Shown here piece by piece: positions 1 to 63,533 of a stretch of 63,533 nucleotides of DNA. This stretch comes from Chiloscyllium plagiosum. Its lineage: Eukaryota. The stretch is taken from NCBI RefSeq assembly GCF_004010195.1, contig NC_057756.1:1949703-2013235 (forward strand), given 5' to 3'. The notes under the pieces are model-generated. The model ran no database searches, was not told where the DNA came from, and saw only the letters and a program-made list of their open reading frames with translations. The translations under genes and the position numbers were made by a program. How positions within the stretch are numbered: position 1 is the stretch's first letter; every line of letters starts with the position of its first letter.

Positions 1-334
1 ATTTGTGTAATTCTGTGTCTCGCTTTTCTATATATATTACAGAGGTGACGTTATTGGCAATTTTTAATGCCTGCCAGTCAGAGGGAATCGCTTGTAAATA
101 CTCCAACAGTTCCTGTTGTAAGAACTTTGGGACTTCCTGCTGGGTTTGTTTTCATCTCTGTTGGACTTACACGGTTACTCTACGATTTGCTTTTGAAATG
201 TCCCAGTGTTCTAACGTTAGTTGAAATGTGTCCTTTATTGTGCCCTTTGCACTTCAAATTTTGACACGACTTCAACGTCTTTAGAAATGTTACAGTGTTA
301 CCATTCTCCTTCTTCACGAATCCAGTCATCTTAC

Positions 335-370
335 TCAATGAAATATTATTTAATGTTTCCATTGTCGTCA
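335..370 (-). pseudogene. 36-nt exon relic, xTT MET LNN ISL
   Basis: Donor gtaaga intact; acceptor ttgttttctcacat (CAG>CAT). Confidence 0.35.
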
Positions 371-2269
371 ATGTGAGAAAACAAGTAAACATACCATATG
401 AAAACATATATATCCACGCATTTAAGGAGCATAATGTATAAGTAATGCCCCCTTCCTCTACAAGCTTATTTTAATGCTTGAGAAATGTTCGTCATGAAAT
501 CAAGTGAATTTCAGTGTTCTGGAAGTGAATAAAACAGATGTTGAGAATAATGGATGATAAATCTACAGCTACAAATATAGATTGCTATTTGATTGAGAAA
601 GCATTCAAAGAGATATTTGTCGGAATAAAGCTGCTAACATAAAATGTAAAATTTCATGAGCAACATAAAAAAAAAGATATTAACTGCTGATTGCTGTTAT
701 CTAATGTTGCGTCTATATTATGCCATATGTGGAAACTTTTATATTCTATGTATGTATTTCAGAGAAAGAAGTATGGACTTGCGTTGTGTGCCTGTTTACT
801 GGATGATGAAGGCTATAATAGTGATTTGACCTATTATGTTGATGTTTACCACTGAGTTTGGAAAATTGGCAGGAATCTGTTCTACTTACATAGGATGATA
901 GAATTGTTCCAAAATGAAGACAAAGTATGCTTGATTCACCGATGCAGTTGGGTTTTGAATTTTACACATTGTCGTAGGATACTTTCGAGATACCATATAA
1001 TGAGTATCAGGCACATAAAGGTTCATGGATTTTTAAAGAAATCTTCCCGTGTCTCGATGAATATTTGCCTACTCTTAAATGAGAAGAATACCAATAGACT
1101 TCATTCAAAGAGCGGTGCCAAGAGTCCTTCTTTAAAAAATAATGAAAGAATCAAAACATCGACCAGCACTGATGCACCAGCTAAATTCTAAAGAACTTTT
1201 ATCAGAACTAGTCATCTTCTTGTGTTTATGTGCTACTGTTATTTTTAGCAAATGATTTGAAATATCAGCGGCAACAACTTTTGATTACTTAGTAACCAAA
1301 TAAACAATTATTCGGAAAGAATGCAGAAAATATAAGGATGCTTATCAGGAGTATGAACATAAAAGCAGCAGATCTGTTTGCTGATGCAGGTGAAACAATT
1401 GCACTCATGTACATAATCATATTCATGTCCTCCCAATTATCCCTGTCTGGAAGATTCAATGTCAACATTGTTTCAAGTTTCAGTTATAATCCCTCACGAT
1501 AGTAATTGAATGAAAAATATAATACAATGCTGACTGATGAAACTAAAATTGAATCACTACAGTATTTAAAACGATATGTCTCAATTTGTGGTCATACATT
1601 TTAATTTGTCCATCATGTTTTGTTTATAATCTTTTAATTTATTTCACGTGTCATGCTTCTGTCTACTTTATCAGAGCCTTATTTTCTATGAATTGGTCAT
1701 ATCAATCAAACAACCTGTCAGCAACAAAAAAAATGTTTGATAACATTTTTAGAGGTGTCATTACGAAGCACACAGAAGACTGGAAATGTTACGAAATCGC
1801 GTAGTGAACTAAAGAAGAATAGTTGTAGCATGCCTAGCGACAAATATAGCATCCTAACAAGTAAAGACAAATGATGGGCATGCAGCAATGGAGAGTGCAT
1901 GGAACGCAAGAGCAAAAACAAGAAACAAGAAGATAGTGGGCACAGCAATGGCGAGAAAAATATTAGAAAGGGAAAATACTATTGCAATCAGCCAGGTATG
2001 GAATTAATGTGAGATGATATAACCTGTAAGATAAATCATGCATTCTATAAGCAATTGGTCATCATGCTGGACACGAGGAATAATCTGAAAGATCTCAGAA
2101 AATTTCAATCTGAGGACCAGAAGTGGAAGGCAGTTGTTTTGTGGATGTACTGGTATACATTTTTTGAGAACGGAACAGTAATTCAGAAACTCGGGTAAAT
2201 ATTTTGGGGACATATATTCGAATAATAACATGACAAATAGTGAATTATGAATCAAATGCATGTCTGCAA

Positions 2270-4500
2270 TACTAAGCTATGTTAACAATAGAAGGTTGTG
2301 CAGCACTGGTCTGAGGCAAATGACGAGATTCCCTGGGTGTTCTTGGAATCGGTGGACTAAACCATATGCAAGAATTCAGAGACAACCTAGACGAGTACAC
2401 CACCAGCGTCTGGGAATACATTAGCAAGTGTGTAGAGGACTGTGCGCCAAAGAAGATAATATGCATGTTCCCCAACTCGAAACTGAATACCACTGCCTAC
2501 TGAAGACCAGGCATGCGGCATTCACGTCAGGTGACTCAAACTTTAACAGAAAATCTTAATATTGCCTCTGCAAGACCATTTGAGATGCCAAGAAGCAGTA
2601 CAGGACCAGGTTAGACACCCAAACTAATCACACCGACAGCTTGCCACATTTGACAAGTCTTACAAGATACACCAGATAATAAAATGAACCAAAACGTAAC
2701 AGTGGATAAAAGACATCCCTCCCTGATGTGTTCAATACTTTTCATGCAGCTTTGAGCAGAATGCCAGTAGCTAGGTTTTAGATACGTGCAGTGATTTGGA
2801 CGCATCTCTTCCTTCAGTCATCAATGTGGGTGAGGATTTGGTGGTCTCGGAATATTGAGTTTAGTTTATTTGGGATTATAGTGTTGAAGACGAAGCGGTA
2901 GTCGATAAGTAGGAGCCTTACATAAGTACCCCTATTATCCAGATATTCCACCCATTGCTGTCAGGCTGGGAAAATGACGTTCTTTGTGGAACTGTTTTGC
3001 TGATCAGAAAACTGTAAGGGATCGTGGCAGGCTGCGAGGTTAGAGCTGATGTGGGCTACGACTTACAACTTGAGGCACTTCCTGCTTACTGAGGTCACAG
3101 TGAATGAGCGCTAGTTGTTAAGACATGTAGCATAAGTTTTCTTGGTACTGGGATGTGGTGGTCTTCTTGAAGCTGATAAGAAATTCAGATTTTATCAATG
3201 AGAGGTTAAATATGATAGGGATTACTTGCTCCAACGGGTTTGCACGGGATCCGGGAGTACATCCAGGGTCTACATCAGGGCATATGGCTTTCCCTGGTTT
3301 ATTTTCAAGAACGTTGATGAGACGTCTACGCGTTGACTACCGCATCGCCTTCAACATTATAATCCCACCAAAAACTAATCTCAAAACTCTGAGACAACAA
3401 TTTCCTCACCCACAGATCGCAATAAATTACGAGAACAAACAACACTTCTAACACAATAATCCTCAAGTGTGGCACCCCGAAAGGATGTGTACTCAGCCGA
3501 CAATGTATTCCCTGTCTACTCACGACTCTGGAGCCAAATTTCGTATGAATGCCATAGACGAGTTCACCGATGACACCAACATTGCCGTTTGTTTTTTTTT
3601 TAGATTAGAGTAGATTACATTACAGTGTGGAAACAGGCCCTTCGGCCCAACAAGTCCACACCGACCCGCCGAAGCGCAACTGTTGTTAAACAGTAATGAG
3701 TCATGATATGGAAATGCGTTAGATGGATTTGTTTCATATTGCACGGATATCAGTCTCTCTGTCAATGTCAGAAAAACAAAATAACTGTTCATTGACTTCA
3801 GGAAGAAACGTGGAGGAACACCTTGATCGACACCAATGGACTGAGAATGAGAAATTCGCGAGCGTCAAGTTCATAGCAATGACGTTATCAAACAAACTTA
3901 CCCTTGAATTTGTACGGAAATGTGACAATCAAGAAGGCTTGACAAAACTTTTTCTTCCTCCAGACGTTTCGGAAATTCGAAACGTCTTTCAGAACCACCA
4001 CCAGGTTTGCCGTTGGAGCATTGAAACTATTCTGTCTGTATACTTAATACCTTGGTACCACAACAGCTCTCCCCAGAACGAGTAGAAACTACAGAAGGTT
4101 GTGTGCACAAGCCAGACCATTAAGAATACCGAGCTCCCATCCAAGGACTTCTATGAAAGTTCTGGTTTTGACAGAATAGCTGACAATGACATCAAACATC
4201 CTTCCACCCCTGTAATGCTTTCTTCAAATCTCTTCTGTCAGGCAGGTTACACAATCACTTCAACACACACCAGGAGGTTCAAGAACAGCGTTTTACCTGC
4301 TGTTAATAGACAGCTGAATGGACCTCTCTAATTTCAAATGTAGTTTTGATCACGTTTCCGTGCACCTCAAGTGCAACTGTAAACCTATATGCGTGTGTCT
4401 TAATAACTTATCCTCGGTATATTATTGCATTTTAATATATATTGTGCAAGACGAAAAAAAATACATTACACTTCACTCAGATACACGGAAAAACAATAAA
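2270..4500 (+). mobile_element. Degenerate Rex1/Babar-type LINE, internally rearranged (about 2770-3300 inverted)
   Basis: Translations LDEYTTSVWEYISKCVEDC..FPN and VDYRIAFNIIIP/PKGCVLS on plus, and YLDNRGTYVRLLLIDYRFVFNTII on minus, resemble Rex1 ORF/RT motifs; many stops. Confidence 0.8.
3600..3680 (-). mobile_element. 3' fragment of HE1-type SINE inserted into the Rex LINE
   Basis: Near-exact reverse complement of the tail of the SINE at 39840-39915. Confidence 0.85.
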
Positions 4501-5149
4501 TCAAATCAAAATTTGCAAATGATTAAATACTGTTTATTTTGAAAGGCCATAAAGTTGCTTAATGCATTTTTGGACAGGAAGCTTGCAATTTCATCCCAGC
4601 CTTGCTTCGGTAATATTTTCACAATGACATGAAAGACCTTGCATGTTAAATACGCTCTCGTAATTGTAATAAATGCTGCCTTAGACAGGAGCGTCCATAT
4701 CACATGATGCAAAAAATTATAATCAATAAAAACAAGTGAAAATCTGAGAAAACAACAACAAAATCTGAGAAAGCCAGATTCGGTGTGATTGGCACTACAT
4801 AATGTGATAGAGGGAGTGGTGTATCTGAATATCTTCGTGACCAATAGGGCCATTTGTTCCTGATACTTATCATCAATGTTTCTGATGACAAAGAAAGAAA
4901 TGCATAGCGAGTGCAGAACATTATATGAAATTTGTGTCCAAAGCGTTTTTTTTTACTTTTACATAAGCTGGAACAAGTGAAAATTGATCTGTAAGAGCAG
5001 AGCAAGTTAACTTTTTTGCTAATAGCCTGGACTGCAGACATGTTTATGAATCCCATATTCATTTTATGTTTTCTCATTTTTCCAATATTTACAAATGAAA
5101 CTGCTGAAGACTTGAAGAATTGCCATACAGAAAGGAAGAGACAAAATGT

Positions 5150-6310
5150 AGGATTCCCTGTCCTGTGATCTTTGAAATCAGTGTTCTTAGTAGAGGCCAT
5201 AATGCAGCGACTCGAATACACAACTCTGCCGACCATTCATTCAAACTGTGGGTCCACTCTGTGGATGACACCTTTGTCATCACTCAACAAAATAAATCTT
5301 CAAGATGATCAGTAATGTCATTGCTGGCTTAAAATTCATAGAAGAGGAGGAAATGAACAACATTCTGTCATTCCTGAATGTCACATGTTGAGCGAAGTGT
5401 CAATAGAGAATTTCAAACCAGCATCTACAGGAAAAGAAAACATTGGGACCAAATAAAGAACTACAGAAGTAGTCATCCCAACACCCACAAACGAAGCTAC
5501 TTTAGAGAAATATTTCAACGATCTACAACAGACTATTGCACGGAAGAACTACGAAGCACAGAGAAAAATCTTCTTTTCAGCATATTCACAAAGAACAGTG
5601 ACCCAATGAACTCGTACACCGATTTCCGAGCAACAAGCAAAAACAAGCAGACAAAAAGCGCCCAGATACACTAGCCGCTGTCTCCTACATCAAAAACAAC
5701 TCGAAAATGACTACCAGACGACTGAGACTGTTGCCATCACAGTAGCCCACACACCCAACAACACATTAAAACATCAGCAAATCAATACAAAAGACTGTAT
5801 AGAGACAACAAGCTAAACGAATGTCTTTTACAAAAGTCCTTGTAAGAACTGTAACGACAATCAGGCAGAAAATTAGTCACCAGGATACATGAACTTCAAT
5901 CAGCCACAAAAAGACATGAGCCACTATTGCCAGTATGCTTACATACAAATGTGGATGGATACCTCATGGATCGTACCAATACATCAATACTAGGACTAGT
6001 GAAACGGCGATATGTAGGAAAATTGTCAGAAAGAATGCATTTCAACCAGAACTCCAACAACAAACACGTCGACTTAAACTCTATCTTCCACCCTTTGACA
6101 AAAAAGCAGGAAATAGCATCTTCTACGCAGGAAATGACAACAGTACCTGAAATAACGCCACCAATCCAAGGAAACCACAAGAACCTAAATAGAAGATGGG
6201 ACATAACACCAGCCCTTCAGCGGACGCTGACTGATCATGTCAACGAGTGTGCTGGTGGAACGTCTGAAATCGTTCGTGCCATCTCAGTGAGTAAACTTAC
6301 ACCCATTCCA
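5150..6310 (+). mobile_element. Degenerate Penelope-like retroelement (RT plus GIY-YIG remnants)
   Basis: KLWVHSVDDTFVI (YVDD motif), EEEMNNILSFLNV, SIYRKRKHWDQIKNYRSSHPNTHK; decayed hammerhead-like tail near 6230-6265. Confidence 0.8.
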
Positions 6311-7934
6311 TATGTGTCTAGCAGGGTGTTATAGTTGAATATACAAGTATTTGCAATATTAATGCACGGGGTTTTTTCCTTGTAGATTGTCAAAAACCTA
6401 CACGTTTGGCCTGAGAGTCAATAAACAAAGCAGATGCAGCATTTAGTCGTATAGATTTCAGGGCAACGAACTAACCCATCATGACTATAGCTTTGTGTTA
6501 TAATGCACGGGATACTCAACTCCTGCCACCGTCTGCCAAACGTTATTATATAGTGAACAGAGCAGAGCACCGCTCTGACAGTCTGAATCCACCTGCCAAA
6601 TAACCAGACAACTCCATTCATGATTTGTATAATTTGTTGTCTCTTTGGTTGTTCTTCATGCGATTGCAGCTGAGAAAAGCAAGAACAAAAGTCCTAAAAA
6701 TATGCATTTTCAGTAAGGAAAACATGAGCAGAGAAGTTCTATACCGAACAATATTCGCGAATAGTTTGCTGTAATCAACTATTATTGATTGAGTGAAGAA
6801 AGCAGTTTATTAAAGTTGGGGAAGATGCTGGAGTCACATTTCAGGAAAAAAAATTCGTTCCAATCAATGTTTCTTAAAGAGAAATGTACACGTTACAACC
6901 TGTAATGGTGAAGAAATCGATGCTTATAATGTGCACATAAAACTTCTTGTGCCAGATGGCTTCCATTCAGTTAAGTTTGTAACTCAACTTCCATCGGTCT
7001 TGTTAATAAGTATTTCTATTTTTCATTTTACCAGGACTGGGAGCAGACAATATAGAGAAATTAATTATTACATTTGGCCCAATTCACTCAGACAATTCTT
7101 TGGTCGGTATCGGGACATAGATACTCATGTATTATTTCAAAATTTTCTTTACTCGTTATATTTATTTTTCTTTTATAGTGCTGTGCAGTTTCACCTTCAT
7201 TGATTAAGTACTCCTTCGGTCAATGATGGTTGTAGTGCATTGCAATTGACACTGATGTAAAGCGCCTGTGTTGAATTCCTTCTCAAGTTTATTAGTTTTT
7301 AAAAATTTATTTCACTTATTGCATTTCGTGACTTTGCATAGAGATATGGAACAGTTCTTCTCAAATCATACTCAGTACAAAAAAAACATAAAAATGCTCA
7401 GGTAGCATATTCAGATACAATGAAGAGTTGATGAGATGATGGCGCTCTTCAATATTGTATGTTTCCATGTTTCCGTTTAGTTCTGCTGTTTGGACAAATT
7501 TCAAGCGTGTTAGTTGACCATTAAGATATTTCTCTCGCCTTATTTGGAAACCTTGTGCTCCATCACTTGTAAATGTTTCATATCAGTTTAATAATGTATG
7601 GAAAGGCGTGAACGAATCAAATACGATCCGAAAAACAACGAACAAATCTTAACAGAATGGGAGAATGTTTGCTAGACCGGAAATATTTACTATGCTTTCT
7701 TTCAATAATGTTACCAATCCAGATAGTTTTCTCTAAAATATTTTGTTTTTGTTGTGTGTGCAGGAGTTTGTTTTAGGTCTCCAGCATCCTCAGCTTTTGT
7801 ATTATTTTAGCCAATAGCGTTTAAAATCATTTCGATAAAGTTCACCAAACAAGAAAAACCTATGCTTGCTTTGCCTTCATTTGGATTTCTAAACTCTAGT
7901 AAAATTTTCAGTAATGCGTTCATATAATGAGGTC

Positions 7935-7970
7935 TTTTCTTTCCTCTGACCCTCTGAGAATTCCATTCAT
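7935..7970 (-). pseudogene. 36-nt exon relic, DEW NSQ RVR GKK
   Basis: gtttactaaaag acceptor; donor position gacctc. Confidence 0.35.
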
Positions 7971-8422
7971 CTTTTAGTAAACGAGTTTAGAGTTGTTCAA
8001 ACGAAGCTATAGAATTTCACAATTGTATGACTTTGATATACTTTCCCGACTTTACTCGTTTCGAATGTTACTTAATTCCTGTTTATTGTTGCTCAACAAT
8101 ATTGTAACTGATCACAAATTATTTCTGAAAATTGGTTTAGATCAGATCTATGCTTGCAATGATCGTCTATGGAAATTTCCTCTCAGCGAAGATTAAAATG
8201 CTCGAATAATAGGTTACCTATTAAAATTAGCTGATTGATAGCCTCATGTCTATATTTGCCAGCATACGTTATGGACAATATAGCACAAAAAGAAAATAAT
8301 ATGTCACGTATATTTACATGTTCACATAATGCATATTTAACAAATCTCTTTCAACTTTTAGAGACGTAGTTTTCACATTTGTGTTTACAAGAAATGATGC
8401 ACTGTTTGCATGTATTACCGAC

Positions 8423-8458
8423 CTGTGTCTCTTTTCTTTCGGTTCAATGCTCTCATTT
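8423..8458 (-). CDS. 36-nt phase-1 micro-exon, (E)MRALNRKKRDT
   Basis: tttcattcatttcag|AAATGAGAGCATTGAACCGAAAGAAAAGAGACACAG|gtcggt. Confidence 0.6.
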
Positions 8459-9239
8459 CTGAAATGAATGAAACGTCTAACCATTTAGTGTTCAGTTTCG
8501 TAGCATTGCATGGTTTCTGGTAAGATGATGAAAGCCTTTCTTTACGCTCGTAGTAAATTTCTTAAAGGAATATGTGAGCAATAGTTCTGGAAACACAGGG
8601 TCATTACTGTGGCAAACCTGGATAACAGAAAAACGTTACACTTCCCATGGAACAATCAACAAATTCATAATCTGATTGTCTCAGGCGAACAAAAAGAAAA
8701 ATACACTCTTCGTTGCTAAAACATGGGGTATATCCCTTCATCAACATAAGTATAAATGAACAATCGAATAGCTCATTGCGTTATTATGATCTGTCAATGG
8801 TAAGGAAAAGCCGATTAGGAATGAAGGAAGAAAAAAAAACCTCTCCCAGAGAGTGATGAACTTATGACAGTCGCAAGTATATGGGTCTAAAGTGAGAACA
8901 GGATGCTGTGTAGGGTGAGCAGCCATGAATATTTTGTATGTTGAAGAAGGCTCGAATGAGCTGAATGATCCTTTTTTTTAAATATACGTTTCTATGAAAT
9001 TTAAGCATTTTGATTTTTTTCGTTACTATTGGACACTTCAACAAATTTATACTGGATACATTATATTCAGCAATGTGGTTCTGCTGTTAGAGTTCTTAAA
9101 TATGCCATAAATTATTTGGTGATTAATTTCTTCCTTCTATTTTTAGTTACTGGCACTATCACTTTGACTCGCCGTTCAGAAACAGATGTGTTTCGTTAAA
9201 TGTCAGTATGAAATTCTTGTTTTAAAATTTATTTTCTAC

Positions 9240-9293
9240 CTGCTCCTTCTGCTCTCTCAGTGTTCACTGGGTCCTCATTCTCCTCTTGAAATC
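9240..9293 (-). CDS. 54-nt phase-1 exon, (G)FQEENEDPVNTERAEGA
   Basis: tttttagtgtgtcag|GATTTCAAGAGGAG...GCAGAAGGAGCAG|gtagaa; every third codon begins with G. Confidence 0.6.
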
Positions 9294-9813
9294 CTGACAC
9301 ACTAAAAATAACTTAGTGCTACGTTGTTCACTACTCTCCCAATGGAAAAAAGCACAGCCTCTCAAAATCTAACATGGTTCCTTCCAGGATCGGTGATGTT
9401 TCTCTGGCATCACAACATGCTCACCAGGGCAACGCGCTTCTATTAAATACATTGATAAATTTAATCAAGTGGAGTATATGTGGGACTTCTTATTTGCAAA
9501 GATAATCACAGTTTGTTTCACCTGTTTGCTATGTACTGCACTCTATCATTTTTTTAGGTTCAATGAGAATGCATTTCTACTGAACACTGGCCCGTATTTA
9601 ACCAGAAAAGAAGCTATGCTGGCAATATTTAAAAATACTTTGAGGTTTATAGACGATAACTTTCCAGTGACTTTCGATTGTTCTTCAAAAATGATGCAAC
9701 TGGGAAAATCAGTGTTCATTTATTTCCAAAGGAATGTAATATGAAAGTATATATGTTTGCAACTGAAGGAAACATTGCCACGATGTGGAGTTAATTCCAT
9801 TCTCTGGACTCAC

Positions 9814-9840
9814 CATCTTCGCCAATCTTTGTATTGATAT
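9814..9840 (-). CDS. 27-nt phase-1 micro-exon, (D)INTKIGED
   Basis: tttctttacataatttag|ATATCAATACAAAGATTGGCGAAGATG|gtgagt. Confidence 0.65.
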
Positions 9841-10212
9841 CTAAATTATGTAAAGAAACATCAGGAGGAATAAATGACACTTGCAATAATTCAAGAAATA
9901 AGTCGAGAGAGCAACTTCACACACGGTTTGCACCTCACGAAGGTAACAGTTGTCAATCTGAAATAATTGGATGCAAATTCTCCATGAAACAGAAGTTAAA
10001 TTGTTCGATATGAATCTTTGAGAAAATAGAACCACATTACATCGCGATCCTGCAATTTTTGCTTTTTTGGCATTCATGGAATTGAGTAACCGGTGCGCTC
10101 CACTACTCACGATGGTAATGAGAACTATCACACAAATATTTACAAGAGCTATTGTATCAAACTCATGTCTGCTTCTTGATTTGACAAGAACATGCCGGTC
10201 TTCTTTGATTAC

Positions 10213-10239
10213 CTGTCGTAATTGATCTCTTCATTCGTT
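10213..10239 (-). CDS. 27-nt phase-1 micro-exon, (E)RMKRSITT
   Basis: ctgttcaatttcag|AACGAATGAAGAGATCAATTACGACAG|gtaatc. Confidence 0.6.
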
Positions 10240-12759
10240 CTGAAATTGAACAGATGCCATGAGCGCAGGACATGGATGTTTTTCATTTACCGAGCACCTT
10301 ATTCTCGTTACAGAATTTCTTTAAAATTCAGTCTTGAAGATGATAAAAGGAAATGCTTAATGTCATCACATTGCTAAGTGCTAAATCGTTTGTATTCTGG
10401 AAAAGCTAATATGCACTAATGTAAAACAATGAGCTATGATATCAATCTTTTGTATTGCGCACACATTTAGAAAATTAAATGAGAAAATGTAAAGAAAAGT
10501 GGTCTATTTGCAAATATCGTACTGGAATATGAACAGTTCTCTTGCTGGAGCACTGCTACATTTTGTAACTTGCATCTAATAGGCAACAACTCAGAGACTG
10601 GAATTACTCATCAATAGCTGCAATTCGGTATTCCACAATTTGTGCACCATCCACAATCAACATGTTTAAAGTTATATCACGTTCAACGCTATTGATTCTT
10701 TTTTGAAAAAAAATACACACATCACTTACGAGTAAAACAAATGCCTCATATTACAGCTACATCATTAATAAAGTTGAATAATGCAGCTTTTTAGCTATGA
10801 TACTATCATGAAAGTTGAGCATATAAGGTTGTAAGGCAAATATTATATGGAATAAAATGCAAGCCAAACATTTAATTGGACATTCATGCTTCTTGAATTC
10901 ATTCTGTCGTTTAATTAAACCATGACTGCCAAGTAATGTGTATTGTTATTTGTTTGAAAAGTTCGACGATTTTGATTTCGCATCCCTGACCTTATAATTC
11001 TTGATTTTGATTTTATTTCCATGTGTACTCAACTAAGGAAGAAAATGTACAGGAGTACCGAGATAAGTGTATAATATTGTTGCTAACTTAGATAAAAGGA
11101 GCAAGACATAGAATCTTAAGAAGACCAAAAGATAGAACAACGTCAAAATTTAACATTGAAGCAATTGTAACATAGTGCAAAGCAAATGCAATAAAGCTGA
11201 AGTTATACTTTGCAGATCTTCTCCGTTTTAAGTAGAAAATAAAGAAATAAAGCTGAAAATTCGTTTCAGTATTTGTTATGGGGTTTTTAGGAATTACCTT
11301 GCAACTAGGAGTTCGTTAGGAGTGCAGACTGGGTCGAGAGATCACCATATACCACCAAAACATCGTGTTTGGCCAAAAGGTGTTCCCCACGCCAGATGCA
11401 TGAGCCACCAGGTTGGGCCAAAAGGCTACTCCGCAAGAGTGAGGGTCCACCGTGCGGTGCCTTGATGGGCCACGAGGCTTCTCTCCAGGATGGAAGATGG
11501 CCACGACATCTTCTGGGAGATTGGCAAACCGCCAGACAGGTAGGCCTGCACATTAAGGTGGGAGACCGCCTTGCTCTCCTAGAATACTGCCTCAAAAGAT
11601 ATATGCTGAGTCCGAAGTTTGGAGTCATTGGCTGGGCATTAGAGGATTTGTGTCCATGGCCAGGGGAAGAACAAGCTGAAAAGTGAAGAACAAAAAGAGG
11701 GAGAAGAAGGAAATGGACCGAATGGACGAGTTTTGTGTTAAGCGTCCTTCTCCACTGCTTCTTGGTTAATGCTGAGCACCATTCACTCTGAACATTCTTT
11801 TCTGATTAAATTTCAACCTCGCTTTAGCAGCATCTCATGTAAAACTCCGAGATATTAAACACTGACAAAAAATCTCATTCGTCCGATTTAAACTGCATCA
11901 GTTATTTCAATGCGTGATTGCATTGTCAATCAAATATTGCCTATGAACACTTAATTTTTGATAAGCAAAAACCTTTCAACATTCAAATAATAAATCTAAA
12001 TTGAAATAATCACAGCAATTTTCACACAAACCGTAGACTGCACCTGGAGTTCCAGTGTGTTTGCAGTCTAACCTGCCATCAACGATCAAATCTTCCGGAG
12101 TAATATTAATGTTTCGCTCAATTTTAATACGCTTTGCAGCCTCAAGTAATGTGATGTTTAAAACCTTCGATGAAATTGATCTAATCATTGTGGAAAACCT
12201 GAATAATTCCACTGTACAGTAGTCAATATCTTTTAGATGCATTGTCTATGCACAGTTATTATTCTTCGCATCATGATGTTCTATTCATAAACAATCCTCT
12301 CCAAAGCCCATTGGTCCCTTCTGAAATGTTTATGTATGATAGAAAGCAACAATTTAGTCCCTGATGCAACATAGTGAACAAATATCCACTTATCTTAATA
12401 TAGACACTTCTTCCAGGAAGAATAAACGATTCAGTGCTTCCAGACTACACGATAACTGAGTAGGAACGTGACTGATGTCAAATTAATTTCGAAAGAAAAC
12501 CCTACTGTTCATCTATCAATTATTTCATAACAAAAACCTAATCTAGCTCTCTCATAATCACAGCAATGAAATATAAAAAAGTTAACGAAGCAAAGCTATT
12601 CCGACCAAAGTCTGAAGATCCTGATAACAACAAAAAAAGACTGTGAAAGCTTGAAATCGAAAATATAACCAGAGATTGCAGGGCAAGATTAGCAAAGCTG
12701 ACAATGCAGGATCTGAAAAGTCCTACAGAAAGTTATATGCACAGCCCAGATCTTCATGA

Positions 12760-13025
12760 AAGCCAACATCCTATCCGTTGTGTCCACTTACACTTTATTT
12801 CTGCAGAAAGCATGCCAAGATCAATAAACACTCCTCTCATTTCGTGAATACTATTCCACAAACACTTCCGTGCTGGAGAAGATTAACAAGCTTGAAAACA
12901 CTGACGAACGTTTTAAACAACCGCTTCCTTTGGACTGTTATCAGGCTGCTGAATAGAGCTCGCTAATTTCAATCATAAAGTTGATCTTGTGTTTGTGCAC
13001 CTCCTGTTAAGCTGTTTTCTTGTTT
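12760..13025 (+). mobile_element. Rex/Babar LINE 3' end, continuing at about 14413-14520 after a Penelope insertion
   Basis: Similar to the Rex 3' end at 4150-4500. Confidence 0.55.
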
Positions 13026-13029
13026 TCCT

Positions 13030-14404
13030 AATTCTGGATTAGTGGTGCTGAAAAAGTACAGCAGTTCAGGCAGCATCCGAGGAACAGTAAAATCGACGTT
13101 TCTGGCAAAAGCCCTTCATCAGGAATACAAGCAGAGTGTCTGAAGGGTGGAGAGATAAGTGAGAGGAGGATGGGGGTGGGATAGGTGAGTGGGGGAGGGG
13201 ATGAAGGTGATAGGTCAGGGAGGAGGGTGGAGTGGATAGGTGGAAAAGAAGATAGGCAGGTGGAACAAATCATGGGGACAGTGCTGAGCTGGAAGTTTGG
13301 AACTGGGATGAGGTGCGGGAAGGGGGAAATGAGAAAACTGTTGAAGTCCACATTGATGCCCTGGGGTTGAAGTGTTCCGAGGCGGCATATGAGGCGTTGT
13401 TCCTCCAGGCGTCGGGTGGTGAGGGAGCGGCGGGGAAGGAGGCTCAGGACTCCCACTCCGCGACAGACTGGAAGAGGGAGTTGAAATGTTGGGACACAGG
13501 GCGGTGTGGTTGATTGGTGTGGGTGTCCAAAATATGTTCCCTAAAGCGCTCTGATAGTAAGCGTACAGCCTCCCCAATGTAGAGGAGACCCATGACTACC
13601 TGGTCCATGCCTCCCTACAACATACCCTCCTGTCCTGGCACCTTCCTCTGCCACCGCAGGAATTGCAAAACCTGCGCCAAAACCTCCTCCCACACCTCCA
13701 TCCAAGGTATTAAAGGAGCGTTACACATCCATCAAAGCTTTACCTGCACATCCACCAATATCATTTATTTTACCCGTTGCTCCCGTTGCGGTCTCCTCTA
13801 CATTGGGGAGACTGCACGTTCCCTGGCAGAGCGCTTTAGGGAACATCTCTGGGACAGCCGCACCAATCAACCACATGCCCTGTTGCCCAACATTTCAACT
13901 CCCCCTCCCAATCTGCCGAGGACATGGAGGTCGTGGGCCTCCTTCACCACCGCTCCCTCACCACAAGACGCCTGGAGGAAGAACGCCTCATCTTCTGCCT
14001 CGGAACACTTCAATCCCAGGGCATCAATGTGGACTTCAATAGTTTCCTCATTTCTCCTTCCCCCACCTCACCCCAGTTCCAAACTTCCAGCTTAACACTG
14101 TCCCCATGACTTGTTCTACCTGCCTATCTTCTTTTACACCTATCCACTCTACACTCCTCCCTGACCTATCTCCTTTATCCTCTCCCCCACTCATCTATTG
14201 TACTCTATGCTACTTTCTCCCCACTCCCACCCTCCACTCATTTATCTATCCACCCTTCAGGCACTCTGCCTGTATGCCTGATGAAGGGCTGTTCCCAAAA
14301 CGTCGATTTTATTGCACCTCCGATGCTGCCTGAACTGCTGTGCTTTTCCAGCACCACTAATCCATAATCTGGTTTCCAGCATCTGCAGTCATTGTTTTTA
14401 CCTA
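13030..14404 (+). mobile_element. Relatively young Penelope-like element: GIY-YIG 3' part with an inverted upstream copy
   Basis: CTSTNIIYFTRCSRCGLLYIGETARSLAERFREH; arms about 13032-13590 and 13795-14365 are inverted; flanked by gttttcct at 13022-13029 and 14405-14412. Confidence 0.9.
13095..13122 (-). ncRNA. Minimal hammerhead ribozyme motif in Penelope terminal repeat
   Basis: CTGATGA-agggc tttt gcca-GAAAC-GTC on minus; the plus-strand partner at 14278-14304 has GAAA>AAAA. Confidence 0.6.
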
Positions 14405-15127
14405 GTTTTCCTCAGTCCGTCTAAGCACCCTATGATCTATGTACTCTTATTTCCGATGACTGCTCTGCTGGCAAAACAGAACCTTTCACTATTCTTAGTA
14501 GCTATGACAGTAAATCAATCAATGAATGACTTTATCTGCAAAGTGAAAAGTGAGGTTTTTTTAGTGTCCACTAACACTTCTTCAAAGCAGAGCTGTCTTT
14601 TGAAGTTGGATCACTGGACCTGAAACGTGAACTCTGCTGTCACACCAGAAATACTGCGAAACCTGCTGACCTTTTCAAACAATTGCTGTTCTTGTTGGTT
14701 ATCAAGATATAGTTTCGGGCACATAGAATGCAGCAATTGCAAAACTTTACCCAGTGCCATTTCTGTAGGTATTGTGATCTAATTGTGTTCCTCCCTCCCT
14801 TCCAATTAATGATTTCACGCCCCCTTCAGTGTTCATTCTTAAAGTGTTTCCATTTATTAATTTATTATTTTAATGGATTATACACAAACCTTAAATCGAG
14901 TTCATCCATAATGATGGATCTGCCATTCCATTATGTCTTCCTGGAAAATACCTATTCTCCCTCTTGTGAAATGTTGCTTTATTACTTTCTGCACTGTCTC
15001 AACGAAACAATCATTTAATCTAATGTGTCAGTCGATGGTAACCAATTTTGTGTTATGCTCTTGCTTTGTTGCGTTTTCAAATCCAAAATATTTTCTTCTC
15101 ATTACACTTGAGTTTAAAAAATGTAGC

Positions 15128-15163
15128 TTTCGAAGATCTGCTGAATTTCCTTGTCCTGTACTT
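15128..15163 (-). pseudogene. 36-nt exon relic, EVQ DKE IQQ IFE
   Basis: gttgtatag acceptor; donor position gctaca (GT>GC). Confidence 0.35.
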
Positions 15164-15366
15164 CTATACAACTATTATTTCTTAAAATATGAGTGTCTAA
15201 TGATTCAGCATGGTTTATAAAATGGTTATGAACTGTATCACCGAGGTTCTTCGACTGGAAACTTGATGTGAGGATTTTCATCCTGAATTTGAGGATATAC
15301 TTCAAATCTATCTATATTATTCACAATGTTCGTGTATCGTGCGAACCATTTCAAATGTATTCTTAC

Positions 15367-15393
15367 CAAATGAATTTCAATAATGTCCCTTGA
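15367..15393 (-). pseudogene. 27-nt exon relic with intact AG/GTAAGA but phase-1 TGA
   Basis: catttcgttag|TCAAGGGACATTATTGAAATTCATTTG|gtaaga. Confidence 0.4.
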
Positions 15394-15529
15394 CTAACGA
15401 AATGCTTGTCATTTGATTCAATGCTGCCATTGAGAAGGAAACCTTTGGCTTTTCTGCATTTGCAAATACCTCTAATTCAACCACCAAGATTTAAATTCCA
15501 AATTTACAGAAGAAATGACTCATATTTAC

Positions 15530-15565
15530 CTGTCTCTGCAAGCTTTCGTTTCAGTATTTCAATCT
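15530..15565 (-). CDS. 36-nt phase-1 micro-exon, (E)IEILKRKLAET
   Basis: attgctttcaag|AGATTGAAATACTGAAACGAAAGCTTGCAGAGACAG|gtaaat. Confidence 0.65.
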
Positions 15566-18092
15566 CTTGAAAGCAATTTTTAAAAAAGTTTCAACGAAGA
15601 TGAACAAAGTATCACTACCAAGTGTAACAGGATTGTATCTGTACACAATTGTTGTAGGATGAATCATGCTTCTTCTAAGTTGTGTTATTCTGTGAAATTG
15701 TTACAATTGTAATGATTGACACATGGTTGTTGGAAGGCTTCTCACAATATTGATGGCGTCGGAACGCGATGGCATATTCTATACATTAGAAAATAAAATA
15801 TACAAATACACACATATAATGCATCTGCTGGTAAAATGCATGTTGATCTAAATTTCAGAGTGGGTGAATACCACTAGTTGCGAGGAGTCGATCTTTAAGC
15901 ATGAAGCGAGCTGCAGCAGATGGAAAATTGTTTTGTCATAGAGTCATGGATTGATGCAGTGCAGAAACAGGCTATTTAGTCCAAAATGATCAATGCCAAA
16001 GAAATTTTTTAAATGAAATTATTCTGATTTGCCTGCGTTTGATACAAACCGAAACTTTTGATATGTGTAATGCTGGTTACAGTGAATAAGATTGGAGGAA
16101 GAGGAGAATTGAATATTTCATATTCTAAAGTAAAGATGTGTTTGGGATGGTAACAATGTTTCAAAGTGCTGCTGAAAACAATTGTGAGAAAGACAGAAGC
16201 AAGCATCACCATGCAATTTTCTGATTTCTTCGTGACAGGGGATGTAGTCAGATACAATGACTTGTTCAACAGCTCTCAATGGTGAAAAATTTAATTGATA
16301 CAGTCAGGCCAACAGCGAAAAGCTGTTCAATAAGTCGGTAAGGCAGACGGTAAGGCAGATAATTTTGGAGAATCAGCAACCACGATAATTTCTGAATGTA
16401 ATCTCAGTAAGCAAGTCAGAAGATTCTTCTAGTATGTTTCAAATGCAACTTGAGCACTATGTCAGCTTCCTAATTTACGGAAACTTGTAAACATTCATTC
16501 ACAACATGTATAAACAAATATAAAAAAAAATCAAATGGGGTAAACCCAAAATTGTAACTGTAGAAAAGTTGCAGCGTAAGGATCGTAGAACCGGGCTAAA
16601 ATTTCAAAAATTGTACAGTTTTTTTTCAGGAGGCTGGATAATCTGATATCCCTAAAAAGCAAAAAAAAAAGACGCATTTGTGCAATAATTGATATCCCTG
16701 GAATAAATAAAATAGTGGCAGTTTGGCACTTTGAACATTGTTGATGAAAAATAATTTTAGGGCAATTGTATATATAAACATTGATGGAAACAGCATACAC
16801 ATTAAATTCCGCATGTCCATTGTGTATAGCATTTCTTCTGCACTGAAGCATAGAAGAAAACACATTTTATATTTCGTTGCCTTCTTGGCCGTGTCAAGGC
16901 TGTGCTCCATAACAGGGTGAATTCTCGCCCGGCAAGGTGTAGTGCATTGAACAATACGAGCAAGTTTGCATTGAGTTTACAGCTATCAATGTTCACCAAG
17001 TATAATGCTCACTGCATGATTTCAATTTGTTTACATTTTTGCCAAACTAATCTCACCGCCAGTTTCACACGTTATAACTCTATGAAGCAATAGTCGTTTC
17101 AGTGCTTTACATTCTTTGCTAAAATTAGGCTCAATATTTATGCAATTCAACGTATTTACTCTCCACCCACTGTGGACCATATTTTCCAATTATTGAAATT
17201 TTATTATAACTCATGTTGATTTTCACCCCAGCCTGATATTTTGATACTTAATGAAACTCATTATGTCCTTCTCAGATTAGCGTGTTATCCTTTCACCGCA
17301 TTTTCCACCTGGATTTGCAATTGAGTAAGTTTTGTAGAAGCTTACTGAAAATGTTTTGTATTAAACAATCAGTATTTTGCTTCCGGTGATTGAAACACAT
17401 CTAAAACTGACAAGTGTCGGGAGTCTGATAAATTTCCATATGGCTGTTCTATATACATGACATAGAGTAGTTAAATGAATAGTATGGGGCTGTTGGCTTC
17501 GGAAATGCATTTGTTTGCCACAAAAGCAAGAGAGAATGCCATCCTCTGAAATGCAACGTTTCAGTCATCAATGTATTCAAATTTGTTCACTCCACGCAGG
17601 AAAGAAATGACAAAAACTCTGAGCTGATAGCAGTAAGCGACAAGATTCAGTCTAGTTAGCTTAACACAAATAAGTTTAAAGAGATAAAATTTAAAAAAAA
17701 TCATGAAAATATTTTGGTTCATCCAAAAACTGGCAAATAATAAAACGGTGATAAAGATAGATTAATTGGTTTGAGTTTGAAGCAAAGCATTGGATCGATT
17801 ATGGCATTTTTAGCAGCAGTTACAGAGGTTTTTAAAGGAAATGTTCCATCAACTCACAAGTAATGAGGAACTGCAGCTCATTCCCTATCCTGATACTGTT
17901 AAGTCAGAGCTTTAATTGTTTTAAAAAAAGTACAAAGTGGCTAGCTGCACGTAGAAATAAGCTGTCTGCATTCATATTTTGAATGGAAAACTTGAAATTT
18001 TCTTGCTGAACTTGTGAAATGTCAACATGAATTACATATGCCTTGGCGATTCTATACTCCCGTGCGCAAATGGAATAAAATAATGAACATAC

Positions 18093-18119
18093 CTATTTCC
18101 TTTGCCAGTATTGACTTCG
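18093..18119 (-). CDS. 27-nt phase-1 micro-exon, (A)KSILAKEI
   Basis: aatgtttacag|CGAAGTCAATACTGGCAAAGGAAATAG|gtatgt. Confidence 0.7.
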   Translation of the reverse strand, partial: RSQYWQRK

Positions 18120-18932
18120 CTGTAAACATTTTTAAATAACTTTTATAACATTTGTATAAATGATTTCTTCCTGATTACCTTAACAAGTTAAAAAATTATT
18201 TGCATAAGATAAGGCAATTGAGTAATTAAGAAGAACAATTATGCTCATATAAATATCTGATCTGCGCTCTAAATCTCTACCATTATGATATGTCGACAGA
18301 CTAATCTTCTTTGCAACTCATCTGGCATGATGAGTAAGAAAAAATTCTGCGAAATAATTCTCTAAGGCTACATCGATACCATATTCAAAGCATGCGGAAA
18401 GTCATTATGTTACTGCAAAGGAACATTTGGATAAAGCATGCATTCTATAATATTTGAACTATTTCATGCTTAATTTGCAAGTAAGTACAGAAAATTGCAG
18501 CTGTGACTTTCCTTCGAGGAAATCTGTTCAAAAATCATCGGGATGATTTTATTTGGCATTGAGTTTGTTTCAAAGAAAAGTTTATATCTAATCTCAACTC
18601 AAGCTTTTCTATGATCAAAGTTCAAACCATACGGAAAGCAGAAATTGAAAAAAAGAATGTTCGTAGCCAAAAAAACGAAGGGATGTATAAACTCATCGAA
18701 TGAGTCACGATTATTATGGGTTCACTTATCCTGAAATAGAATACTCAGTCGAACGTTCATGAGGTGAAAATGTAATTTAATAAATTTTGAATCAGTAAAA
18801 CAAATGAAATATTACTTTTGTTAAAGAAGTAAAATAAGAAGCATGGATATGACAATGTATTGGCTTATTGCAAACCAGGTTGAAGATGAATTAGGAATAT
18901 ACTCATCATAGGAAATGAACTGAAACATTCAC

Positions 18933-18968
18933 CTGTCAATCCGACCGAAATATCCAGAAAGCTCATGA
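18933..18968 (-). CDS. 36-nt phase-1 micro-exon, (V)MSFLDISVGLT
   Basis: tcttactcagttcag|TCATGAGCTTTCTGGATATTTCGGTCGGATTGACAG|gtgaat. Confidence 0.55.
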
Positions 18969-19941
18969 CTGAACTGAGTAAGATACACATTGCACTTTGT
19001 ATCTGTTACATATGAGGTGGTCTGTGCCATGAGTTAATAATCAGTGAAATTAGGTTTTATACGTTGCATTCATAATTCTTTCGCAGTTCTGTGTACAAGG
19101 GAAGTCCCATACTAAATTTCAATTTACAAAATATTTTTCTGTATGCAGTCGTGGAATCTGGGCTTAATTGGCTGTACCAGGATATATCTTCATTCTATTT
19201 CACCATGAGTGTGGCAGCAAGTTGCCTTCTGCAGTATTGAAAAAGAGGTAATGCTGCTAAGATTGGTTTTTCATGATTTCGCTTGAGCAGCATCATAGAA
19301 AACGACATTCTGCTTACTTGCTCATTGCACGTCTTGCAGAGTAACTTGCAAATTGTGTCAATGTCCTGCAAGATGGAAGTGGTTAAGATTTTTGGAATTT
19401 TATGCCTGTAGCATGTGATAGTTGCACTCTGCGGCTGTTGTGCATCTATGTTGGATAAAGTGACTATTCATGCTATAGCAATAAGGTAGTTGCTTCAGAT
19501 CTCTGAGATTGATCAACAGCTGAATTTGAATTAACGTCCTCCATAGCATCATTCCTACTGAGAGTGGTGTTTATGATTAGATATATTGCAAATGTCTTCA
19601 CTACAAGAACCGCTAATGTATTTTGATTTTGTGTATTTTTGGAAGTACGATAGAATGTCTCTTTAACAGTCCTATCACGTAACACGATAAAGACATCATT
19701 ATTTTTTTCTGCCTGCCAATATAACAGCTATATAAGGAAGTGTCTGCTTTTTCAGTTTTCGCTCTTATACCCCTTCTTAGAATTGAAAATAAGTGTATTA
19801 TTTTTTTCTCTGATGCGACAAAAAAAGGGTTAAACTTGAGTAAAACCGAATGTGAGTGATACTCAATGTGTCCGGTGGCATAAAACAGAAATTACTTGAT
19901 TTGAAATCACAGCAGGTCTATCAGCACCTTTCGGACAAACA

Positions 19942-19968
19942 CAGAGTGTTTTGGATCCAGTGAATCTT
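19942..19968 (-). pseudogene. Decayed 27-nt exon relic, EDS LDP KHS
   Basis: Acceptor cctctttctgcag intact; GT is one base off register. Confidence 0.4.
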
Positions 19969-20190
19969 CTGCAGAAAGAGGAAGGAATAAGCAACAGGAT
20001 GGAATAGAGTCCAAAGAGAGAGAAAGCTACATGTGTCCAGACAAAAGCATAGGCAAGGTCAGCGAGATATTCCTGTTTGCTTCTCCCCATGACGAGTGCC
20101 ACATTCAATTATTAAGAAGGCACAATTTAAGTAAAACATTATATATCTGAATTATTCTTAAGAAGAAATGTTAAAAAATGCAATTCCTAC

Positions 20191-20217
20191 CTGACGCATG
20201 AAGAAGAGCATCAAGTT
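20191..20217 (-). CDS. 27-nt phase-1 micro-exon, (E)LDALLHAS
   Basis: gttatccttttaag|AACTTGATGCTCTTCTTCATGCGTCAG|gtagga. Confidence 0.65.
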
Positions 20218-20449
20218 CTTAAAAGGATAACGAAGTAAATGCAAGGCAAACGAAATAATGCATAGATAACAATCACAAAATCCGTCAAGAGCGTTCTGGG
20301 TTTATAATATTCAATAGACATTACGTGAGGAGTTTACTTTTTTGTTCAAATAGAGCAGTCACTGTTTATCTCTCGGCTAAAGTAAAACAACTTTTAACAT
20401 AAATATAGTAGACATGTGGATACTACACCTCTGCGACATAAATTCAGAA

Positions 20450-20780
20450 AATGGTGGCACACTTGCTCACTGTCTAGCATGACAGCTTCAGAGAGGCATG
20501 GGCTCGGGTTCGATTCTAGTCACGGATGATGTCTGTGTGAAACTTGCACATTCTCCACAGGTGTGCACGGGTTACCTTTCAGTGGTCCAGTTTCTTCCCA
20601 CAGTCCAACAGTGCCTAGGAAACGTGGACTGGCCTGCTAAAATGTTCATACTGACAAGTGATGTCCAGGTTATGGAGATTCACAATGGGAAATGTAGCGT
20701 ACGGGAATGGGTCTGGGTGGCTTTCGGAGGGTTGATGTAGCCTAATGGCCTGAATTCACACTGTAGGAGTTCTATGATCG
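20450..20780 (+). mobile_element. Old degenerate HE1/V-SINE
   Basis: Colinear similarity to 39592-39915. Confidence 0.75.
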
Positions 20781-21129
20781 ACCTGTTTCCTTCTCGTTAG
20801 TGGTTTCCTGCTGCTTAGTAGATTGAAAGAGAATGCTGAACTAACATAAGTGGAAGAACTCAGTAAAGCAATTCATTGAGTGAAACAGAAGCAGCACAAC
20901 ACAGGAGAGTAGAAAGCAAAGGGAGACTCTCACAGTAAGATTATGGGCACAGCAGGAACTCGAGGACGTAGAGCAGGAACGATTGGCAGAACCATGGAGA
21001 TCCACGTCACATTTTCTACTCTAAATTATGGTGCTATGTGAAAACTCTTTGTATGTCACGGATTCTGTTGCATCTTTCTTGAGAGAAGTTCGCTTAACCC
21101 CAAATATCTGCTGACATGTCTTATTAAAG

Positions 21130-21605
21130 GGTTCTGAAAAGACATACAAGGATATTGCCAGAATTGGAGGATTTGAGCTATAGGGCTAGCCTGAACTGGC
21201 TCGGACTGTTTTCCCTGGAATGTCGGAGGCAGAGGGGTGACCTTATAGAGGTTTGCAAAATTATGTGGGGCACGGATAGGGTAGGTAGTTAAGGTATTTT
21301 CTCTGGGGTCGTGAAGTCCAGAACTAGATGGCATAGGTTTAGGGTGAGAGGGGAAAGATATAAAAGAGACGTACGGGGCAACTTTTTCACGCAGAGGGTG
21401 GTACGTGTATGGAATGAACTTTCAGAGGAAGTGGTGCAGGCTGGTTCAATTGCAACATTTAAGAGGCATTTGAATATGTATATGAATAGGAAGGGTTTGG
21501 AGGGATGGCAGGTGGGACTAGACTGGGTTGGGATATGTGGTTGGCATGGAAGGATTGGACCAAAGGGTCTGTTTCATGCTGTAAATCTGTACGATTCTAT
21601 GATTC
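21130..21605 (+). mobile_element. CR1-type LINE 3' end
   Basis: GLFSLECRRQRGDLIEVCKIM and GNFFTQRVVRVWNELSEEVV motifs, with (ATTCTATG)-like tail. Confidence 0.9.
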
Positions 21606-21719
21606 TAAATGTACACAGTTTGCTCATTATGTCCTGTTTAATTCACTTGAACGAGAATATAGCCAAACACCATTTTGGACAGAGCGGAAACAATGAATGC
21701 CGAGGCATGTGTATGTCCA

Positions 21720-23330
21720 GTTATAGTGTTATTGAAATGTACAGCGTGGAAATAGATCATTCGATCCATTTTATCGAATATTAATCTAGTCCCTTTTGCC
21801 AATGTTTGGCAATAACCTTCCAAATACTTCCTATTCATGAATGCATCCAGATGTCTCTTAAATGCTGTAATTGCACCAGCCTTCGCCACTTCCCCTGCAG
21901 TGCATTTCATACAAGAAACGCTGTCCTATTAGATTCCTTGTAAATTTTCCCTCTCTCACTTTAAATCTTTGTTTTCTGGTTTTGGACTCTGCAACACTTG
22001 AGGAATATGTTTTTTTCCATCTACCGTGCTGATGCCCCACATGATTTTGTGAACTTCTATAAGATTAACCATTCACCTACAAAGGTGCAGGAAAATAACC
22101 TGATCCAATTCAGTCTTTGCTAATAGATCAAATTCTTTAATCCTGGCAGCATCCTTGCAACTCTTTTCATAACCGTTTCAAGTTTCATAACTAAAGCAGG
22201 GACCAGAATTGAAAGCAATATTACAAAAATGGTCTCACCAACGAGTTTCACAGTGGCAGGATGACCTCCCAAATACTAAACTAAATGTACTGATCAATAA
22301 TGGCAAGCATACGTATCCTGTATACTTGCCAATCTACTTTAAAGCAACAATAAAACTCCACTTCACCGCACCTTACCATGTTGTGTGTAAGTCCTGCCCT
22401 CATTTACGTTTCAAAGATGCAGTATCTCACATTTATGTCAACTAAATTAAACGTGCATCTCCTCGCTCCATCAACGGGTCTGAATATAGTGCCATTGTGC
22501 TCGAACGTAATATTCATGCCTTTATACGACAGCACTAAATTTGATGTCGCCATAAACTTAATAAACATACTTCCGTGGTCTCATCCAAATCATTTATATA
22601 AGTGACAGAAAGGAGTTGAGTCAGCACCAATCTTGTGGCATGCTGCTGGTCACAGTCCAACAATCTATAAAGCATTCCTCCACCACCACCTTCCGTTTCT
22701 GTCCGTTGGGCCATTTCAATATCTAAATCACTACAGAACCTTCAACTTCGATGTTGCACCGACCAGTGAAACCAATATGAAGCCCAACGAACCTACACAA
22801 TTCCACTTTCGTGAATATGATGATCCAACGAACATTTAAATGCCTTTAAATGTGGCATGTTCAATACGATTGCAGGTCGGCCATTCCACGCTACTCCTAC
22901 TCTCTGAGTAGAGAACCCACCTCCGACATCTGTCCTATATCTCTGACCCCTCAATTTAAACGATGCCTGTTCATGCTAGCCATCACCTCACTGTCCACCC
23001 AATCTAACCCTCTGATTATCATTCTGGCTCAATTTATTCATCTCTCAAACTTCTTCTCTCCAACAAAGACAGCCTCAAGTCCTCCGCCTTTCCCGGTAAG
23101 ACCTCCTTCCATACCAGTCAACCTCCTAGTAAATCTCCTCTGATACCTTTCCAGAGCTGCCACCTCCTTCCTACCGGGCGTGACTAGTACTGAATGCAAT
23201 GCTTCAAGAGCAGTTGCACCAGACGTTTGTGCAAATGCAGTATAATCTCATGGTTCTGAAACTCAATCCCTCTACTAAACGAAAATAGTACCCCAATGCC
23301 GATTCAACCAAGGTGGCAACTTCCAATGTT
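21720..23330 (-). mobile_element. Two degenerate CR1-type LINE fragments
   Basis: Minus-strand AGAITAFKRHLDAFMNRK and related CR1 3' motifs. Confidence 0.8.
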
Positions 23331-23608
23331 TCTTAATTATCAAGTTTTATTTTGTGACATGAATTCAGCTATTTCAGAGTTGCAGATATAAAGTGAATGA
23401 TAAGAGATTGTTTGGTGAGTCTAGCGAAAGTTAAGCCATCCAAATGAAAAATATAATGTTTTATTTGAGACTGTAAAATTATGTCAGGACAGAGGAATAT
23501 GCACTGAGATTATTGTGCAAGTGTCTTGATCTGAAATGGAACAATGTGAATTAAATGGCAAGGGAGTAAATGCAATACAACAATAATTATTTAGTTTTAC
23601 TTAGTAAT

Positions 23609-23662
23609 TTCTAGCTCGAGGTTGATATTTTCCGACGAGCTTGGAAGCAAACCTCCTCGAGT
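23609..23662 (-). pseudogene. Decayed 54-nt exon relic, DSR RFA SKL VGK YQP RAR
   Basis: Strong acceptor tttattctatcctttccccgtag; donor position attact. Confidence 0.45.
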
Positions 23663-24121
23663 CTACGGGGAAAGGATAGAATAAAGGGTTTGGGAGTGGT
23701 TTTGTTTGTTTTCTCTGGAAAGATACAATTACTTTCATCCCGTAATCTCCCTTTTTTTCTATCATTCTAATGGATGACTATGTCTGTGCTGAACAAATTA
23801 AAAACTAACACAATTCCGTGTGCAATGTTCTGCAAAGCTGCCAACCACATTTAAAAAGTTCGACTTGTCCATTTGGAGACAAAACACAACAAACAAAAAT
23901 CAAGTTCTAATACTGGAACAGTACACTTTCGTCCTTAACAAGACAAAAAACGAGACCGTGCTTGTGACAGTGTGTGAGGATTTGACATTTGATTATATTA
24001 ACAATGCTACGTTCCTGAATGTGGAGTGAATTAGTTTATCCTCGGTCTTGAGTAACGACTCAGCATTCACATAATTAGTTTATGTACGTTCTCCCACTCT
24101 ACTTCACTTGGAGTCTCTGAT

Positions 24122-24175
24122 AGCCAGAACGAACCAACGCCTTCGCTTCACAACAGATGTCATAATCGCTTGGCT
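24122..24175 (-). pseudogene. Decayed 54-nt exon relic, EPS DYD ICC EAK ALV RSG
   Basis: Acceptor aattcttctcag intact; donor position atcaga; 5 of 6 triplet-start codons one step from GGN. Confidence 0.4.
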
Positions 24176-24664
24176 CTGAGAAGAATTGCTTTGCTCTGAT
24201 GGAAGGAGCATAGCAAACTGAACATCAATTGTTATTGTTTTTTTTTCTAAATGGTACAAACATAGATGACCACTGCATTTCTCATTATTGACACAATAAT
24301 TGAACATCATATTAGATGTTGCTAAGTCTTAGAACGAAAGTAACATAATTTTATTTCAAGATTTTGTAATTGTAAGTTAATGAGAACGTTGAGTTCTAAA
24401 TTATATTTGCATGATACACGCGTCGTCATTTGAAGATTTAGAAGTTAAACACGTTTTCTCTTTTTCTGATTCACATGAAGCCAACTGAATTTCTTTCCTA
24501 ACCGCTACTGTTGGATGTTTTCTAATCTGCATCAACTTTCAAACGTATCATCATTTATTTATTTATTGCCTCAGTTCTACCTTCCATCCCACACTCCGTG
24601 CAAAATATGCTCCTCCTTACGAAGCTAAATCACATGATGAAATTTTCGACTTCATGACATTATG

Positions 24665-24800
24665 GAGAAAGTGAGGACTGCAGATGCTAGGAGATCTGAC
24701 TTTGAAAACTGTGGCACTGAAAATACACAGCAGGGCAGGCAGCATCAGAGGAGCAGGAGAGCGGACGCTTCAAGCATAAGCCCTTTATCAAGAATGCATT
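24665..24800 (-). mobile_element. Penelope terminal-repeat fragment
   Basis: Similar to 13032-13125. Confidence 0.7.
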
Positions 24801-24922
24801 CCATGGCAATATGGAATGCACCTCATCGAAAGGTTTTCGGGAGTGTTCTGCTGCAGGACGTGACTTACTTGTACTGTAAGAAAGAAGAGATATTAACGTG
24901 AAGAACAATGGTATGGAATTAC

Positions 24923-24949
24923 CTGATATTAGCTTGGGTGGGGTTTCAC
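24923..24949 (-). CDS. 27-nt phase-1 micro-exon, (G)ETPPKLIS
   Basis: gtttattctccag|GTGAAACCCCACCCAAGCTAATATCAG|gtaatt. Confidence 0.65.
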
Positions 24950-25556
24950 CTGGAGAATAAACTAGGAGTTTAGTATTGATACAGACTACATTTAAATACT
25001 TTTTGAAAGGTACGCATTCTTTTTTTCAGAAACGTAATCTTTTTTTAAAAAGAAGCTAACAAGCGACTAAGAAAACTGAAGCATTATCACCAATCTTACA
25101 GAGGGTAGCATAATGGAAGCATAATGCGAAATGTGCCTGATTATGCAAGGAATTAATGACGCAATGATTTTTCAACATTCATGGGTCAATTTTATTAATC
25201 ATGGCTTCTCTCTTGTTTTGGAACAATGATAATTGATTCTGTTAAGTGTACAGACTTTTCTCATTTAATTAGAACATCGCAGTTAAATGAGTGTAGTACT
25301 CCATTATTGCAAACTTTAGAAATTCTGCTGATTTATGACTGTGAGCTATATCCGAAACACATGCATTTCATATGTTGCAGTCCCTAACATGTGGTCAAAG
25401 AGAAAACTCCATTATTAGTGATATAAATATTAAATATAGCAGTCTGCATTAAAATGAGAGAACATGTTTCGGTGATCAATCTATTACTAAGTCATTCAAG
25501 TCAATCTGTCAACTTCGAGTCCCCGTGAAACAAAAGAAAACAAACGTGTATTAGAC

Positions 25557-25583
25557 CTCCGTTTGTTAAACTTTTATGGTACT
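25557..25583 (-). CDS. 27-nt phase-1 micro-exon, (E)YHKSLTNG (weak splice context)
   Basis: gattactgcag|AGTACCATAAAAGTTTAACAAACGGAG|gtctaa. Confidence 0.4.
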
Positions 25584-26085
25584 CTGCAGTAATCTTTGCA
25601 AAAGCACAATATAACGTTAGTTCTACGGGTAGACAAGCAAAAATTGTTTACTTTTTTGTGAGGACAGGTACAAGGAGCACTTTTTTTATGTGCGAACGCA
25701 ATCCAAACGGCATGGCAAACATGCGATTGAACATAATGCCGTAGCAGATGATTCATGTTGCATGCAAATGCATCCAACAAATGGTTGGAACAATAGTGTG
25801 ATGCCTTTTTCTAGAAGGAAATCAGATGTAACTCTGCGCTAACGATTGAAAACTGAGCATATTGTTATTAATTATGACTCGCCTAATTTTGGTATGATTC
25901 TCCAAATTTTATTTAATGTGCTTGCATTCATATTTTGAGTGAACACAGGAGTGCCGATGTTTTAAAACAATATTAGTTGTAACTAATCTCATGAAGGAAT
26001 TAGAATTCTAAATCGATAACAATATTTGAAACAGTTTGTCATGTGAGTTTAAACAAAAATGTTTTAATGTAGGCTTCTTTCTTAC

Positions 26086-26112
26086 CTTTCTCGAATTTAT
26101 CGAGTCTGTCTT
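26086..26112 (-). CDS. 27-nt phase-1 micro-exon, (Q)DRLDKFEK
   Basis: ttttcaccatcattcag|AAGACAGACTCGATAAATTCGAGAAAG|gtaaga. Confidence 0.7.
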
Positions 26113-26813
26113 CTGAATGATGGTGAAAATACAATTCTGTCAACAAAGTCCAGTTTCAAACCTGGCAAATTTTTACAAGTCATTTTCCTTCACAAGAATT
26201 AAAAAAAAAACTACATATGAATCATTTTTGATGCAGATACTTTTGTGCATTTGTTGATTGGATATTTTTCATTCACAATTAATACGCACTATGAAAATGA
26301 AAGAAAGATTTTTGAGACTGAATGATACAAAGTGTTGGAACATTTTTTTGCAATATAATTAGTAGACGGGAAACAAGAAATGTTTACTTCACCATTGAAG
26401 GAAAACACAAATGAAATTCATAACGATAAAGGCTAAAATAAATAATAGCTTTTTTTTCAAAGTGAGTGTAATCATCGTTATATTTAAAATATCTCGACAG
26501 GCACAACAAAATAAATAAACGTACGCAGAAGATAATCCAGAAATGCCTAGCAGCAATTATTTCAGAACAATTTAAGTTGTATTACGAAAGAAGAACGATG
26601 GGTAAGGTGGAATTTCTTTTGGTTATTGTTGCCCAAGGGTAAAAAAAAAACACAATGTCCAGTAAAGAAGTGAGAGTTCAAAGCGAAACTGCTTTTCAAT
26701 GGCCAGTAACATTAAGTGGTCGAAACAACAACTGGAGAGACGGGAAATGTGAACAAAAAAGCAAGAAACGAAATGCACCAGAATTTAATTCATTAATCAA
26801 TAACATTTCTCAC

Positions 26814-26849
26814 GGGCTTCTTTGATCTGTTTTTTCAAGTTTTCTAGTT
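26814..26849 (-). CDS. 36-nt phase-1 micro-exon, (E)LENLKKQIKEA
   Basis: ttgttttctcgtgtttcag|AACTAGAAAACTTGAAAAAACAGATCAAAGAAGCCC|gtgaga. Confidence 0.7.
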
Positions 26850-27408
26850 CTGAAACACGAGAAAACAAAGTTAGTTGACTGTAACGGAATCTATAGGAAT
26901 TTCTGAACATTAATCCTCATTTAAATCATTTGATTGCTTTATCAATGATTAAATTCGTCGTTCATTTTTTTAAAATTGCAATATGATTGGATAAAAGCAC
27001 CATTTCAGATTGCAAAAAAAGCACGGCTACAGAAAATGAGGAACAAAAAGCGTGGAACATTGCAGATACAGAGGGATGGTATGTTCGCCGAGATGGGAAT
27101 TTGGACGCAGTCGTTTCGTTCACTGTGTAGGTGACATCCTCAGTGCCGTGAAGCACTGCTGTACTGTGTTATTGAAGGTAATTTAGTTTCATTTCAGCTG
27201 ATCTCAGTTGCCAGTTCTGGCTGTTCATTGCAATGGGATCTATATTTTGTCCAGTTACATGTGTTTAGTGACGGAGACCTTGGCTGAGTTACATGCTTCG
27301 AGGAATTCTCTGGCTATCCATTGCTTCGGTTGACCTATCATTTCTGTGTTGTTCCAGTCGATTTCGTTTTTCTTGTCGTCTGTGGTTTTTTTTTAGATAT
27401 TAATGATA

Positions 27409-27639
27409 CTCGCAAGGTTTGTGAAAGTTTGTAGCTCAGGTTGAGGTTGAGGGTGTAGGTTGTCTCGCTGAGCTGTCGGTTTGATATCCAGGAATCCCAC
27501 CCAGTAGAAAGATATAAATAGAAAGCAGGAGACAACAGCTTCACTTCACTTGGAGGTCGCCACTGATGATGTTACCTAGCCAGGTAATGAAACGTCTGGA
27601 TATCAAACCTACAGCTCAGCGAGTAAACCTACACCTTAA
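27409..27639 (+). mobile_element. Young non-autonomous Penelope-derived insertion with 12-bp target duplication
   Basis: atattaatgata at 27397-27408 and 27640-27651; internal inverted repeat about 27451-27491 vs 27596-27636. Confidence 0.85.
27560..27599 (+). ncRNA. Minimal hammerhead ribozyme motif (Penelope-associated)
   Basis: cca-CTGATGA-tgttacct agcc aggtaat-GAAAC-GTC-tgg: intact core, stem II, short stem I and palindromic ACGT stem III. Confidence 0.75.
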
Positions 27640-30179
27640 ATATTAATGATATGTGGCATTTAGTGATTTTTTGATGTTACTGAAGGCAGATCGCTAATTG
27701 TTTGCCTATTTGTCCTATATAGTGTTTCATGACGCCTCGGCATGGAATCTTGCACACCATAGTTGTCCTACACATGATGGGTATATCGTTTTTATAATCT
27801 GGTGCATGAGCGTGGCTGTCTGTTTATGTGCTGTCACAACTCTGTGTGTTCGGAGGAATCTCGCTGTCAGAATCGTGGCATGTCCTCGTCGAGTTGTTTG
27901 TCCGCCAACCATGTGGACAGAAATAACAGATGCCACGATTGGAAGCTATCAATAAATTCTGCATACTCAAATTATTGGACGTGTGTTTGACTATGTACTT
28001 CATATACAACAGCTCGATGAATGAACTAATTAATGAGATACTGTGGCCGCACTATCTCATGGCAAAAGCAGTATGCAAAGTCTGGAACAAACAGCCAGTC
28101 TATAAATAAGACTCAAACTTTCGATCAGGAACATTGTCGGCATATTTGTAAAAAAATAAAATATGAGAGTTCGTGAGTACACACCGGATTATCAACACCA
28201 TCACATTTGCGAGAGAGGAGGATATTAACAACAAACTCCCATGTCCCAGATATGATGCTAGAAATAACACAGTACGTGGAATGCCCAATAAAAGTGTGCA
28301 GAGAAAGCACGCACAATCTTCCAGATTCTGAATTCGAATAGCTATCACCCCAACAACCACAAGGGAATCTGTATTAGGACTTTGTTCAAAAGGGCTACAA
28401 CACACTTCAGTACCTCTGAGCTGTGAAGAGACACACAAGAAAACCTTTACAAACTATTTTCCAAGACCGCATATCCCCGCAATTTCATCTGCACATGCTT
28501 GGCAGAGAAACAACGTGACGAGGACCTGCCACAACCTAACACAGTAACCACTTTCCCTATCATAAAAAATGTATCCAAAACGACAGCCAGAGTCCTCCGA
28601 CGATTCTGATTTATGAAAGCACATATAGCAACACCCATTATCCAAAAACAACTAAAAAACCTTCATGTGCAGGACAAACAAAGTTTTACACATTCCATTC
28701 AGACACTGCATGAAAAAAACATTTAGGACAAACAGGCAGAGAAATAACCATCTGCATCCATGAGCATCAAGTAGTCAGTAAAGGGCATGTGCAGCCATCC
28801 AGAGTACCCAGAAACATAGTTGACAAATCAGAACTGCGACAGGGACAACGCAACAATACGAGAACCAGTGAAGTCGTGGACAGCCAGAAAATTCCTGGAA
28901 GCCTGGCACTCATCCGCTGACTCCAAAAATAAACTTGACTATCACGATGCAATATATCATTCACTGCAACAAACAAGTGGAACTGACCATCTCAACAAAG
29001 GGTATGAAACCAAATAAATTCCAACTGACACAGTGTAGGAATCACCATAACATTGCGGATGCCTCCTGGAAAGGGGAGGACATGTCTGCCAACCAAATTC
29101 CCATCTGGCAAACATATACACAAAAAACTCCAAGTGGCGCCCAAGCTACAAATATTAACACACAGTTTTCTAAGAGGGAAAGTAATAGTCGAAGTGGATT
29201 CAAAGTTGCATTGTACGACTGGCATTTATGCTACGTGAGACATGATTTCTCCAACTTTCACTATGGATAGAATTGATCAGCTACAGGTATTTCTGAAGGG
29301 GTGAGGGGAAAGTAAATCAGAGAATTTTGTCCATATTGTGATCCCACATATTTGAGGAAAGAGGAATGAGATCCTGTAACAGAATTTATGGTACTAGGAA
29401 ACATTTTATAAGGCAGAACTTAAAGTTCTTCAATCCTGGATTATTCCCAGTGCCACGAGCAAAAGAGTATTTAGATCCAAGTACACAACAAAAGAATGCT
29501 TCACAGCTGAGCTCGATTTGGAGCGTGAACTTTTGTTGCCTGTATTCTTTTTGGGCAACGTCAACACTCTTCAAGTATGAGGTCTTGCACACGAGCAAGA
29601 ATGGGACTCGTATCCCTGTGGACTTTTTTGCTGGTGTATTGGTGTATTGATGGTATATTGTATTTGGGCAGTGGGATAAGATTTGGTGTGCACGCACAGA
29701 AGGGGCTAATGCATAAACAATTCATTAAAAAGGAAGAATGTCAATTGACAATGCAGTGCAAGTATAGGTAAGATAGATATAATCATTTATGGAAGGACTG
29801 GATTGCCTTTATGTCAGTTTGATTGCGTTTTAATGTTATTTGGATGTGCAAATGTTTTATGTAAACCAACATAGCTAAAATCTCACAGTTTTTATGAAGA
29901 TATGGTTGATGGACAAACAAAGTTTGCGTGACAATATTACGGGGTAGGGATTTTTTTTTAGTTACTTGCAGAGATCTTGAAAGAGATCATAGCAAGAATG
30001 CCAGGTCAACATAATTCTATGAATACAAAGGAAACAAAATGCACATAAACCTTGAACAGTGTGGAAGGTGGTGGGCTGAAATTAGGAAACAAATATTATC
30101 TTCAATACTGCATGTTCAAAACAGCCGATGTCCTGCAGAAGTACCATAATAGCAGGGATTGGTGAAAAGAAAAAAAGAC

Positions 30180-30850
30180 GAATAAATTAGGAGTGCAAAG
30201 AAGCGAATTCTTTTTTGAAGTAAACTAATGAGAAACATTACCTAAAGTCCAAAGACGATTCTTAAGTGTATTTGTGGCCAGGGAATAATCAGGAGAAGAA
30301 TTCAGTATATCAGGGACAAAACTCGCAATCCGTGTGTTCGCATAATATATAGCTGCGGTTCTATTGAGAAATATGCATCTGTAAACACAATAAAGAAGGT
30401 TGATATAGGCGTAGGCATTAAGGAGGAAGCGTGTGTGACATACTTGAAGAATTTAGCATTGAGAGAGAATATTCGCTATGTTTTGGACAGGATTGTTAAT
30501 TAGACACAATCCCAGGCTAACATGTAATGTATCAATGAGTATATGAGAGGGAAGGGAGTAGATTATACGAGACTACACATTACACATTAACTTCACTCTA
30601 ACCAATAGAAAGATACCACAGGACTGCAGGATGTCTAGCATTGCACAATTCTTCAAGCATGGCGGTTGATACAAACCAGGAAACTGTAGGACAGTCAGTT
30701 TACCATTAATGGGAGGGAAAACATTGTATTAAAAAAATGACGGCAGAATAAAACATATATTTGGAGACTTCAGGATTATCCAACGGCAGTCATGATGGTT
30801 TTGTAAGAAGGAAAACGTGTTTTACAAGTTGGATTGAATAGTTCAAGGAT
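30180..30850 (+). mobile_element. Highly degenerate CR1 ORF2 (RT N-terminal) fragment
   Basis: KPGNCRTVSLP (PGNYRPVSLT-like) and GFVRRKTCFTSWIE (HGFxKGRSCLTNLIE-like). Confidence 0.7.
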
Positions 30851-32244
30851 ATGTCTGGTTATGTTGTAAAATATTGTTTTGCACCAAGCATATCCAACAT
30901 ATATTTCAGTGTGTTTAATGCAAAATTCTCGAATGTTATGATACTGAGAGCCCCGTGGCCATTGTGGTTCTCCTTAAAGCACGTAGTCGGCAGTAGTTCA
31001 AGAAGACATGTAAATTATAGCTTCTCAAGACCGACTATGGAGGGAAATAAATGTTAGTCAGACAGTGACGTCCACGAGCGAATAACAATAAAATAGGTTA
31101 ATTAAATGCTCTATTCGCACCAGAGCTTTAAAGATGTGAACTGAAATCATGCTGAAGTAAGTCCCACTTAAGCTAGCAGTGATTGTCCCAGCACTTGTTG
31201 TGTTCACTAATGCCCTACTGGGAAATATACCTGTTAAACATACATCGTGCTTTTATTTCGTATTATCTGTCACTCCAGCCACATAAATGCTATTTGGTCT
31301 ATTTTTATCTTATCTGAGTAAAATCCTCAATTGGCAGCAAATGTTCCTACTTCCAGCTGCGCTGAGATACCAAGAAAATGCATAATGTAAAGACACAAAT
31401 AAATAATACTGAATCAAATAATTTGTGTTGTGAACATTGATGTTATTAATTTAGAAAACTGAGAAAGAGATGGAATGCTAATTTAATAAGAGGTATAATA
31501 AATCGTCCAGGAAAAAAAATGTTGACGTCAACTAGACCAGAATATTAATTTGGAGATTTTGCAATTTTTAAAATCATTTAATATATTTATCGTTCATTTG
31601 TGTATTTAAGTTGAGTCGGTTAGCGAGGAAGATTATAAAAAAAGAAGTTGCAACCTCCACCAGGACTAATGATCATCTCGTGGTCTGCAGAAATGTTACC
31701 ACTATTGCTGTAACCTCATTAAACACAAGTACTGAATTATGATCAACTCAAAACTTTACATCAGAATTTTGAAGGATATTAGAATCTCAAAGATATGGCA
31801 AAGATCGAGTCACATAACATTAAACTGGTGTTACCCGTGTTCCACTGTCGAATCATCATAATATAGCACAATAATCTGAGAAGCATTGAATTATTACATG
31901 GCGAACTCATGCAAGTATAACAGGCTGCTATAAAAATGGTGTTTATGAGTCTGTCAATGCATTAATATTTCTTTATCAAATGGTAAATGGCAGGAGGAGG
32001 ATGGATTTTTAACAAACATCATGGTTAATGCAGTTTGAAAGTCAGTTTTGTGTGCATTGAAACTTTGCAGATTGGATGTTTTGAAGATTATTTTAATGCA
32101 CATGTACAGTATTTGCTTGGTGAAGAGGAGAAAAAAAATAAAAATGCAAAACGTTTACAGATGAAGGAAAACAAATATTTTGTTAAATATTAGATATTTT
32201 CATAATGGCTGAAAGAACTAATAGAGACAACACAATAAATTGAA

Positions 32245-34950
32245 AACATAGAACATTAAAATGCAGTACAAGCCTTTTTGCCCTCGATGTTGTTCGAACC
32301 TGTGGAATCAATCTGCAGCCTATCTATACTACCCAATTCCAATTTCATCCATATGTTTATCCAAGGGCCATTTGAATTCCCTTAAACTTGAACGAGTCTA
32401 CTACTTTTGCTGGCAGCCCGTTCCACGATGCTGTTACGCTCTGTGTAAAGTAACGACCTCTGATATCTGTCCTATATCTACCACCACTCAATTTCTATCT
32501 ATGTGACCTCGTGCTAGACATCATCATCCGAGGAAAAAGGCTTTGGCTGTCCACCATATCTAACCTTATGATTCTATTATATGTCTTAATTAAATCACTT
32601 CTCAACCTTCTTTTCTCTAACGAAGACAGCCTCAAGTCCCTCAGCGTCCCACCATGCCAGGCAACATCCTAGTAAATCTCTGGACGGTTTGCAAAGCTTC
32701 CACATCCTTCTTACAATGCGGCGACCAGTATTGCTTACAATTCGTCAAGTGCAGCTGCACGAGAATAATATAGACGTGCAGCATGCCCCTCGTGATTCCG
32801 AATCTTAAACCTTCTACCAGCAAAAGCACCGTATGCCTTTTTAACAAGCCTACAAAACTAGGTGGCCACTTTCAGGGATCAATGTAAGTGGACACTGAGA
32901 TCTCTCTGCTCTTCTATAATACCAAGAATATTACCATGAAATCAGTACTCTTTATTCTGTTTACTCCTTCCAACTTGAATCACCTCACACTTATCAGCAT
33001 TAAACTAAATTTTCCACCACTCAGCCCAGTTCTGCAGCTTATCTATGTCCCTTTGTGATTATGAGGGACTTTAACTTCCCCGAAACTAACTGAAAAAACT
33101 ATAACACTAGTGTGACGGATGAATCGGGTTTTGTCGAATGTGTGCAGGAGGGTTTCCTGAAACAGTATGTCGAAGGGTCGATAAGAGAGGAGGCCACACT
33201 GGGTCTGGTACTTGATAATGACCTAGGCGGGATGCTTGATTTAGTCGTAGGTGAGCACTTTGGGAAGTGTGTCCAAAATTCAGTTACGTGTAGTTTAGTG
33301 ATGGCAAGAGACAAGTACATGTCACAGGGCAAGAGTTATCGATGAGGAAATGGCAATTATAATGCGAGTATAAAAGACTTAGGATGTATAGAATGGGGTA
33401 GCTAAATGCGTGTCCTTGATAGGTACATCCCTGGCAGACAGGGAGGAAGTGACAAGGTACGGGAAATTGCATGTCTTTTTAAACGGAAGCAGGCAGTGGA
33501 TGTGGCAATAGGACCAGATGGTTATTGCTAGTGTGGATGTGCAGAAGCATCTTGGAGTCCATGTACATCAATCCCTGAAAGTTGCCACCCAGTTTGAAAC
33601 TGCTGTTAAAGGGCATATGGCATGTTAGGTTTTATTGGTTTGGGGATTGTGTTCCGGAGATGTGATGTCAACCTGCAACTATACAAAAGACCAGTGCTGC
33701 CACACTTCGAATGTTGTGTATAGATTTGGTCGCCCTATTACAGGAAGGATGTGAAAAAAATGGAAAATGTGCAGAGGAGATTTACCAGGATGTTAGCAAA
33801 AAGCAAATTACTGCGGATAATGAAATCTAAAACCAAAAGAGAAAATGCTGGATAATCTCAGCAGGTCTGGCAGCATCTGAAAGGAGCTTTGACAAAGGGT
33901 CAGTTGGACTCGAAACGTCAGCTCTTTTCTCTCCTTACAGATGGTGCCATACCTGCTGAGATTATCCAGCATTTTCTCTTTTGGTTACCAGTATTTTGCC
34001 TGGTCTGGAGGGAAGATCTTATGAGGAAAAGCTGAGAGACTGATGTCTGTTCTCATTGGAAAGAAGAATTCTAAGAACTGATTTGAAAGAGACATACAAG
34101 GAGACATACTATCCTTTCTCCAACTATAAGCCCAGCCCTGCGTTATATACCCATCCCTTTCCATTGCTATAAAAAATATAACCACATTGTCACCACTGTC
34201 ACCAAAGTGCTGATCAAAAACCTGTCGTGTTTTATTACCCAGCAACAAATCCAATGCAGCCTCGCCTTTGCTGACTTGTCTCCATATTGTATTAGGAGAG
34301 CATCCTGCACACATTGGACAAAAACTGACTCATCTAAAATACATGAACTGTAGTGTTCTCATTCAATATTTGAAAAGTTAATGACCCCCCATAACACCTA
34401 CCATGGTGATCTCGCTCCTATCCAAAATCACCTTTGCTATCCTTTGCTCCACACCTCGAGAACTCTTCAGACGTCTATAGAAAACTCTGAACAGGTGAAC
34501 ATCATTACCTTTTATTGACCTCAGCCCATACCTCGGCAATAGATCCGTCCTCAAACGTCCTTTCTGCCATTGTAATCCTGTCATGACTGACAATGACACG
34601 CCTCTTCGTGATCTGCCATCCACTGTGTCCTTATTGAAACGTCTAAATCGCAGAACCTGCAACAATCCTTCCTGTTTCTTCTATCCATGTCTCTGAAATA
34701 GCCACAACATGGTATCAACCCATGTATGAGTTCACCCTCTTATTACGGATGGTTCTGCCATTGACATAGGCACACTTCAAACCAATATTCTGCTTGCCAG
34801 TGAACTTTTGAGATGTTGAAACCTGATTTCTGACCTCAATACTTTCAAATTCCTTGACACTGGAAATGAAACTTAAGTTTCCATCCCCCTGCTGAATCAC
34901 CCAAAGAGCAAAAGCAATCCTACGACCCTCCCCAACCTGCGAGCCCAGGA
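32245..34950. mobile_element. Cluster of CR1 fragments in both orientations (3' end, AP-endonuclease region)
   Basis: FVECVQEGFLKQYVEGSIREEATLGLVL on plus; QYWSPHCKKDVEALQTVQRFTRMLPG and GEAALDLLLGN on minus. Confidence 0.85.
33795..33986. mobile_element. Short Penelope-derived hairpin element inserted into CR1
   Basis: About 50-bp inverted arms 33830-33879 and 33938-33986 around gggtc..gactcGAAACGTC; interrupts CR1 ttaccaggatgtt/gcctggtctggagg. Confidence 0.75.
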
Positions 34951-35866
34951 TATTGGTAACCTTCTTGTTCAATACATGCTTGCATTGGAAAATGTTTGGG
35001 AAACATTTTCATGACTTAATCAGGAACACGTTAGGACAAATCTACGCATGGATTTCAGAAGTTGAGAATGATCTGCCTGAAGTTGATCAACTTTAATGTT
35101 GGTTAACAATAAAATGTGTTGTTACAACGCAGAATGAAAACAGCTAATTCCCACACCTCTGCACCCCATGTGTTTCAAACTAATTTTGATTTCATTATTC
35201 ATCCAAGATGTCAAGTGAAAAAAGCGCACCTATTGCTTTATCGAGTAGCAGTCTGTCTGTAAATCAGAAAATATTGCACATTACATATGTTCAAATCATT
35301 TGCATCTTAATATATGAAACTGGTTATTATCCACGGGCAAAAAAAACTGGATCTCAACTCTCTGGTGATAGCAATTTTGAATATTTAATATAATTTGGAG
35401 CAGATTTATATTCAAAATCAAAGATTTCACAATTGTTAGTGATCAACTTGGAGCCGTGATTGAAAGTCAAGTTTCTGCTGCTAATGAGATACTGCATCTT
35501 TATTTTTAAATAACATCAGTAAGACCGGATATCTCGTTGTTAACTATTTGCATCAAGGAGACTAAAGAATCAAGTCGTTGAACTAAAGGAAAATAAAACG
35601 TGCTTTATATTTTCCTTGTTGTTGCTTTTCAATGTCTCATGTTTGATGCAACGCAGGTAAGTCTGTTCCATTATTCCTTTAATAAACCATTTTCACTTTT
35701 CATGCAGTGAACATTTGAAGTCCAGTTTTGCCTCATGGCATATTGGATCATTTGACTTGCGTGCTTGAGGAAATAATATGGTAATCAAAATGGTCTTATC
35801 AAGTGTTAAATGGAAAATACATGACACTGCAATTATAGAGCGTTTTGCAATCTAGTACTTACTCAC

Positions 35867-35893
35867 CGTCTGATTTGAATTTTCCATCTTGTT
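35867..35893 (-). CDS. 27-nt phase-1 micro-exon, (E)QDGKFKSD
   Basis: tttcttttttattcag|AACAAGATGGAAAATTCAAATCAGACG|gtgagt. Confidence 0.7.
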
Positions 35894-36132
35894 CTGAATA
35901 AAAAAGAAACTCCATTACCTCCTGATCTAGATCATTGTTAAAAATAATCTTTAAATTCCTTATTAAATATTGTGCGCCAGATTTTGTATAGTTATTTGAC
36001 TGTAACTAACGTGGAAATCTCTATCATAATGTGAAGTTGGTCTCCAATTTAAAGTCATGGAAGTGCATTTCAAACTGGATTTAAGCATTATACATTTCCA
36101 GTACACAATTCTGATATTATAATACCGTTCAC

Positions 36133-36168
36133 CATGAATGACTTAAAGTTCTCAATTTTGGCTTCCTT
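36133..36168 (-). pseudogene. 36-nt exon relic with intact AG/GT but phase-1 stops, EGS QN* EL* VIH
   Basis: cttttggatcag|AAGGAAGCC...TCATTCATG|gtgaac. Confidence 0.4.
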
Positions 36169-37800
36169 CTGATCCAAAAGTTCAACAATGACCAGTTGTA
36201 CCTTTCTCACAAAACTAAACCTGCGTCTCTGGACACATGTAGCTATGGCAGTTTTGTCTTAGTTTAGGTGTTTTTCATCTATCAACATGTTTCTGCATAC
36301 AAAGTGGTCAAGCGTTTTCTACATTTCAGTTCTGATGTTACTCATCGAACTGGAGAGTGAACACTTTTTTTTTATCAGAAATGATTTGTTGAGTATTACT
36401 GCCAACCTCCAAATCCAATTCCTATTCTAGTTTCAAATGTATTTTCAATTATTATAATGATTTACAAACACAATACATTGTTTTCTCCAATATTCATATG
36501 CCATCTACAGGAAAATACTTAATAATAATATTTGCTACAATGTGATTTCTGTAGAAAATTAAACATTGTGCTTTTGCCCACCTCTACATATATTTCTGAC
36601 GACATGTTATGACACACCTTTACTTGGAGTGTTAATTCATCAGCAGAAGTACAAAGCATATACATTTTTGTCGAATGTGCACAAAATAATTGGCTTTATA
36701 TCGATCATGCAGTCGGCACTACTTCTTAGAGCACAAAGATGTTTGTGAAATCTCATTCCCAAAGGTTACTAAATTAAGCCAATCAAATGCGTTTTTCTCC
36801 TTTTTTGGTGTATTTCATATTCCTCACGTAACTTTTATTTATATGGTGACAGGTTTTGTACAATCGTTGGCAAAAAAAAGATTACTCTGTAGCTTTTTCA
36901 TAGCATTCCTTTGAGCAGAATTTCGCCAGTGTATTTTGGGCATTTCCTCGCTGAAGTCACAACTTAAACTATTGTTGGAAGTTATTGCATACCATCGTAG
37001 AGGATCTGGTTGTAATTCTGTGGCTTTGAAGAATATTATTATCGAATGTTTTCATGAAAGTATCTGTAATAATATACAATACATTATACATGCCTTAAAC
37101 TGATGGTGAATTTAAGTATGCAGTTTGTGGACTGGGATTTAATACTACATTCAACTTTACACACATTTTTCCATATGCTTTGTATGTTTGCTGATGAGCT
37201 GGACAATAAAGGGACAAACAGAAAAATCAAAATCAAGAGCAACAGTTTTCAGTTTGCTTGCATCCATTTATGTGTAATCTAAGGCCTGAGATGATGCAGA
37301 TGTAGCTTCATTTTTTTGTTGACTGTTCATAACGCTTAAATTGCATTCATGTTAGTAATCAGAGTGAGTCAACATTGACTGTATTCTATTAGCCATCGGC
37401 AATTGTTATCTGGAAGGAAAATGAACGCATCTGTGGGTACTTATATTTTAGGAGATAGATTTCTGTTCGAAAGGACACAAAATAATCTTCAGCGGAATGC
37501 ACTTGAAATGCTTCTTATGCATATGAAATTGTGTATATAAACCAAGCTGTCAGGTAGTGTTACAAGAAACAGAAAATTCCAAACTGCACGGCTGTTTCTG
37601 ACAAATGCTTGAAAGTCGCTTTTGAATCTGTAAAATACCATAAGACTGATTTTCTAAGTGCTGAATCTCTTACTCTACCTTCAAATGTTGGTTTTGTATA
37701 CATTTTTCAACATTGCTGAAACTATTTTACTCCAAATTACACATAGTTCAACGTCTATGTTCCTACATCCAGATTTGTTTTTCCTTTTTTTCACTCTCAC

Positions 37801-37836
37801 CCATGCTCTTTATAAGCTCTGTCAGTTTGTTCACCT
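37801..37836 (-). CDS. 36-nt phase-1 micro-exon, (E)VNKLTELIKSM
   Basis: gttattttcatttcag|AGGTGAACAAACTGACAGAGCTTATAAAGAGCATGG|gtgaga. Confidence 0.65.
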
Positions 37837-38214
37837 CTGAAATGAAAATAACGGAAAATTTTATAAGTCACGATCAGTCGGTTCCAATAAAATACAGATG
37901 GCAGAAGGAAAAAGAAGAAATAAAGCAAATCGATTTTTTAAAGAAAAGATGAAGATGCATTAAGTTGAAAAGAAAATGAGTAATCAAAGACGGGGTTAAT
38001 GAAATAAAAGAAAAGTGAAACAATGTTAAAAAGAAAAGTTCTTCACTTCGACATTTTGCTATTCCTATCATGCATTTTGCATGTCTCTGACATTTCAAAT
38101 AAACTTCAAGAGATTCATCAAAAAACATAGATGATAAAATGAACAGAAATTTGATTTGTTTAGTAGCTGCAAAGATTTAATAGCCGTATTGCTCATCCCC
38201 AAAAGCACAGAAGG

Positions 38215-38480
38215 CAGTTAAGGGACAGTCGCATAACTTGGTCCTGGAGTCACATGTAGGCCAGACCTGGTAAGGATGTCAATTTCCTACCTAAAACGGC
38301 ATTACTGAAGCAGATGGCTTGGTCAAGCAATCGACAGTGGATTCATTATCATTGTTAGACTCTTAGTTTCAATTTTTTTTGTGGAATTCAAATCCCACCA
38401 TTTGCAATGGTAGGATTCGAACGTGGTCCCCAGAAAATTTCCTGGTCTTGGGATTACCTGTCCAGCAGTCATTCCACTCG
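38215..38480 (-). mobile_element. tRNA-derived SINE, a different family from HE1
   Basis: B-box GTTCGAATCC on minus (38413-38422) followed by a body resembling a common shark SINE (from memory). Confidence 0.65.
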
Positions 38481-39591
38481 GGCATCCTCTCCAAACGGCA
38501 TCTATAGGCTCATATTAGCGACAATGGGCAGTTTGTACGTACGTTGTTATGACTTTATTTTAACTTATATATAATACTCCTAGTCAAAGAGTTCGATATG
38601 CATCAAAATCGTGGAAAACAGGCAGACACGCTTTACAAAGAGAATCTGATGGGCTGCATCGGGAGCAAAATTGCATTCGTGAAGATTACAAATAGGCTGA
38701 CAAATATCACTGAACGCAATTTTTTAGTAGTAAGATCACCAGATTCTCATTATAAATAAACTATGCAATTTGACTTGAAATCGGCAAAAAAGGATAACTC
38801 ACACTACAGAAAAATACGTTTCAAGAATACTGTAACTGTGAAACACTGTTAGGCTTCTGCATGAGCTCCATTCAGAAGCAATATGATCCAGCACGTCTGC
38901 GGCTGGAGAGAATAATTTTAAATCCACAGAGCAATTTTAAATTAAAACATCTTCAGTGCAAAGTCAATTACCCACGATGCGACATCAGAGTCAACAAACG
39001 TTTGGCTTAGTATCAGAACTACAATTCTCTGCTTTGTGAATGTATCATGCAAAACCTAAACTTTCATGAAACAAATCACTTCTAAGAGTATTGAAAACCT
39101 ATTATTCCTAGTATGCAGAATGTCTGAGTCGTATGTTATGATGAGTTATTGTGCATATTTACTCAGGTTAATGATTCTTGTCAAAAATCGTTGTGTCTTA
39201 ACTGATTTCCTTTTGTTTGTAATAAACCAAGTCCACACATTTGTTTTTATATTCTTAAGAAGCCTTGTTGAACTTTTCCTGATTATGAACAGTATACATT
39301 CTGTTACTTGTGTACATCTGCAATTTCAAAACTTGTTTGTCTTTATGAACAATACGAAATTTAATGATTTCACTTTAACCCTCTTAACTCTTTTAGATGT
39401 ATCAAAAAATGTTTTTATTGCCTACTCAGTTCCATTCTCTCATTAAGTGTTCTCATATTACATTTCATCGGCATAATTACATCTTTCTGACTGACTATAC
39501 AAGTAGTCCTTAAAGAAATTTCCAGTTGATTAGACATGTATATTAACTTTTCATATCTCAACTGTCTGGCCTTGTTTGCAAAGAGATTATT

Positions 39592-39915
39592 GGGCGGCAC
39601 GGTGGGCGGCACGGTGGCACAGTGGTTAGCACTGCTGCCTCGCAGCGCCAGAGACCCGGGTTCAATTCCCGACTCAGGCGACTGACTGTGTGGAGTTTGC
39701 ACGTTCTCCCCGTGTCTGCGTGGGTTTCCTTCGGGGGCTCCGGTTTCCTCCCACAGTCCAAAGATGTGCAAGTCAGGTGAATTGGCCATGCTAAATTGCC
39801 CGTAGTGTTAGGTAAAGGGGTAAATGTAGGGGTATGGGTGGGTTACGCTTCGGCGGGTCGGTGTGGACTTGTTGGGCCGAAGGGCCTGTTTCCACACTGT
39901 AAGTAATCTAATCTA
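39592..39915 (+). mobile_element. Full-length young HE1/V-SINE
   Basis: A-box TGGCACAGTGG, B-box GGTTCAATTCC, V-domain core, (TAATC)n tail; attatt duplicated at 39586-39591 and 39916-39921. Confidence 0.95.
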
Positions 39916-40164
39916 ATTATTGCTTTCAGTACAATATAGTTATTTTCTATTAAAACTGAAAATGTATTTTCAAATTCCTTCCCATTGTGATATTATAACA
40001 CTGCCTGTCTCTGATACTGAGTACAATGTGCACAATGTTCACCTTTTTGGTGTCATTTACAGTCATTACATATTACCATATAAGTTGCCACAATTGGAGC
40101 AAAAGCACTCCTTCGTTCATGCAGGTAGTTAATGTAATTATTGATTTTATACACTGTGGGTATA

Positions 40165-40375
40165 TTATTGTCGAGAATGTGGTGCTGGAAAAGCACAGCA
40201 GGTCAGGCAGCATTTGAGGCGCAGGAGAACCGACGTTTCGGTCATAAGACGTGCATCACTCATTCCTGATGAAGGGCGAATGCCTAAAACCTCGGGTGCA
40301 GCCTGATCAACTGTGCTTTTCCAGCACCACACTCTCAACTCTGATCTCTAGCATCTGCAATCCTCAAATTCTGCT
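40165..40375. mobile_element. Inverted pair of Penelope terminal-repeat fragments
   Basis: gtggtgctggaaaagcacag vs ctgtgcttttccagcaccac; CTGATGAAGGGC hammerhead relic. Confidence 0.75.
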
Positions 40376-40409
40376 AGTGTATTATGTTGTCCAATCTGAT
40401 CAAGTATGG

Positions 40410-41900
40410 AGTGATAGAGAGTCAGACACTCCGATAGCCCTTTGGCCCAAAGTGGTCTATGCTGACCAAACTGCCCATCCAAGCTAAATCCATTTCCCTG
40501 CACTTTGCCCATATCTTTCCAAATACTTCGTATTCATAATTTAGACCACATGGCTTTCAGACGTTTATAATGTGCCCACTTCAAACACTTCTACTGTTAG
40601 CTAATTCCATCTGTGTATCATCCTCTGTGTAAAACATTGTTTTTCCTTCTAACCTTAAACTGCTGCCCCCTCGTTATCAGTTCTCCAAACCTGAGATAAC
40701 GACGTAGAGCATTCACTCCATCCATACCTCTCTTATACACTACGATAAGATCTCCCCCTTTAGTCGCCTTAGCTTTAAAGAAAAACTCTGAGTTTGTCCA
40801 ACATCTTCCTCTAACTCTGAACCTTGAGTCCTGCCAATGTCCTTGTGAATTTATTCTGCACACTTTCCAATTTAATAACGCCCTTAAAGTCCACACAAGG
40901 TGACTCAACCAGATTACAATACTCCAACTGTGCCTCACCAATGTCCTGCAAAACTCCAACATAAATTTCCATTTTTTATATTCAATGCTCTGACTGATGA
41001 AGGTCAGTGTTCTAAAAGTTTACTTCAATACCCTATCTACTTTTGGCTCTGTTTTCAGAGAACCATGCACCTGAACACCAAGGTCCTCGTTTCCATTTTA
41101 CTCCTGAAAACCCTATCTTTCACCATGAAACGGCTACCTTAATTAGACTTTGCAAGTGCAATTCCTTACCCTTATCTATATTAAACTACGTCTGTCATTT
41201 ATCGACACACTTCCCCAGAGAATCAAGGCCCTACTGCAATTTCTAATAAAATTCCTCACTGTCAACAATACCACCTATTTAATTTCATCTGCAACTTACT
41301 AAACATGCGTTACATTCTTATCCAAAATATTGATGTAGTTTTACAGTAGTAATGAGTGCTGCAGCAACCCCTGAGTCACAGATTAGTCACAGGCCTTCAG
41401 TCTGACAATCATTCTTCCACTATTATCCAATGCTTCGTACCATCAAAAAAATGTGTATTCAGTTTGCCAGGATTCCATGCAATCCAACCTTCGAGAGAAG
41501 ACTATCACGTGTATGTCGTGAACGCCATTCTTGATGAGTAATTGAAAGGCCTTATTTAAATGCATATAAGTTATGTCTACCGTTCTGCACTCGCCAACCT
41601 TCTTGGTCACTTTATCAATCAATTCGAATAAATTTATGAAGCATGATTTTCCATGCACAAACCAATGTTAACTTTTCGTGATCAACTCTGTCTTTCTGAA
41701 TGCGTGCAGATCTTATCCATCAGAATATTTCCAAGTAACTTACCTACAACATATGTTTTGCTTACTGATGTACAGTCACCATGTTTTAATTTGCAGCTCT
41801 TCTTGAATTAGGACAGTACATTCGCTAGCGTCTGTTCTTCCCAACATTACTTATGCTTAACGAAGATGGGAAATTTTCAGCCAGGACCCTGCAAGTGTGG
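40410..41900 (-). mobile_element. Degenerate CR1 LINE (RT to 3' end)
   Basis: HGKSCFINLFELIDKVTKKVGECRTVDITYMHLNKAF; GGDLIVVYK. Confidence 0.85.
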
Positions 41901-42329
41901 CTCACTTTTCCTGTGCAATGCAAGAGTCGTTTCAATTTAAGAACATCGTGACTTGTTTTATTGTTCGGAATTATAGATGTCATTTCACTTTAAATCCCAT
42001 GATCACAGCCATCACCGCTCATTTTAAATTCCATAACCACACCTATTACAACTTTATTGCAGAAATTCACTCTTGCGTCGCCATCAGCCAAATTTCTCAG
42101 CTCAGTAATACAAAACCTTAATACTTTCCTTCTGAACGATACTTCAGGCCATGCATGCATTATCTTTCAACATTTCTCTTCTGACTGGTTAGTGCACACC
42201 TTTCCATTCATCTGTCCTTAATATCGGAAATCGACTATCATTTGAGTTGTAATCTTCGTGTGTAACATGCAACCTATGGGCTCTCAAAACTTCTGCTTTT
42301 ACTCGAAGTTGATAGAAGTTATCCCCAAT

Positions 42330-42570
42330 AAGTATTCATAAAGCACGGAAACAGACCCTTCGGTCCAACTCACCTGTGCTGATCAGACATTAAAATTTCA
42401 TGTGGTCAAGTTGCCAGCAATTCATCCCTATCCCTTTAAAAGTTCCTATTGAAATGCCCTCTCGAATATAACTTAATTTGTTTAATTGTACCCGGTTTCA
42501 ACACATACTCTGGCAGATATTTCCATTCGCAAATTGTTCTCTGCATGAGAAAGGTGAACTTCAGATCCTT
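42330..42570 (-). mobile_element. CR1 3' tail fragment
   Basis: ggaaacagacccttcggtccaactc motif, as in other CR1 tails in the window. Confidence 0.65.
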
Positions 42571-43712
42571 GAAAGACATCTAGAATGGCGTTCTTAACAT
42601 ATAAATTTCAATTCATGAATAACAATTATGGTTACATACATGCATATGTCGCCATCGACGTCTACGTACTCAGATAAATGCACAGCATACGTAAAGTTTG
42701 GTCGATGGTCAGTTAAAATAATATTATGTTCAATGTATATACATTTATTTTACAGTTGGGCAGACCCAGAAGACACTTCTTCTCCCTTGCATTCTTAAAA
42801 CTGTTTCAGGTTTTGATTTATCTATCGTGTTGCACTGACATATATATCCCGCAGCACGTCTTCAATTCTTTGGGAATTCTCAGCATTCCTTTCGCTTCAC
42901 AGTCACATCAAATACTGTTCACATCTTAAGTCCAGCACTTCATTAATAAAATACAAGTAGAGACGTTTTATTCATGGGTGTTTTGTAGAGGTAGGTGAGT
43001 GGTGCTGACTCAGCTATACAGGGTAAGATTGGCCATCAGCAATTCTCTATGGCTTTTCTTTATTCATATATTTCAGCATTTGGTATATTCAATAATTCAT
43101 TTCTAAGTAATGTTTCCAGGAACAGTTTATTATAAAGTCATTAACTTGCAACATATAATTTACATGCTGCAATTATTCAGATATTTATATCTGCATTAAT
43201 GTAACCAGTTTCAATGGTTTGTAGATTGAAACAAATAGATGCAGTGAATAAAAAAAGAAATCGTTTGTGCTCTTCTGTTAGGTAACCCTTTTCTCTGTTT
43301 AATCTATACTAAGTTTCTAAACAAAAGTCACATCTCTTCATTCCCGACTTTCTAACCAGTAAATGTTCATTCAGGTAGAGTATTGTTTTTGGACTGCATG
43401 TACAATCTCCCTTTGGTGCGCCATGTTACTTCTCGAGCCTGTACATTCTAATTTTTTAAAAGAATGAATGATGCAGTAGTGCAACGTATGTCGCAATGGT
43501 AATTTATTGAGTTGTAGAGAGTGAACGCACTTGCTACAATAAAAAAACCCAAAACTGCTTGATCTCATCCCAAACTTAGATAACACTATTTGAAGCAGGG
43601 TTTAAGAATAGAGAGAGAAGTAATGTTTGTCTACCTTTCGGTTTCTACGTTTCAACCTCTCTCTCACTGTATGCCCAACATTCTGTCCCTCTCTTTCGCA
43701 CTAAATCGATCG

Positions 43713-43713
<1 letters not shown>

Positions 43714-43804
<91 letters not shown>

Positions 43805-43890
43805 NNNNNNNNNNNNNNNNNNNNNNNNNNNNNNNNNNNNNNNNNNNNNNNNNNNNNNNNNNNNNNNNNNNNNTCTATCTATCTATCTAT
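43714..43890. repeat. (TCTA)n / GATA microsatellite containing an assembly gap (N 43805-43873)
   Basis: Directly visible. Confidence 0.98.
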
Positions 43891-45445
43891 CTGTCTCTCT
43901 CCATCATTTTCTATCTCACAATCGAAACATACACCAATAACTTTTTTCTTTATTTTTTTAAAATGCAATTCTATTCAACTTAGGATCTCCGTATTTGGAT
44001 TCTTCTCTCTTGATCATATGATTATGACTAAAAACAGTTCTTCGAAATGGCCTACCACATTTGGCAGATATATCGTTAGCAGACTTCCCATTTCTATGCT
44101 AAACATCATCCATTTCTGATATGATCGATTGCTTTGAACGAACCATTGGACATAAATAATTTTGAAGCAAGTAGTCTTTCTTTGTGATAGATTGCTCTCT
44201 GCAGAACACAACGCCATTACTGAACGTCATCACCAGGAAATTGCAAGCATGTTTTGGGCATTATTTCACTATTATTATGCAAACATTTTATCTTTGAGTC
44301 CAAATGAAATAACAATATTTGTAGTGGAAGGGAGTGAACAAAAGATTAATCACGAGTACCACTGATGCAAACAGAGCAGTTCGGGATGCAGCTTAATGAT
44401 TTGGAAGAGTGAGTCGAGGTTATATTTCACATCCATTAAGCTCACTTATCATTTTGCAGTACGAGTGACAGAGAGCATGCAAAGAGTTTTTTCAAGAATT
44501 TCAAATGGTGCTGATGTAATGCCAAATACTTGGCTGGGGGATTATTGTATGGACAATGTGAAGTTTCCCACGTTTTCAGAAGACAAGACAAACGCGCAGT
44601 ATTGTACCAATTTTTGCAGATCTGCCAAGTGTCACACATAAAAAATACTTTGGTTGTTTTACAAGATCAACGATCACAACACTGCAGGTGGAGTAAGCAG
44701 TTAGAAAGGGAAATTCTGTTGCAAGATATTTTCGAGTGAGAAAAACAGTTTTCTTTGTTCTAGTGTACAAAATTTAGGCATGACACGAGATGATGGATGC
44801 TGAGGCATTTCGTGCTGATTTCGACCATCAACCAGGAGCAGGCTGCAAGAGCGATCGTGCCCAATAGAAGTAATGACAAATGGCTGAATGCGTTCAAATG
44901 TTGTATTTTTGTTATAAAGCGTGAAAACGTAGCTTCTCTATTTTGACAGGCGCTGCATCCACTGTAAGTCAATAGGATGCTCGTTGTTTTCAGATTTCGA
45001 TTTGACTATTTGCATTAAAATTGCTGCTGTCTGTCTGATTAATATCCTGGGTTGAATTGAGTGAAACGTTAGTGGAATGGAAAACCTTTCGATGTTTTGC
45101 TGAGTCAAATTCTCTTTAGCAACATGTTTACAAATTGATAATATTATTAATAATGATGACGTTGATAATTGATACATCGGACCACAGGACCCTCTAAATA
45201 CGTTAAGAATATTTCATGGTACCCTAATAGTTTCTGATTTTAAGGTTACCAGTGAAATGTTGCATTCCTAGTGCAATTTGTTTGGTCAAATTATTCGACC
45301 ATAAGCAAAACACACTGCAGTCAAAGTCCAGACAAATTAAAACTAAAATAAAAGTATGAGCTTAATTTTAACTCAATCGATTTGTTTACAACTTCTATGC
45401 AGGAACACATTCAAATTAGCTGTTCCAATATAGTAACATACTTTA

Positions 45446-45499
45446 TTCACACCCTTGGCAAAGACGCATTCAGTTATGCAGATTGTCTCATGTGTAATT
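45446..45499 (-). pseudogene. Decayed 54-nt exon relic, ELH MRQ SA* LNA SLP RV*
   Basis: Acceptor cacttcctgctgctag intact; two stops; donor shifted or lost. Confidence 0.3.
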
Positions 45500-45879
45500 C
45501 TAGCAGCAGGAAGTGAAACCCAGCTTTTGTTTGCAAGAGAGAGGAATGGGAACTTCAACATGCAGTATCAAGATCTCTGTAACTTCAGAAACCTCAAAAG
45601 TAAGTCGTGGTTTTGTGGACCTTGACAACATTCATCCATAATGCTTCTATGTATCATGTTTCGTTAAAAGTGCTCACAAGCTGTTTGTGTAATTGGCTTT
45701 GAGTAAACAGTTCTTTACCTCCGTCTCAAACATTTTGTCAGTTAAAAAAAAAGAAAGTACAATTCGTGAAGGCAGTGTCTGCAACGTCCAATCCCCACAA
45801 GCAAAACTGAATATCAATAAACAATGATGATATTTTTTAAAAAAACATCTTCAAACTTAATCAATTAGCATACACATGG

Positions 45880-47150
45880 AGAACATAGAACATAGCGCAG
45901 TGCAACACGGAACAGGCAATTCGGCCCTCGATGTTGTACCATCCTTTTATCCTATCTTCGATTAAGTAAACCTGCATATCATCCATGTGACTCACCAAGA
46001 GTTAGTTAAATGACACTAACGTGTTTGAGGCTACTACAATTGCTGGCAGTGAATTCCTCGCAAGGACCACTCAATGTGTAAAGTACCTACATCTGGCATC
46101 TACCCTAAACTCTTCTCCAATCAGCTTAAATTTATGTCACCACATTGATAGCTATTTTAGCCCCGTTAGAAGATCTCTGGCTATCCACTCTATGTATGGC
46201 TTTCATTATCTTGCACGTCTCAATTATATCACGTCCCAACATCTTCACTTTATTTGGAACAGTCCTTACTCCCTCAAACTTTCTTCTTAAGACATGCAGT
46301 CTACTCCAGGCAGCATCCTGGTAAATCTCTGCTATACTCTCTCAAAACTTTCCACATTCTTCCGACAATGAGGTGACCAAAATTGAAAACAATATTCCAA
46401 GTGTCATCCAGCAGGCCTCTGTCGAACTGCAGCACAACCGCGCGGCTCTTAAACTCAACTCCTCTACTCATGACATCTAACACGCTATACGCCTTCTTAA
46501 CAATCTTATGAACTTGGTTGGCAACCTACAGGGATCTATGGACATGGAACCCAAGATCCTACTGCTACTCCACACGGCCAAGAATCATGACATGATCCCT
46601 GTAATTTGCAGTGGAATTCGAACACTCAAAATGAATCGCTTCACACTTTTCCAGAAGGCATTCCATCTGCTACTTCCCAGCATAGCTGCGCATCCTGTTA
46701 TTGTCTCCTTGAAACCTACAACAGCTCTCAACAATATCCACAACTCCAAGAATCTACGTTTGATCAGCAAACGTGCTAGCAACATTTCCTATTGCTCATT
46801 TAAGTAATTTATAAACATCACAAAGAGCAGAGGTCCCAGAACAGATTCCTGCGGAACTCCTCAGATCTCCGAGCTCCAGGCTGAATATATTTAATTTCAT
46901 TTGACACTATGTCTTCCATGGGTCAACAAACTCTGTACCCAGACAGCCACGTTTCCCAGTTTCCTGCAACCTCACATTCTGAATGAGCCTATGTTGTGGT
47001 ATGTTATCAACAACCTTGCTAAAATCCATAGTAATCGCATTCACTACTTGACCTTCAACAATGCGTTTTGTTACATCCACAAAGAGTTCAAGATGTGTTG
47101 TGAGGCACCACTGCCCCTCACAAACTCATGCTTTCGGTCACTAATCAAGC
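45880..47150 (-). mobile_element. Degenerate CR1 LINE
   Basis: SRGVEFKSRAVVLQF; similar to 32245-33060 and 58880-59700. Confidence 0.85.
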
Positions 47151-47449
47151 TACTCATTTACACTTACAGCTAACATGCAAACATTCAATTCTAGAATCCA
47201 TGCAAGTCATTTTTTTTCCTTCCAATGAACATCACTATTCGGTGATGTTCTATTTGTCTTCATCAAATTCTGGGCAATATGATGGCAATTGCAAGTTTGT
47301 AATTCTGCTACGTGTATAATTTTCAATTTGAATTGCTACAATTATAAGCTGAATGCAAAAGCTTCGGATTTTTTAATCATTATTTTGGCCAAAATATTTA
47401 AGAAGTTATCTTCAGTATATAGTATTGTCTCAGATACATTATGTAAGTT

Positions 47450-47665
47450 TCCTCCTCGTTCTCTGGCTTCCTTTCATAATCCAAAGAGGTTATGTGTATT
47501 GGCTATGCAAAATTGCCCATAGATTTCAGCAGTGTGTAGATTTGATGCATTAGTAAGTAGAAATGTAAGGGAATGGGTCTAATTGAGTTAATGTTCGGAA
47601 TGTCATTGTGGCATTTCTGGGCCAAATTGCCTGTTTCCCTACTTAGGGATTCTAGTTTTCTATGA
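47450..47665 (+). mobile_element. Old HE1 SINE 3' half
   Basis: Similar to the HE1 core and tail. Confidence 0.6.
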
Positions 47666-48471
47666 GTTCTGGTATTTTAAATGTTGGTGTACGGCAATTC
47701 TTACATATGCAATACATCTGTTGGTAGTTCTTCAAATTTCTGGAAAACTGATCAATAAGATTTTACATCCTCTTGTTGTCTTCCTGCATGAGTAAAGCAC
47801 AGACATCTTCATAATTCACAATAGTAGCCATCTTGAATGGCATTATGTTCGTAGGTGTGGATCACAGTGAACCAGTGGGTAACACAGCTTTCAGGCTGTC
47901 TAATACCTTCTACCAATTTTCCTTACATTGAAATGATCTGCAGTTTTTCAAGAAATCAGTCGGTGAAGCAACCAAAATTCGAAATGTTTTTACAAACACT
48001 GTACATTTTTGTGATCTTCCACATTGTCCAAAATAATTGGAGAAATGCTCAGATTTGTCTGAACCTGGGTCTGCGCACTATGTTTTTTTATCAATAACAC
48101 ATTCCCCTTTAGTATTTCAGTCTGATTTTGTGTTAAAAAATCAATGATATTCACAAGACATACACTGAGATTACTTTCAATGTGGTGTTCATATCAAATA
48201 ATTTTTTTTCGATTGGTTAAACCATCTAAATCTTGGTTTTAGATGGTGAACTCCCACTGGTAATAATACTAACTCTTTTTTCTCAATAATGAAAGTTACT
48301 ATTTTGGATAACTTAACTTCTTCCTCTTTCATCACATCTTGCACGACTTTCAAATGTTGTCACTCAGCCCAATATGTAATATTTCACTAAAATTTGATAT
48401 ATAATCCAATATGTCGTCTTTGAACCCTGACTCGTCAATATCTCTTCAATGTTTTTCTTTGGTCATCTTAC

Positions 48472-48497
48472 CTTATGCCCATTAACTAAATCAAAAA
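48472..48497 (-). pseudogene. 26-nt frameshifted exon relic, VFD LVN GHK
   Basis: ttattttcag|TTTTTGATTTAGTTAATGGGCATAAG|gtaaga; 1 nt short of 27. Confidence 0.45.
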
Positions 48498-49195
48498 CTG
48501 AAAATAATTGCTAATTTGCATGCATACTTAATTACAAAAAGAAAACACAAATGGAATTCTTTCCTCTCTCCTTCCTATCTCCCAATCTTTTGGATAGTCT
48601 TGACTATCAGTCATCGACTTGGATTTTAAATTTGATTTCACCAATTTAATGCTCCGTGTGGTTCTGAATGGAAAACTGTCGATTCGAACTGATTTATTTG
48701 CTGTAAAATTTGACATCTACTCCAATTGTGTACCTGTCGGTAGTCAGTGTACAGTTAAATTTACAAAAAAAAAGCAACTCTTCTCCAATCTTTTTGGATC
48801 CCATACTGTGTGATTGGTTTAACTCTAGAAAGCTAGCAGATGCAGACCATTGCAGTCAACTAATACTGATTTGCAGTAAAAGTTTGAAGTAGTACCCTAC
48901 AAAGTCAATTGGATTTCTTGTAAAATACTCCTCAAATGCAGAAACGGGTATTCATGGTGTTGGTTATATAGCTACGTAAGGTTTTGCAATTATTTAACAC
49001 ATATCACATGTCTGGCAAAAGTCACTCACAATTTGTGCAGTCCAGGTCAATTAAAATGTTTCGGTATTTTTCTGTGACTTTTCCTTATACAAAAACGAAT
49101 ATCTAATGGTATTCTGCGGGTTGTCCACAACGCCACCTATTTAAAATCGAAAGGTAATACAACTTTTTGAACGTCTGCCCATTTTTTCCTTTCAC

Positions 49196-49220
49196 CTGAA
49201 TAAAAGATGATCTTCAAGTC
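49196..49220 (-). pseudogene. 25-nt frameshifted exon relic (GLE DHL..), similar to exon 20191-20217
   Basis: ttcttgcttag|GACTTGAAGATCATCTTTTATTCAG|gtgaaa; 2 nt short of 27. Confidence 0.45.
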
Positions 49221-49679
49221 CTAAGCAAGAACTCAGTCTTAAGAAAGCAGATATCCAGAGTATACTCAGATTCTTATTTTCTGAATGGTTTTTCATCGTA
49301 CTGTGTTTTTTTTTTGTTTGATTCAGACACACAGAAAAACAGAAATACAGAGATAGGGTCAGTCGACCAGAGATATTCACTGCGATTTCTCTCCACAGAT
49401 GCTCCCAGACCAGCTGAGACTTTCCAGTAATTTCTGCTTTTGTTTCTAAATTATAATATCCACAACTCTTTTACGTTTTATTTGCTTTACTTTTTCAACT
49501 TTACAATATGATATAACTGGTTTCTACAAACTAAAAATATCCAGTTGTTCCTCTATTTTTCTTTTCTCGCAAACATTTGAACACACATATTTTCTTATAA
49601 TTCACTCATGGCTTTGTGACCATACAAAAGCAGAGTGAGGAATTTTCCAAACGTGTACTTGCTGAAATACTGCAGTTAC

Positions 49680-49706
49680 CTGCTTTTCCATTGGATTTTT
49701 CAACAG
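49680..49706 (-). pseudogene. Decayed 27-nt exon relic, xLK KSN GKA
   Basis: Donor G|gtaact intact; acceptor position reads tac instead of tag. Confidence 0.4.
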
Positions 49707-50092
49707 TAGTAAGCATCAATCTCACATTTGATACAGGGCTATAATATTATCAAGGATTATCTGTGTTTCTGGAATCGAGAATTTTTCTATTACCCCTGCT
49801 TCAGCAGCAACACTTTTTATCAGAGTCGGTATTCTCACTTCATATGATGGACTCCTTTTGAACAACATACCACCCCATTCCTCCACGACGAATAATGACC
49901 TGGTCCAATACATGATGAAATCTTAATTTGTTTACATACTTTTACATGCATTCACGAGTAAATATAATCCTGCAAGTAAATTCTTTAGAAATATATTTCT
50001 TCTCAACCAAACCTTGATCTGGTTTTACAGTGTTCTGTCGCTATTTCAGTACTTCAGTAAAATTCATTGACTTATCACATTTTCCCCCATAC

Positions 50093-50110
50093 TTCCTACC
50101 ACTTCTTCTT
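50093..50110 (-). CDS. 18-nt phase-1 micro-exon, (E)EEVVG
   Basis: gcttttatttcag|AAGAAGAAGTGGTAGGAA|gtatgg. Confidence 0.45.
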
Positions 50111-51262
50111 CTGAAATAAAAGCACTGTGACTTCATGTCACCTGCTTTATTAGCGTAAAAAATATCTGAGCTGTTTTATTTCTTTTTGCTGTTCATGGCT
50201 TTCATTGTTACTCTCTGCGTAAACAATGTTTCCTGTCTTCAATGAGATATTTTCCCCTTTCCTGCCTGAATATCTTTCTTTGCCCAATTTCTATCTCACA
50301 GACTGAAATCGATTTCGGAAGACAAACCTAATTTATTAGTGAACCCATAATCTATCGCAACATCTGATGTCAATTTTATATTTTGAAATCACTGCTCTTC
50401 CAAATGAGGTCACATGCATTCACGAAGTGAATTTTTTAACTTCTCCAAAGCAATTGTCTCACTTACAGCTTTATAGCTTTGAACCATTTTCAATGCCCTT
50501 ATCCACCTATTAAAATAACAATGTTACAACCCAAAAAATAAATGTACATAGATCTTGTTGGAGAGTCTTCAGTGTCAAAACATACACGTTGCTCTCTTCC
50601 CACATTTGTTGCTAGACCTGCTAGCTTGCAGTCGCACTTTCTTGTTTCCATTTCACGTTCCCATCAATCACACTTCCCTTTTTATACTCAAATGTTAGTG
50701 CATGTACCATCAATCACGTTTCAATTTGCCGGTATATTTTCTGGATCATCTTATATTTCACTTCATAATATGAATGCTATACGGAACTAATGTATTTTGA
50801 ATGTGTGACTTCATTTTAGTGGGCCATTTAATTGAATTACAAGCCCACGTCAAAGTAATTAAGCAACCTTTAAGGGGAGCTATTATGATGGTAATTATCC
50901 ATGCATATTAAGCTGAAATATGACTCCGAAAGAAACGATGTTTCATCAATATTATTGCAATTCTAATTCTTGTGGGCCGTAAAGTTAACATCAGTATTCA
51001 AAATCAACCTTAAAAAAGATGCAAAATAAAAGATAATATGTAAAATTACACAGTGCAAGGCCATGCAGGTAGGTGCAAAATTAAAGATTATAAACTTGAT
51101 CTAATCCAAAGGGAAATCTTTACCGTGACGTTTTTGCACATTTTGTAATTTTGATACTGTAAGCAACTCGATATTGTATATCAAGTAAGGAAAATAGAAC
51201 CAGAAAAAAAAACAGTTTGATGAATAGGCAATATGATAAGTAGTTTTCAAAGAACCATTTAC

Positions 51263-51289
51263 CTAACTCTTTTTCAAGGATTGATTTGC
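51263..51289 (-). CDS. 27-nt phase-1 micro-exon, (G)KSILEKEL
   Basis: ctttgtacttttatctag|GCAAATCAATCCTTGAAAAAGAGTTAG|gtaaat; paralogous to exon 18093-18119. Confidence 0.7.
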   Translation of the reverse strand, partial: ANQSLKKS

Positions 51290-52384
51290 CTAGATAAAAG
51301 TACAAAGTCACAAACGTTATTGAAACATCTCTTTTATATTTTCATCTTGGCACATTATGTCACGTATAAATGTGTAGGTTTCAATAATTTGAACAGTTTA
51401 ATCAAAATCATTAATCCAATATTAAATAATCACAACGTTCTATAAACAGGACAAGTCATTCTTCGCTTGTGATTCTTTACTTCACAGCCTTCAGCCATAG
51501 TTACAAAGTAACACATTGTCAGCTACTATGCTTGCACCCACAGTGGAACTCTTCCATATGATACTTGTACATCCACGAGAATTACATAATTATGCTGCTC
51601 ATAGAAATTCGTACTTCAAACATATTTGGTTCTATAACAAACCTTGAAAATTGCATGAACCGAATCACACTTATGAAGACAGCATTCAAAGTGATTCTAC
51701 AAAGTAGTATCCCAATTCTGCTAACCATGATGAATCTTTTTTTATAATTACTGAAGTCTCGAGATCTGTATTTATTCCCATCTTCTTTTCTGTTTTGTCT
51801 TTCATTATGCAAGGATATCCATGGATATGTAACAAGTATTTGAACTTCCTGTTGCTTTGCCTCAGTGCCACCGCAGTGTAAAATGCTGAAATTCATTACG
51901 TCGTTGCAGTGTTGGCTGAAAATGCTAATCATAAGTGTGTCAACTTCCACAAAAAGAGGTTATCACAAATTTTGTCCTCAGAATTTTTTAAGCATTTAAT
52001 TCTATTCGTATTCTACTTTTGTTTTAAACTTTTTGAGCCCGTGAAAAAACAAAATGTCTGTTCATATTGGTACGATTTCGAGTCGTAAATAAAGTGTGCA
52101 AAATCAGGGGAAGCTGCAAATGTCTATTATTAATGTCAAGCACAACATGCTGTTCACTTTTGCAACTATTCTGGACAACGCCTTTGTGATACTTGACAGA
52201 ATGAATTTCCTCAAACTGTTGAATGAATCTTAATCATTGATCATTAAAGTTGCATATCAATGCTCCAGATTGAAACTTTTTTTAAAAAATAAAAGCTTAG
52301 CAGTGTCAACTTAGTAATCGCCTAAATTCGGACGACTGCGCTGTGAATTCCCCTGTGCACCAAAATGGCATTTGTAGTCTCCAT

Positions 52385-52411
52385 TCGGTTTTGCTACCAA
52401 TTCGGCTGCTA
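52385..52411 (-). pseudogene. Decayed 27-nt exon relic, VAA ELV AKP
   Basis: Acceptor acattttcag intact; donor lost (atggag); all three triplet-start codons one step from GGN. Confidence 0.35.
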
Positions 52412-53851
52412 CTGAAAATGTATAATCCTCCTTTTACTCAATAGTCATTGCTGGCGTACTCCAAAGTAAAAAAAAAAATTTCGATTAGCTCCACTTCCTT
52501 GTCAAAATTTCAAAACTGGAAGAAATAAGATTTCTCTCGTAAGCATTTTATTTTAAAGGTAGACTTGTTGTTGTCTGTCCCGTCATTAAATATGTTCTAA
52601 ACATTACCTAGCAATTCACTCACCCTAACCAACGTTGCATGGAAACTTGACATCAGGACTGCTGCCTATATATTTATGCCTTTCCTAAATTTGCCTAATG
52701 CTAGTACTCAGGCATTGGTCCATCTGTCTTTATCCAGAAACAACTGCTTATATCACCCAACAATATGCTTTTTACGAAATATTTACTTAGAATGGCAAAA
52801 CTTTAATTGTATATCATGCGAGGCTTGATCCACTCTCATTTTTTCGGGTGAAACAATCATAATCTATTAATGAGCGAGTTTGCTCATAGTGGATCACAAG
52901 GAAACCAAGGGAAATAATTTCTTAAGTTGTGGGCAGTGAGCGAGTGAACTTTAGTAATCAGGAATTAAATATACACAAATAAATCAGTAACAAAATATTT
53001 GGAGACTGGAGATACGTCATAGATTGGACAGTATTGCACATTCAATGAAGGAAAATACAGTGTAACAAGAATAGAAATAAACACATTCTAGTGCTCTAGA
53101 TGACGAAATGCATGCAGAGTAAATGCAAATATAAGTAAAAGGATGGATTGCATTGTATTGAATACATGTTGTAACTTGGCAGTATATTTATTTGGAGGAA
53201 GTTTTATTTTAGTGGAATACACTATTTAATTGTTTTTCTACAAGTCACCAAAGTCAATTGGCAATTTGTCTGTTAACGTAAGTGAGAAAGTAAAATGGAT
53301 TGCCATAGTGAAATGAGTGAAAATAAAACAGTGCAAAACTTTGGCCTATTTTCAAATAATTAGGTGAATTGATTCAGAGCTAAGGAAACTTGCATGTGGC
53401 AACTTGATAGGAAGTGCGATGCAATGGAAGTGAACGATTTTTTTTTGACGATTGACAATAAAATAAAATAATAGAAGCAAAAACGAGTCAAAAAGAAAAT
53501 CACGTGGTAAGTTTTTCAGTTTTGGAAGGCGTCATTTCTGTGTCAACCCTGTAATTGTAAACTCAAAACTGATTTGCTGTATGGCCTTTTTGTAGGAAGA
53601 ATTCTGTTTGCTTTTCGTTGGTAATGTCAGAGATTTATGGTAAAAGGCTCAGTCGGTGAACTTTAGAGAGACAATTGGCTGAATGACTGCATTCTGTGCT
53701 GTAACAATTCTGTGGTTTTGAGTGATTCGAAGAAATTTAAATTTTACAAAGATAAAGACTCTAATTAAACTCAGGCAAATTTCGAAGTTTCAAAATAGGA
53801 CAAAATAAAATGAGAGTGATTCGGCTGCTTCAGGATAATACATAATTTTAC

Positions 53852-53878
53852 TTTTACTCGTGAGACATTACTGCCATT
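53852..53878 (-). pseudogene. Decayed 27-nt exon relic with in-frame TAA
   Basis: Long pyrimidine tract ending ttggag|AATGGCAGTAATGTCTCACGAGTAAAA|gtaaaa. Confidence 0.3.
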
Positions 53879-54313
53879 CTCCAAATTAAAAAAAAAGAAA
53901 ACGCAGCTGCTGCTGATCCCTCCCTTGCTTATCAGAATTTCAAACGTAGAAGAAGCCAGGTTCCTATAGTAGGCCATTGTTTTTTTAAGAAAGACTTGTT
54001 TACGCCGTGGCAGTACATTTTAGAATTTTGAGGCAATCAAAGTTGAATTAGCAACAAAGTTAACAAAACATTGCAAGCATTTTGTACGAAGAAATTCAGC
54101 AGACGTTTTTTTTTCAATAAGAGCCAAGTAATGATAAGCCTGCCAATTGTACTATGATGATTACAATAAAGGAGACAGAATTACTTTCAGATGTTATAAT
54201 GAAACAAATAGCAATCACTGAACCATATTAATTAAATTTAAAAAAAATGAAAATGCTACACACTGAGTAATATTTGTTCATATTACTTAAATACACTGGG
54301 TGAGAGAGTAAGT

Positions 54314-54626
54314 GGGCGGCACGGTAGCACAATGGTTAGCACTGCTGCCTCACAGCGCCAGAGATCTGGGTTTAATTCCCGACTCAGGCGACTGACTGTG
54401 TGGAGCTTGCACATTCTCCCCGTGTCTGGGTGGGTTTCCTCCGGGTGCTACGGTTTCCTCCCACAGTCCAAAGATGTGCAGGTCAGGTGAATTGGCCATG
54501 CTTAATTGCCCGTAGTGTTAGGTAAAGGAGTAAATGTAGGGGAATAGGTGGGTTGCAGTTCGGTGTTGACTTGTTGGGCCGAAGGGCCTGTTTCCACACA
54601 CTGTAAGTAATCTAAAAAAAAATCTA
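54314..54626 (+). mobile_element. Full-length HE1/V-SINE
   Basis: Close, colinear match to 39592-39915. Confidence 0.95.
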
Positions 54627-54629
54627 AGA

Positions 54630-55400
54630 GAGAGATGTACAGCATGGAAATAGACCTTTTGGTTGAACTCGTCCATGCTGACCATACATCCTAAATTTAT
54701 CTAGTCTGATTCGCCAGCACTCTGAAACCTTCATATTCATATACCCATCCAAATGATTGCCAAATGTTTAATGTACAACCATCCACCACTTCCTCTCGTA
54801 ATTCATTCTATACATATACGCCCTCTGCATGAGCACGTTGCCCCTTACATCTCTTTTAAGTCGTTCCCTTCTCACCCTAAACCTATGCCCTCTAGTTTTG
54901 GACATGCATGCTCTTTATGATTTCATAAACCTCTATAAGTTGAATTTGTTCTTTGTTAATTTCACAAAGAAATCGGACTAATGCAGTTGAAGGGATATTT
55001 ATATTGAGTTTAAAATACATTAACTGAAGCAACACTTTATCTGATTATACCATTGCGAGTGCAGAGGAGGATACTAAGGATTCTTCCAAGTCTGGAACTT
55101 TCCACCTGTGAGGAAAGTTTTGATAAGTGCAATTTGTTTTGCATGAATCAACACGGCGTGAGAGGGTTCATGCTATAGTTTGGTACAATTATCGAGGTGC
55201 ACAGATGAACGACATGGAAGAGATCTTCTCCCCGTTTTCGGGGTTGATAACCAGGCAGCATAGATTTGAAGTGTTTGTTCTTTTGATGAAAGGAAATTTA
55301 AGGGTTTTTTTCACTTAGTGGGTGCGTGGTGTTCAGAATGCTTAGGCAAGACGATAGTTTAGGAAGGCAAGCTTGTAACAGCTTAGCAGGTCTATTGCGA
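54630..55400. mobile_element. CR1 3' fragments (minus, then degenerate plus)
   Basis: CR1 tail motifs. Confidence 0.65.
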
Positions 55401-55519
55401 TAACATAACCTCCAGTTCTATGGTGAAAAATTTGGAATATGTGAATAGTGCAACTAGATGTTAGTTAATTTTCATGAACATTTTTCTGTCACATGTCCTG
55501 CTTCAATCTCTTAGCGGCA

Positions 55520-58060
55520 AAAAATGCTGCAGATGCTGGAATCCAAGGTAAACAAGCAGGAGGCTGGAAGGAAGCCAAACTTCAGGCAGCACAAAGAGAA
55601 GGAGAAGTCAACCTTTCAGGTGAAATCCCCTTTGAGGACTGGGAATGGGTGCTAATTGATCTGGAGATAAAGTGGAGTGTAAGAGAGTAGCGGGGTGGTG
55701 AGGTCGGGATTTATAAAGCAGGTAACGGGTACAAGCTAGTTGGTCAAAGGAGGAATGAATCGTTTGGTAGCTGGAATGAAGGGTCATTACTGGAATGGAA
55801 GGGAGGCTGATGCATTGGGATGTGAAGTTATTTGAAATTGGCAACCTCAACTGAGTCCTCCAGTCCCTCCTATTTGCAAGCTGATTTGCTGTGGCATAGG
55901 AAGAGGCCAAGAATTGCCATTTCAGATAGCGAGTGGGAAGATAAATTAAAATGCGTAGTAATTGGGAGGTCAGGCTGTCAGCTGCCGGCCAAGCTGAGAT
56001 GGTTGGTGAACCGTGCCCCAAGTTTATGTTTGATCACCCTCATGTAGAGAAGACGATATCAGGAGTACTGATAAAGTAAACTAGGTTGGAGGAAAAGCAG
56101 ATAGACATCTGTCTCACATGGAAGGACTGATTGTAGCGTTGGATGAGACGAGAGTAGTAGCGTGCAAGCAGTTATTACGGTTTCAGGAGAAGGTACATGA
56201 GAGTGGCTTGGTCGAGACAGTGGCTTGAACCAAGAATGTGCGAAGGGAAGCGTGGAAGGCAGGGAGGTGTGGGGAGGGCAGATGGTAAGAGTGGTACGTG
56301 GTACTAACCATGTTCTCCACCTGTTTAGTAATTGTAATTCTCTGCCAAAAGCACTTTATCTTCACTTTGTAACTTCAGTCCCTTTGCAAACGCATACCCC
56401 ACAAGGATGGACTTCAGGCTCTCAGCTTCTTCCTCTCCAACAGACCCATCCACTCCCCTCCACGAGTTATCCACTCCAGATAACTCTCTGTCCTTGTTTG
56501 TTGTCTTCTTTTCTAATTCTGTCGGCAGGCTCCAGACGGACGTTTATTATAAATCCACAGACTCCAATAAATGTCTGGACTACATATCCTCCCATCCAGT
56601 AACCCCGAAAGGACTCCATCCATTCATCCGATTTCTCTGCCCCTGCCGCATCTGCTTTCCCGAGTAGACATCCCACATTCAAGCATCACGGATGCCCACC
56701 TATTTTGAATGACACACGACCTCGCACCATCATCCTGTCAACCCTCCATTGCACCTCTTCCATTCACCACTCCTCTGTTCTAACTCATGTCTAAACGCAA
56801 TAAAGTCACTGACCACTTTGTTGTCATCAGCCACCTAACCAGTGTCCGCATGTAACATATCATTCATAAACATATCTGTCAACTCCACATAGAACCCACC
56901 ACCAGGAACATTCTCCCCTTCCTACAAAATTATGAGGGGCATGGATAGGGTAAATAGACAAAGTCTTTTTCTTGGGATAGGGGAGTCCAGAACTAGAGGG
57001 CATAGGTTTAGGGTGAGAGGAGAAAGATAAAAAAAAAACTAAGGGGCAACTTTTTCACTCAGAGAGTGGTGCGTGTATGGAGTGAGTTGCCAGACGATGT
57101 GGTGTAGGCTGGTACAATTGCAACATTTAAGAGGCATTTGGATGGGTATATGAATAGGAAGGGTTTGGAGGGATATGGGCCGAGTGCTGACAGATGGGAC
57201 TAGATTGGGTTGGGATATCTGGTCGGCATGGACTTGTTGGACCGAAGGGTCTGTTTCCATGCTGTACATCTCCATGACTCAATCACTCTCTGCTTTGTGC
57301 AAAGACAGTTCCTTTTGGCGAAACTTGGTTCACATCATTCTCCCCACAAACAGCTCCATCCCTCGAATCTCTGGGTACATTCCCCAACAACCCCAAAATA
57401 TGCAGATCCTGATGACACATTACCCCCTCTCCTTAACCCAATGCCTCAAAGAGGCACTCCAGTGTAGAAGAAATCTTGCCAGACTCTCCTCCCGCCTAGA
57501 TTACTGCATCTGTTTTTCCGGATGTGGTCTTTTATAGATCGGGAAGATGAAACATCAATTCATTGAGCATCTCAGCTGCGCCCGTGGACCTAAGCTCCCA
57601 ATCATGGCTTATTTTCATTTCCCTTCCCATTCGTTTTCTGCCATGACCATACTTAGCCTCGTCCATTGCCACAGTGAAACACATCACAAATTGGAGCAAC
57701 AGCTCCTCATCCTCAGCCTGGGCAGCGTACATTACGTGAGACTCAACATTGAGTTCTCCAATGTCAAATAAACCCTCTTCCCATTCACTGTCTCCCTTCC
57801 CAGCTCCTCCCCCTCTCTTCCATAGCTCTGTAAGACAATTCCTTCCAACCGTATTCAATCCTCTCAAACGACGAACTGGGTTCTGCTCTTCACCTGTATT
57901 TACCTATCGCTACCTCACGGCCCTGCCACCAACCCAGTTTATCCGCAGCTGTCCTTTCGCACACCGCCATCCTGAAGAAGTGTTGCAACTGTAACATTGA
58001 TTTCTGCACCTTCTGATGCTGCCCAGTTTGCAGCGTTCTTCCAGCCTCCTGTTTGATTGC
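55520..58060 (+). mobile_element. Old Penelope-like element with inverted upstream arm
   Basis: GRLQTDVYYKSTDSNKCLDYISSHP; HKLEQQLLILSLG (cf. RRLEEERLIFCLG); ends 55520-55620 and 57970-58060 are inverted. Confidence 0.8.
56925..57278 (+). mobile_element. Younger CR1 3' end nested in the Penelope element
   Basis: Close match to 21255-21605. Confidence 0.9.
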
Positions 58061-58559
58061 CTTTTAATGCCTATGAATCTATAGCTAGATTGTCAGAAAA
58101 AGAACGAACTGCGTAAGCAAACAGTTAAAATGTGGACAGAAAATTAAGTGAGACAAATAAAATGCATTGATGAATCAAAGTCTCATGTATTTTGGAACAT
58201 ATGTAATGGTTTCACAATGATTCTTCACGTTCGTTCAATCTAGAATACGTTTCCTGGAAGTGTGCAGGCTGCAGCATGAACAGACATTTTAAAGGGGTAA
58301 ACATTAAGAAAGATAATACCAGCAGTCTGTCGAAAACAGTCGAAGTTTATCGTTAGAGTCCTGATTTCATGACAGAGCAGAGAACGAGGACGAACGTAAC
58401 TGAGGAAAAGTCACTGTTAAATCTGTTAAAACTTCTGTGGATATTTTATTTTGTCAGTATTCCAAATGGTCTGACCTCGACCCTGACTCATACAAGACTG
58501 TTTATGCTTTTGCCTGCATTGTGTATTGTCATATTGGCCATCTGAACAATGGCAAAGAC

Positions 58560-59705
58560 AATTCACATCACAGAAAGAGGCCCTTCGGCCCCCCAAGCCC
58601 GAGCCGAGCCAAATCTACTGGTTAAACCTATCACGAAATTCTTATGTATTTGTATCCCTCTGCTCTCCACCCACTCAAACATCTATCCAGAGACACCTTG
58701 AAAAACTCTGCGAAGTCTGCCTCCATGGCCTCTGCTGGCAATGCATTCCAGGCACCTACCACCCTCTGTGTGAAGCACTATCCTCGTATATTCCCCATAA
58801 ACGTTTCACCTCTCACCTCGAACGCGTGACCTCTTCTTATTGAATCCTTCAAACTGGGAAATAGCTTATCTCTGAATAAGTAATGACGTGTAGGTTGCAA
58901 CGGGACATTAACAGGTTGCAGACCTGATCTGAGAAGTGGCAGATGGTGTAAACTGGTAAAGTTTGTAGTGGTTCAGTTTGGAAGGTCAAATTTGGATGCA
59001 GATTACAGAGTTAAAGGCAGGATTCTTGGCAGTGTGGAGAAACAGAGGGATCTTATGGTTCATGTCAGCGAAAGCTCAAAGATGCAAAGCAATCTGATAG
59101 GTTTTTAAGATGGCTTACAGTGTGTCGGCTTTCGGTAGCAGGAGACTGGATTTAAGAGCTGCGACGTTATGCTGTAGCTCGATAAAGCCTGGTTAGTTGA
59201 GTTCTGGTCGCCACATTATAAGAAGAATGTGGAAGCTTTATAGAATATGCAGCGGAAATTTACCAGAATGCTGCCTGGAGTCGAGGATGTGACTCATGAA
59301 GAACAGTTGAGGGAGCTATTGTTTTTCTCATTGGATGGTGAACGATGAGAGGTTACTCTATTGAATTGTACAAATTGATGAGAGGATGCACAATGTGGAT
59401 AGCCAGGAACTTTTTCCCATTGTGGAAATGGTTATGACAAGATAATATGATTTCAAGAGGATCGGTCAATGTTGTCTGGGAGATGCCGGAGATAGCTTTT
59501 TTATTAGAATGTTGGGTGCATGAATTGCACTGCTAGCAATGGTAGTCGTTTCAGATACATAGTGATATTTAAGCGAATGTTGGAGAGGTATATGGATGAT
59601 CGCAAAATGGCGGGTATGTAAGTTAGTTTGACCTTATAATAGGATGAAAGATCTGCAAAACTTCGATCCCCAAATGTCCTTTTCTGTGCTGTACTGTTTA
59701 TGCTA
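58560..59705. mobile_element. CR1 fragments (minus tail 58560-58870; plus RT to 3' end 58880-59705)
   Basis: FWSPHYRKNVEAL..RKFTRMLPG motif. Confidence 0.85.
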
Positions 59706-59980
59706 ATTTATAATGTCATGGATTGGTTTATTTAAAACTGCATCTGCTGTCCAGAACGATGATATCCAATATACTTATGATTCCATAATTCATAAATGTG
59801 AGCATGTAGTTGTTTTTCTTTTCCTTTTTTCTCTTCGCCGTTGACTGATACACCTTAGCCTGTTAAGGTACTAGGTAACACAAAGAAAAACGGCGATGGT
59901 TTTGGTTTTATCTTTCCATCATAAGTATTGCACTGATTTAAATGCTAAATCAGCATTATACTGTAAATACAATTATGTAT

Positions 59981-60016
59981 ATTTCCAGCATTTTCCTCAG
60001 ATTTTCTGAGGTTTTG
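59981..60016 (-). pseudogene. Decayed 36-nt exon relic, AKP QKI *GK CWK
   Basis: Acceptor ttcttttaacacag intact; in-frame TGA; donor position reads atacat. Confidence 0.35.
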
Positions 60017-61496
60017 CTGTGTTAAAAGAACTACTTAATAAACAGAAGTCAATGAAGTACACCCATGTGCAAATCTATTCGAGGTGGTTTATAATTATAT
60101 TGTTTTTTAAAAAAAAATCTTGTAAGAAACACATATTCACTATGTTGGCAGCCAATCTTTTGTACTCTTCTTATATTTCAGCTATCAAGTAAACAGTACT
60201 TCTGTTTTTGCTAATTGTGTTGATGCACGGAGTTGATAAAGTGTGGCAAGCAATCCTTTGGAAACAACTTCTATTTTGTGGAGTAACTTTTATAAATAAT
60301 AATACAAATACTTCAAGGAGTAATGCTATTCACGTATGTCTGAGGTGTGAAAAACTTAATCCTAAATCGTGAAATATTCATATATTCCATTATTTCGTGA
60401 GAAAGGAAATGAATTCAAAATGTTTTCTGCTCATATTTGGAATTGCAATTCGTTCGATATTCTCATCTGAAGCCAATTTTTGGATACGCATTACTATGTA
60501 AGAGAAAATTTGTAAATCATATATCATTTCAGTAAATTTACTGGCATAGCAATAGAAATTCCAGGCCAATGTGCCAGGGGAATAAAAAACATATCACACC
60601 ATAGAAGCTGGAGCTAAACTGTAGGAGATTTGTTTTTGTGTGTACATCATCAAAAACTAAGAACCAAAAACATAAATTGTTACCATTACTCAACAAGTCA
60701 GGCAAAATTTGTGGAGAAGGATCAATCGACAAGAAACATTAACTCTGCTTTTTCGCCACTAATGAGTTACACAAAACACACTTTCTTCGAATTAGTTTAT
60801 TACATATTCCAGACTTGTTAAAGAAATCCCATTTTTTCCAACAATTATCCTTGCATGATTCGCCCCTACAGGACACTTCAGACATGCAGCAACATTGTTG
60901 CTTTCTGAGTTCCTTCTGAAATTTAGGAACAGTACAATTATTATAAGCAAACCTAGGAGACCAAAATATTCCGAATGATACGAAGAAATCACTACAGCCC
61001 GTTGAGAATAATATAATCTACTATCATCCATGCCCTCCTGGTAATTTTTTACCCATGCTGAATATTGGGGAAATGATTAAAATTGACCAAAAATCTATAC
61101 TTGGGTGAATAGACGTTTCTAATTTCTGTACGCTTGGAAATATGGTGTAGCAGTCAGTATTTGATGGGGAAGAGTGGTGAGAAAGAAAACAAAGAAACAA
61201 AAAAAACAGAGTAATGTGCTTGAATGCATTGGTCTGAAGCCTTTTACTTTAACGCACCAATCGTCAATTAGAATTTTTTAAGGTTTTTCAGTAGGGAATG
61301 TAAGTAATCATATTTCTGATAGGACAAACGATTAAATAGCACCATTTCGATAACTTGGTCACTGCTCAGTAACAATAAAATTCAGTATTGTACCTAATTG
61401 ATTGTGCGACTTGTAAAAACGCTTGCCATGGTTAGGTAATTCGCCAAAAGCATGTATGATGAATTGTTCAATAGATTTTCTGATAAATTTTCTTAC

Positions 61497-61523
61497 TCAA
61501 ATCTCGAATTAATGCATCCAAAT
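61497..61523 (-). CDS. 27-nt phase-1 micro-exon, (D)LDALIRDL
   Basis: gttttctttcaattgcag|ATTTGGATGCATTAATTCGAGATTTGA|gtaaga; paralogous to exon 20191-20217. Confidence 0.65.
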
Positions 61524-62803
61524 CTGCAATTGAAAGAAAACAAAAAAAAAAGTTTACACACAAGTTTTCACGAAGATTGTAGAATTCGTATGACAACTTG
61601 TGTACTGACTAGACAAGGAAAATACTTGACAATCAATCAGAAAATTAAACCTCCCCAATTGGTTTAGATGTTGGCTGCGCTGCCATATGAGGACGGTCAT
61701 AGAAATATTGACAGATCGTTGACATACCTCTGAAGAATAAAAGGCTCGCTGGTTGGTACATTTTTATTTGGAACTGATCAGAAGTTTATACTTAGAGAAG
61801 GTATTCCTTCATGCACTCAGCTGCAAGGAATAGATAACTTTTCTGAATTACAAAAAATAACAGATAATTTATTTTGAGATTTGAATGATTCATTTGGACA
61901 CTCAGACAGTAGAGAAGCCTAAGAATTGTCAAGAATATAGAGCTATAGATTGTCAGCCGTTATGTAAGTTCAAGACAAAAATCGGCAGATTTCTCCACAT
62001 GAAAACATGAATGGATATGGTGGCAGTGCAGGAAAATAACTCCAGTACAGTACGTCAGCGATGTTGTATATTAGTGAAAGATCAGGCGTGATTGCGTGAA
62101 ATATCTTTTCATGGTTCCTTGGTATATTCCTGCAATGTTTCCACAATTCTGACGAATTCAGATTGCTGTATTGGTCGCCTAATAAGTTTCCATTCAGTCA
62201 GACTTTATGGACTTCCACCCTTTTCCAAATCAATCTGTTCAGAGATATCATTCCACACATCTGAAGCAAGCAGGTATTGAACCCTTCTGAATACGCCATG
62301 TATTTCCTGTCAATCATAAAACACATTGCACACTGCTATTTTAAATACACTGAATTTGCAAATTTACTTCTAGTTCTTATAACGAACAAAAACATGGAGA
62401 GATATGCATCAAACAGGGAAATGAAAATATAATTACATATCTGGCAACTCTTCTAATTTTATTGCTCTAATATACAACCACAAAGGCACATTTAAAATGG
62501 AGATGTTATTCAATGTGAAACATTGACTTTTATTTTCCTAGTTCATTCATTACATCTTGCACATTAATATGAATGGTTATATTAATTGGGATTTTCTTGG
62601 TTTTGGGATTGTCATCGGATTTTGGTCCATTGGATAGTTCACTCATCACAAATACAATTAGTAGCTCTTCTGTGAATTTCCTTTCCTATTACCCTCAGGT
62701 ACTAACTTGTCCAGTCAAAGCCAAGAAAATAAGCAAATTCCCCATAAAGGAGAGTGATGGTGGTGATGTAGTTATGACTTAAATAGTAATAAATGATGAT
62801 TAC

Positions 62804-62830
62804 CTGGATCGTAATAAGTTTGGCAATGAC
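62804..62830 (-). CDS. 27-nt phase-1 micro-exon, (G)HCQTYYDP
   Basis: ttcttgtccaatag|GTCATTGCCAAACTTATTACGATCCAG|gtaatc. Confidence 0.55.
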
Positions 62831-63347
62831 CTATTGGACAAGAATGTTCTTTTTAATAACATTTAAGAGTGCACGTTCACCTGCAATTTAAAGTCCAATT
62901 AATGCGTAGGCAATGCTGAAGCTTGTATTCCATATACCTATATATTCATTCCCCTGGCATTATCAAATTTATGTTGACTTCCTTTTGCTTTCACCACCAT
63001 TCAATCATCAATTCCATTATCAATTGTTCAAGATTAGTCACATCAATGCTTTATTGAGATTTAAAATATCCCGTTCTCATCGTTGTCTTAATAAAGATAC
63101 ATCTTATAGATCCACTGTATCTCATATTCGATTCAGAATCACAAACTCTGCTTCAACAGATGTTTTCAGATTTCCAGGTTCTGATAACTGTTGGATGTGT
63201 TTTGTTTCTGAAATTCGGAATAAAGCACAAGAAAGAAGATATCACAGGACAAGTATAGATGTTGGTTATTTTCAATGAGTCAGTAAGTCCATATCTAGGA
63301 ATTATGGAACTTTTAAAAGTATTATTCCCAAGTCTACAATCTACAAT

Positions 63348-63533
63348 ATGTGTCTCCGCTCCCACGCCGATACATCGCTAACCTGCACAACCAAAACGCC
63401 GCATGTGTCTCCGCCCCCACGCCGATCACCGTCACCACGCTTAACCCCACCCCAACGTCGATCTCTGTCACGTCTAACCCCGCCCCCACTCCGATCTCCG
63501 TCACCACGCCCAACTCCGCCCCCACTCCCATCT
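63348..63533. repeat. GC-rich minisatellite of about 36 bp, truncated by the window end
   Basis: Units like ccgcccccacgccgatcaccgtcaccacgcttaacc. Confidence 0.75.

Follow-up and report, generated by a model that had tools for sequence, protein, structure and literature searches.

The schistosome MEGs are spliced combinatorially. They are small flatworm genes for short secreted proteins and have exons of 3-81 bp and introns of up to 5 kb (PMC10526429). As the subject of our comparison, we analyzed a 63,533-nt stretch (the window) from contig C47 of the shark Chiloscyllium plagiosum, scanning both strands of the 313 kb around it, with the plus strand taken as background. Much as in the MEGs, the coding sequence at this locus appears to lie almost wholly in very short symmetric exons amid long introns, so that any subset would be in frame, and we found the exons to be short multiples of three with much longer introns and of the symmetric phase 1-1 kind. 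In contrast to the MEGs, the shark locus is vertebrate, extends over at least 285 kb, uses two exon sizes only, and is predicted to encode a regular helical repeat.

Collagen genes, in which exon lengths are likewise multiples of 9 nt (mostly 45, 54, and 108), also bear a likeness to the locus, as both have long arrays of duplicated exons, with whole structural repeats of a fibrous protein carried per exon. However, the shark exons are of 27 and 36 nt, lack Gly-X-Y (glycine is 1.3%), and have a period of 3.5 rather than 3 residues. Titin's PEVK exons, which are longer, code for a disordered, proline-rich spring and belong to a gene rich in domains. Here, the shared trait is a segment grown by in-frame duplication of exons or exon groups, and hence adjustable in length via exon skipping, though the shark exons are a third the size, are helical by prediction, and showed no flanking domain exons in the 313 kb. 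The vertebrate gene for calpastatin (CAST) is likewise split into many small exons, and its repeated module includes a short amphipathic Leu/Asp helix. While the present locus resembles it in these same respects, shark CAST is located on contig C2, contains eight repeats of an ...IPPDYR... exon, and has exons of 84, 96, and 126 nt at offset 0.

Size, strand, and frame of the candidate exons

The initial annotation had listed 18 minus-strand segments as exons, and all 18 were located with AG before and GT after them, in sizes of 18 (one), 27 (eleven), 36 (five), and 54 nt (one). Its claim that these are jointly open in phase 1 only was confirmed, with no stops in the 549 joined bases, while the two alternative frames have 19 and 8. 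Taken singly, 18 of 18 are open at exon offset 2 (phase 1-1), whereas 5 are open at offset 0 and 11 at offset 1. Nonetheless, choosing 18 such segments would be easy, because bare AG..GT intervals are so common: on each strand, the window contains about 200 for every size, and 649 across six sizes are open in phase 1-1.

When only strong AG..GT intervals were counted, the window contained 9 of 27 nt on the minus strand versus 1 on the plus strand, and 7 of 36 nt versus 0, with other sizes averaging 1.3. In the 313 kb, the respective counts were 34 versus 3 and 19 versus 4, the other 89 sizes averaging 6.7 with a maximum of 12, and the first 263 kb alone gave the same picture for 27 and 36 nt on the minus strand. 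This minus-strand excess is not chance. A minus-strand length distribution like that of the plus strand, one part of what the initial annotation had said would refute its reading, was thus not what we observed, the 27- and 36-nt excess occurring on the minus strand only. An excess at multiples of 9 nt, for which the initial annotation had proposed a test, was seen for 27 and 36 nt on this strand, but not in the strong-interval counts for the 18-, 45-, and 54-nt classes. As for frame, 32 of the 34 strong 27-nt minus-strand intervals in the 313 kb are open at offset 2, the two alternative offsets giving 19 and 15, and for the strong 36-nt intervals the figure is 13 of 19, with offset 1 doing at least as well. 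The donor sites are GTRAG-like, with G at -1 in 39 of 43.

Candidates were ranked by the total of a splice-site score, which came from a crude hand-made matrix rather than a trained model and also defined the strong intervals above, and a composition score, which was trained on 37 of the very exons later ranked by it. At a combined score of at least 10, there were 47 candidates on the minus strand versus 3 on the plus strand. The exons and weaker segments of the window are given below, where bracketed counts are those of minus- and plus-strand candidates that score as well in the 313 kb.

61497..61523, minus strand: 27-nt phase 1-1 exon, 'LDxLLxxx' copy 1 of 4; score 14.2 (25 minus, 2 plus)
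51263..51289, minus strand: 27-nt exon of 'K(S/A)xLxKxx' type; score 13.5, paralogue at 18093
37801..37836, minus strand: 36-nt exon, hydrophobic at positions 2, 5, and 9, the a-d-a class pattern; score 17.3 (0 plus)
35867..35893, minus strand: 27-nt exon; donor 10.7, total 15.4 (0 plus)
35230..35256, minus strand: 27-nt exon, additional to the initial list; score 14.0, similar exon at window +102747
26814..26849, minus strand: 36-nt exon, top score of the window; 20.6 (0 plus)
26086..26112, minus strand: 27-nt exon; donor 10.3, total 16.9
24923..24949, minus strand: 27-nt exon, the window's only supported exon that contains proline; splice score 14.9 (3 minus, 0 plus)
20191..20217, minus strand: 27-nt exon, 'LDxLLxxx' copy 2; score 11.8, a match in the genome-wide pattern search
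18093..18119, minus strand: 27-nt exon, 'K(S/A)xLxKxx' copy 2; score 8.9, supported by its paralogue at 51263
15530..15565, minus strand: 36-nt exon; weak pyrimidine tract, donor 8.5, total 10.7, fits the 36-nt class pattern
10213..10239, minus strand: 27-nt exon, moderate support; score 9.6 (48 minus, 4 plus)
9814..9840, minus strand: 27-nt exon; donor 10.2, total 12.5
8423..8458, minus strand: 36-nt exon; score 13.6, 36-nt class pattern
62804..62830, minus strand: possible 27-nt exon ending in Asp-Pro; weak acceptor, total 1.3, not above plus-strand background
50093..50110, minus strand: possible 18-nt exon; score 5.1 (91 minus, 32 plus), no excess in the 18-nt class
9240..9293, minus strand: possible 54-nt exon; score 7.4 (60 minus, 13 plus), no excess in the 54-nt class
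18933..18968, minus strand: doubtful 36-nt segment; good donor, atypical hydrophobic composition, score 5.2 (89 minus, 32 plus)
25557..25583, minus strand: probable chance AG..GT interval; acceptor -1.1, donor -0.5, total -4.7 (572 minus, 529 plus)

The original list of 18 therefore stands in part, with 13 segments individually supported and five (25557, 18933, 50093, 9240, and 62804) indistinguishable from chance, these being probably or possibly chance picks, and it had lacked the good exon at 35230-35256. Likewise, the start at 335 of the proposed span 335..62830 marks no exon, since window positions 1-8422 contain no convincing candidate. The sole support for the segment at 62804..62830 is that an LD-type exon directly follows it, an arrangement also seen in the module at -62240/-62956.

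Paralogous exons and the extent of the array

Two pairs of paralogous exons encode identical octapeptides despite 6 and 3 differing codons, with the differences synonymous throughout. The 51263/18093 pair shows 5 synonymous versus 2 non-synonymous codon differences, again between unalignable flanks, and one further pair shows 2 of each. For the 130-140-nt intron flanks, all nine of the nine pairs gave alignment scores within the range of 30 shuffles, and similar pairs on the plus strand were transposon copies with poor splice scores. The pairs were found via peptide similarity, which biases them toward few amino-acid changes; the independent part of this evidence is the synonymous changes and the unalignable flanks. 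That the paralogous exons differ almost only synonymously beside flanks beyond alignment argues for coding exons under purifying selection, and the micro-exons are very probably real coding exons maintained in this way. Such an exon set would register purifying selection independently of cross-species data.

The exon types are also unique to this locus, or essentially so, in 3.56 Gb. In fact, the LxQCxK pattern has five matches in 3.56 Gb, each of them on contig C47, and the LD pattern has eight genome-wide, four of which are known C47 exons (the one at 61497..61523 among these only four), with two matches for the reversed-pattern control.

The outermost exons of these types lie at window +136573 and -148735, 285 kb apart, and with one more type match at C47:1728728, about -221 kb, the array probably spans at least 357 kb. 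The spacing between retained exons ranges from ~0.1 to 22 kb. Extension into the flanks, as proposed in the initial annotation, yielded the same exon types past both window ends, over at least 285 kb, but no terminal exon. Within the 313 kb, neither a first nor a last exon was found, nothing longer than 36 nt rises above background as an exon, and flanking domain exons were not seen. No CpG-island promoter was found in this region either. Of its four CpG-rich spots, two coincide with transposon ORFs, and none is clearly a promoter. A search for a signal-peptide-like start exon gave two minus-strand hits, both of them the same pyrimidine tract translated from different ATGs, and also two on the plus strand. 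The core of the earlier reading, which places the window inside a very large gene built of symmetric phase-1 micro-exons, is upheld at the sequence level by the 27/36-nt excess, the constraint between paralogues, and the array continuing past both ends.

Predicted product and proposed architecture

The 47 best exons join into 1377 nt without a stop, which is partly built in, since only open intervals were retained. The composition of the joined product is K 16.6, L 15.7, E 13.1, D 9.4, Q 7.6, G 1.3, and P 0.9%. Hydrophobic residues recur with a period of 3.5 residues (z = 4.1), with the register assumed to be continuous across undetected exons; a period of 3.0 residues shows no such excess (z = 0.7). 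The a/d contrast was 0.417 compared with 0.294 +/- 0.022 in 200 shuffles (maximum 0.385). Moreover, in the fourteen 36-nt exons picked on splice score alone, L/I/V/M/F occupies position 2 (86%), 5 (93%), and 9 (79%), with charged residues between the hydrophobic positions and Leu at position 5 in 13 of the 14. The joined exons thus display the heptad a/d spacing and few Gly and Pro typical of coiled coils, as judged from spacing and composition. From these sequence features, we put a coiled-coil structural role for the product at about even. A secreted or lumenal location is rather unlikely.

Our preferred reading, which we judge to be likely, is that the window lies inside a very large minus-strand coding locus of 27- and 36-nt exons that would have arisen by module duplication, with constrained exons and a coiled-coil-type product. 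As far as is visible, the coding sequence would consist of only 27-nt and 36-nt exons several kb apart, each of which opens on a codon's last two bases and closes on the initial base of the codon that follows (phase 1-1), the junction codon usually being G-AA, G-AG, or G-AT and so encoding Glu or Asp. Since the exons are all phase 1-1, any subset would splice in frame. The exons would have multiplied through repeated tandem duplication of multi-exon modules, one recognizable form of which runs 36-nt exon, 'LxQCxK', Asp-Pro-ending, 'LDxLLxxx', 'K(S/A)xLxKxx', and 36-nt exon, while farther downstream 'xKLNKKDx' 27-nt exons recur among 36-nt exons. The order recurs only loosely from module to module, and several members that would be expected did not turn up. 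These duplications would be old, with introns having drifted past alignment and exons being held by purifying selection. The product would presumably be a long alpha-helical, coiled-coil-type rod or tether, made from one gene or very few, and its occasional cysteine-bearing exons may cross-link chains. Because a 27- plus 36-nt pair encodes 21 residues, or three heptads, inclusion and skipping could alter length with the register intact. It is a good deal less probable that the locus represents a giant vertebrate counterpart of the flatworm MEGs, and we would regard as unlikely a locus of >350 kb whose coding sequence is entirely 27/36-nt cassettes, whose splicing could yield coiled coils of many lengths and registers, and which may have at least one paralogous array on another contig (C37).

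If transcribed as one unit, the locus would be among the most extreme of vertebrate exon architectures, with dozens of 9- or 12-codon exons, and no others, over hundreds of kb. Its 27-nt exons amid introns averaging several kb would make a stringent test for spliceosomal exon definition, and an equal one for gene finders that rely on open reading frames and homology, and it would be a clean case of a heptad-based fibrous protein grown by module duplication, as the collagens grew. The locus also supplies concrete exon pairs for RT-PCR.

Weighing of alternative readings

That the 18 segments were simply picked from the hundreds of open AG..GT intervals in any 63 kb of AT-rich DNA would fit the abundance of such intervals given above and the five of the 18 that do not rise above plus-strand background. 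However, only the 27- and 36-nt sizes are in excess, and only on the minus strand, identical peptides with 6 and 3 synonymous differences sit beside unalignable introns, and the exon-type patterns are essentially restricted to this locus in 3.56 Gb, which together refute chance for the segment set as a whole and leave it extremely improbable. We also regard as quite improbable an array that formerly functioned but has since fallen silent or begun to decay, be it as a unitary pseudogene or as rarely used exons. Although several of the module members one would expect are absent or carry weak splice sites, and a base difference between the DNA run and the assembly at 24946 would alter a codon in exon 24923..24949, divergence that is synonymous only speaks for long-lasting constraint after duplication, the donors are still strong (G at -1 in the 39 of 43 noted above), and the 47 best exons contain no stops, if partly by selection. 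A well-known vertebrate gene gone unrecognized (calpastatin-, triadin-, or golgin-like) and already in public shark annotations has a less than even, though appreciable, probability. Single exons would escape a protein search by falling under its 40-residue minimum, and the 'LDxLLxxx' exons are reminiscent of calpastatin's amphipathic helices and of paxillin's LD motifs. Against this, the shark calpastatin gene sits elsewhere (C2:53.02-53.09 Mb), and a 54-residue ORF (two exons plus a 108-nt intron) set against proteins of 96-2000 residues gave two word-sharing candidates, none of which scored, which is weak evidence. A literature search for such a micro-exon gene gave no match. Calpastatin itself was ruled out, as 8 of 8 PF00748 matches in the genome are on C2 and none on C47, and the exon layout differs as well.

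Within the preferred reading of a constrained minus-strand array, we lean slightly toward a single giant gene over several. It is somewhat unlikely that the array is a tandem cluster made up of several smaller micro-exon genes that start and end independently, even if the LD-type exons are confined to about -63 kb to +61.5 kb and the KLNKKD-type exons to -85 kb and below, gaps of 15-22 kb hold no detected exons, and there are possible further copies elsewhere (on C37, and on C47 at 0.57 Mb). Several genes would be at odds with every exon being on one strand and in one phase, and with there being no recognizable start exon, no terminal exon, and no clear promoter among the CpG-rich spots. Among the listed runs that contain the stretch, none is recorded as RNA. 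Over the 20 kb examined in RNA or possibly-RNA runs, appreciable coverage was seen on repeats only and no joint was listed at exons. In the DNA run, the depth at exon 26814..26849 was that of a single copy.

Size, strand, and splice sites of the micro-exons

In a fresh sequence scan, we located all 18 of the minus-strand AG..GT segments (18, 27, 36, and 54 nt) that the initial annotation had put forward as exons, each with the AG and GT flanks and the size claimed for it. When joined (549 nt), they are open at offset 2 only (i.e., phase 1-1, an exon beginning with the last two bases of a codon and ending with the first base of the next), having no stops there versus 19 and 8 in the other frames. 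Taken alone, this joint open frame is weak evidence, since AG..GT intervals occur in the window about 200 times for each size on either strand, and 649 intervals of six sizes are open in the same phase as the 18.

Acceptors and donors were scored with simple log-odds matrices (general rather than trained frequencies), and AG..GT intervals 9-99 nt long whose two site scores add up to at least 8 were counted in the window and in a 313 kb set made up of the window, 100 kb to its right, and 150 kb to its left. Within the window, nine strong 27-nt and seven strong 36-nt intervals lie on the minus strand, where other sizes average 1.3, versus one and none on the plus strand. For the 313 kb set, these counts become 34 and 19 on the minus strand versus three and four on the plus strand, with the remaining minus-strand sizes averaging 6.7 (maximum 12). 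As the size counts differ between strands, the micro-exon reading withstands the comparison of length distributions that the initial annotation had proposed as its refutation test; the excess it proposed to look for at multiples of 9 nt is found for 27 and 36 nt, and not for 18, 45, or 54 nt. An open frame at offset 2 is seen in 32 of the 34 strong 27-nt intervals, and at the two remaining offsets in 19 and 15. For the 36-nt class, offset 2 is open in 13 of the 19 strong intervals, no better than offset 1.

When the splice score was supplemented by a composition score, which is somewhat circular because its training set was 37 well-flanked exons, 47 minus-strand candidates versus three on the plus strand reached a total of at least 10 in the 313 kb set. 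Here, 11 of the 18 originally listed segments are retained and two come close, with five falling away, four of them within background and one chance-like.

Candidate exons of the window, by window start coordinate
61497, 51263, 37801, 35867, 26814, 26086, 24923, 20191, 15530, 9814, 8423; minus strand; total score of at least 10
18093 (has a paralogue), 10213; minus strand; total score near 10
9240 (54 nt), 50093 (18 nt), 18933, 62804; minus strand; within background
25557; minus strand; chance-like interval
35230-35256; minus strand; good exon absent from the initial list

Interval scoring gave no convincing exon in window positions 1-8422, and the next exon downstream (toward lower coordinates) lies beyond the window at about -233, relative to its start. 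In a DNA run carrying the same species label, we noticed a T to C difference from the assembly at window position 24946, inside exon 24923-24949, over the entire depth of 10.6; on the coding strand, this base change would turn a Glu codon into Gly.

The donors are strong, with G at -1 (39/43), A or G at +3 (39/43), A at +4 (32/43), and G at +5 (29/43), and the acceptors show a tract rich in T, with C at -3 (32/43). The first exon base, which in exons generally is most often G, is A in 35 of 43, and the junction codon is consequently mostly GAx, which encodes Glu or Asp. Near the exons, no clear enrichment of intronic splicing-enhancer motifs was found.

A module can be read, loosely, in four places: two 36-nt exons with, between them and in this order, the exon types LxQCxK, one with Asp-Pro at its end, LDxLLxxx (LD-type), and K(S/A)xLxKxx (named by their peptides). 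Several of the expected members were not found. Downstream of the modules, xKLNKKDx exons recur among 36-nt exons. A composition scan of all ORFs of at least 40 codons yielded no convincing exon longer than 36 nt. At +116750..+116911, two 27-nt exons flank a 108-nt intron that is open in frame, so its retention would leave the reading frame unbroken; in a similar exon pair at +83010/+83178, the 115-nt intron contains a stop. The 54-residue frame formed by the former two exons and their intron had no match against proteins of 96-2000 residues, which is weak evidence.

Selection on duplicated exons and the predicted product

Open intervals of 27 nt and of 36 nt were compared by peptide similarity on both strands. 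Among the most similar pairs, those whose splice scores are poor are copies of transposons, on plus and minus alike, and several pairs stand out among the well-flanked minus-strand intervals. For these standout pairs, we compared codon by codon and aligned the intron flanks, each against 30 shuffles. Segments -32356 and -54299 encode the same eight residues, and their six codon differences are all synonymous, as are the three between -46507 and -62956. Between 51263 and 18093, five differences are synonymous and two non-synonymous, and -47336 and -63636 have two of each. Flank alignment scores are within the shuffle range in all nine pairs. With neutral sequence saturated and the amino acids kept, the duplicated segments are under purifying selection in the offset-2 frame, which is the strongest evidence for these being real coding exons and in part takes the place of a cross-species comparison. 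Together, the size and strand excess and the purifying selection on duplicates argue that the initial annotation was essentially right in its reading, and we regard the window as an inner part of a very large locus on the minus strand, built of predicted 27- and 36-nt phase-1 coding exons under purifying selection.

As for its product, we picked 14 exons of 36 nt by splice score alone, and found Leu, Ile, Val, Met, or Phe at position 2 in 86%, at position 5 in 93%, and at position 9 in 79%. Position 5 is Leu in 13 of the 14, Ala or Thr predominates at position 12, and most of the residues between are charged; together these positions form an a-d-a-d heptad pattern. When the 47 best exons are joined (1377 nt), hydrophobic periodicity appears at 3.5 residues (z = 4.1), with z = 2.5 at a period of 4.0 and z from -1.3 to 0.7 at periods of 2-3 and 5. 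In the best register, the a/d contrast is 0.417 versus 0.294 ± 0.022 in shuffles, and the joined exons are high in K, L, E, D, and Q and low in G and P. We infer a long alpha-helical protein of coiled-coil type as the predicted product, and this type of protein is most likely what the locus encodes. Alignment of ten 36-nt exons gave 11 columns, too generic for search use. By arithmetic, rather than from observed splicing, a 27-nt exon would add nine residues (a heptad-register shift of 2), a 36-nt exon 12 residues (a shift of 5), and a 27- plus 36-nt pair would add 21 residues, or three heptads. Cysteines fall in particular exon types, and extracellular proteins built of modules typically have exons of phase 1-1, which makes a secreted, disulfide-linked fibre a bare possibility.

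Extent and genomic setting of the array

Genome-wide, the LD-type pattern with splice sites had eight matches (two for the reversed-pattern control), four of which are known exons on the window's own contig, C47 (NC_057756.1), and four of which are scattered. The LxQCxK pattern had five matches (control one), all on C47, with four inside the array and one at 0.57 Mb, on the plus strand. This fifth match (C47:570670-570700) has fair splice sites and lies on the other strand, 1.3 Mb away from the array, and no further clear micro-exons were found in the 20 kb around it. The looser xKLNKKDx pattern gave 18 matches versus 33 for its control; five are nevertheless on the C47 minus strand, and one of these five is new, at C47:1728728, some 221 kb to the left of the window. 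Two others are on the minus strand of contig C37 (20962075-20962108 and 20983100-20983133), only 21 kb apart, and since such closeness among 18 genome-wide matches is unlikely by chance, C37 may carry a paralogous micro-exon array.

Array exon types were read directly from +136573 to -148735 (285 kb), and when the xKLNKKDx match at C47:1728728 is counted, the array probably extends over 357 kb or more. Extension into the flanks, which had been suggested as a way to reach terminal exons, revealed the same exon types continuing past both window ends and no first exon, with the signal-peptide-type scan yielding only an artefact (one pyrimidine tract translated from two alternative ATGs). No CpG-island promoter was found in the 313 kb set either, and two of four CpG-rich spots overlap transposon ORFs.

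The assembly comprises 3.56 Gb in 101,977 contigs, and the G+C content of the window is 34-44%. Nine of 22 long ORFs in the window and flanks had Pfam matches, all to reverse transcriptase, endonuclease, or GIY-YIG, and the long ORFs are remnants of transposons. Rfam gave no matches in the window. Very high-copy repeats occupy window positions 12400-14400, 21070-21740, 24400-25070, and 27080-27740, where the summed contig depth of one DNA run rises to about 700,000 versus 10-30 elsewhere. The first of these repeats contains an ORF (13583-14095, plus strand) with a weak match to GIY-YIG, a domain found in Penelope-type elements. An (ATCT)25 microsatellite followed directly by 69 N takes up 43705-43873, and a tandem repeat, C-rich and with period 36 (63414-63533), adjoins 2,784 N (63534-66317). 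This N run starts right at the window's right edge and is either a gap in the assembly or a withheld stretch, in which exons of the array could be hidden.

Among the sequencing runs listed as containing the stretch, none is recorded as RNA. Window positions 8400-28399 were compared with four data sets, namely two runs of single-cell RNA, a contig set that is possibly RNA, and a DNA run. Appreciable depth in the RNA and possibly-RNA runs was confined to the high-copy repeats (at about 12.4-14.4, 21.1-21.7, 24.4-25.1, and 27.1-27.7 kb), with no joint listed at candidate exons and one RNA run empty, a result uninformative on expression either way.

Comparison with described genes

The literature searched, which covers journals open without subscription, contained no relevant description of a vertebrate or shark gene of such build. 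Among vertebrate genes, the closest analogies to the array are the collagen genes and the PEVK region of titin. The closest described architecture is that of the flatworm micro-exon gene family (PMC10526429).

Calpastatin had been suggested by the Leu/Asp helix and one exon with a TPP motif, and was rejected, the shark gene being on contig C2. Its exons there are 84-126 nt long and read at offset 0. Along C2:53019568-53092445, we observed eight copies, about 10 kb apart, of an exon matching positions 91-124 of Pfam PF00748, and each of these bears an IPPDYR motif. Mammalian calpastatin has four inhibitory domains, and the shark copies are thus twice that number.

Follow-up and report, generated by a model that had tools for sequence, protein, structure and literature searches.

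It is very probable that the 27-base segments at positions 51263-51289 and 18093-18119 are genuine mini-exons, related by duplication, of an enormous shark gene that lacks annotation. The window is the whole stretch of 63,533 nucleotides that was analysed (NC_057756.1:1,949,703-2,013,235); negative and positive window offsets lie outside it, and the region read extends over 353,533 nt (NC_057756.1:1759703-2113235). On the minus strand, the first segment reads GC AAA TCA ATC CTT GAA AAA GAG TTA G (KSILEKEL) and the second CG AAG TCA ATA CTG GCA AAG GAA ATA G (KSILAKEI), each with ag directly upstream and gt directly downstream of its 27 nt. A sequence-only reading had put the two at 18/27 identity and, among the eight complete codons, counted five that differ synonymously (K, I, L, K and E), two that differ by replacement (E/A and L/I) and one without change (S). 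These figures are exact; Nei-Gojobori counting gives sd 5 and nd 2. The LDAL codons that it had named are likewise present in 61497-61523 and 20191-20217, a pair that agrees at 13/27 positions (sd 5, nd 7).

Both segments sit in a minus-strand array that spans at least 326 kb and numbers at least 58 exons, every one symmetric, in phase 1 and either 27 or 36 nt long. When phase-1-open AG..GT candidates with a splice sum of at least 3 were counted in the 353,533 nt, the minus strand gave 36 of 27 nt and 18 of 36 nt, the plus strand 2 and 4, and the remaining lengths from 18 to 45 nt gave 2-6 each. With a helical-composition filter added, 42 minus-strand candidates stood against five on the plus strand. 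The exon list is provisional, as it comes from a crude splice matrix of our own and a composition filter that may admit false exons and miss others; curation by eye removed nine non-helical candidates. The 58 curated exons have CAG (38), TAG (13) or AAG (7) acceptors with an upstream pyrimidine fraction of 0.68, and donors with a purine at +3 in 54/58 and G at +5 in 41/58; the final exon base is G in 51. Among the 57 junction codons, 33 encode E and 11 D, and stop codons are absent from the exons and the junctions alike. Introns between array exons run from 0.1 to 30 kb.

Within the window, and in minus-strand order, the array opens with a class D exon, LDALIRDL (61497-61523; ag and gt flanks, acceptor 4.3, donor gtaaga), an LDxL exon with a KxxLxK exon next in line, an arrangement found in three further units. 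The class E exon KSILEKEL (51263-51289) has splice scores of 2.0/2.1. It is followed by the 36-nt class A exon VNKLTELIKSM (37801-37836; 4.3/3.4), with hydrophobic residues at unit positions 2, 5 and 9, then by the 27-nt class C exon QDGKFKSD that comes next after it (35867-35893; 2.0/6.5) and the 27-nt class E-like exon RLLLDKAI (35230-35256; 1.9/3.4). The 36-nt class A exon LENLKKQIKEA (26814-26849; 4.5/1.1), whose final base is c rather than g, forms a 21-residue, three-heptad pair with the 27-nt class B-like exon DRLDKFEK (26086-26112; 1.8/6.2). Next come the class D exon LDALLHAS (20191-20217; ag and gt flanks, donor 5.3), the paralogue of 61497-61523, and the class E exon KSILAKEI (18093-18119), with a donor score of 3.5 and, by our crude matrix, an acceptor score of -0.8 on a weak pyrimidine tract. 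Further along are the 36-nt class A exon IEILKRKLAET (15530-15565; aag acceptor -3.7, donor 4.4, helical score 0.91), two 27-nt candidate micro-exons, RMKRSITT (10213-10239; 0.8/3.9) and INTKIGED (9814-9840; 0.2/6.0), and the 36-nt class A exon MRALNRKKRDT (8423-8458; 0.7/3.3).

The internal duplication proposed by the sequence-only reading is borne out, as the exons are paralogues derived from a multi-exon unit. The two-exon unit D-E, LDxL then KxxLxK, occurs four times in constant order. Nucleotide BLAST returned 13 exon-to-exon matches, 12 of them limited to the exon and a few splice-site bases; the match of 18093-18119 to an exon at window -63636, for instance, is 81% over 37 nt and confined to exon -3 to +6. 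Paralogous exons align over the exon and its splice signals only. The flanking introns, to which that reading had looked for the limits of the duplicated unit, do not align, and self-BLAST of the window found dispersed repeats only and no duplicated intron blocks. Ungapped flank identity over the paralogue pairs is 7 to 25 of 50, and the flanks of the 51263-51289/18093-18119 pair are identical at 11/50 and 16/50, which is the random level. In one young duplicate, the pair at window -73650/-85649, the introns can be aligned (72% over 342 nt).

Likeness between such short exons might also arise by convergence on an amphipathic K/E/L pattern, or by exon-limited gene conversion, and synonymous differences would then say little about age or constraint. 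We regard this as improbable. The exons share a strongly biased composition, and the 780 pairs that can be drawn from 40 curated 27-nt exons average 10.4/27 identity, with 24 of them at 18/27 or higher. However, class order is kept over four units, and BLAST matches take in splice-site bases. Four E exons chosen only because they come next after LDxL agree, on average over their pairs, at 3.83/8 peptide positions, a value attained by 172 of 100,000 random quadruples. Conversion would also wipe out synonymous differences, yet identical peptides differ at 3-6 of their eight codons, and convergence would itself imply selection on the protein.

Counts of synonymous and replacement changes on the larger exon set divide the claim of purifying selection after duplication into two parts. 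Among closer paralogue pairs it stands: eight pairs defined by BLAST similarity pool to 25 synonymous against 17 replacement changes (P = 2.8e-6 at kappa 2), with a synonymous share of about 25% expected by chance, and ten pairs pool to 35 against 26 (P = 2e-7). Copies with identical peptides differ by six synonymous and no replacement changes for EKLRQCEK, and by three and none for both LDKLLQDA and QRLSNREK. At greater depth the neutral share returns, as convergence or conversion would allow, with 11.7 synonymous against 32.3 replacement changes (P = 0.44) and 12.2 against 31.8 (P = 0.41) when the window unit is compared with two distant units defined by position. The young pair at window -73650/-85649 shows 0.5 synonymous against 4.5 replacement changes and a Pro gained in one copy, so not all copies are constrained. 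Protein-level constraint is partly supported, being visible among the closer pairs.

A gene that is dead or dying, or that never was one, would leave relics or chance AG..GT windows that are unspliced today, a reading that we consider quite unlikely. In its favor, no RNA support was found. The RNA runs comprised two single-cell poly(A) runs and one doubtful run; over window positions 8001-27000, reads fall on dispersed repeats only, one of four read sets contributed none, the thin unique-bin cover of another may be DNA, and the comparison is uninformative about expression. Neither end of the array was found in the 353 kb; a search for a first exon at window +136 to +163 kb found none, nor was a CpG island found near the last 5' exon. 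Some acceptors are weak, and one duplicate pair is evolving neutrally. Against these points stand the 9- to 18-fold excess over the other strand at exactly two lengths, the lack of stops in 58 exons and 57 junction codons, the retained splice signals and a synonymous excess that remains although the introns are saturated. Rfam gave no matches on the window, and only transposon domains were seen in 119 of the 120 minus-strand ORFs of at least 100 aa across NC_057756.1:1759703-2113235.

The conceptual product of the array comprises 575 residues and is rich in K (16.7%), L (15.8%) and E (14.4%), with 2.1% G and 0.3% P. Its windowed hydrophobic period peaks at 3.5-3.55, and each pair of a 36-nt and a 27-nt exon amounts to exactly three heptads (21 residues). 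In the 36-nt exons (n = 18), unit positions 2, 5 and 9 are hydrophobic in 94, 94 and 83%; in 16 pairs of a 36-nt exon followed by a 27-nt exon, the hydrophobic fractions at positions 2, 5, 9, 16 and 19 are 0.94, 0.94, 0.81, 0.69 and 0.44, and position 12 is mostly A, T or S. Together, the K/L/E-rich and Gly-poor composition, the 3.5-residue period and the three heptads per pair indicate that the predicted product is an alpha-helical coiled coil.

In some collagen genes, exons come in lengths divisible by 9 nt and open with a split codon whose first base is G, and both habits recur here in a long array of small exons. A decaying or re-purposed collagen gene, with former Gly-X-Y exons that lost their glycines and a likeness inherited from a common GKS-GLx-GEx template, is nevertheless very improbable, as the product contains too little Gly and Pro, lacks Gly-X-Y and places its hydrophobic residues in a heptad rather than a triplet pattern. 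The would-be Gly register does hold slightly more glycine (6/134, and 3/57 at junctions) than other positions (3/384), but several of these residues occupy position 7 in 36-nt exons that are kin to one another (LENVKGALERS and its relatives) and are therefore not independent. Exon candidates with a Gly register number nine against seven on the opposite strand, which is background, and all Gly-X-Y runs of at least five triplets across the 353 kb trace to a single motif derived from a repeat, with one copy on the minus strand and three on the plus strand. The sequence-only reading had seen a non-collagen repeat protein rather than simple decay. The locus has the look of a functioning coiled-coil gene; the former collagen that framed that reading does not fit the 2.1% Gly and 0.3% Pro.

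We consider it likely, from the sequence, that the segments are micro-exons of common descent within a single very large coiled-coil gene or gene array on the minus strand, with selection at the protein level. Over the 353 kb read, such a gene would have no exons but symmetric ones in phase 1, 27 or 36 nt long, each writing 9 or 12 residues of one continuous alpha-helical coiled coil. A 36-nt exon and the 27-nt exon after it would supply core positions 2, 5, 9, 12, 16 and 19, and nearly all boundaries would fall within a Glu or Asp codon split as G and AN. Growth presumably proceeded by duplication of multi-exon units, the unit in and near the window probably comprising, in order, a 36-nt exon and three more with the motifs xKLxQCxK (27 nt), LDxL and KxxLxK. 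Since duplication, the introns have diverged past alignment. Selection on the protein has probably kept the peptide in younger exon copies and at least the heptad pattern in older ones. The exons would be spliced into one message and the resulting rod may dimerise; symmetric phase would permit exons to be gained, lost or skipped with the frame intact.

By analogy, the closest known design may be the cytoplasmic tail of chicken BG, a member of the butyrophilin family. The BG tail is described as a long alpha-helical coiled coil assembled from many tiny exons whose boundaries split codons (PMC4046983). Each exon has 21 (sometimes 24) nt and supplies one heptad, and a compact gene has 13-36 of them; the exons form sequence groups that reappear within a gene and from gene to gene, and their number grows and shrinks. 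The shark array is alike in encoding a coiled coil in split-codon micro-exons with recurring exon groups, but it differs in its 27- and 36-nt exons, in heptads that are whole only per 36+27 pair and in an extent of at least 58 exons over at least 326 kb. Exons for a BG-type signal peptide, Ig V domain or transmembrane segment were absent from 119 of the 120 minus-strand ORFs in the region read, which does not reach the 5' end of the array. The same source describes mammalian butyrophilins as carrying a few cytoplasmic heptad repeats before a B30.2 domain (PMC4046983). Apart from that paper, the literature was searched at the level of indexes, and no description of such shark genes was found.

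A phase-1 B30.2 exon, the type of exon found in butyrophilin and TRIM genes, occurs on the same contig and strand as the array; the 353 kb read holds no such exon. In TRIM proteins, too, a coiled coil leads into a B30.2 domain. The nearest same-strand B30.2 exon (NC_057756.1:1296638-1297162) is in phase 1, has a strong acceptor and lies 653 kb 3' of the window start; its phase-1 start makes splicing to such micro-exons possible, and it could belong with this array. A search with a B30.2 ORF of this contig gave three matches on the contig, none of them within 1.76-2.11 Mb. A Pfam SPRY search placed one match on the contig, at 4.58 Mb, among the 150 of 293 candidates scored, and a degenerate B30.2 motif had 62 matches, none on this contig. 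Against representative proteins, the B30.2 exon had 2772 matches, of which three were examined and proved to be TRIM-type tandem models; its best relatives among the matches examined are ordinary TRIM-type proteins at no more than 50% identity. No longer protein was found at E <=1e-10 among 329 candidates searched with this exon, and blastp of the 575-residue product against 150 proteins from the B30.2 exon search gave no match at E <=1e-3.

Tropoelastin genes also have many small exons, all of the same phase, that are gained, lost or skipped in frame, and they encode a product rich in Gly, Val, Pro and Ala. The shark array is similar in its many small same-phase exons but dissimilar in its charged, leucine-rich product.

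As a tentative and rather doubtful extension, the window may lie within one of a cluster of related giant shark genes, each encoding a coiled-coil rod of hundreds of residues entirely in symmetric 27- and 36-nt exons, three heptads per pair, and ending it in a B30.2 domain of immune-recognition type. This family would be a relative of the chicken BG and butyrophilin tails, older and much larger than they are, and would have escaped current annotation. If so, unequal crossing-over and exon skipping could tune the length and register of the rod.

Genes made of exons shorter than 40 nt alone are nearly invisible to gene finders and short-read aligners, and a locus of at least 326 kb therefore passes for empty, repeat-filled DNA. 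Exon-limited conservation between paralogues, synonymous excess and exact heptad bookkeeping are marks of a working gene that require no RNA, and in combination they provide a recipe for locating its other members. Should the connection to B30.2 or butyrophilin-type genes hold, the array would bear on the origin of the micro-exon tails of BG and BTN.

The two pairs of micro-exons at the start of the question lie on the minus strand of a 3.56 Gb genome, and all four exons share one phase, with two bases closing a codon, eight codons, and one base opening the next. KSILEKEL (51263-51289; tatctag/GC AAA TCA ATC CTT GAA AAA GAG TTA G/gtaaat) and KSILAKEI (18093-18119; tttacag/CG AAG TCA ATA CTG GCA AAG GAA ATA G/gtatgt) are identical at 18 of 27 positions, and a recount of their codons gave exactly the numbers of the sequence-only reading: five codons differ synonymously, one is unchanged, and two carry replacements. 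The codons claimed for LDAL were likewise confirmed at 61497-61523 and 20191-20217, and both of these exons are 27-nt units flanked by AG and GT. The observation on paired micro-exons is thus confirmed, and it extends to a whole array, which we predict from genomic sequence to be a hidden giant micro-exon gene for a coiled-coil protein.

We scanned both strands of the extended window (C47, the contig NC_057756.1, 1759703-2113235; 353,533 nt) for AG..GT units that were open in the shared phase and passed a crude self-made splice matrix. The minus strand gave 36 candidates at 27 nt, 18 at 36 nt, and 2-6 at other lengths from 18 to 45 nt, and the plus strand gave 2, 4, and 1-11, respectively; with a helical-composition filter added, there were 42 minus-strand versus 5 plus-strand candidates. 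Nine splice-passing, non-helical candidates were removed by eye and 13 weaker-scoring class members were put in, leaving a curated set of 58 exons, of which 40 are 27 nt and 18 are 36 nt long; 13 of the 58 lie inside the window. These span 326,276 nt, with the outermost exons at window positions +136,538 and -189,702 (negative positions precede the window), and neither end of the array was found within the 353,533 nt scanned. Introns range from 108 to 29,591 nt, with a median of 3,495 nt. The acceptors are CAG (38), TAG (13), or AAG (7), while the donors carry a purine at +3 in 54/58 cases and G at +5 in 41/58. Because most exons end in G (51/58) and begin with A (50/58), the split codon encodes Glu at 33 of the 57 junctions and Asp at 11. 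Among minus-strand ORFs of at least 100 aa, 119 of 120 of which were compared with Pfam, only the transposon domains reverse transcriptase, RNase H, and GIY-YIG were detected.

Joined by script in genomic order, the 58 exons give a conceptual product of 575 residues without a stop, rich in K (16.7%), L (15.8%), E (14.4%), D (8.5%), Q (6.8%), and R (6.4%) and poor in G (2.1%) and P (0.3%). Its hydrophobicity peaks at a period of 3.5-3.55 in 28-residue windows. The 18 36-nt exons are hydrophobic at unit positions 2, 5, and 9 in 94, 94, and 83% of cases, and where a 36-nt exon is followed by a 27-nt exon (n=16, 21 residues), the hydrophobic fractions at positions 2, 5, 9, 16, and 19 are 0.94, 0.94, 0.81, 0.69, and 0.44, with mostly A, T, or S at position 12. 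This 21-residue pattern amounts to three heptads in register, and the product is predicted to be a coiled-coil rod. The earlier framing of the exons as former Gly-X-Y units that had lost their glycines proved wrong: the would-be register carries Gly at 9/191 places, several of these being position 7 of related 36-nt exons; Gly-X-Y exon candidates show no excess (9 versus 7 on the other strand); and the only runs of at least five triplets in the 353,533 nt are one repeat-derived motif found on both strands.

Several exon classes recur along the array, namely 36-nt exons of the form [LIM]ExL[KR]xxLKxA and 27-nt exons of the forms xKLxQCxK, LDxLLxDA, and K[SA][IM][LI]xK[ED]x, the last including KSILEKEL and KSILAKEI; the classes QRLSNREK and LEDLQQKC appear further 3'. 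An LDxL exon is followed by a KxxLxK exon four times (61497 to 51263, 20191 to 18093, -46507 to -47336, and -62956 to -63636), and in three of the four cases LDxL is itself preceded by a 36-nt exon and one of the xKLxQCxK type, so that about four successive exons make up the duplicated unit. The KxxLxK members of the four units, chosen solely by their position after LDxL, show a likeness matched by 172/100,000 random quadruples of the 40 exons, which bears out the proposed internal duplication. In two units, at 116750-116911 and 83010-83178, very short introns of 108 and 115 nt separate the xKLxQCxK exon from the 27-nt exon that follows it.

The flanking introns had been proposed as a guide to the duplicated unit, and there paralogous exons match almost solely at the exon and its splice edges. 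When each exon with 200 nt of flank was compared by BLAST with all the others, 12 of 13 exon-to-exon matches ended a few to about 25 bases beyond the exon edge. Ungapped flank identity was 7 to 25 of 50, and self-comparison of the window returned dispersed repeats alone, so enough time must have passed since the duplications to saturate the introns. Only the pair -73650/-85649 departs from this, with introns alignable at 72% over 342 nt.

All long self-matches of the window are explained by dispersed repeat copies, those in array introns including 54312-54615 with 39602-39911 (90% identical) and 56925-57289 with 21256-21606 (81%). An inverted duplication (13031-13590 and 13790-14368; 84% identity over 582 nt) is very high-copy in DNA reads, and a GIY-YIG-like motif in its ORFs suggests a palindromic Penelope-type element. 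An (ATCT)25 microsatellite (43705-43804 and following) adjoins the 69 N of an assembly gap. At the window end (63414-63533), a tandem repeat with a 36-nt period and 3.4 copies holds a Pro/Thr/Ser-rich open frame on the plus strand that continues past the edge.

The claim of purifying selection after duplication held for the closer copies, and the distant ones show no synonymous excess. Three peptides are identical between copies with synonymous differences and no replacements: EKLRQCEK (-32356/-54299; six), LDKLLQDA (-46507/-62956; three), and QRLSNREK (-159296/-169849; three). In eight pairs picked by nucleotide BLAST, with every exon used once and the two original pairs left out, there were 25 synonymous versus 17 replacement differences, where neutrality predicts a synonymous share of 25% at kappa 2 (binomial P 2.8e-6; 6e-8 to 5e-5 over kappa 1 to 4). 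Adding the two original pairs gave 35 versus 26 (P 2e-7). Against a simple reading, however, these two pairs by themselves show 10 versus 9, and the position-defined four-exon unit of the window differs from two distant units by 11.7/32.3 and 12.2/31.8 synonymous/replacement changes, a proportion expected under neutrality (P 0.44 and 0.41). The proposed constraint on the protein following internal duplication thus holds for the closer copies, which keep the specific peptide, while older copies keep just the pattern. The young pair -73650/-85649, the sole paralogous exons with introns still aligning, shows 0.5 synonymous versus 4.5 replacement differences, and one copy has gained Pro; this recent duplicate may be becoming a pseudo-exon.

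All exons are of symmetric phase 1, and nearly every boundary would fall within a Glu/Asp codon at the same heptad position, so that units could be duplicated, deleted, or skipped with the frame intact. A 36+27 pair might be gained or lost without a register shift, unequal crossing-over among repeated units would give a longer or shorter rod, and selection would afterwards maintain the hydrophobic core and charged flanks.

The closest described design is found in chicken BG genes, whose cytoplasmic tails are encoded by 13-36 exons per gene, of 21 or sometimes 24 nt and one heptad each, with first and last residues split across exons; groups of exons recur, and their number grows and shrinks (PMC4046983). 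The likeness in gene design is clear, although exon size differs, since the array uses 27 and 36 nt, with a 36+27 pair making three heptads. The same source describes butyrophilins as having a few cytoplasmic heptad repeats, then a B30.2 domain (PMC4046983). C47 carries B30.2 exons of one family at 994,509 (plus), 1,296,638 (minus), and 4,577,486 (plus), and none within the 353 kb read around the window. The minus-strand exon (PRY-SPRY type, in C47:1296450-1297350), 653 kb from the window start, is 42% identical to the one at C47:4577486 and begins with two split-codon bases after a long pyrimidine tract and cag, in phase 1 like the micro-exons; given this phase and strong acceptor, it could splice to such micro-exons. 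Our literature search found no description of such shark genes. The array is a candidate member of the BG, butyrophilin, or TRIM family. In its design, the predicted gene would be a variant of the micro-exon coiled-coil design already known.
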